Source: Clostridiales bacterium
GTDB lineage: Bacteria; Bacillota; Clostridia; Clostridiales; Clostridiaceae
DNA length: 32,000 nucleotides
Assembly (NCBI GenBank): GCA_017889345.1
Contig: JAGHEJ010000059.1
Coordinates: forward strand, 13,280 to 45,279
Direction of reading: 5' to 3'
Shown here: positions 1-32,000 of the stretch, in pieces
Numbering within the stretch: the first letter of the stretch is position 1
Layout: each line of letters starts with the position of its first letter
Translations under genes and position numbers: made by a program
Notes under the pieces: model-generated
The model's database searches: none
The model's input: only the letters and a program-made list of their open reading frames with translations
What the model was told of the DNA's origin: nothing

Positions 1-164
1 CAAAATCCAGTATATGAAACTATTTTTAGAACTGAGGGACCTAATATAATTCCGGCGATTAAAGCTCCAACAACATTTGTTATTTTTAGTTTACTAGTTA
101 TAGATCCAAGAAGCTTTGTAAGAACAAGGATTAAACATAATTCAATTAAAAAATTAGGATCCAT
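1..164 (-). CDS. Cation:proton antiporter (Kef/NapA-like), N-terminal 54 codons only; the gene runs off the left edge
   Basis: Reverse-strand ATG at 164-162 is preceded by AAGGAGG (176-170). The translation is MDPNFLIELCLILVLTKLLGSITSKLKITNVVGALIAGIILGPSVLKIVSYTGF. It shows the 'G-x-x-x-AG-x-x-LGPS' first-TM pattern typical of CPA-type antiporters (from memory). Confidence 0.5.
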   Translation of the reverse strand, partial: MDPNFLIELCLILVLTKLLGSITSKLKITNVVGALIAGIILGPSVLKIVSYTGF

Positions 165-184
165 AGAACCCTCCTTATTTATTA

Positions 185-886
185 TTATTTTTTAAATATA
201 AATTTCAAAAATTCTGAAAATTTAAAATCGTCATCAGAAATTATACTTGATAGGATAAAACTTCCTAGACCGAAAGTTATGAAAATATCTTTAATATCTG
301 CTATGAAAAGATTATGAATGTGTAGAAAGTCAAGGCTTCCTCCCCAAAAAATTTTATCTATTAAGGAACATAACCCACCAGAAAACAAAAATATGAATGT
401 TAACTGTTTAATTGAGTTAAGTTGTTTTTTATAAATTTTAAACCTATAGATCAAAAATATAAATACTAAGATTAAAAAATTTAAAATAATAAACAATATA
501 AATGGTGCATTTAAATTAAATCTTGAAGCTATAAAAGATCCTTCATCATTTATATGGGGGGTAATTGAAAAATAGTTAGGTATTAAGTTTATAGATGAAA
601 TACGTTTATTAATAAATATTAATGAAACAATTATTTTGGAAATTTGATCTATTAAGAATAAAACACATATTGAAATTAGCATACCCTTATTTTTTAGAAT
701 TATGGATTTTTTATGATAAATAAAAAATATATAGGAAATAATTAAGAGAAGAAATGTTGGTATAAAATTCATAACTATTGAATACACACCTTTAATATTT
801 CCAGATATAAATTCAAATAAGCAATATGCAAGCCAAAGAGAGGGATAAATTATTAGAAAATGATATAATTTTAAGGCTTTCGTCAT
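185..886 (-). CDS. Divergent signal peptidase II (LspA)-like polytopic membrane protein with an extra N-terminal ~65 aa
   Basis: The ORF track starts at TTG 901. However, TTGGAGGATAAACATATG reads as SD GGAGGA + 7 nt + ATG at 886, so I reassigned the start (233 aa). LspA-like motifs are present: LIDQISK, N-DEGSF (degenerate NxGAAF), GGLCSLIDK, GGSLDFL, FIADIKD. Both Asp positions of the LspA catalytic dyad appear retained. Confidence 0.55.
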   Translation of the reverse strand: MTKALKLYHFLIIYPSLWLAYCLFEFISGNIKGVYSIVMNFIPTFLLLIISYIFFIYHKKSIILKNKGMLISICVLFLIDQISKIIVSLIFINKRISSINLIPNYFSITPHINDEGSFIASRFNLNAPFILFIILNFLILVFIFLIYRFKIYKKQLNSIKQLTFIFLFSGGLCSLIDKIFWGGSLDFLHIHNLFIADIKDIFITFGLGSFILSSIISDDDFKFSEFLKFIFKK

Positions 887-980
887 ATGTTTATCCTCCA
901 AAAAATTAAGTATCTATAAAATCATAATATAAAATGAAATATAATACAAAAGTAAATTAAGATAAATAATCATATTATCA

Positions 981-1009
981 TTGAATATTTTACAAAAATT
1001 ATGTATAAT
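981..1009 (+). promoter_or_regulatory. Sigma-A-type promoter (TTGAAT - 17 nt - TATAAT, TG just upstream of the -10)
   Basis: TTGAAT at 981-986 and TATAAT at 1004-1009 with an exact 17-nt spacer. This is the best promoter match in the 640-bp gap upstream of 1539. AT-rich background lowers specificity. Confidence 0.4.
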
Positions 1010-1145
1010 TGGGGCGTTAATATTAAGTTATTAATATTACTTTCTTGATATCAAGTATATTTATTTTAAAATTTATTTAGATGCAATTAATTTATTTCAA
1101 TATTTAAAGTAATATACATTTATAATTAATTTAACCTATAATAAC

Positions 1146-1177
1146 TAATTTGTAACTTTTGTTAATAATTTGTAACT
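1146..1177 (+). repeat. Direct repeat TAATTTGTAACT x2, spaced 20 bp start to start
   Basis: Identical 12-mers at 1146-1157 and 1166-1177. They lie inside the untranslated region between the 981 promoter and the 1219 terminator. Confidence 0.6.
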
Positions 1178-1218
1178 GTATAACAATTTAAAATAAAAAA
1201 CCTTAGTTTGTAAAAGGA

Positions 1219-1262
1219 AGAGCATCTAAAATATTAAATAATAGATGCTCTTTTTGTTTTTT
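1219..1262 (+). terminator. Rho-independent terminator with no ORF upstream
   Basis: Perfect 10-bp stem AGAGCATCTA (1219-1228) / TAGATGCTCT (1242-1251) with a 13-nt loop, followed by TTTTTGTTTTTT. Confidence 0.7.
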
Positions 1263-1538
1263 GTAGAATTAGGTATAAGGATTGGTTATAAGTTATATAG
1301 AGTTATATGAGATATTTAAATTAATATTAAAAAGTTATAATTGTAAGAAAATAGAAGATAATGAAAGAAAATACTAGAAAATACATTAAAATGCAAATAA
1401 AATAAATCTATATAAATATGTTAAAAAAAGATTACAAATGTTATTATTAGTTCAAGGAGAAAACATAATATAAGTTTCAGCGATTAATTAGTATAGAAAG
1501 TAATTTTTAACTTTGTTTTTAAAATTAGGAGGACAAGT

Positions 1539-4403
1539 ATGAAATCTAAAAATTTAAGAAAATTAGTTGCTAGTATTGCTATGTTAGCATTAAGTGTAAC
1601 GGTTATATCTGGTGTACAAACTAGTGCTGCACCTGCATTTAGTAATCAAATTCAAAATGGTTGGCCTTTAAATCAACCAACTAATGTAACAACTATAACA
1701 GGTAATAATGTTGCAACAATACAAGCTAATGCTACTAAAACTAGTGAGACTATATTTTCTGTAGAAAAAATAGAAACAGGAATTGCTCCAAATAAAGTTC
1801 AAGTTAATGGTCAGGACTTTAATGGTGATAGTGGAGTAGCAAGAATTGGAATAAGACTTGGTGGAAACTTAGCTTCTGCAGTAAGTGCTGAATTAAATGA
1901 TGCAATTAGAGAGTATAGAAATAATGTAAACACTGTTAACTCTAACAGACATAATAGCGGACAAGCTATAGAAATAAAATATCAACAAGCGCTTGGTAGA
2001 AAATTGTATGATTTATTTACAAATGTAAAAGAGGGAACAAGCGATAAGAACAAAGACGTAAGATTCTTGTTAACTTATGAGTTAAGCGATGGAAGATCAA
2101 GAACAACAACTGTTGCTTTAAGTGATTTAAAATTAGAAACACCTGCAACTACAGGAATAAATTCAGTTTCTGATTTACATTCTTTAGTTGATGAAAATGG
2201 ATTAGTTTACTTAACATTAAGAGGACTTCCAGCAGGAGTTACTATAACTAATATGGAGCTTGATTCAAGAAGTAATATTTTTGCTGCTACAAACACAGCA
2301 GGAACTGCTTATTCTGAGCAATCTTCTTTAAGTTATAATGCAGGAAGAGTTTCTATACCAACTTCTACTTGGATATTAACAGGTTCTTTATATCCACAGG
2401 TTACTGTAAATGGACAAGTATTTAAACAATTTGAAGAGCCTACAAATAGTAAAAATGACATAATTGAACAAGATGAACACTTATTTGTTAGAGTTGGTGG
2501 AAATACTATAACATTAGTTGACTTAATAAGAGATCCTGATAATACAATAACAGGAATAACTGTTACAGATAGAAGAGGAGATACTTTTAAAGCTGAAGTT
2601 GGAGATTTTGTTTCAACAAATTCATTCAGTGGATACAAAGATGTAAAAATATTTGGATTAACAACTAGAACAAACTATGAGTTTTCTTACATGGATATAA
2701 CTTATAAGTCTGGAGATGAAGAAAGAACTCAAAGAGTAAGTTTTAATAATAGCGCTGTAACAGATAAAGTAACAGGAGCTGATTACTTAAAAGTTACAAC
2801 TGGAAATGAAGTTGCAGCTCAACTTACTACTTTTAACTCTTTAACAAGTCAAGATCCAACAGTTTTATATCAAGTTAATGTTGGAGAAGATTCTCTTCAA
2901 TATATAGTGAAAGTTAATGAAACATCTAACCTTTCAAGAATTGAAGTTAGAGGTTTAAGAGGAAGTGAGACTTACAAAGTAGAAAATGTTAAGTCTGAAG
3001 ATGGAAAGAAAGATACATCTAACTGGTTTGTAGTTACAATAGAAAACTTAGAAAAAGGAAGAAACTATGACTTCTTATCATTAGAGACTGTTTACACTGA
3101 AAATGGAAGAGATAGATATGGAACTCCTATATCTTTAGGAAGAAGATCAACAGCTCTTGATAATGTGTTATTCCCAGGAAGCGTAAGTAATGGAGATAAT
3201 ATATTTACTACAACAAATAATAGAGGGTATAAGTCTGAGCTTTGGGTAGATGCAAATGTAAAAGCTGAGCAAGTTCCAGGTGGAGTTAAGTTTGTTGCAA
3301 GAGTAAAAGATGCTGACGATATCTTAGATAAAGTTAGGGTATATATAAATGATAATGGAAGCTACAGAGAAGTAGATTCTTCAAATGTTAAAGTTGAAAA
3401 ATCTTATAGAGTTGTTAAAGGTGTAGATGTTAATGGAAGTGGAACAATAAGTGGACAAGCTACAATTGATTATAGTTATGGACCAAGTGCTTCTACTACC
3501 CAAAAAATAACTTTCAATAACGAAGCAAATATAGAGTCAGCTTACGAAATGGTTGAGGTAACTGTTACAGGAATACCTTCAAACTCAGATAGAGAGTTCA
3601 GATTAGAGTTTGGAACTACTCAAGATGGAAATAGAGTTTCTTCATTATTGGGAACTAATGAGGGTGCATTTGGTGCAATTCCAACTAACGGAACTAAGAC
3701 TCAACAAGCTGTAACAAGATACACTAAAGGAAGAGCAGGAACTACAAAAGTAGAAGTTAGCACTTCAAATGTAAAAGTATCTAATATTACAACTACAACT
3801 GCTAACGTTGAAGTTTCAATAAAGAACCCAGATAAAGAGGGAATAGTAGTTGAAGTAGTTGGAGCTACTGGAGTTACAGGTAAGTATAATGTTGATAAAA
3901 ATGTTATAGAATTATCTGGATTAAAGCCAGGAACTGAGTACAAAGATTTAAGATTAACACTTAAATATGGAGATAAAACTACAACTGTAAATGTACCAAC
4001 ATTTAAAACAACTACAACTAGTGAAACTACAACTGGTGTTGCTGGATATGTTTCTAGAGTTTATACAACATTCTTTAACAGAGAGCCAGATCAAGGTGGA
4101 TTATTATACTGGACTGAAAGATTAGTTGGAGGACAAGAGACTTTAAGAGAATTCTTAGGACAATTAGCTTACACTCCAGAATTAATTGAAAAAGGATTAA
4201 CTAACCAACAATTTGTTGAGAGAATGTACGCAATTGTTGATAGAAAAGGTGAAGCTGAGGGAATTAATTTCTGGGTTGGTGAAATCGAGAAAGCAATAAA
4301 AGAAGGAAAAACTCAAAGCGAAGCTAGGGGTTCTGTTGTAGCAAGAATGCTTGAAACTCCAGAAGTTCAATCAATCGCAACAAAATTAGGAATCAAATAC
4401 TAA
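1539..4403 (+). CDS. Secreted large surface protein (S-layer/adhesin-like): FN3-like modules plus a C-terminal DUF4214-like module
   Basis: SD AGGAGG lies 6 nt before the ATG. Sec signal peptide: MKSKNLRKLVASIAMLALSVTVISGVQTSA/AP. FN3-like strands recur (GLTTRTNYEF, GLKPGTEYKD). A Thr-rich linker (TTTTSETTTG) is present. The C-terminus reads YVSRVYTTFFNREPDQGGLLYW...FVERMYAIVDRKGEAEGINFW. A terminator follows directly after the stop. Confidence 0.85.
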   Translation: MKSKNLRKLVASIAMLALSVTVISGVQTSAAPAFSNQIQNGWPLNQPTNVTTITGNNVATIQANATKTSETIFSVEKIETGIAPNKVQVNGQDFNGDSGVARIGIRLGGNLASAVSAELNDAIREYRNNVNTVNSNRHNSGQAIEIKYQQALGRKLYDLFTNVKEGTSDKNKDVRFLLTYELSDGRSRTTTVALSDLKLETPATTGINSVSDLHSLVDENGLVYLTLRGLPAGVTITNMELDSRSNIFAATNTAGTAYSEQSSLSYNAGRVSIPTSTWILTGSLYPQVTVNGQVFKQFEEPTNSKNDIIEQDEHLFVRVGGNTITLVDLIRDPDNTITGITVTDRRGDTFKAEVGDFVSTNSFSGYKDVKIFGLTTRTNYEFSYMDITYKSGDEERTQRVSFNNSAVTDKVTGADYLKVTTGNEVAAQLTTFNSLTSQDPTVLYQVNVGEDSLQYIVKVNETSNLSRIEVRGLRGSETYKVENVKSEDGKKDTSNWFVVTIENLEKGRNYDFLSLETVYTENGRDRYGTPISLGRRSTALDNVLFPGSVSNGDNIFTTTNNRGYKSELWVDANVKAEQVPGGVKFVARVKDADDILDKVRVYINDNGSYREVDSSNVKVEKSYRVVKGVDVNGSGTISGQATIDYSYGPSASTTQKITFNNEANIESAYEMVEVTVTGIPSNSDREFRLEFGTTQDGNRVSSLLGTNEGAFGAIPTNGTKTQQAVTRYTKGRAGTTKVEVSTSNVKVSNITTTTANVEVSIKNPDKEGIVVEVVGATGVTGKYNVDKNVIELSGLKPGTEYKDLRLTLKYGDKTTTVNVPTFKTTTTSETTTGVAGYVSRVYTTFFNREPDQGGLLYWTERLVGGQETLREFLGQLAYTPELIEKGLTNQQFVERMYAIVDRKGEAEGINFWVGEIEKAIKEGKTQSEARGSVVARMLETPEVQSIATKLGIKY

Positions 4404-4412
4404 TACAAATAA

Positions 4413-4447
4413 AAAGTGAAGTTCAGAATTGAGCTTCACTTTCTTTT
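4413..4447. terminator. Bidirectional hairpin terminator between convergent genes
   Basis: AAAGTGAAG (4413-4421) pairs with CTTCACTTT (4434-4442). An A-run lies upstream and a T-run downstream. Confidence 0.75.
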
Positions 4448-5854
4448 TTATTTAGTTTGAAAAAATTGATCAATGTTTTCTTTAAGAGGCGTTAGAAGAT
4501 TTTTAATAACCTCTATATTTTTTGGAGATTGTATTTGATTAAAATAATAAAAGGCTCTTGTGTAATCTCTAAAGCTTAAGTATATAAGTCCTAAAGTGTG
4601 AAGAATGTGAGAGTATGTTTCGTCGATTGTGTTAACCTTATCTGTAATGTCTCCAATAGATTCTACCATTTCATTTATTTGATTAAATTTATCGCTCATA
4701 ACAGAATCATTTTCTAAGATGAGTTTAAAGTAAAATGCGTCCAATGAATTTGGAATTTCATATTCCATAAGTTCAATCACTTCTTTTAATAAATCATATT
4801 TCTTATGAGAAACTGCGATTTTTGCAAGAAGAGTTAAGATGTTGTAATAAAAGTTTTCAATTGAATTTTGAGTGTGTCTAAGTTTTAAACCAGATTTTAG
4901 AATTTTGATACAATCATCTACGTTATGACCTAAAATGTTTTTTTCACGTCCTAAAAAATAATACCATCTAATTTTGTTTGGCTCGAGTTTTATCATTTTC
5001 TCAAGAATTTCTGTGTTTCTTTCAGCTTTGTTCTTCTCTTTAAATACATCAGATTGGTATCCATCGTGAGAAAGAGTTAAATTAAGCATTATATAGTTAA
5101 TAGGTTTATCATTTTTAGAAATGATTTCTTCGTGGATTTTTCCATCAAATTTCATTTCGTGAGTTTTATTAAAAATTCTTTTTGTTGTATTTACCTTTTG
5201 TCCTAGAGAATCAATTGTAGGTGAGAATACAAGTGGATGATCTGAGTTTGCCTTGAAATTTTTAAAAAGAGATATTACATCTTTTATGAGATAAAATTCA
5301 TTTATAGGCGTTTCGTCGGCATCAATTGAAAGTATCCAATCATTTGAAGATTTGTCTATTAGAATGTTTCTTGAGTATGCGAAATCTTTTCTCCATTTGT
5401 CTTTAAATAATTTAACATTTGGAAATTTTTCTTCGATTATTTTAACTGTGTCATCAGTTGATCCAGTATCAAGTACTAGAATTTCATCGGCGAAAGTTGA
5501 GATAGAAGAAAGACATCTTTCTATACAACGTTGTTCATTATAAACAATTAAATTTACGCTTAATTTAATTGGTTCTTCATCTGAAAAAATATTTATCAAA
5601 TTAACGAGGTCTTCGTTTGTTAAGTCATCTTTATAATTTGTGTAATCATCATTTATGAAATATTTTAATATATCAGGGCATGTCCCGCTTATATAACTAA
5701 GAAGGTTTATACGTTTTAAAAGTTTATTTTTAAACTCTTTGTTCATTTCAAAATTATCATCTTTAAGTTTTGTGAAAACATATTTGTGAAAATTCAAATT
5801 GAATTTAAAATAGTCTATATCAATATTTTCAATTATTGAGTTTAGTGTTATCAT
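4448..5854 (-). CDS. Family 2 glycosyltransferase with a C-terminal helical/TPR-like region
   Basis: GT2 pattern: VNLIVYNEQRCIERCL...LVLDTGSTDDT...SIDADE (DxD). The ~200-aa C-terminal half is helical-repeat-like. SD AAAGGTGG precedes ATG 5854. Confidence 0.8.
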   Translation of the reverse strand: MITLNSIIENIDIDYFKFNLNFHKYVFTKLKDDNFEMNKEFKNKLLKRINLLSYISGTCPDILKYFINDDYTNYKDDLTNEDLVNLINIFSDEEPIKLSVNLIVYNEQRCIERCLSSISTFADEILVLDTGSTDDTVKIIEEKFPNVKLFKDKWRKDFAYSRNILIDKSSNDWILSIDADETPINEFYLIKDVISLFKNFKANSDHPLVFSPTIDSLGQKVNTTKRIFNKTHEMKFDGKIHEEIISKNDKPINYIMLNLTLSHDGYQSDVFKEKNKAERNTEILEKMIKLEPNKIRWYYFLGREKNILGHNVDDCIKILKSGLKLRHTQNSIENFYYNILTLLAKIAVSHKKYDLLKEVIELMEYEIPNSLDAFYFKLILENDSVMSDKFNQINEMVESIGDITDKVNTIDETYSHILHTLGLIYLSFRDYTRAFYYFNQIQSPKNIEVIKNLLTPLKENIDQFFQTK

Positions 5855-5911
5855 TATAAACCACCTTTCAAATAAGCTTAACTTAAGCTAATTTTTGTTA
5901 ATCCTATAAAA

Positions 5912-5940
5912 TTATAGCATTAATACATAGTGTTTACAAT
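5912..5940 (-). promoter_or_regulatory. Candidate promoter for the GT2-TPR gene (TTGTAA - 17 nt - TATAAT)
   Basis: On the reverse strand, TTGTAA is at 5940-5935 and TATAAT at 5917-5912. Confidence 0.4.
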
Positions 5941-5961
5941 GAGTTTCAAAGGAAACAACAC

Positions 5962-5991
5962 AAAAAAATAAGAGCTAAGATCTTAGCTCTA
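5962..5991. terminator. Palindromic bidirectional terminator at the end of codA
   Basis: Perfect 20-nt palindrome AGAGCTAAGATCTTAGCTCT (5971-5990), flanked by A7 upstream and T6 downstream. It overlaps the codA stop codon. Confidence 0.75.
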
Positions 5992-7254
5992 TTTTTTAAA
6001 ATTTATTTCTTCCTCTTCATTTAGATTTATAAATGTTTTACTTGGAATTGTTTTTGAAATAATTTTTCCTTCATGAATTGAGTATAAAACTTCGCTTCTC
6101 TTTCTTATAGCGTCGTAAGGAGTAGTTTCATTAAGTATTATTAAATTTCCAGGTTTGTTAACCTCAATGCCGTAAATATTTTCAATGTTTAAAGTTTTTG
6201 CACTATTATAAGTTATAAATTTTAAAGAGTCATTTATATCATCATATCCCATCATTTGGCAAACATGGAGTCCAAAATTTAAAACTTCAAGCATATTGGA
6301 AGTTCCAAGAGGATACCATGGATCAAATATATCGTCATGACCAAAACACACATTAATGTTTGATTCATTTAATTCCTTAACTCTTGTAATACCTCTTCTT
6401 TTTGGATAAGTATCAAATCTTCCTTGAAGGTGGGTGTTAACTAATGGATTTGAAACAAAATTTATATTTGACATTTTTAAAAGTCTAAATAATTTATAAG
6501 TATATGCGTTATTATATGATCCCATTGCAGTTGTATGACTTGCTGTAACTTTGTTTTTAAGTCCAGTTTCAAGAGCTTTTGTGGCTACCATTTCTAAAAA
6601 CCTTGATTGTTCATCATCTATTTCATCACAATGGATATCAATTAGTTTGTTATATTTTAAAGCTAAATCAAAAATTAATTCTATCGATTTAACTCCGTAT
6701 TCACGAGTAAACTCAAAGTGAGGAATTCCTCCAATAACATCTGCTCCAAGTTTTAAAGATTCTTCTAAAAGTTCAAAACCTTTAGGGTAAGAAAGAATTC
6801 CTTCTTGAGGGAAAGCTACAATTTGAAGAGTAATAAAGTCTTTAAATTCTTCTTTAATTTCTATCATTGCCTTTAGGGCGATTAAATTTTTGTCCGTAAC
6901 ATCAACATGAGTTCTTACAAATTGAATTCCATTTGATATTTGCCATTTGATTGCTTTTCTTGCTCTATTTTTAACATCTTCTTTTGTTAAAAGTTTTTTT
7001 CTTTGAGACCATCTTTCAATTCCCTCAAAAAGTGTTCCACTTTTATTCCATTCAGGTTCTCCAGCAGTTAATGCTGTATCTAAATGAATGTGAGGTTCAA
7101 TAAAAGGGGCAAGGGCTATAAGAGAATTTCCTTCGATTATTTCTTCATTTTCTTTTGGGGGAATATTTTTAGAGATTTCTGTGAAAATTTTGTTTTCAAT
7201 TCTTATATCATAGAGATTTTTATCATTTAAAAATTTTACTTTTCTAATTAACAT
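5989..7254 (-). CDS. codA: Cytosine deaminase
   Basis: [28 protein letters not shown] is almost identical to the E. coli CodA metal-site segment (from memory). I moved the start from GTG 7263 to ATG 7254 because AAGGTGA sits 5 nt upstream of it. Confidence 0.9.
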
Positions 7255-7266
7255 AAACTTCACCTT

Positions 7267-8499
7267 TTATTTTTTAAATTTTGTTCCTATTACATACACA
7301 ATTATTGTGATAAATATTGAGTTTAAGGCTGTTATTCCAAAAGGAATAATATTTGAAAATATAAATCCGCACAAGAAAGATATAATAGAGATCCAATTTA
7401 CTTTTTCAAATTTCATATCGTTAATGTTTAAGTAGTTTTGTTTACGTATGAAAAAATAATCTGAAATTATTATTCCTCCAACAGGTGGGAGCATTGAGTT
7501 TAGAAAATTTAAAAATCCAACAAAATTGTTATTAAGCCATATTGAAAAAACAGTTCCAATAAAACCACTAATAAGAACTAATGTTTTTTTGTTTATTTTA
7601 GTTATGTTAGAAAGTCCAAGACCTGCTGTGTAAAGTGCATTATCGTTTGTTGTCCATATATTTAATCCTAAAACTAGTATGGCAGGAATAACTAAACCTT
7701 GAGAGAACATAACATCAGTTACGTCAGAGTTTCCAGTAACCATAGCTCCAATTGCTCCAAATAAAAACATTAAAGAATTTCCAATAAAGAATGCAATAAT
7801 TGTTGTTGATACTGCAACCTTTTTGTTTTTAGAAAATCTTGTGAAGTCTGGAGTAACTGTTCCCCCACTTATAAAAGAACCAACACACAAAGTTATAGCT
7901 GTAATGAGTGATAGTTCATTAATGGGTTCAATATTAAAAAGAGAGTTTACTCCTCCTACTGAATTTACTGCAAGAAATATTGATGTACTCCCAAGAATTG
8001 CAATTGAAGTGACAGCTATTGCGCTTAATATTGTTAAAGATTTCATTCCAAAGTATGCTGTAGAGGTCATTAATACTCCAGTAATTGCAACTAGTAAATA
8101 AACATTTATACCGAATCTATTTGAAATAGGAATTGCAAACATAGCTATTCCAACTCCAAACCATCCAATTTGAGTAATACTTGTTATAAATGATGCTAGG
8201 TAAGATCCTTTTTCGCCAAAGGAGTATCTTGTAAGTAGGTGCATTGATAATGAAGTTTTTGATCCAATGTATGCAAGAATTCCTGTGTAAATTGAGAGAA
8301 TTAAATTTCCTATTAAAACTGCTATGAAGAAATTTTTAAAAGTTAATCCAGTTCCTAAAGTTCCTCCTGTTAACATGCTTGCAGAAAAGAACGTAAAGCC
8401 GAGCATTACAACAAGCATTGAGAAAAATCCTTTTTTGTGGTTATTATCTACATGAGATAATGCGTAATCTGAATCTTTTTTGATTGAATCTTTGTTCAT
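7267..8499 (-). CDS. codB: Cytosine permease (NCS1 family)
   Basis: MLGFTFFSASMLTGGTLGTGLTFKNFFIAVLIGNL... is collinear with the E. coli CodB N-terminus (from memory). The protein is multi-TM throughout. SD AGGAG lies 8 nt before the ATG. Its stop abuts the codA SD, consistent with an operon. Confidence 0.9.
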   Translation of the reverse strand: MNKDSIKKDSDYALSHVDNNHKKGFFSMLVVMLGFTFFSASMLTGGTLGTGLTFKNFFIAVLIGNLILSIYTGILAYIGSKTSLSMHLLTRYSFGEKGSYLASFITSITQIGWFGVGIAMFAIPISNRFGINVYLLVAITGVLMTSTAYFGMKSLTILSAIAVTSIAILGSTSIFLAVNSVGGVNSLFNIEPINELSLITAITLCVGSFISGGTVTPDFTRFSKNKKVAVSTTIIAFFIGNSLMFLFGAIGAMVTGNSDVTDVMFSQGLVIPAILVLGLNIWTTNDNALYTAGLGLSNITKINKKTLVLISGFIGTVFSIWLNNNFVGFLNFLNSMLPPVGGIIISDYFFIRKQNYLNINDMKFEKVNWISIISFLCGFIFSNIIPFGITALNSIFITIIVYVIGTKFKK

Positions 8500-8526
8500 A
8501 GTTTCATCTCCTAAATTTTTATTTAG

Positions 8527-8680
8527 GAAAACTAGTACCTAAAAAAATAACGATCTATCATCTAGATAAGGTCGTTAAAAAAGTTTAGCTCTAAAATTCA
8601 CTTTTATAATATTAATCTTATAATTTCGACCTTGTTAGTCTCACAGGACTAAATTTAAAGGACTAGTTTTCTTTGTAAGT
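8527..8680 (-). promoter_or_regulatory. codBA 5' leader: transcription attenuator with a PyrR-like binding hairpin, antiterminator and terminator
   Basis: All elements read on the reverse strand.
- Binding hairpin: GUCCUUUAAAUUUAGUCCUGUGAGACUAACAAGGUC (8663-8628). Lower stem CCUU/AAGG, upper stem UUAGUC/GACUAA, hexaloop CUGUGA.
- Antiterminator: AAGGUCG (8633-8627) can alternatively pair with CGACCUU (8574-8568).
- Terminator: AACG..AUCUA GAUGA UAGAU CGUU + AUUUUUUU (8576-8541). Confidence 0.5.
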
Positions 8681-8710
8681 ATTATATACTTGTTTATATT
8701 TATAAATCAA
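8681..8710 (-). promoter_or_regulatory. Candidate codBA promoter (TTGATT - 18 nt - TATAAT)
   Basis: On the reverse strand, TTGATT is at 8710-8705 and TATAAT at 8686-8681. The -35 begins 8 nt after the ade stop codon. Confidence 0.4.
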
Positions 8711-8717
8711 CAAAATT

Positions 8718-10451
8718 TTACTCAGCCACATCTATAAACTTAAAATTTTTAACATCAAATAATCCTTTATCAGTAATTTTAATTTCAGGAATTACAGGTA
8801 AGGATAAAAATGAGAGGGTTAAAAATGGATTAAAGTTTATATCTGGAGAAATCTCTTTAATAACGTGGTGAAGTTTTTCTAAATCTTTTATAACTTCATT
8901 TGTTTTTCTATTTGTAATAAGTCCTCCAATTTCTAATTTTAAACTTGAAAGTAATTCTCCATCTTTAACAATAACAATTCCCCCTCCAAATTCTTTTATT
9001 TTGTTGCAAGCAATTACCATATCTTTATCATTCGCTCCACAAACAATTAAGTTGTGAGAGTCGTGGGCAATTGTTGTAGCTATGGCTCCTGAATTTAGTT
9101 TTAAACCTTTTACAATTCCAAGTCCAATATTATTTGTGTTGTTGTGGCGTTCTATAACTCCTATTTTTAATAAGTCTTTTTCAGGTGAAGAAACAAATTC
9201 ATCTTGATTGTCTAAGGAGGAAACATCAAATTTTAAATGGTTAGTTTCTAAAGCGTTAGGAATTATTTCAATTACATTTATTTTTGATTTACCTTTTAGA
9301 GAGATTTTAAAATTTTCCTCTTTAAGATTTGGAATATTAATAGAAGATTTAATGTTTATTTTAAATGAATCATTATTTTCATTAACTAAAGAATTATCTT
9401 TAACAACTAAAGATCCATTTTTATATACTTCTGATATTTTAAAATCTTGTAGGGAATCTAAAATTAAAAAATCAGCGATATAACCAGGAGCTATAGCGCC
9501 TTTTCTTTTTAAGGAATAACATTCACATGGATTAAGAGTTGCCATTTGAATAGAAATTTCGGGATTTAGTCCATGTTTTATACAAAGTCTTATGGAATTA
9601 TCGATTGAACCGTATTTTAAAATATCATCTATATGTTTATCATCAGTACATAAACAAAGTTTTCGACTATTGTGTATAGAAACTCCTTTAACTAATTCTT
9701 TTAAATTTTTAGCAACAGTTCCTTCTCTTATGTGAACATACATTCCTCTACGAACTCTTTCAATTAATTCTTCATAAGAATGACATTCATGATCAGTTTT
9801 AATATAGGCTGAGGCGTAAGCGTTAAGTTTATCTAAATCAAAGCCAGCTCCATGACCATCAATTATTACATCTTTTTCATAAGCATCAAAAAGTTTATTT
9901 ATCATATCTTCTTCACAAGTAAGAAGAGAATGAATGTCCATAACTTCTGCAAGACCTAAAACTTTTTCATTTTCATATAAGGGTTTTAAATGAGAACTTT
10001 TAAGGATTGCTCCGGAATTTTCAAAAGAAGTTGAGGGAACACAAGAAGGTAACATGAAGTAAAAGTCAAAAGGAATATTTTGGCTTAAATTAATCATGAG
10101 TTTTATTCCATCTATTCCCAAAACATTTGCAATTTCATGGGGATCTATAATTATAGAAGTAATTCCATGAAGAAGAGCAGTTTTATAATATTCTCTTGGA
10201 GTTAAAAGAGAGGATTCAATATGGGCGTGTCCATCAACAAGTCCTGGACAAATATATTTTCCAGTATAGTCGATTTCCTTTAATCCAGAGTATTTTCCAA
10301 GTCCAACAATATATTTTCCATGTATTGCTACATCTGAAACAAAAGTTGAGTTTTGAAAAACATCTACAATAGTTATATTTTTTATAACTAAATCACAAGG
10401 AATTTGTTTTGATGAGGCCTTTATGTTTTCTATATAGGTTTGTTTGTTCAT
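8718..10451 (-). CDS. ade: Adenine deaminase
   Basis: Amidohydrolase metal motif GLVDGHAHIESSLLTP. The 577-aa length and overall pattern fit the AdeC/YerA-type adenine deaminase. SD AAGGTGGA lies 8 nt before the ATG. Confidence 0.85.
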   Translation of the reverse strand: MNKQTYIENIKASSKQIPCDLVIKNITIVDVFQNSTFVSDVAIHGKYIVGLGKYSGLKEIDYTGKYICPGLVDGHAHIESSLLTPREYYKTALLHGITSIIIDPHEIANVLGIDGIKLMINLSQNIPFDFYFMLPSCVPSTSFENSGAILKSSHLKPLYENEKVLGLAEVMDIHSLLTCEEDMINKLFDAYEKDVIIDGHGAGFDLDKLNAYASAYIKTDHECHSYEELIERVRRGMYVHIREGTVAKNLKELVKGVSIHNSRKLCLCTDDKHIDDILKYGSIDNSIRLCIKHGLNPEISIQMATLNPCECYSLKRKGAIAPGYIADFLILDSLQDFKISEVYKNGSLVVKDNSLVNENNDSFKINIKSSINIPNLKEENFKISLKGKSKINVIEIIPNALETNHLKFDVSSLDNQDEFVSSPEKDLLKIGVIERHNNTNNIGLGIVKGLKLNSGAIATTIAHDSHNLIVCGANDKDMVIACNKIKEFGGGIVIVKDGELLSSLKLEIGGLITNRKTNEVIKDLEKLHHVIKEISPDINFNPFLTLSFLSLPVIPEIKITDKGLFDVKNFKFIDVAE

Positions 10452-10454
10452 AAG

Positions 10455-10571
10455 AAAAATCCACCTTAAAAAATATTTAACCTTCGTGGATCTAAATTCT
10501 TCATAGTAAATATCATTTACGGTGATATTGTAGATACGCTTAAACCATATTATTAAGCTTATACGAAGGTT
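10455..10571 (-). promoter_or_regulatory. Purine riboswitch, guanine class (C at the specificity position), with an SD-sequestering expression platform
   Basis: Reverse-strand RNA, aptamer core 10568-10499: CUUCGUA-UAA-GCUUAAUAAUAUGGUUUAAGC-GUAUCUAC-AAUAUCACCGUAAAUGAUAUU-UAC-UAUGAAG.
- It shows all hallmark P1/P2/P3 elements, the L2 AUAUGG loop and the L3 ACCGUAAAU loop.
- Downstream, AUCCAC can pair with the GUGGAU of the SD.
- ACGAAGGUU can alternatively pair with the 5' AACCUUCGU. Confidence 0.85.
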
Positions 10572-10581
10572 ATTACTTTAT

Positions 10582-10610
10582 ATTATAGTAGCATTTAAGC
10601 TTAACTACAA
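10582..10610 (-). promoter_or_regulatory. Candidate ade promoter (TTGTAG - 17 nt - TATAAT)
   Basis: On the reverse strand, TTGTAG is at 10610-10605 and TATAAT at 10587-10582. This places the TSS about 10 nt before riboswitch P1. Confidence 0.5.
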
Positions 10611-10739
10611 AGAATTTTTTATTTTACGTAGGGTTTATGAAGTGGAAGAATTTTTGAATTTATAGTATTCTAAATAGGAATATTTAGAAGAAATTTAAAC
10701 ACATAGGATTTTAAATTTAAATTTTATAAGGAGGATTTT

Positions 10740-11732
10740 ATGAAAATTTGCGTAGCTGGTGGGGCTGGCTTTATAGGAAGCAATTTTATTCATTATATGA
10801 TAAACAAATATAGAGATATGCAAATTGTTTGCATAGATGCTCTTACTTATGCTGGTAATTTGGAAAATTTAGAAATCATTAGGGAAAATATTAATTTTAA
10901 ATTTTATAGAGGAAATATATTAGACGAAATATTTTTAAATAAGGTTTTTGAAAAGGAAAACTTTGATGTTGTTGTAAATTTTGCTGCAGAATCTCATGTA
11001 GATAGATCTATAAAAAATGGGAAAATATTTTTAGAGACAAATATTATTGGTACAAAAAATTTAATGGATATGTGTTTAAAGTATAATGTTAAAAAATATC
11101 ATCATGTATCAACAGATGAGGTTTATGGAGATTTATCTTTAAATGATGATAGAAAATTTTTAGAAAGTGATGTATTAAAACCATCTTCTACATATGGAGT
11201 TTCAAAGGCATCTTCTGATATGCTTGTAATGAGTTATTATAGAACGTTTAATTTACAAGTTACAATTTCAAGATGTTCAAATAATTATGGTCCTTACCAA
11301 TATCCAGAAAAATTAATTCCTGTTGCAATTATAAAAGCTATTAAAGATGAAAAAATTCCTTTGTATGGAACTGGAGAAAACATTCGTGATTGGATTCATG
11401 TTTATGATCATGTAATAGGAATTGACAAAATTATTAGAGAAGGAAAAGTTGGGGAAATTTATAATATTTCTTCAGGAGTTGAGGTTTCAAATTTAGATAT
11501 AGTTAAAACCATTTTAAAGATTTTAGGGAAGGATTACTCATTAATAAATCATGTGGAAGATAGACTTGGACATGATAAAAAATATTCTATAGATTCAAGA
11601 AAGATAAAAAATGAACTTTCTTTTGAGTGTAGTGTTAACTTTAAAGAAGGGATAGAAGAAACTGTAAATTGGTATTTAAATAATTTGACTTGGGTAGAGG
11701 AAGTTTTAAAGGATAAATATATAGAAGTGTAA
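10740..11732 (+). CDS. rfbB: dTDP-glucose 4,6-dehydratase
   Basis: Motifs seen: GGAGFIGSNF Rossmann motif, LTYAGNLENL, HVSTDEVYGD, Y-x-x-x-K (YGVSKASSDMLV), RCSNNYGPYQYPEKLIP, IRDWIHVYDH. SD AAGGAGG precedes the ATG. Confidence 0.85.
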   Translation: MKICVAGGAGFIGSNFIHYMINKYRDMQIVCIDALTYAGNLENLEIIRENINFKFYRGNILDEIFLNKVFEKENFDVVVNFAAESHVDRSIKNGKIFLETNIIGTKNLMDMCLKYNVKKYHHVSTDEVYGDLSLNDDRKFLESDVLKPSSTYGVSKASSDMLVMSYYRTFNLQVTISRCSNNYGPYQYPEKLIPVAIIKAIKDEKIPLYGTGENIRDWIHVYDHVIGIDKIIREGKVGEIYNISSGVEVSNLDIVKTILKILGKDYSLINHVEDRLGHDKKYSIDSRKIKNELSFECSVNFKEGIEETVNWYLNNLTWVEEVLKDKYIEV

Positions 11733-11768
11733 TTTTATAGGAGAAAAATGAAATGAGGTTAAAGATAA

Positions 11769-12905
11769 GTGAATTATAAGAGGAGAAATTTCATTGGTAT
11801 ATTTTCTTTTGTTATTATAATTTTAGTTATGATAAATTTTAATTTCATACTTGAGGTTATTAATTATAAAATTTTAGGAATAGATTACATTGGATTTAAA
11901 GGGGAAGAACTATTTTTATCAGAGCTTAATGAAACGGATCTAACAAAAACAGAGCTTATAAATTACATAGATGAAAACTTTAATAAAATTGGAATGAAGA
12001 AGCTTAAGAATAAAGATTTTGGATTATATTTAAGAAATATTGAAGAAGAGGATAAATTTTTAGAGAAGTTTAGGCTTCCTATAGATGAAAAATTTCAAGA
12101 GGAGTTTTATAAAAGTCTTGATTTAGTTCCTGAAAACGAAAAATTTCTTGTTAAGTTTGTGATATATGATAAGGATAAAACTTATACAAGTAAACCATTT
12201 TCTATAAGGTTAGTGGACGAGCTTTATAAAAATGAAGGAAAAATGGTAATAGATGTAGATGAATTTTCAAGAGAAGGAATGGTTAGTTATATAGAACTTC
12301 CGAAATATTTAAATCTTTCTAAAAATTCAAAAATTAGTGTAAATGCAAAACATGAAGATTTACAAGTATCAGGGCTAAAAGGTGAGTATGATGAGGAAAG
12401 TGGAAAGATAAAAATTTCAAATTTAGTTCCTATAAAGCCATATTCAAATATAGAAATTGTAACTAAAAACTTAGAAGGTGTAGATGTTTTAATTAATATA
12501 AGAAGTATTTTAATGAATCCAGAATCAAAGCTTCAAGAATATTTAACTAAAATCTATTTAACCTCTTTAAATAGATATCCTTATGAAGAAGAATACTTAG
12601 AAAATTTAAATAATTTATCAAGTCACAAAGTATCTATAAGAGAATTTTTAACAAAAATAATTTTAAGTGAGGAGTTTGATAAGATAAATACTTCTCCAAA
12701 ACAAATAGTAGATAGCATTTATTATATGGTAAATAAACAAAGTATAACTGGAAGATTATCAACATTGATAGTGGATGAATTTAATAATGAACTTTTAGAT
12801 GAAAATTTAAAAAACGATGGTAAAATTAAAATTTTAGATAAATTACTTCAGGATGATAATTCTAAAAATTATATGGAATCAATATTAGAAATAAAAATTA
12901 ATTAA
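11769..12905 (+). CDS. Membrane-anchored mini-paralog: N-terminal signal-anchor TM, one FN3-like module, degenerate DUF4214-like tail
   Basis: - N-terminus: KRR followed by the hydrophobic stretch FIGIFSFVIIILVMINFNFIL.
- The segment KISNLVPIKPYSNIEIV...LQEYLTKIYLTSLNRYPYEEEYLENLNNLSSHKVSIREFL aligns to the C-terminus of 18737-21886.
- The start is uncertain: GTG 11769 has no SD. Confidence 0.65.
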   Translation: MNYKRRNFIGIFSFVIIILVMINFNFILEVINYKILGIDYIGFKGEELFLSELNETDLTKTELINYIDENFNKIGMKKLKNKDFGLYLRNIEEEDKFLEKFRLPIDEKFQEEFYKSLDLVPENEKFLVKFVIYDKDKTYTSKPFSIRLVDELYKNEGKMVIDVDEFSREGMVSYIELPKYLNLSKNSKISVNAKHEDLQVSGLKGEYDEESGKIKISNLVPIKPYSNIEIVTKNLEGVDVLINIRSILMNPESKLQEYLTKIYLTSLNRYPYEEEYLENLNNLSSHKVSIREFLTKIILSEEFDKINTSPKQIVDSIYYMVNKQSITGRLSTLIVDEFNNELLDENLKNDGKIKILDKLLQDDNSKNYMESILEIKIN

Positions 12906-13048
12906 TTTAAAAATAAAATTCAAAATACTATTAAATTTTTAAACATATGCAACGAATATTAAAGCATAAATGAAAATCAAAAAAAAATACGAGAAGATTA
13001 ACGGGTAAAACAATAAATATAATTTTAGTTATTCTCAAGGAGGAAGAA

Positions 13049-15220
13049 ATGATAAGTAAGAAATTTGCAAAGAAATTCGTTGCGACAATGTTATCTATTT
13101 CATTATGTTCAACTATTATCAGTGGACCATTAACACAGTTTGTTTATGCAATGCCTGCAACCCAAGATAGATATATCGAAGGGGATAAGCAGTTTACAAT
13201 AAATCTTTCAAATATGGAGATTTCTGCAGGAGCAAACCCAGGAGCAGTTGATTTTAATGGAAATGGAAAATATGATGAAAACGAAATGTTACCATTAAAA
13301 GGAACAGAAGATTTTAAAATTTCTAATTCAGTTACTACAAATGAAGAAAAGTTCATCGATGTAGTAGGAATTGAAGGAGGAGTTTCAAGAAGTAATATAG
13401 CTGTAGTAAGAGAAGACGTAAAAGATTATAACAAAGCATACTTAAGGGATAAGGTTACTGGAGGATATGTTTATATTAAAGTTAAGTTCTTTGGAAATGT
13501 TGCAGCTGGTCTTAAAACTCAAATAGATAAAGCCGTTGATGAGGTTAAGAAAAATAAAAACTTACTTTCTCAAGGGAAGGGTGCTCAAATTTCATTAATA
13601 GAACAAGAGACATTAGCTACAATAATACAAAACTCTCTTGGAATGGTTGATGATAGTGGAAAACTTGTAAATGAAAACTTTACACTAGATATTACTTACT
13701 CAACAGGTTCTAAAACTGAAACTAAGAAAGTTCCTTTAGTTGATATTTTAATGGATACAACAGCAGGAAAACAAAATGCGTATACAAATCCATATAATGC
13801 TCCAAAAATCGTTGATGAAGCTGGAAATGTATATTTAAAAGTTTATGGATTACCAACTGGAAGTGAAGTAACAAAAGTACAATTTGGAGGAACTCTTACA
13901 TTCCCATCAAAAGTTGAAAGTAGTGTTGCCACAGTGGTTTCAACTCAATCTAAAGTAACAGAAAAAACTGGAATAATTCCATATATTGATCCAATGTTAA
14001 CAGAATCTATTAACATTGATAACGCAAATCCGATTGACCCACTTGCAATTAAGCCTACAACTTCTTATCTCGTTGATCTTTCAGTAGATAGCAATGGAGA
14101 ATTATCATCAACAGGAAATAATGTTATTGAATATATTGGACCATTTGGTGATGATGATAAATCTCAAGGATATGAACATGCAAATATTAGACCAATTGAT
14201 ACAGCTATAGCATTTTATGATGCTTTCTATGATCCTGAAAATACAATTAAGAGAATACAAATAAAAGACGTTGATGGAAAGTTATATTCAGGTAAGATTT
14301 TAAAAGAGGGAGCAAAAGTTGGACAATATCAATCTTATGCTAAGCTTGAAGATTCTGTAAAAGATCCTGATAAGAACTCATCAGCTTATAAAGATTTTGC
14401 AATAGAAGGATTAGAGCCAGGAACAGAATATAAATTTACAGAACTTATTGTTACATTTAACTCAGGAAATGGTGATATAAACAGAAGATTTACAAACTAT
14501 GATGCAATATCTGTAAACCCACTTACAATTAGAACAATGGGTGAAGGTTCATCAAGTGGAGGAAGTGAGTCAGGAGAATTATTACAATCATTTGGATTAA
14601 AGAGCATAACTCCAACAAAAGCAGAATTTGAAATTAAGTTTAATGATCCAGAAGGAATAATAAAAGACGTAAGAATTGAGGGAGATTCAATAGCAAGTTC
14701 AGTTTATGATGCTAAAGCTAATAAACTATCTTTATATGGATTAACTCCAAATACAACTCAAAGTGGATATGAATTAGTAGTTACATTAGTTAGTGGAGAA
14801 GAGCTTGGAATGACAATAGACGACTTTACAACTAAGAGAGTAACAAATGCTAAGGAATGGATCGAAGGATTCTATAACATCTTCTTCTTAAGAGATGGAG
14901 ATCCAAGTGGTATGGAATACTGGTCACAAAAACTTTCATCACAAGAAATAAGTGTTAATTACTTTACATCAAACATTGTTAATGAGCAAGAGTACAAAGA
15001 GAAAAACTTAGACAATGCTAAGTATGTAGAGCGTATGTATAGATCTGTTACAGGAAGAACTTCAGATGCTGAGGGATTAGCTTGGTGGACTAAAACATTA
15101 GAAGAGACAATTGCTCAAACTGGAGATAGAACAGCATCAATGCAAAGTATATCTGCAAGAATGCTTGGTGAAACTGAAACGAGAAACTTCTTATCAAGTC
15201 TTGGATTAAGAGTTGAATAA
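13049..15220 (+). CDS. Secreted surface protein, paralog of 1539-4403 (FN3-like modules plus a DUF4214-like C-terminus)
   Basis: SD AAGGAGG precedes the ATG. Signal peptide: MISKKFAKKFVATMLSISLCSTIISGPLTQFVYA/MP. Collinear similarity to 1539-4403, e.g. VDEAGNVYLKVYGLPTGSEVT vs VDENGLVYLTLRGLPAGVTIT. GLEPGTEYKF and a Ser/Gly linker are present. C-terminus: WIEGFYNIFFLRDGDPSGMEYW...YVERMYRSVTGRTSDAEGLAWW. Confidence 0.85.
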   Translation: MISKKFAKKFVATMLSISLCSTIISGPLTQFVYAMPATQDRYIEGDKQFTINLSNMEISAGANPGAVDFNGNGKYDENEMLPLKGTEDFKISNSVTTNEEKFIDVVGIEGGVSRSNIAVVREDVKDYNKAYLRDKVTGGYVYIKVKFFGNVAAGLKTQIDKAVDEVKKNKNLLSQGKGAQISLIEQETLATIIQNSLGMVDDSGKLVNENFTLDITYSTGSKTETKKVPLVDILMDTTAGKQNAYTNPYNAPKIVDEAGNVYLKVYGLPTGSEVTKVQFGGTLTFPSKVESSVATVVSTQSKVTEKTGIIPYIDPMLTESINIDNANPIDPLAIKPTTSYLVDLSVDSNGELSSTGNNVIEYIGPFGDDDKSQGYEHANIRPIDTAIAFYDAFYDPENTIKRIQIKDVDGKLYSGKILKEGAKVGQYQSYAKLEDSVKDPDKNSSAYKDFAIEGLEPGTEYKFTELIVTFNSGNGDINRRFTNYDAISVNPLTIRTMGEGSSSGGSESGELLQSFGLKSITPTKAEFEIKFNDPEGIIKDVRIEGDSIASSVYDAKANKLSLYGLTPNTTQSGYELVVTLVSGEELGMTIDDFTTKRVTNAKEWIEGFYNIFFLRDGDPSGMEYWSQKLSSQEISVNYFTSNIVNEQEYKEKNLDNAKYVERMYRSVTGRTSDAEGLAWWTKTLEETIAQTGDRTASMQSISARMLGETETRNFLSSLGLRVE

Positions 15221-15232
15221 TTAATATAAAAG

Positions 15233-15268
15233 GCGTGTACAAAATTTTGTACATGCTTTTTGTTTTTT
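15233..15268 (+). terminator. Rho-independent terminator
   Basis: GCGTGTACAAAA (15233-15244) pairs with TTTTGTACATGC (15245-15256), with one G-U pair, followed by TTTTTGTTTTTT. Confidence 0.8.
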
Positions 15269-15334
15269 GGTTATATTTAATTCAGAAAATCAAATATAGA
15301 TACCGTATAGAAGAAATGAATCAAGGAGGATTTT

Positions 15335-17119
15335 GTGGGAGAATATTTAGACACTTATTCCAAATACTTAATAGCCAACAAAGAATTTTTTGAGGATATG
15401 GTTCAAAGGCTTTTGGCTATGCAGAAGATAAATAAAGAATTAATTTTAAAAGCTCAAAGAAGATTAAGGACACTTAAACTTATAGAGGAGGTTTCTCCAT
15501 CTCTTCATAAATATTTTTATGGAAAAGATTATGAAGATATATTAGATCAAAATATTTTTATGGATTTAGAGAAGTATGTGGATTATCTTCTTCGTTATTC
15601 TCAATCACAAATAGATATAAAAGTTTCAGGAGAAAGAGATGAAAATTTATGCAAAATTTGTTCTAAATCCTATGAATCTATTCATAATTATAACTGTTCT
15701 AACAAAGTGCAGATAAATTTAAATTCCAATGAGATATTTCTTGAAGATTATGAGGAAATAAATGAACTATGTTTTTTAATAAATGAAGTAGCTTGCTCGA
15801 ATATAAATTTTAAAGTAATAGATGTAGTTAATAATACTGAATACTTTGAAGATAGGATTAACGAAAAGAGATATAGAAACTATGTAAACACAAAAATAAC
15901 TCTTATAAAAATAAGTGATTATAGGGATTTTATTAAAGCCCCCCATACAAATGAATTTCTATTAAATAGAATGAGCTTTTTAGATCCTAATCCTATATGG
16001 AACTACTATCTTTTAGAGAAAAAGGTAAATAGTAGAGAGCTTCCATCAAACATTATAAAATATGCCTCTTATGTTAAAGAAAATTTTGAAAGCTATGCTT
16101 ATTTAGATGAGGAGTTATACAAATCAATTGGTATAAATGCTTTAACTATTTTATGTGATAATTATATCGAAATAGATGATTATGATAAGTTTGAAGAATG
16201 TTTTGAAGAATTGAGAAGTATAGAATGTAACTTGTTAGAACTTATATATTTAAGAGCGAAAAGTATAATTAAGAGTAACAATTTTAAGATAAATACGTTT
16301 TTAGAGGAACTTAGAGAAGATCTTCTTAAAAATCCAAATAAATGCTCTAATATGAATTTAGATTCAAAAAGTTTATACAGATTAATTGGAGAAATGCTTG
16401 AAACACAGGGGAATTATATTGGGGCTGGTGAAAATTATTTTAAAAGCGGAGAACTTTTAGCATATATAAATAAACTAGGAAGTATAGTAAGTTATTTAAA
16501 CAAAACCCTTTACAAAGAGAATGAATATTTTGAAGGTATAATTTTAACTCCAAAAATTAATACGAACTATAAATTTATAAGTGATCGAATAAACATTGAA
16601 GATATAAATGAGGTTATAGGTAAAGATCATACACGTTTATTTTCCTTTGAACTTTGTGCAAAAGAGATTAAAGAGTATAAAATTAGTGGAGAGATTGTAG
16701 AGCTAAGTAGCAATAGATCGGATTTTTCGCTCCTTTTAAATGAAGCATTTTATGAGAGAAAACATTATTTATTTGATATTAATGAGAAGGAAAATATAGA
16801 AGGAAGTATAGATGATATAATAAGTACTCGAGAGAATGTTATTTTTAAGAAATGGACATTTTTAAAAGAAGCAGAAGAGCTTACAGAGAAATTTTGTTTT
16901 GTGAGCATAGATGTTAATGAATATAAATTAATTCTTGAAAGTTTATTATATTTTTATGAGAGATTATCGCCAGGCGGATATATATTTATTAATTATTACA
17001 ATTACAAATTATATGAGGAAGTATCAAGAGCTGTAAAAGATTTTGAGAGAATGATTTCTCATAGAGTTTGTAAATTTCCACTTAGTGATTTTGGTGGAAC
17101 CCTTGTTATAACGAAGTGA
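15335..17119 (+). CDS. Large cytoplasmic protein with a C-terminal TylF/MycF-like methyltransferase fold whose SAM- and metal-binding motifs look degenerate
   Basis: SD AAGGAGG lies 5 nt before GTG 15335. The C-terminal ~160 aa align by eye to the macrocin-O-methyltransferase family: GEIVELSSNRSDFS vs GDxxExGVWRGGSS, and FVSIDVNEYKLILESLLYFYERLSPGGYIFINYY vs LRLDGDxYESTxxALxxLYxKLSPGGYxIxDDY. The N-terminal ~430 aa are unassigned. Confidence 0.6.
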   Translation: MGEYLDTYSKYLIANKEFFEDMVQRLLAMQKINKELILKAQRRLRTLKLIEEVSPSLHKYFYGKDYEDILDQNIFMDLEKYVDYLLRYSQSQIDIKVSGERDENLCKICSKSYESIHNYNCSNKVQINLNSNEIFLEDYEEINELCFLINEVACSNINFKVIDVVNNTEYFEDRINEKRYRNYVNTKITLIKISDYRDFIKAPHTNEFLLNRMSFLDPNPIWNYYLLEKKVNSRELPSNIIKYASYVKENFESYAYLDEELYKSIGINALTILCDNYIEIDDYDKFEECFEELRSIECNLLELIYLRAKSIIKSNNFKINTFLEELREDLLKNPNKCSNMNLDSKSLYRLIGEMLETQGNYIGAGENYFKSGELLAYINKLGSIVSYLNKTLYKENEYFEGIILTPKINTNYKFISDRINIEDINEVIGKDHTRLFSFELCAKEIKEYKISGEIVELSSNRSDFSLLLNEAFYERKHYLFDINEKENIEGSIDDIISTRENVIFKKWTFLKEAEELTEKFCFVSIDVNEYKLILESLLYFYERLSPGGYIFINYYNYKLYEEVSRAVKDFERMISHRVCKFPLSDFGGTLVITK

Positions 17120-17190
17120 TATAAATAGAAAGATTTACGGTAAATTTTAATATCAATGATTTAAATTATTTGGTTTGTTATAGATTTTTT

Positions 17191-17224
17191 AGCTAGGATT
17201 TTATTTTATCCTAGCTATTTTTTT
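17191..17224 (+). terminator. Rho-independent terminator
   Basis: Perfect 9-bp stem AGCTAGGAT (17191-17199) / ATCCTAGCT (17208-17216), followed by ATTTTTTT. Confidence 0.8.
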
Positions 17225-17238
17225 AGGAGGGAAAAGTT

Positions 17239-18222
17239 TTGGAAGATTTAATAAGTGTTATTATACCTGTTTATAACCTTGAAAAATATTTAAGAGAGAG
17301 TCTTGATAGTGTTATAAATCAAACTTATGAAAATCTTGAAATAATTTTAGTTGATGATGGATCTACTGATAATTCTCTTAGGATTTTAAGAGAGTATGAG
17401 AAAAAAGATAAGAGGATTTCTGTTCTTACTCAAAAAAATGGTGGAATATGTATGGCTATGAAAAATGGAGTTGCATTTTCTTCTGGGAAATATATTGCTC
17501 GTTGCGATGGAGATGATATAAATGAGCTTAATCGTTATGAACGTCAACTTAAATATTTAAAAGAGAATGATTGTGATTTAGTTGGTTGTTATTTAAAAGC
17601 CTTTGGAGATGGAGATGAAAATTATCAGAGAATTATAGATGGAACTAGATCTCCTATTAGAAATTTTAATGAGGCGTTTTCAAGAGCTTATTTTGGAGGA
17701 GTTATAACCGGTGGGAGTATTTTTGGAAGAAGTGATGTGTTTAAAAAACTTTCTCCTTTTCATAAGGATTTTGGGGTTATAGAAGATAGGCTTATATATT
17801 TGAGTTTTTTTAGAAATGGATATAAGATTGGAATGGTTGAGGAAATTTTATATAATTATAGGGTTCATCATACGAATACTTCATTAAATCCAAAGAATCG
17901 TTTAACTATGATGATGAGGCATTTTGAATTATTGTTTTTGTATTTGTTTGATGAAGCACTTAGTAATTATAGAAACATAATTGTAGTTCAGAGAAGAGAT
18001 GTACTTAGTGTGATTTCCAAAATATTTAAGGAGAGATATGGGGATTTAAATTTAATAGTTGTAGATGAGAATGAGAGTTTAAGATTTTTTGAAAGAGGGA
18101 TTTTAAATTACAAGGTGAGTGATACATGTGTGTTTCTTTCTCCACAAATTTTTAATGAGGGGAAAGTTATATTAGAATCACTCCAGTATGAGCATTTGAA
18201 AAATTTATTTTATTTAATATAA
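17239..18222 (+). CDS. Family 2 glycosyltransferase
   Basis: SD AGGAGG lies 8 nt before TTG 17239. Motifs seen: VIIPVYNLEKYLRESLDSVINQTYENLEIILVDDGSTDNS and CDGDD (DxD). Confidence 0.85.
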   Translation: MEDLISVIIPVYNLEKYLRESLDSVINQTYENLEIILVDDGSTDNSLRILREYEKKDKRISVLTQKNGGICMAMKNGVAFSSGKYIARCDGDDINELNRYERQLKYLKENDCDLVGCYLKAFGDGDENYQRIIDGTRSPIRNFNEAFSRAYFGGVITGGSIFGRSDVFKKLSPFHKDFGVIEDRLIYLSFFRNGYKIGMVEEILYNYRVHHTNTSLNPKNRLTMMMRHFELLFLYLFDEALSNYRNIIVVQRRDVLSVISKIFKERYGDLNLIVVDENESLRFFERGILNYKVSDTCVFLSPQIFNEGKVILESLQYEHLKNLFYLI

Positions 18223-18258
18223 TCCTATAGAAAATTCTATAGGATTTTTTCGTTTTTT
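18222..18258 (+). terminator. Rho-independent terminator
   Basis: ATCCTATAG (18222-18230) pairs with CTATAGGAT (18237-18245), followed by TTTTTCGTTTTTT. Confidence 0.8.
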
Positions 18259-18396
18259 AGTGAAAAAATTCTATATGGAAAAAAATGTATTAAGAATTTG
18301 GATTTATAGAAAAGCTTAACCTAAGTAGTATATCCAATTGTTTTTTATAATATGAATGGAGAATCTTAAAAAAAAATAAAATATATAACAACCTTA

Positions 18397-18426
18397 TTGA
18401 CTTTCGAATAAAGGGTGTAGTATTAT
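18397..18426 (+). promoter_or_regulatory. Candidate promoter for the 18737 surface-protein gene (TTGACT - 18 nt - TATTAT), implying a ~300-nt 5' UTR
   Basis: TTGACT at 18397-18402 and TATTAT at 18421-18426. An A9 tract at 18368-18376 lies upstream and resembles an UP element. Confidence 0.35.
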
Positions 18427-18736
18427 TGTAATGTAATTGTTATTATTTTATAAAAATAATAGTAAAATTCTTCAGAAAGTTTGGGAATGAGGTAGAACAT
18501 AGCATTTTCAAATTTAAGAATAACAATGTTAAAAAGGACAAGCTTTTATGAAGCTTAGACCTTTATTTAAAAATGTTTGATTTCTGACCAAAACCGAATG
18601 TTTTTAATAATTATTTACGACGAAAAAGTAAGACCATTAAGACGTGAAACGAATTTTAAAGATGTATGACTTAAAAGTTATACAGACATAAGTTATTTTA
18701 AATTTAAATTAATTAAAATTTTTGGAGGCAAATTAT

Positions 18737-21700
18737 ATGAACAAAAAAAGAATAGCTTTAGCTTTAGCAGCTGGACTCTCACTTAATACTCTAGCAGTAA
18801 CTGTAGCGCCAATTGGTAGACAAGCTGAAATAGCTCATGCAGTTCAATCTTCAGGAAGACTTACAACTCAAGAAGATGAAGCAAGACGTAAGGCGATAAA
18901 TATAAAACAGTTAGACACAATAGCTACAAATTTAGCAAATGGTGATGTTGAGGTAACTTTTAAAAATATTAAAACAGAAGATATTAAGACAGTTACAGCT
19001 ACAGAATTTAAGCAAGATAAATTTACAGAAAGAAAAGATATTGATGGAAATAACTTACCAGTAACTCCAACATGGACAAATGGAAAGTTAATATTTAAAG
19101 GAATTAAAGAGGCTGGTATATACACAGGAACTGTTACTATAGAGTATAAAACTGGAGATAAAGAAACATATACATTATCTTTGACAAAGAAAGTTTCTGA
19201 TACATTTGAAATAGAAAAAATAGATGTTACAGCAGGAGCAATAAAAGTTAGTGACGTTAAATTTAATGGACAAGCATTAAAAGATAATGAAACTTTATAC
19301 TTGGTAGAAAAAGGTGGAAGTGTAACATCAACTACACCAAAAGCTACGTATACATCAGCAAGTGGGGCGGTATTTAATAGTGGAATTAAGTTTGAAGAAG
19401 GAAAAGTTTATGAAGTAGTTTATCAATATGCAGGTGGATTACATGAAGTAGCTGCACAAGTTATGCTGGTTAAAGAAGCTCCTAAATTTTCTGCTTATGC
19501 TTCAAATAGCACAAGTTTTGAAGCAGATTTAAAATCACAAGTTGAGAGTGATTTTATGGCAAGTGCTACTATATCAGGTACTAAACCGTCGGCTTTAGGA
19601 GTAGGTGATTTTACAGTTGATGTAACAGGTGTTGGAACTGTAACTAAGTATAGTCAAACTTATAGTGGTTCTTACTTAGGAGGTGTTGCTATAACTCCAT
19701 CATTTGATTCAACTGGAGGATTAACAGTTACTCTTGGTACGGCAAGGACTACAGGAGCTAATTTTGTACCAGCTATAAATCTTGGTTATGGGGAAAATAC
19801 AACTAATAGCACTGGATTAGTTGGTAATTATATAGTAAATGTTGGAAATGGAAATGATGTAAGTTATTTTGATGCTTCATCACATGTTATTGATGTTAAA
19901 GCTATGGTTACTGGTACGAAAGCTATACTTAATGTAAATAGTATTAGTACAGATTTTACTAAATTAGATTTAACAGATATTAAGTTATCAGGTTCGGATA
20001 CTGATAAAATATTAAATTTAAATCATGGATACTCTTCAGTTGGTGTCGAGTTTAAAGTTAAAGATAGTAATTTTGGAGGTAAGAGTTTTGCGGATTGGGA
20101 AACTGAAGTTGTGAATTTAGTAACTAGTGCTGTAACTACTAGTGTTAAACCAACTCTTTCAACGATAAATAATACTGCTTCAAATATTGTTTCAATAGTA
20201 GTATCAAAGGATGCTTTAGAAGATGTTGTAATAAGTGCGGATTTTGTTAGAACTAGTGAGTCAACAGGAGAGTTAGTGGTAAAGAATGGACAAAAATTAT
20301 TCCCTGCAAACTTTAATCCGAATGATGTTGTTTCTAAGTTAAATATACCAGGAGCAAAAATCAGTCTAATAGCCGATGGAAGTACGACTGATTTTAGATT
20401 CTCAGTTGAGTATAATGGAAATCTTCCTTCAACTATAGATTGGACATTTACAGTTGATAATAAAGATTTAGTAAGTACTGTATCTACTTTTGGTGGAAAG
20501 TTAGAAACAGATAAAGGAATGGTTGAGGTTGTTAACTTCGATAAAGCAGTTACGACATCAAATACAAATACAAACACCATTCAAAATCAATTTGAGATTG
20601 TAGCAGGTTTTGGAAATGCAGTTCCAAGTGGTGCTACTTTAGGATTTGAAAATCAAAATAATTTAAGAGTTACTTTTAAAGATTTAGGAACTCAAAATAA
20701 AACTATAAAAGCTACAGTTGGAAGCGGAAGTAAGTATCAGGGAGTTTATTCAGCTGGTATTTGGGTTACTCAACAGCCAATGGGACTTCAAGTAACTAAA
20801 GCAGAATCTACTGAATCAGGAAGAGTAAATCTTACAATTGATGCTTCGTTCTTCAATGTAGATGATTATAAAAATGTAAGTGGAGCAAAAATTGAATATA
20901 GAGAAAAAGTTGGTGCGAATGAAACACCAAAAGCTTGGGTAGATTCAAAAGTAGCATTTACAATAACTGGGAATAATAGTGACATAAAAGAAGATGCAAT
21001 TACTAAGAGTGTTACTGGCCTTACAGCAAACAAAGAGTATGAGTTCAGAGTAATTTATGATTATAAAGATGGCAATGATACAGTTCCTGTAACTTCCAAT
21101 GTGGTTACAGTAAAAGTTTCTAATAATACAAGTGGTAGCAGTGGAATAGTTTCAGGAGGAAGCGGTTCAACTACGATAGGAACATCAGTTGGATCAACTA
21201 CAATTACTTCAACTTCAAGCAACACGACTTCTGATTCTGATACAGTTAATATAACTTTACCTTCAGGAGTAAATTATGATTCAACTAAAACTCCAGTTGC
21301 TGTTAAGTTTACTTACAAAGGACTTGATGGAAAAACTGTAACTGAAAATAAAGAGCAATATTCAAATGTTGTTGCAAAATTTGAAAATGGAAAAATAGTT
21401 GTTGATGGATTAGTTCCAGGAAAAGATTATCCAGAAATTTCTGTTGACTACACAGACAATAATGGAAGAACAAGAACATTAATTCTTAAAGATGTTAAAA
21501 CCACAACTACAACTGAACTTGAAAAATATTTAGCTGATGTTTATACAACAGTGTTTAAGAGACCAGCTGATGAAGCAGGATACCACTTCCACTTAAATAA
21601 CTTAAAAGATAAGAAAGTATCTTTAAGAGAATTCTTGAAAAATATGTTAAATGAGAAAGAGTTTAATGAAAATTACAAAACTCCAGAAACTAAAGTTGAA

Positions 21701-21886
21701 GCTTTATATGCAGCAATCGTAGCTCGTACACCAGACCAAGCTGGAAAAGATTTCTGGGTAAATGAATACAAGAAAGCTGTTACAACTTATGGATCTGAAG
21801 CTTTAGCATTACAAGCTATAGTTGATAGAATGGTAAATGAAGCAGAATTAAAAACCCTTGCTGAAAAAATGAACGTTCAATGGTAA
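18737..21886 (+). CDS. Secreted large surface protein, second subfamily (Ig/FN3-like modules, Ser/Thr/Gly linker, DUF4214-like C-terminus)
   Basis: I reassigned the start from TTG 18722 to ATG 18737 (GGAGG at 18724-18728, 8-nt spacer). Signal peptide: MNKKRIALALAAGLSLNTLAVTVAPIGRQAEIAHA/V. GLTANKEYEFRV and GLVPGKDYPEI are present. Linker: SNNTSGSSGIVSGGSGSTTIGTSVGSTTITSTSSNTTSDSD. C-terminus: YLADVYTTVFKRPADEAGYHFH...VEALYAAIVARTPDQAGKDFW. Confidence 0.85.
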   Translation: MNKKRIALALAAGLSLNTLAVTVAPIGRQAEIAHAVQSSGRLTTQEDEARRKAINIKQLDTIATNLANGDVEVTFKNIKTEDIKTVTATEFKQDKFTERKDIDGNNLPVTPTWTNGKLIFKGIKEAGIYTGTVTIEYKTGDKETYTLSLTKKVSDTFEIEKIDVTAGAIKVSDVKFNGQALKDNETLYLVEKGGSVTSTTPKATYTSASGAVFNSGIKFEEGKVYEVVYQYAGGLHEVAAQVMLVKEAPKFSAYASNSTSFEADLKSQVESDFMASATISGTKPSALGVGDFTVDVTGVGTVTKYSQTYSGSYLGGVAITPSFDSTGGLTVTLGTARTTGANFVPAINLGYGENTTNSTGLVGNYIVNVGNGNDVSYFDASSHVIDVKAMVTGTKAILNVNSISTDFTKLDLTDIKLSGSDTDKILNLNHGYSSVGVEFKVKDSNFGGKSFADWETEVVNLVTSAVTTSVKPTLSTINNTASNIVSIVVSKDALEDVVISADFVRTSESTGELVVKNGQKLFPANFNPNDVVSKLNIPGAKISLIADGSTTDFRFSVEYNGNLPSTIDWTFTVDNKDLVSTVSTFGGKLETDKGMVEVVNFDKAVTTSNTNTNTIQNQFEIVAGFGNAVPSGATLGFENQNNLRVTFKDLGTQNKTIKATVGSGSKYQGVYSAGIWVTQQPMGLQVTKAESTESGRVNLTIDASFFNVDDYKNVSGAKIEYREKVGANETPKAWVDSKVAFTITGNNSDIKEDAITKSVTGLTANKEYEFRVIYDYKDGNDTVPVTSNVVTVKVSNNTSGSSGIVSGGSGSTTIGTSVGSTTITSTSSNTTSDSDTVNITLPSGVNYDSTKTPVAVKFTYKGLDGKTVTENKEQYSNVVAKFENGKIVVDGLVPGKDYPEISVDYTDNNGRTRTLILKDVKTTTTTELEKYLADVYTTVFKRPADEAGYHFHLNNLKDKKVSLREFLKNMLNEKEFNENYKTPETKVEALYAAIVARTPDQAGKDFWVNEYKKAVTTYGSEALALQAIVDRMVNEAELKTLAEKMNVQW

Positions 21887-22060
21887 AATAATAGCACAAA
21901 GAAAATTAATTATTTAATTAAATAACATTTATAAATGTATAAAATTTACATATGACAAAATTCAATTCAAAAACAGAAGAAAACTTATAAGATTTTAACT
22001 ATGTCGCATAATTTAAATAGAATTTAAATATTGATTAATCAATCACTTCCTAAAAACATT

Positions 22061-22098
22061 AGAGGGCAGAGTCGGTTCTGACCCTCTATTTCGTTTTT
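22061..22098 (+). terminator. Strong rho-independent terminator, 175 nt after the stop of 18737-21886
   Basis: AGAGGGCAGA (22061-22070) pairs with TCTGACCCTCT (22077-22087), giving 10 bp with one bulged A and a 6-nt loop. ATTTCGTTTTT follows. Confidence 0.85.
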
Positions 22099-22173
22099 AT
22101 AAACGCTGTCTTAAGGAAGAAATATCGTAATATATTTTTTAAAGTAATGTATTTAAAATACGAGGCAGAAAAT

Positions 22174-24633
22174 ATGAAAAATAAAGAGAAGGTTTTGGAA
22201 AAATCTTTAGAAGAAATTACGGCGGTGGAAATTAAAAATCTAAAAACAGAAATTAAATCCGTTAATGAAAATCATATAGTTTTGGGATTTACTATTGAAG
22301 ATAAAATTGTGGAAACAGTTGAGGGAACATTCAGTTATAAAGAATTTGGAGAAGAGAAGGATTCAGAAAGTTTGCCTGAAAAAGAAGAGTCTAGTGAAGA
22401 GGAAATGGGTGGACAAGCACAAGTAGGAGAGGGAGTTACTACATTTACACAAAGTGTTACAGAAACTGTGGATAAATTAAAATTAACTGAAGGAAATAAG
22501 AGTAAAAATGAATGGAACTTAAAGGGATTAGATAAGGTTGGATTATATAAAGGAGATGTTAAAGTTTCTATTTATGGAAAAGAGGAAACTTATAAGATAA
22601 CTTTAAGAAAGATTAATGAAGAGAAAAAGGTAAGTATAGAAGAAATTAAAATAGACAGCAGTGTTTCAAGCGATGTAGAAGTTCAAGAGTCCGTTCAGGT
22701 TGATGGTGGTGTAGAGAATAGTGGACAAGAGGCATCACCAGAATCTAAAATTCACACACTAACTCTTTCAAACATTAAAGTTAATAATAAAACATTATTA
22801 AATAATGAAATAGTTGAATTAAAATCGGAAAAATATGGAATAATTAAAAAACAAGAGAAGGTGAAAAACTCTAATACTTATGAGTTTGCTATAACTGGAG
22901 AACTTGTAGATAAAGAAATTTTTGATGTAATTATAAAGAATAAATCAGAGAAAAAAGAGAAAAGTGAAGATATTCTAGCTACCACTCAAATTATTTTAAT
23001 AAAGAATGAAATTAAACTTGAAGAGAGTGAAGAAAATCCTAATAAAATAGAAGGAAAACAGGTTTTTAGCTCTTTTAAATCTACAGGGGCAAATACAGGG
23101 GAGCTTTCTATTAATGATAAAAGCATACTAACAAAACTTGAACCAAATAGTCAAAAATGGTCAACAATTCTTAAATTAAATTCAGGAAGCGTTCAAAATA
23201 TAACTTTAAAAAATGAAGATTCTCCTAAGGAAGGCAAAAATGAAGCCCTATTTATTATAATTTTTAATGGAAAAACTCCTATGGGGAAAATAAGTTGGAG
23301 TTTTGGAAAATTAAAAGGGGAAACTTATAACCCAATAATTGAAGCTTTAAATTTTGTGAATAATCCTAAGATAGTTAGAAATGGTTCTTCTTTTAGACTT
23401 GAAGTTAAGTTTAATGATTTAATTCCAGCTGGTGAAAAAATTGAACTAATTAATGATGGTAAAATAATTGATTCAGAAAAAATTACAATAGATAACTTTA
23501 AAACAGGAAATTATATTTTAAAAAGTAATGTTAAAACAGGCAATTATAGGGGAGCTTATGAAGCAGGTATTAATGTAAATATAAATCCTATTGGAATTAC
23601 TATAAGGGATAATAAACTTAATATTGTAGGAAGTGCAGAGGTTTTAATAGAAACAAGTTTCTTTGATGAGAAAGATAAACAAAATGTTAAAGGAGGATCT
23701 CTTAAATATAAGGAAAAGGGTTCTTCAGGAGATTTTATAGAAATTAATCTTTCAAGCGAGGAAGTTAAACAAAAATATTTAGTTAAAAGAGTTGAAGGTT
23801 TAAGGGAAGGAATTTATTATTAATTTTTAGCTCAATATTTATGTGTAAATAAAGAAAAGCAGGAAGCAGAGAGCTTAGTTAGAATTTTTTCAAATACAAT
23901 TGAGATATTAATCCCTAAAAAACAAGATGAAAATAAAAAAGATGAGATTAAAATAGAAGTTGATAAAGAAAATTCAGAACAAATTGAAGATGGAATATCG
24001 ATAAAAATCCCATCTAATATTTTAATTGATAAGGAAAAAAATATAGAAGCAGGGGTTTTTAAATATAAAGATAAAAATGGAAATATTGTAACTCAATCTA
24101 AAGAAGAGTTTTCAAATGTAACTGTAAAATTTGAAGGGGAAAAAATGATAATAGATGGACTTGTTCCAGGAAAAAGATATGAAGAGATAACTGTTGATTA
24201 CGTTGATAAAGATGGAAAAATCAAATCATTAACTTTAAAAGATATAGTAGTAGAGCCTCAATCTAAATTAGATGAATATCTTCCTAATGTTTATGATTCT
24301 GTGTTTTCAAGAGAGGCAGATGAAGCAGGATATCATTATCATTTAGATAGGTTAGAAAGTGGAGAAACTTCTATAAGAGATTTTTTAAGAAGTATAATAG
24401 ATGGAGAAGAATTTGGTCAAAACAAAGATCTTGGAGAAAAAGTTGATGATTTATATAGTGCTATAGTTGGAAGGGATTCTGATGAAGAAGGAAAAAAGTT
24501 CTGGATGGAAGAGTATAACAAAACTTTAAATGAATGCGGTTCAGATAAAGAAGCTTTAAAAATTATTGTAGATAGAATGGTAAATGAAAATGAATTAAAA
24601 GAGATTGCAGAAAAACTTGATGTTAAATGGTAA
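22174..24633 (+). pseudogene. Tandem paralog of 18737-21886 lacking a signal peptide and interrupted by one in-frame TAA (23821-23823)
   Basis: ORFs 22147-23823 and 24145-24633 are in the same frame. The stretch 23824-24144 between them is also open in that frame and stays homologous to the upstream paralog, e.g. ISIKIPSNILIDKEKNIEAGVFKYKDKNGNIV vs VNITLPSGVNYDSTKTPVAVKFTYKGLDGKTV. The likely start is ATG 22174 (GAGG 8 nt upstream). Confidence 0.65.
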
Positions 24634-24637
24634 AAAT

Positions 24638-24665
24638 AAAGGTGTAGAAATTTTTCTACACCTTT
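24638..24665. terminator. Bidirectional terminator between convergent genes
   Basis: Perfect 12-bp stem AAAGGTGTAGAA (24638-24649) / TTCTACACCTTT (24654-24665), with A-rich and T-rich flanks. Confidence 0.8.
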
Positions 24666-25908
24666 ATTTATTGTAAATAACAGCTACTGCATTTGTTATT
24701 TCTCTTTGATATTTATCTGGATCATTCATTAAAAATAATTTATGTTCATTATTTTCAAAGGAAATAGAAGTGGAGCCTCCACCATCTAAGTTTATTGCGT
24801 TTACAATTCCTAGAGATTCTAAATGGGAAGCTAATTCATCAAGAGTCATTCCAAGACTTCCATTTGATTCATCAACAGTAAATAAAATAAGTTTATTATC
24901 TCTTGTAACTCCAAGAGCACTTCTTGCACGTCTACTATTTATAAGAGAAGGTTCTGCTAAGGAACTATAATAATTGTAGTCCATTTTCTCTCCATTTTTA
25001 ATTAAGTATTCGTGGCCAGTAAATGCCGTTACAATATCATTTTTAATTGCTTTCTTATTATAAGAATAAATATCAAATCTAAGAGATACTACTGAATTTA
25101 AAAATCCATAGGAAATATCATAATAATTATCATCTCCATAAGAGGTAATAAGAAGCTGATTTTTTTCAATTTTTTTAGGAGAATTCATTTCTCCAACCTC
25201 AATAACTTTTCCATAAATTTTTTTTCCAGGATAAATACTTCCATCACTATTTGAAAGCTCAATTAACATATATCTAGAAGGAAGTCCTTCATGTGGGTAA
25301 TAAGTAGACTCTTTATTTATTTTATAAGTAGAAACATTTGTATCGTTGTAAGAGTCTAGTTTGTTTATAGAATTTATATATAAATTATCAAATATACCAC
25401 TAGAAAAGGAAAGTACTCCATTGATAGTTAAAAAATCAAAATCATAATTTTTGTTTTCATCTATATAAAATACAGGTCTTCTTAAAGATTCATCAGTTGA
25501 ATCTGTTATGGAATAAATTTCTCCATTAGAAATAGTTGTAAAAAGTGGTTGTCCAGTTCTTAATTGAAAAAATTCTCCGTTAATACCACCAATAATATTT
25601 TTACCCTTAAATTGTTTACTATTATTAAGTTGGTTTAACAGAGTATCTTTTGAAGATGATAAATCATCAGGTTTTATTAAAGCGAGGTTTATATTTGGAT
25701 TTGAAAAATCAAGCTCAATATAGTTTGTTTCTTGATTGTGTCCTGTGTCTTTAAAATTATAAATAGTTCTATGAATAAATGAAATACCATCTTCTAACTC
25801 AATTTTGTAATTGTAAGGAGTTGTTTGTGCAAATGTAGTAATCGTAGTAAAAAAAGTCATAATCATAGCTGTAAAAATTATTTTGAAATTATTCTTAAAA
25901 ATCTTCAT
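24664..25908 (-). CDS. Secreted phosphodiester glycosidase family protein (DUF2233/NAGPA-like)
   Basis: Signal peptide: MKIFKNNFKIIFTAMIMTFFTTITTFAQT. The C-terminal AINLDGGGSTS motif is characteristic of the family (from memory). GGAG lies 7 nt before the ATG. Confidence 0.6.
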   Translation of the reverse strand: MKIFKNNFKIIFTAMIMTFFTTITTFAQTTPYNYKIELEDGISFIHRTIYNFKDTGHNQETNYIELDFSNPNINLALIKPDDLSSSKDTLLNQLNNSKQFKGKNIIGGINGEFFQLRTGQPLFTTISNGEIYSITDSTDESLRRPVFYIDENKNYDFDFLTINGVLSFSSGIFDNLYINSINKLDSYNDTNVSTYKINKESTYYPHEGLPSRYMLIELSNSDGSIYPGKKIYGKVIEVGEMNSPKKIEKNQLLITSYGDDNYYDISYGFLNSVVSLRFDIYSYNKKAIKNDIVTAFTGHEYLIKNGEKMDYNYYSSLAEPSLINSRRARSALGVTRDNKLILFTVDESNGSLGMTLDELASHLESLGIVNAINLDGGGSTSISFENNEHKLFLMNDPDKYQREITNAVAVIYNK

Positions 25909-25971
25909 GTGTATACTCCAAATTAAATTAAAATATAATCTTGTAGTTATGTTAAAAATTTTTCTAGAAAG

Positions 25972-26694
25972 TTAGTTCATAAGTCTTTTTAAAAGTGCAT
26001 TTTTACAATTAAGTTCAAATGTAGAATCAATTTCTTCTAAGGATTCTACATCATTATATTTTTGCTTCAAAGTGTTTAAAATTATTCTATCTGTAAGCTC
26101 GGGATTTTTAGGAAGAAGTGGTCCGTGAATGTATGTACCAATTAAATTTTTATATATAACTCCTTCTGTCTTGTCCTCTCCATTATTTCCACAACCAATA
26201 ACGCAAGTTCCAAGAGGAGTATGATCATTTATGTATGTTTTTCCAGCATGATTTTCAAAACCAACATATGTTTCATTGAAGTTTTCATTTTTAATAACAA
26301 TATTTCCAATTTTACGTATATCAGAAGAAATGGTTTCAATATTTAAAATACTAAGACCTTCAAGAGTTTTTCCCTCAACAGTTGTATAACTTTTTCCCAT
26401 TAATTGATACCCTCCACAAATGCAAAGGGTAACACCATCATTTTCAATAAAATCTTTTAACATCTCTTTTTTACTTAAAAGATCTTTCGTAACTAAAGAT
26501 TGTTCAAAATCTTGTCCACCACCAATAAAAACAATATCCCCTTTATTAAGAGTAGGAGTATCATTTAAGTGAATGTTATTTACATGAACATCAATGCCTC
26601 TTTTTTTACATCGATTTTTTATAGCTAAAATATTTCCAATATCTCCATAGGTGTTTAATAAATCAGGATAAAAATGATGAATAGTTATTTCCAC
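25972..26694 (-). CDS. gatD: Lipid II isoglutaminyl synthase, glutaminase subunit (CobQ/GATase-like)
   Basis: GTG start with AGGAGG 8 nt upstream. The catalytic-Cys context LCICGGYQLMG and the His context YIHGPLLPKNP are present. The gene lies immediately downstream of murT. Confidence 0.8.
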   Translation of the reverse strand: MEITIHHFYPDLLNTYGDIGNILAIKNRCKKRGIDVHVNNIHLNDTPTLNKGDIVFIGGGQDFEQSLVTKDLLSKKEMLKDFIENDGVTLCICGGYQLMGKSYTTVEGKTLEGLSILNIETISSDIRKIGNIVIKNENFNETYVGFENHAGKTYINDHTPLGTCVIGCGNNGEDKTEGVIYKNLIGTYIHGPLLPKNPELTDRIILNTLKQKYNDVESLEEIDSTFELNCKNALLKRLMN

Positions 26695-26709
26695 TAAAAG
26701 TACCTCCTG

Positions 26710-28050
26710 CTACCAAACCATATCTAAATAGTTTTTATTATATAAAAATTTTCTAAACTCAAGCATACATGTGTAGCTACACAAAATATAAATGGTTTCA
26801 TTTTCCTTTGACTCTAAATAAGTTAAAATATCTTCATATTTTTCAAAAGCTTGAATAGTTTTATTTTCATCTACAAGGCTAAGTCTTAAAGCCATATCAT
26901 GTGTTCTAATTCCACCTGTAAAAATATCTTTTATATTAAAATTATTTATCATTTCTAAATTAACATCATATATCCACGAGACGTCTTGGCCATCTGCATA
27001 ATTATCATTAAGTAAAAATCCCATAGAGAATTCTTGTCCCTTATTAAGAGAGATTGTATTTAATGTTTCATTAAATCCAGCAGGATTTTTAACTAAAAAC
27101 ATTGTAAGGGAATTTGATTTTATTTTAAATTTTTCCTGTCTTCCAAAAACTTTTGAAAAAGATTTTATGGAATCAATTGTTATGTAATCAGGAACGCTAC
27201 AAATCATACTAATTGTATAAGCACAAAGAACATTGTAAATATTGTAAAGTCCACCTTGATTAATTGTTATAATGTTATTTTTAATTTTTATTATGTTTTC
27301 GTTTATGTTACTTTCTAAAATGTCCTCTACTGCAAAGTCAAGCTCTTCTCTTTTAAAATCACATTTACTACATTTAAAATCCCCTAAATGATTATAGGTT
27401 ATAAAATTGTATTCATAAGGCTCACCACAAAATTTACAATTCTTAGCTTCAACATTTAAATTAACTAAGGATTCTTCATTTTTAAAATTATCAAATCCAA
27501 AATAATATTTGTTGTTATAAATTTTTTCAAGAGAACACAAAAGAGGTTCATCTCCATTTAAAACAAGTTTTGCGTTGCTACATAATTTTATTCCTTCTTT
27601 AATGTGGTTTAATGTTGTGTAAACTTCACCATATCTATCTAATTGATCTCTAAAAATATTTGTAACTGCAATAATTTTAGGTTCTATATATTTACAAACG
27701 TGTTTTAAACTTGCTTCATCAACCTCTATTACACCAATTTTAGAAACTTTTTTGTTGAAACTATAATTTTTTATGTATGTAGTAACTATTCCAGGTAACA
27801 TATTTGCACCTGTTGAGTTTGAGAAACAGTCTATAAAAGCATTGTTAAATATGTGACTTGTTAGAGCTGTTGTGGTAGTTTTTCCATTTGTTCCAGTTAT
27901 TAAAATTGTCTCTACATTTTTAGATACATGTTTCAAAATATCTGGACAAATTTTTAGAGCAATTTTTCCTGGAAAAGAGCTTCCTTTGTTTTTAGATTTT
28001 AAAACTAAAATAATAAGTTTTGTTACTATAATTGATAAAAATTTTTTCAT
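26710..28050 (-). CDS. murT: Lipid II isoglutaminyl synthase, Mur-ligase-like subunit
   Basis: P-loop ITGTNGKTTTT. Cys4 ribbon CKFCGEPYEY...FKCSKC. Mur-ligase central-domain pattern. Operon pairing with gatD. Confidence 0.85.
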   Translation of the reverse strand: MKKFLSIIVTKLIILVLKSKNKGSSFPGKIALKICPDILKHVSKNVETILITGTNGKTTTTALTSHIFNNAFIDCFSNSTGANMLPGIVTTYIKNYSFNKKVSKIGVIEVDEASLKHVCKYIEPKIIAVTNIFRDQLDRYGEVYTTLNHIKEGIKLCSNAKLVLNGDEPLLCSLEKIYNNKYYFGFDNFKNEESLVNLNVEAKNCKFCGEPYEYNFITYNHLGDFKCSKCDFKREELDFAVEDILESNINENIIKIKNNIITINQGGLYNIYNVLCAYTISMICSVPDYITIDSIKSFSKVFGRQEKFKIKSNSLTMFLVKNPAGFNETLNTISLNKGQEFSMGFLLNDNYADGQDVSWIYDVNLEMINNFNIKDIFTGGIRTHDMALRLSLVDENKTIQAFEKYEDILTYLESKENETIYILCSYTCMLEFRKFLYNKNYLDMVW

Positions 28051-28071
28051 AAAACTCTAACCTCAAAAAAA

Positions 28072-28974
28072 TTAATAGCTATTGGTAAGTATATCATAAT
28101 CAAAATAAATATAGTCAACATTTTCATTAAAATCGGATTTTAATTTAGAATTTTTATTAAATTCTTTAAAAATCACATTAAAATCCTCAGGAGAAACTTT
28201 TTCTCCGTTTTTATAAAAGGGAAAAAATTTAAATCTTACTTTTTTCAATTTTGAATTTGAAATAAATAAATTAATTTGGTAAATAAAATTAAAATTAGAT
28301 TCATTTCCTATATATAAAATAGGAATATTTTTTGAAGAAGAAAGAGAGGGAGTTTCATTTAAAACAATAAACAAGGAATCTTTTTTACAAACACTTTTAA
28401 GTAAAGAGGGGTTTAAATTATTTTTATCAATTAAAGTAATTGGGATAAAATTATTTTCATTTAGTGCCTTTAAATAACGACTAAGTTCTAATAGATCTTT
28501 ATTGTTTAAAAGCTTTGGCTTTAAATAGGAAAAAGAGAAATTATCATATTTAAAACATCTATAAAGCTCTTCGTTTAAATATTGGAAAGTTGAATCTTGG
28601 GTATTATTTAAAATTAACAGGTTCTTTTTGTTTAAATTTTCTAACAATAATGAAATATCTTCCGTTAATGTTTCGTTTTTTAAATTTAAAATGGAAAAAT
28701 TCGAAGATATTAAGAGGGGTTTTGTTGTTTCGTTTATTAAATTCTCCTCAAAAATAGTTATGAAATATTCGTTCATTAACTCTGAGGTATCAGTTTTAAT
28801 AGATGAGTTGTTAACCTTCTTGTTTTGTAGTAAAATATCATATATGTGTTCTTTTGTATTTTCGATGGAGAAAACAATTTTATACATAAAATCTGAAAAG
28901 GGATTATTGTATGTAGTTAGAAAAGCACCAAAGATAATAAATGAGATTATTAAAAATTTAATTATGAATTTCAT
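28072..28974 (-). CDS. Hypothetical N-terminally membrane-anchored protein, first gene of the murT-gatD operon
   Basis: A 300-aa ORF with an N-terminal TM (FIIKFLIISFIIFGAFL). The remainder is Asn/Lys-rich and I recognised no motif. It sits 21 nt upstream of murT on the same strand. Confidence 0.55.
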   Translation of the reverse strand: MKFIIKFLIISFIIFGAFLTTYNNPFSDFMYKIVFSIENTKEHIYDILLQNKKVNNSSIKTDTSELMNEYFITIFEENLINETTKPLLISSNFSILNLKNETLTEDISLLLENLNKKNLLILNNTQDSTFQYLNEELYRCFKYDNFSFSYLKPKLLNNKDLLELSRYLKALNENNFIPITLIDKNNLNPSLLKSVCKKDSLFIVLNETPSLSSSKNIPILYIGNESNFNFIYQINLFISNSKLKKVRFKFFPFYKNGEKVSPEDFNVIFKEFNKNSKLKSDFNENVDYIYFDYDILTNSY

Positions 28975-29067
28975 TATAAAATACCCCGTGTAGATAGTTT
29001 GTTTAAAAGGAATTTATATTTATTATTCTCAAACTAATATTAAAAATGTAGTTAAAGAGGTTTTTGT

Positions 29068-30939
29068 ATGGGCAAAAAATTTGGAGAGGATAACAAAGAT
29101 ATCCAATTTCATAAATTTGAAAAACTATTAAATAAGAATAAAAACAAAGTTGATTTTTCAAATATGTCTCCTTATGAAATAATTAATCATTTAAGAGATG
29201 AAGATATAAGGAAAAATTATAAGGTTCTTCCTTCAAGTAGATTTGTAAAAAAAATGTTTCTCACTTCTTTTGTTGCGATATGTTTAATAGTTGTGTACAC
29301 CGTAACTGGTAGTGGAGCTAAAATTCAAAAAAATATAAATATATTTGTAAACAAAATAGATGATAAAAGAGAAAGTGAGAAGATAATTAAAAATTCACTA
29401 GATTATATAATACAGGGAAATTTTGAAACTTTAATAAATGTTTATAGAGATAGGGCAAATGATTCTTATGACAATCATTTTGAACTAGTTACTATGTTAA
29501 ATAGCATAAGTAACGTTAAAGAGGCAAAAGATGAATTATTAAAGTTAAAATCAAAAATTGAACAGTCTTCTCTTATAAAAAATCCAAAGGATATGAGACA
29601 AAATATTTATAAATTAATTGATGGATTTTTATTAACTAATTCCTTAGATGAGGTTAAAAATGTTTTGGATAGATATAGACAAGCTTTAGGAAATGAAGTT
29701 TTGTTTAAAGAGAAGGAAATTGTATATAACCTCGTTTTAGAAAATGAACAAGAGGCCATAAATATATATTCTTCAATTGATTTAAATACTTTAAATGATG
29801 AGGAAAGTATTTTAATTTATGGGAAGTTAAGTGTTATATTTGATAAAATTGATAAATCTATTGAAGCATTAGATAAGTTATTATCTTTAAATATAAATAA
29901 TATGGAAGTATTAGCTTTAATAGAAAATATAATTGCTTATAATAATAGTGAATTTAATCAAATATTAAATTCTTACATTGAACAAAATCCTGAAAATGAA
30001 AGATTAAAATTAATAAGAGCAATTGGAAACTCTTCTGATTTATCAAAGACTCAAAATAATATAGAAGATATTGATAGCGTTATAAAAGTTCATTTAAATG
30101 ATCATCTTCCTAAAATTGTAAAACTTGATATTTTAACAAAAGCATCTAGAAACAATGAAGCTTTAGTAATCGTAAATGAGTTTAAAGGTATTGAAAATAA
30201 AACTTACGATATATATTATGCTTTAGCGAAATATTCATTAAACACAAATAGTTTTAATGATGCTCTTAACTATGTAAAAGAGAGCATTTCTTTGAATCCA
30301 AATTTTTCTGAGAATTATGATATTTTATTAAGAGGGTTAATTAATGAAAACAAAAGTATAAATATTAATTATTTTTATTTGAAAATGAAATCTTTGGATT
30401 TATTAAATACAGATATAGATAAGAATTTTGTAGATATATATATAAATAACCTTAATGATATAAATAATGCTCTTGAAATTTTAAATTTCTCAAATAGAAT
30501 CTCAAGTTTTGAGGCTAATTTAAAATATAAAATGGCGGAAATTTATATTGATCAAAAAAGATATGAAGAAGCAAAACAAAAACTTTATGAAACAATAGCT
30601 CTTGAGGAAAAATCAATTTATTATAGAACTCTTGGAGTATTGCTTGTTCAAATAGGAGAGGTTGAAGATGGAATAAATAATATAAGAAAAGCTTACGCAC
30701 TAGATCCATCAGATATTTTAAACCTAAATAATGCAGGAGCGTATTATGCAAATATCGAAAAAGATATTCAAAAAGCTTTTTCAAATATAAAGGCGGCTTA
30801 TGAGGGATTAAACGAAACTTATAATCAATATGAAGCATTTATAATAAGAGAAAATTATTTTAAATTAGAGTCCATATATAATCATGAAACAGGTGAATCA
30901 ACAACAGATGTAATACCTCAAATAGATTATTTATACTAA
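29068..30939 (+). CDS. Membrane-anchored TPR-repeat protein
   Basis: SD AAAGAGG precedes the ATG. One TM is present (MFLTSFVAICLIVVYTV). TPR-like repeats lie toward the C-terminus, e.g. YKMAEIYIDQKRYEEAKQKLYETIALEEKS and YRTLGVLLVQIGEVEDGINNIRKAYALDPSD. Confidence 0.7.
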   Translation: MGKKFGEDNKDIQFHKFEKLLNKNKNKVDFSNMSPYEIINHLRDEDIRKNYKVLPSSRFVKKMFLTSFVAICLIVVYTVTGSGAKIQKNINIFVNKIDDKRESEKIIKNSLDYIIQGNFETLINVYRDRANDSYDNHFELVTMLNSISNVKEAKDELLKLKSKIEQSSLIKNPKDMRQNIYKLIDGFLLTNSLDEVKNVLDRYRQALGNEVLFKEKEIVYNLVLENEQEAINIYSSIDLNTLNDEESILIYGKLSVIFDKIDKSIEALDKLLSLNINNMEVLALIENIIAYNNSEFNQILNSYIEQNPENERLKLIRAIGNSSDLSKTQNNIEDIDSVIKVHLNDHLPKIVKLDILTKASRNNEALVIVNEFKGIENKTYDIYYALAKYSLNTNSFNDALNYVKESISLNPNFSENYDILLRGLINENKSININYFYLKMKSLDLLNTDIDKNFVDIYINNLNDINNALEILNFSNRISSFEANLKYKMAEIYIDQKRYEEAKQKLYETIALEEKSIYYRTLGVLLVQIGEVEDGINNIRKAYALDPSDILNLNNAGAYYANIEKDIQKAFSNIKAAYEGLNETYNQYEAFIIRENYFKLESIYNHETGESTTDVIPQIDYLY

Positions 30940-31000
30940 AAATTTAGAAAACTTTAGGCTTTAAAACTTTTAAAAAAAGATTAAAGTTTTTTTATTTGTA

Positions 31001-31030
31001 TTGTTAAAATATTTAATGAGGTAATATAAT
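31001..31030 (+). promoter_or_regulatory. Candidate uppP promoter (TTGTTA - 18 nt - TATAAT)
   Basis: TTGTTA at 31001-31006 and TATAAT at 31025-31030. Confidence 0.4.
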
Positions 31031-31066
31031 TAGTAGGAATTAGAAAAATATATAGGGGGGAAAGTT

Positions 31067-31903
31067 TTGGAAATATTATTAATATTAAAATCTATAATTA
31101 TTGCAATTGTTGAAGGTATAACTGAGTTTTTACCAGTTTCATCAACAGGGCACATGATAATTGTAGATGATATTATAAATTTTTCACAAACAGCGGGAGT
31201 TGATTTCGCTAATATGTATGAAGTTGTAATACAACTTGGTGCAATACTTGCCATTATGGTTTTATATAGGAAAAAAATTATAGATTCCATAGTTCATTTA
31301 AAAGAGTATGGATTTAAAATGTGGTTTTACATATTTATAGCATTTTTACCATCAGCAGTAGTTGGTGTTTTAATAAATGATTTTATAAAGGGAAAACTTT
31401 TTAATACTTTTAGCGTATCTGTTGGTCTTATAGTTGGAGCGATTATTCTTATTTTAGCTGAGAAGTTTTTTTCAAATAGAAACGTTGATTCTCAAACAGA
31501 CAATATTGAAGATATTAATATGAAGCAAGCTTTTGGAATAGGATGTTTTCAAATTTTATCTTTGTGGCCTGGAATGAGTAGATCTTCTTCTACAATATCT
31601 GGTGCGTGGATTTTCGGATGTTCAACAAAACTTGCAGCAGAATTTTCATTCTTCTTAGCAATTCCAACAATGATTGGAGCATCATTTTATGAACTTTTAG
31701 GAATGGATTACACAAATTTTACAACAAATCATGGGATAGCTTTAGGAGTTGGGTTTCTAGTCGCATTTCTAGTTGCACTTTTAGTTGTAGATAGTTTTAT
31801 AAAATTTTTAAAGAGATATCCTATGAAATATTTTGCTTATTATAGAATAGGTATAGCTATTTTACTTATAGTTCTTGTAAGTTTTAATGTTATACGTATT
31901 TAA
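31067..31903 (+). CDS. uppP: Undecaprenyl-diphosphate phosphatase
   Basis: The hallmark VEGITEFLPVSSTGHMIIV lies near the N-terminus, with PGMSRSSSTISG later in the protein. Eight-TM-type profile. TTG start after a G-rich SD. Confidence 0.9.
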   Translation: MEILLILKSIIIAIVEGITEFLPVSSTGHMIIVDDIINFSQTAGVDFANMYEVVIQLGAILAIMVLYRKKIIDSIVHLKEYGFKMWFYIFIAFLPSAVVGVLINDFIKGKLFNTFSVSVGLIVGAIILILAEKFFSNRNVDSQTDNIEDINMKQAFGIGCFQILSLWPGMSRSSSTISGAWIFGCSTKLAAEFSFFLAIPTMIGASFYELLGMDYTNFTTNHGIALGVGFLVAFLVALLVVDSFIKFLKRYPMKYFAYYRIGIAILLIVLVSFNVIRI

Positions 31904-31925
31904 TAGATAAATAAAAATATAACAT

Positions 31926-31954
31926 ATTTACATAATTAGAGGTTTGTGATAGAA
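31926..31954 (+). promoter_or_regulatory. Candidate extended -10 promoter (TTTACA - 17 nt - TGaTAGAAT) for the gene starting at 31992
   Basis: TTTACA at 31926-31931, TG at 31946-31947 and TAGAAT at 31949-31954. Confidence 0.45.
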
Positions 31955-31991
31955 TGAAAAATAGTGTACTCAGATGTTTGGGAGGATTACT

Positions 31992-32000
31992 ATGAATCAA
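31992..32000 (+). CDS. Start of an unidentified gene (3 codons, MNQ), truncated by the window edge
   Basis: GGGAGGA lies 6-7 nt before ATG 31992 and a good promoter sits upstream. No further sequence is available. Confidence 0.3.

What the first reader, a model, noticed from the sequence alone, without database searches (positions are those of the whole stretch)
1539..24633. Five genes share one bipartite DUF4214-like C-terminal module: candidate undescribed wall-anchoring or assembly domain of a surface-protein family
**What the sequence shows.** The last ~115-125 aa of five ORFs are the same module, at these positions:
- 4036-4400
- 12529-12800 (degenerate)
- 14851-15217
- 21514-21883
- 24268-24630

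Each module holds two half-repeats of the form [YW]-[VLI]-x-x-[VFI]-Y-x-x-[VF]-[FL]-x-R-x-x-D-x-x-G-x-x-[YF]-[WH], joined by a 'S/T-[LIV]-R-[ED]-F-L' helix. Examples:
- YVSRVYTTFFNREPDQGGLLYW / FVERMYAIVDRKGEAEGINFW
- WIEGFYNIFFLRDGDPSGMEYW / YVERMYRSVTGRTSDAEGLAWW
- YLADVYTTVFKRPADEAGYHFH / VEALYAAIVARTPDQAGKDFW

**Context.** From memory this is the DUF4214 (PF13946) pattern, which has no assigned function. Three carriers are 720-1050 aa proteins with clear Sec signal peptides. The module is always terminal and always follows an FN3-like 'GL-PGTEY' module and a Thr/Ser-rich linker. The N-terminal parts fall into two divergent subfamilies: 1539 with 13049, and 18737 with 22174. I see no SLH, CWB2, LPXTG, LysM, SH3b or choline-binding repeats in any of them.

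**Inference.** A conserved tail on variable heads is what an anchoring or lattice-assembly domain looks like. The anchoring role is inference, not shown by the sequence.
Basis: partly seen in the sequence, partly recalled or inferred. Interest (0 to 1): 0.75.

Follow-up and report, generated by a model that had tools for sequence, protein, structure and literature searches.

The report
Known SFB surface-protein tail domain (DUF4214)
Five neighbouring genes of a segmented filamentous bacterium (a gut commensal that trains the host immune system) end in the same ~120-residue helical domain, already described in this group and already proposed, but never proven, to hold their surface proteins on the cell wall.

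Summary
Exactly five ORFs in the window end in one homologous module. Four pass Pfam DUF4214 (43-52 bits against a cut-off of 23.2). The fifth (B) fails Pfam but matches a profile built without it at E 3e-15.

The module is an internally duplicated, all-helical domain. Its AlphaFold2 model (pLDDT 93) matches only phycobilisome-linker (PF00427) domains in the PDB.

The window comes from a segmented filamentous bacterium (SFB, Candidatus Arthromitus). It is syntenic with mouse SFB.
- Gene A is the ortholog of SFBM_1251/SFBNYU_003240, a CD8 T-cell antigen.
- Gene D is very probably the ortholog of SFBNYU_003340, the major Th17 antigen.

The finding is not undescribed.
- Pamp 2012 reported this C-terminal DUF4214/phycobilisome-linker-like motif on about 19 secreted SFB proteins.
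- Jonsson 2020 and a 2025 cryo-ET paper postulated that it anchors surface proteins in these sortase-less bacteria.

New indirect support found here:
- Tails are more conserved than heads.
- Relatives of the module are fused to peptidoglycan enzymes and adhesin repeats.
- No other anchor is present.

Binding has never been shown, and the ligand is unknown.

Verdict: a correct rediscovery of a known family and a known hypothesis.

The parts
1539..4403 (+). Gene A, 954 aa. It has a Sec signal peptide, about 7 beta-sandwich domains and a C-terminal helical tail. It is the ortholog of SFBM_1251 / SFBNYU_003240.
   Evidence: ORF list. DUF4214 at 50.2 bits. It is 52% identical over 100% of its length to P0075, named 'SFBM_1251 [Candidatus Arthromitus sp. 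SFB-mouse-Japan]'. P0075 contains SGLIYVTL, the CD8 epitope of SFBNYU_003240. AlphaFold2 model pLDDT 80. Best PDB matches are FN3/Ig strings.
4036..4400 (+). A tail: the phycobilisome-linker-like (DUF4214) module.
   Evidence: helices at residues 834-950.
11769..12905 (+). Gene B, 378 aa. It has an N-terminal signal-anchor/TM segment, a beta-rich middle and a degenerate tail.
   Evidence: Sequence. Conserved in mouse SFB (41% identity) and in a related SFB assembly (61%) at the same position.
12492..12881 (+). B tail: a degenerate member of the module. The R..D..G..[YF]W signature is largely lost.
   Evidence: Pfam gives only 13.3 bits. A profile built without B gives E 3.2e-15. Alignment.
13049..15220 (+). 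Gene C, 723 aa. It is a secreted paralog of A.
   Evidence: DUF4214 at 51.5 bits. The N-terminal similarity to A has E 9e-13. Ortholog in mouse SFB at 64% identity over the part held.
14851..15217 (+). C tail module.
18737..21886 (+). Gene D, 1049 aa from the ATG at 18737 (a TTG at 18722 is also open). It is secreted and is the probable ortholog of the SFB Th17 antigen SFBNYU_003340.
   Evidence: DUF4214 at 43.5 bits. It is 58% identical to a 'DUF4214 domain-containing protein [Candidatus Arthromitus sp. SFB-turkey]'. The epitope LVFDVQFSGAVPNKT lines up with 'LVFRVQFNGQVPSTI' in orthologs P0040 and P0044, and with 'FRFSVEYNGNLPSTI' in D. D lies 10 genes after A, which fits the locus tags 3240 and 3340.
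21514..21883 (+). D tail module. This is the tail that was modelled.
   Evidence: AlphaFold2 pLDDT 93.1, eight helices. All top-50 Foldseek PDB matches are phycobilisome linker domains, TM 0.42-0.57.
22174..24633 (+). Gene E, a decaying paralog of D. It has no signal peptide and an in-frame TAA at 23821-23823. Its tail is intact.
   Evidence: (codon). The 162-aa downstream ORF is on record from 7 contigs, and an uninterrupted 922-aa version (P0026) exists. In a related SFB assembly this slot holds an intact secreted 1093-aa paralog.
24268..24630 (+). E tail module.
   Evidence: DUF4214 at 45.9 bits. It is 51% identical to the D tail.
4448..5854 (-). GT2 glycosyltransferase with a long C-terminal extension. 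It is a conserved neighbour of A.
   Evidence: PF00535, E 1.3e-16. It is 83% identical to mouse SFB and holds the same position.
10740..11732 (+). NDP-sugar 4,6-dehydratase (RmlB-like), immediately upstream of B.
   Evidence: PF16363, E 4.8e-73. Syntenic.
15335..18222 (+). A TylF-like methyltransferase (15335-17119) and a GT2 glycosyltransferase (17239-18222), lying between C and D.
   Evidence: The same block, with three GT2 genes, lies between C and D in a related SFB assembly.

Best explanation
**What it is**
- The window is the conserved '3240-3340' surface-antigen locus of a segmented filamentous bacterium.
- It is a species-level relative of mouse, rat and turkey SFB.
- Five paralogous genes end in one copy of an all-helical domain of about 120 residues.
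- The domain is internally duplicated: helix, R-x-x-D-x-x-G loop, [YF]W helix, twice.
- It belongs to the DUF4214 / phycobilisome-linker superfamily.

**How it most likely works**
- The domain is a non-covalent cell-envelope retention module for Sec-exported proteins in an organism that has no sortase, SLH or CWB2 system.
- The protein is exported through its N-terminal signal peptide.
- The C-terminal domain binds a conserved bacterial wall component, either peptidoglycan or a wall-linked glycopolymer.
- A Thr/Ser-rich linker and a string of FN3/Ig-like beta-sandwich domains project the fast-evolving, immunogenic head away from the wall.

**Shown**
- The homology, the fold, the architecture, the orthology and synteny, and the head-versus-tail conservation.

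**Shown by others**
- The mouse ortholog of D sits in the cell wall beneath the outer layer.

**Inferred**
- That the tail is what holds the protein there.
- That the ligand is a wall polymer.
- That the interleaved GT2, RmlB-like and methyltransferase genes make either that ligand or the glycans on the linkers.
For: **1. One family**
- Pfam DUF4214 in four of the five tails.
- Family profile hits B at E 3e-15 and nothing else in the window.
- The internal repeat is significant.

**2. Fold**
- AlphaFold2 pLDDT 93.1.
- The top 50 PDB matches are all phycobilisome linker domains.
- The tail profile hits ApcE at E 1e-16.

**3. SFB origin and orthology**
- Named homologs come from SFB-turkey and SFB-mouse-Japan.
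- Gene order is identical in mouse SFB and in a related assembly.
- Housekeeping neighbours are 71-85% identical. A, B and C are 41-64% identical.

**4. A conserved tail on variable heads**
- D orthologs: tail 68-84% against head 40-60%.
- A orthologs: tail 59-77% against head 44-61%.

**5. No alternative anchor**
- No wall-binding or sortase-type family appears at E <= 0.1.
- The proteins end in ...NVQW...GIKY and ...LRVE, with no hydrophobic C-terminus.
- SFB lack sortase (PMC7474095).

**6. Company the module keeps**
- The family profile finds 20,732 cluster representatives.
- In a random 59 of the best 145, it is fused to:
  - peptidoglycan enzymes: YkuD 4, VgrG3-like C 2, CHAP 2, and VanY, M23, SpoIID, GH25 and NlpC/P60 one each;
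  - surface repeats: Big_2 6, LRR_4 6 and LRR_5 4;
  - choline-binding repeats: 5.
- This is the distribution typical of wall-targeting modules.

**7. Literature**
- p3340 / Th17Ag is an abundant cell-wall-associated protein by immuno-EM.
Against: - No binding experiment exists for any DUF4214 domain.
- The one functional paper is on the P. putida RTX-DUF4214 protein Psh. It infers O-antigen binding from gene context and Boltz-2 modelling only.
- The only biochemically understood relatives, the phycobilisome linker domains, mediate protein-protein contacts, not glycan binding.
- The tails are acidic to neutral (pI 4.5-6.2). This does not suggest electrostatic binding to anionic wall polymers.
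- Some relatives also carry choline-binding or SH3 domains. In those proteins DUF4214 may not be the wall-binding part.
- The conserved R/D/G/aromatic positions are shared with phycobilisome linkers. They may be structural rather than a ligand site.
- The per-family counts are not per-protein counts, and the organisms are unknown.
Confidence: 0.55

Rival explanations
1. The tail is a protein-protein assembly module. Like the phycobilisome linker domain, which plugs into the central cavity of phycobiliprotein rings, it would dock the carriers onto each other or onto an oligomeric base. This would build the SFB S-layer or the hair-like layer as a lattice, rather than binding the wall itself.
For: - The only solved relatives are phycobilisome linker domains, which act through protein-protein contacts.
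- Many relatives carry 3-13 tandem copies, as scaffolds do.
- SFB do have a regular S-layer and a regular hair-like layer of unknown composition (PMC12780176).
Against: - Fusion to many different peptidoglycan-acting enzymes is hard to explain by lattice building.
- The Th17Ag ortholog lies beneath the outer layers and is not a visible lattice component.
- The five tails are only 19-51% identical to each other. That is a poor fit for a common protein partner unless it is very tolerant.
Confidence: 0.2
2. The tail is a lectin for the organism's own surface glycans. These would be the O-glycans on the Thr/Ser-rich linkers, made by the interleaved GT2, RmlB-like and methyltransferase genes. The carriers would then cross-link each other through glycan-domain contacts. 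This is a hybrid of anchoring and assembly.
For: - Glycan genes are interleaved with the carriers, and the arrangement is kept across SFB lineages.
- The GT2 next to A is 83% identical to mouse SFB, as conserved as the best housekeeping neighbours.
- Thr/Ser-rich stretches are conserved. 'GTS[TV]GSTTI[TN]' was among the most conserved stretches of the D orthologs.
- The Psh gene lies by O-antigen genes.
Against: - No evidence that these proteins are glycosylated.
- Only one enzyme of a deoxy-sugar pathway is in the window.
- Gene proximity in a small 1.6-Mb-class genome is weak evidence.
Confidence: 0.12
3. The tail has no retention role. It would be a folding or stability cap, or a host-directed ligand-binding domain, and the proteins would be released or held by something else.
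For: - p3340 is transferred into host enterocytes in vesicles (cited).
- Many predicted extracellular SFB proteins appear anchorless.
Against: - The tail is the most conserved part across SFB from different hosts, while the heads diverge. This argues for a bacterial, not a host-specific, partner.
- Immuno-EM places the mouse ortholog in the wall.
Confidence: 0.08

Closest known systems
SFB 'Cluster.1 / Cluster.3' secreted proteins with a C-terminal DUF4214 motif (Pamp et al. 2012, PMC3371716). Postulated as an anchoring motif by Jonsson et al. 2020 (PMC7474095) and Nat Commun 2025 (PMC12780176).
   Same: - Same organism group and same C-terminal module.
- Same DUF4214 and phycobilisome-linker similarity, and the same FN3 neighbour.
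- Same predicted secretion.
- A and D are orthologs of named members (SFBM_1251/SFBNYU_003240 and p3340).
- The locus is syntenic.
   Different: - This is a different SFB lineage: 41-64% identity for the carriers and 71-85% for housekeeping genes.
- One paralog (E) is decaying here.
Pfam PF13946 (DUF4214), a very large bacterial family. The family profile built here finds 20,732 cluster representatives.
   Same: - Four tails pass the gathering score.
- The two-hit (bipartite) pattern per ~120-aa unit is also the rule in multi-copy relatives.
   Different: - In SFB the module is single and strictly C-terminal. Many relatives carry 3-13 internal tandem copies.
- The function of the family is unassigned.
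Phycobilisome linker domain (PF00427; for example PDB 3OSJ, 2KY4, and the ApcE REP domains).
   Same: - Same fold over about 120 residues (TM 0.52-0.57).
- Detectable profile similarity (ApcE E 1e-16) and the same R-D / aromatic helix motif.
   Different: - The tails do not reach the PF00427 gathering score (14-17 bits against 28.7).
- The organism is not photosynthetic and has no phycobiliprotein partner.
- The domain is extracellular.
Non-covalent wall-binding modules of Gram-positive surface proteins: SLH (PF00395), CWB2 (PF04122), choline-binding repeats, SH3b and LysM.
   Same: - Works like them, by inference: a conserved terminal module on many different heads, including peptidoglycan hydrolases and S-layer or adhesin-type proteins, in place of sortase anchoring.
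   Different: - No sequence or fold relationship. None of these families is detected.
- The ligand is unknown and binding is unproven.
Psh, an RTX-DUF4214 protein of Pseudomonas putida (bioRxiv 10.64898/2026.09.02.748959).
   Same: - It carries a DUF4214 domain, is exported to the cell surface, and its gene lies beside surface-glycan genes.
   Different: - It is Gram-negative, uses T1SS/RTX export, and has a phage-masking role.
- O-antigen binding is modelled, not measured.

Membership tests
Pfam DUF4214 (PF13946) | Whole-protein score at or above the gathering score of 23.2 bits. | tested here: met
   A 50.2, C 51.5, D 43.5 and E 45.9 bits. B fails at 13.3 bits. B is nevertheless a diverged member by a family profile built without it (E 3.2e-15).
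SFB C-terminal-motif surface proteins (Pamp 2012 Cluster.1/3) | Encoded by an SFB genome. | tested here: met
   Best named homologs are from Candidatus Arthromitus SFB-turkey (58%) and SFB-mouse-Japan (52%). Gene-for-gene synteny with a contig that encodes the exact SFBM_1251 sequence. Housekeeping neighbours are 71-85% identical.
SFB C-terminal-motif surface proteins (Pamp 2012 Cluster.1/3) | Predicted secreted protein with the conserved regions at the extreme C-terminus. | tested here: met
   A, C and D have n-region / hydrophobic / A-x-A-type N-termini (read from the sequence; no signal-peptide predictor was available). All five modules end within 2-8 residues of the stop codon. B has a signal-anchor and E has no signal.
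Ortholog of SFBNYU_003240 (CD8 antigen), for gene A | Full-length similarity to the mouse-SFB protein that carries SGLIYVTL, at the same locus. | tested here: met
   P0075 (SFBM_1251) aligns at 52% identity over 100% of A and contains SGLIYVTL. A has NGLVYLTL at the same place. The flanking genes are identical.
Ortholog of SFBNYU_003340 (Th17 antigen p3340), for gene D | Full-length similarity to p3340 itself. | tested here: inconclusive
   The p3340 sequence was not in hand. Indirect support:
- The epitope LVFDVQFSGAVPNKT matches 'LVFRVQFNGQVPSTI' in D orthologs P0040 and P0044, and 'FRFSVEYNGNLPSTI' in D.
- The size fits: 1049 aa against a tagged mature Th17Ag of 113.8 kDa.
- D is 10 genes after A, matching the locus tags 3240 and 3340.
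- p3340 is reported to carry this C-terminal motif.
Phycobilisome linker domain (PF00427) | Pfam gathering score of 28.7 bits. | tested here: not met
   14.2-17.3 bits. So it is not a member by sequence threshold.
Phycobilisome linker domain (PF00427) | Same fold. | tested here: met
   Foldseek top-50 PDB hits are all linker domains. For 3osj_A: E 6e-4, TM 0.52/0.57, 120 columns. The profile hits ApcE at E 1e-16.
Classical Gram-positive anchors (SLH, CWB2, LysM, SH3b, choline-binding repeats, LPXTG sorting signal) | A domain or motif detectable in the carriers. | tested here: not met
   No such Pfam family at E <= 0.1 in any of the six ORFs. No NCBIfam hit of relevance. The C-termini lack LPXTG plus a hydrophobic tail.
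Fibronectin type III (PF00041), the module preceding the tail | Pfam gathering score of 25 bits, or an FN3-like beta-sandwich fold. | tested here: inconclusive
   A scores 24.1 bits (E 4e-5) and C 16.9 bits, both below the cut-off. Two A orthologs have PF00041 on record. The AlphaFold2 model shows beta-sandwiches, and the best PDB matches are FN3/Ig strings.
Wall-binding function (works like SLH/CWB2) | Direct binding of the isolated domain to wall material. | not testable with these tools
   Only indirect evidence: architecture, conservation, and published localisation.

The most novel reading that the evidence does not exclude
**Claim 1.** The DUF4214 / phycobilisome-linker-like domain is a genuine new class of non-covalent wall-polymer-binding module. 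It would be the functional replacement for SLH, CWB2 and sortase in SFB and other Firmicutes. Its ligand would be made by the GT2, RmlB-like and methyltransferase genes interleaved with the carriers.

**Claim 2.** The A/C-type carriers would be the 34 +/- 6 nm hair-like structures, or the hair-like layer, of SFB. The composition of these structures is unknown.
- The A/C carriers have about 7 beta-sandwich domains plus the tail.
- They would span roughly 25-35 nm if extended. This is my estimate from typical domain size.
Probability: 0.2. Interest if true: 0.65.

Novelty: already known. Interest (0 to 1): 0.3.

Why it matters
- SFB are the textbook Th17-inducing commensals. The proteins in this window include the orthologs of their dominant CD4 (p3340) and CD8 (3240) T-cell antigens.
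- How these antigens are held on a sortase-less, SLH-less cell is still unproven. So is what the S-layer and the hair-like layer are made of.
- DUF4214 is one of the larger domains of unknown function. The family profile built here finds more than 20,000 cluster representatives, often on peptidoglycan enzymes and adhesin-like proteins.
- Proving a wall-binding role would therefore annotate a very large family.
- None of this is new as a hypothesis. The value of this window is a further, diverged SFB lineage, which shows which parts are conserved (tail, glycan genes) and which vary (heads, the decaying E copy).

Tried and rejected
- **Reference-genome scans.** Two scans for relatives found nothing: full-length A and a 10-sequence D alignment. 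The short exact peptide patterns did not match. The species could not be named from a genome title.
- **Word-indexed protein search with the five tails.** It gave only 3 hits. The exhaustive profile search was needed.
- **NCBIfam.** No relevant family.
- **Rejected: chance or low-complexity similarity.** E-values run from 1e-50 to 1e-67 for four tails and 3e-15 for B, and no other ORF hits.
- **Rejected: two independent DUF4214 domains per tail.** The model is one compact 8-helix domain matching a single phycobilisome linker domain over about 120 columns.
- **Rejected: E as two genes.** It is one reading frame with a single TAA.
- **Considered: Psh as proof of glycan binding.** Rejected as proof, because the binding is only modelled.
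- **Considered: B's decayed signature as a natural control.** B has its own membrane anchor. This was not relied on, because the same residues are conserved in phycobilisome linkers and may be structural.


Full report
**1. What is in the sequence**

The window has about 27% G+C. It carries 24 ORFs of at least 100 aa.

Pfam places DUF4214 (PF13946, cut-off 23.2 bits) at the C-terminus of four of them, each as two stretches:
- A (1539-4403): 50.2 bits
- C (13049-15220): 51.5 bits
- D (18722/18737-21886): 43.5 bits
- the 162-aa ORF 24145-24633: 45.9 bits

B (11769-12905) scores only 13.3 bits (E 0.09).

To test B without circularity I built a profile from 23 tails, leaving B out. I searched it against every stop-to-stop ORF of 50 aa or more in all six frames.
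- B scores E 3.2e-15 across profile positions 13-145.
- The other four score between 1e-50 and 1e-67.
- Nothing else in the window matches.

There are therefore exactly five modules, far beyond chance.

The two halves of the module are related to each other: hhalign probability 94.7%, E 5.8e-8. 'Bipartite' is correct.

The head subfamilies are also correct.
- A and C share their first ~400 residues (E 9e-13).
- D and E share everything from about residue 496 (32% identity, E 2e-76).
- A and D share only the last ~170 residues (E 6e-18).

No SLH, CWB2, LysM, SH3, choline-binding or sortase-signal family appears at E <= 0.1.

**2. Corrections to the description**

- ORFs 22147-23823 and 24145-24633 are one gene (E), in one frame. 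It is interrupted by a single TAA at 23821-23823.
- A related strain has GAA (Glu) at that position and an uninterrupted 922-aa protein (P0026).
- The truncated form is on record from 7 contigs, so it is not a read error.
- Neither version of E has a signal peptide.
- In a related SFB assembly the same slot holds an intact, secreted 1093-aa paralog of D. E is therefore a decaying copy in this lineage.
- B begins with a long hydrophobic signal-anchor rather than a cleavable signal. Its tail has lost most of the R..D..G..[YF]W signature.
- B is nevertheless conserved at the same position in mouse SFB (41% identity) and in the related assembly (61%).

**3. What the module is**

An AlphaFold2 model of the last 150 residues of D, built with a 24-sequence alignment, is confident: mean pLDDT 93.1. 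It shows two beta-strands of the preceding sandwich, a short linker, and eight helices.

- All top-50 Foldseek matches in the PDB are phycobilisome linker (PF00427) domains. Examples are 3OSJ and 2KY4, with about 120 aligned columns and TM 0.52-0.57.
- A profile of the tails finds ApcE linker repeats at E 1e-16 by sequence.
- The tail is therefore a single globular phycobilisome-linker-like domain. The 72-position Pfam DUF4214 model hits it twice.
- The tails do not reach the PF00427 cut-off (14-17 bits against 28.7).

The full-length model of A has pLDDT 80. It shows about seven beta-sandwich domains ahead of the tail. Its best PDB matches are strings of FN3/Ig domains. By sequence the FN3 call is borderline, at 24.1 bits against a cut-off of 25.

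**4. Where it comes from**

- The closest named homolog of D is a 'DUF4214 domain-containing protein [Candidatus Arthromitus sp. SFB-turkey]', at 58% identity.
- The closest named homolog of A is 'hypothetical protein SFBM_1251 [Candidatus Arthromitus sp. SFB-mouse-Japan]', at 52% identity over the full length.
- A contig that encodes the exact SFBM_1251 sequence has the same gene order as the window: LspA, A, GT2, amidohydrolase, permease, adenine deaminase, RmlB-like, B, C.
- A related SFB assembly continues the same order: TylF-like methyltransferase, GT2 genes, D, a D paralog, NAGPA, GatD, MurT.
- Housekeeping neighbours are 71-85% identical. A, B and C are 41-64% identical.

The window is thus a distinct SFB lineage. 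The exact proteins occur in metagenome assemblies ERR4647693 and ERZ15803738. Two reference-genome scans failed to name the species.

**5. Which proteins these are**

- SFBM_1251 contains SGLIYVTL. [quoted passage not shown] A is its ortholog and has NGLVYLTL at that site.
- D lies ten genes downstream of A, as the locus tags 3240 and 3340 would predict. This step is an inference.
- D has the right size.
- The p3340 epitope LVFDVQFSGAVPNKT aligns with 'LVFRVQFNGQVPSTI' in D orthologs and with 'FRFSVEYNGNLPSTI' in D.
- D is therefore very probably the ortholog of the major Th17 antigen. The p3340 sequence itself was not available, so this is not fully closed.

**6. What was already known**

- Pamp et al. 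2012 described 19 secreted SFB proteins, plus a second cluster, united by conserved C-terminal regions. These match PF13946, have a structure like phycobilisome linker 2KY4, and include an FN3-containing member. The authors suggested they are surface-structure components.
- Jonsson et al. 2020 noted that SFB lack sortase. They found the motif in p3340 and its human-SFB ortholog, and cited immuno-EM placing p3340 in the cell wall. They postulated at least 14 proteins anchored through this motif.
- The 2025 cryo-ET study calls DUF4214 a likely surface-anchoring domain. [quoted passage not shown] It shows the Th17 antigen is an abundant wall-associated protein masked by the hair-like layer.

**7. 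Evidence added here on mechanism**

(a) Among orthologs the tail is consistently more conserved than the head.

| Orthologs of | Tail identity | Head identity |
|---|---|---|
| D | 68-84% | 40-60% |
| A | 59-77% | 44-61% |

This pattern is expected if the tail meets a conserved bacterial partner while the heads face host immunity.

(b) The family is huge. The profile finds 20,732 cluster representatives at E <= 1e-3. Many have several tandem internal copies. All single-copy, full-length matches in the listed set sit at the extreme C-terminus, as in SFB.

(c) I scanned a random 59 of the best 145 hits against Pfam (examples). The module co-occurs with:
- peptidoglycan-acting enzymes: YkuD 4, VgrG3-like C 2, CHAP 2, and VanY, M23, SpoIID, GH25 and NlpC/P60 one each;
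- adhesin-type repeats: Big_2 6, LRR_4 6 and LRR_5 4, Invasin D4 2;
- choline-binding repeats: 5.

These are per-family counts, not per-protein counts. This is the company that wall-targeting modules keep.

(d) The glycan genes interleaved with the carriers are syntenic across SFB. The GT2 next to A is 83% identical to mouse SFB.

Points against the anchoring reading:
- The tails are acidic to neutral (pI 4.5-6.2).
- The only biochemically understood relatives act through protein-protein contacts.
- The conserved motif residues are shared with phycobilisome linkers, so they may be structural.
- The Psh preprint's O-antigen binding is modelled, not measured.

**8. Conclusion**

- The best-supported reading is a non-covalent cell-envelope retention domain for Sec-exported, beta-sandwich-stalk surface proteins of SFB (confidence about 0.55).
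- Lattice or protein-assembly roles and self-glycan lectin roles are live rivals.
- The thing itself is a known family carrying a known, unproven hypothesis.
- The most novel reading still open has two parts: that the domain is a true new class of wall-polymer-binding module, and that the A/C carriers form the 34-nm hair-like structures whose composition is unknown. I put this at about 0.2.

Noticed in passing
window 10484-10586 (-): A purine riboswitch (Rfam RF00167, 76.5 bits against a gathering score of 37). It lies just upstream of the minus-strand adenine deaminase (8718-10451), cytosine/purine permease (7267-8499) and amidohydrolase (5989-7263) genes. It sits in the middle of the surface-protein locus.
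   Followed up: partly
window 22174-24633 (+), stop at 23821-23823: Gene E is a signal-less paralog of D with a single TAA where a related strain has GAA. The truncated form is on record from 7 contigs. In a related SFB assembly (L005 13542-16823) the same slot holds an intact secreted 1093-aa paralog. This looks like ongoing decay of a duplicated Th17-antigen-type gene.
   Followed up: yes
window 11769-12905 (+); L003 20355-21479; L005 220-1356: B is a conserved membrane-tethered protein. Its phycobilisome-linker-like tail has lost the family signature, and there is no Pfam hit on record for the orthologs. It is the only carrier with its own membrane anchor, and its role is unknown.
   Followed up: partly
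window 4448-5854 (-), 10740-11732 (+), 15335-18222 (+): A GT2 with a long C-terminal extension, an RmlB-like dehydratase, a TylF-like methyltransferase and a second GT2 are interleaved with the carriers, and this is kept across SFB lineages. The related assembly L005 has three GT2 genes there. The arrangement resembles an S-layer or surface-protein glycosylation cluster. It could equally be a wall-polymer cluster.
   Followed up: partly
window 1539-4403 (model mcf8230496dc7): A is predicted to be a string of about seven beta-sandwich domains on the helical tail. If extended it would be of the same order of length as the 34 +/- 6 nm hair-like structures seen on SFB tips, whose composition is unknown (PMC12780176). 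The length is my own estimate and was not measured on the model.
   Followed up: no
window 24664-25908 (-): A protein with a signal-peptide-like N-terminus and a NAGPA phosphodiester-glycosidase domain (E 2e-28) lies directly after the carrier genes. It is conserved there in L005. It may be a wall-polymer remodelling enzyme.
   Followed up: no
window 25972-28050 (-): A GatD/MurT pair (lipid II isoglutamine amidation), 83-85% identical to a related SFB assembly. An ordinary cell-wall housekeeping operon.
   Followed up: no
D orthologs, around window 21130-21250: A Ser/Thr/Gly-rich stretch ('GTS[TV]GSTTI[TN]') is among the most conserved segments of the otherwise fast-evolving D family. The locus search picked it as a search pattern. 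It may be an O-glycosylation or processing site.
   Followed up: no
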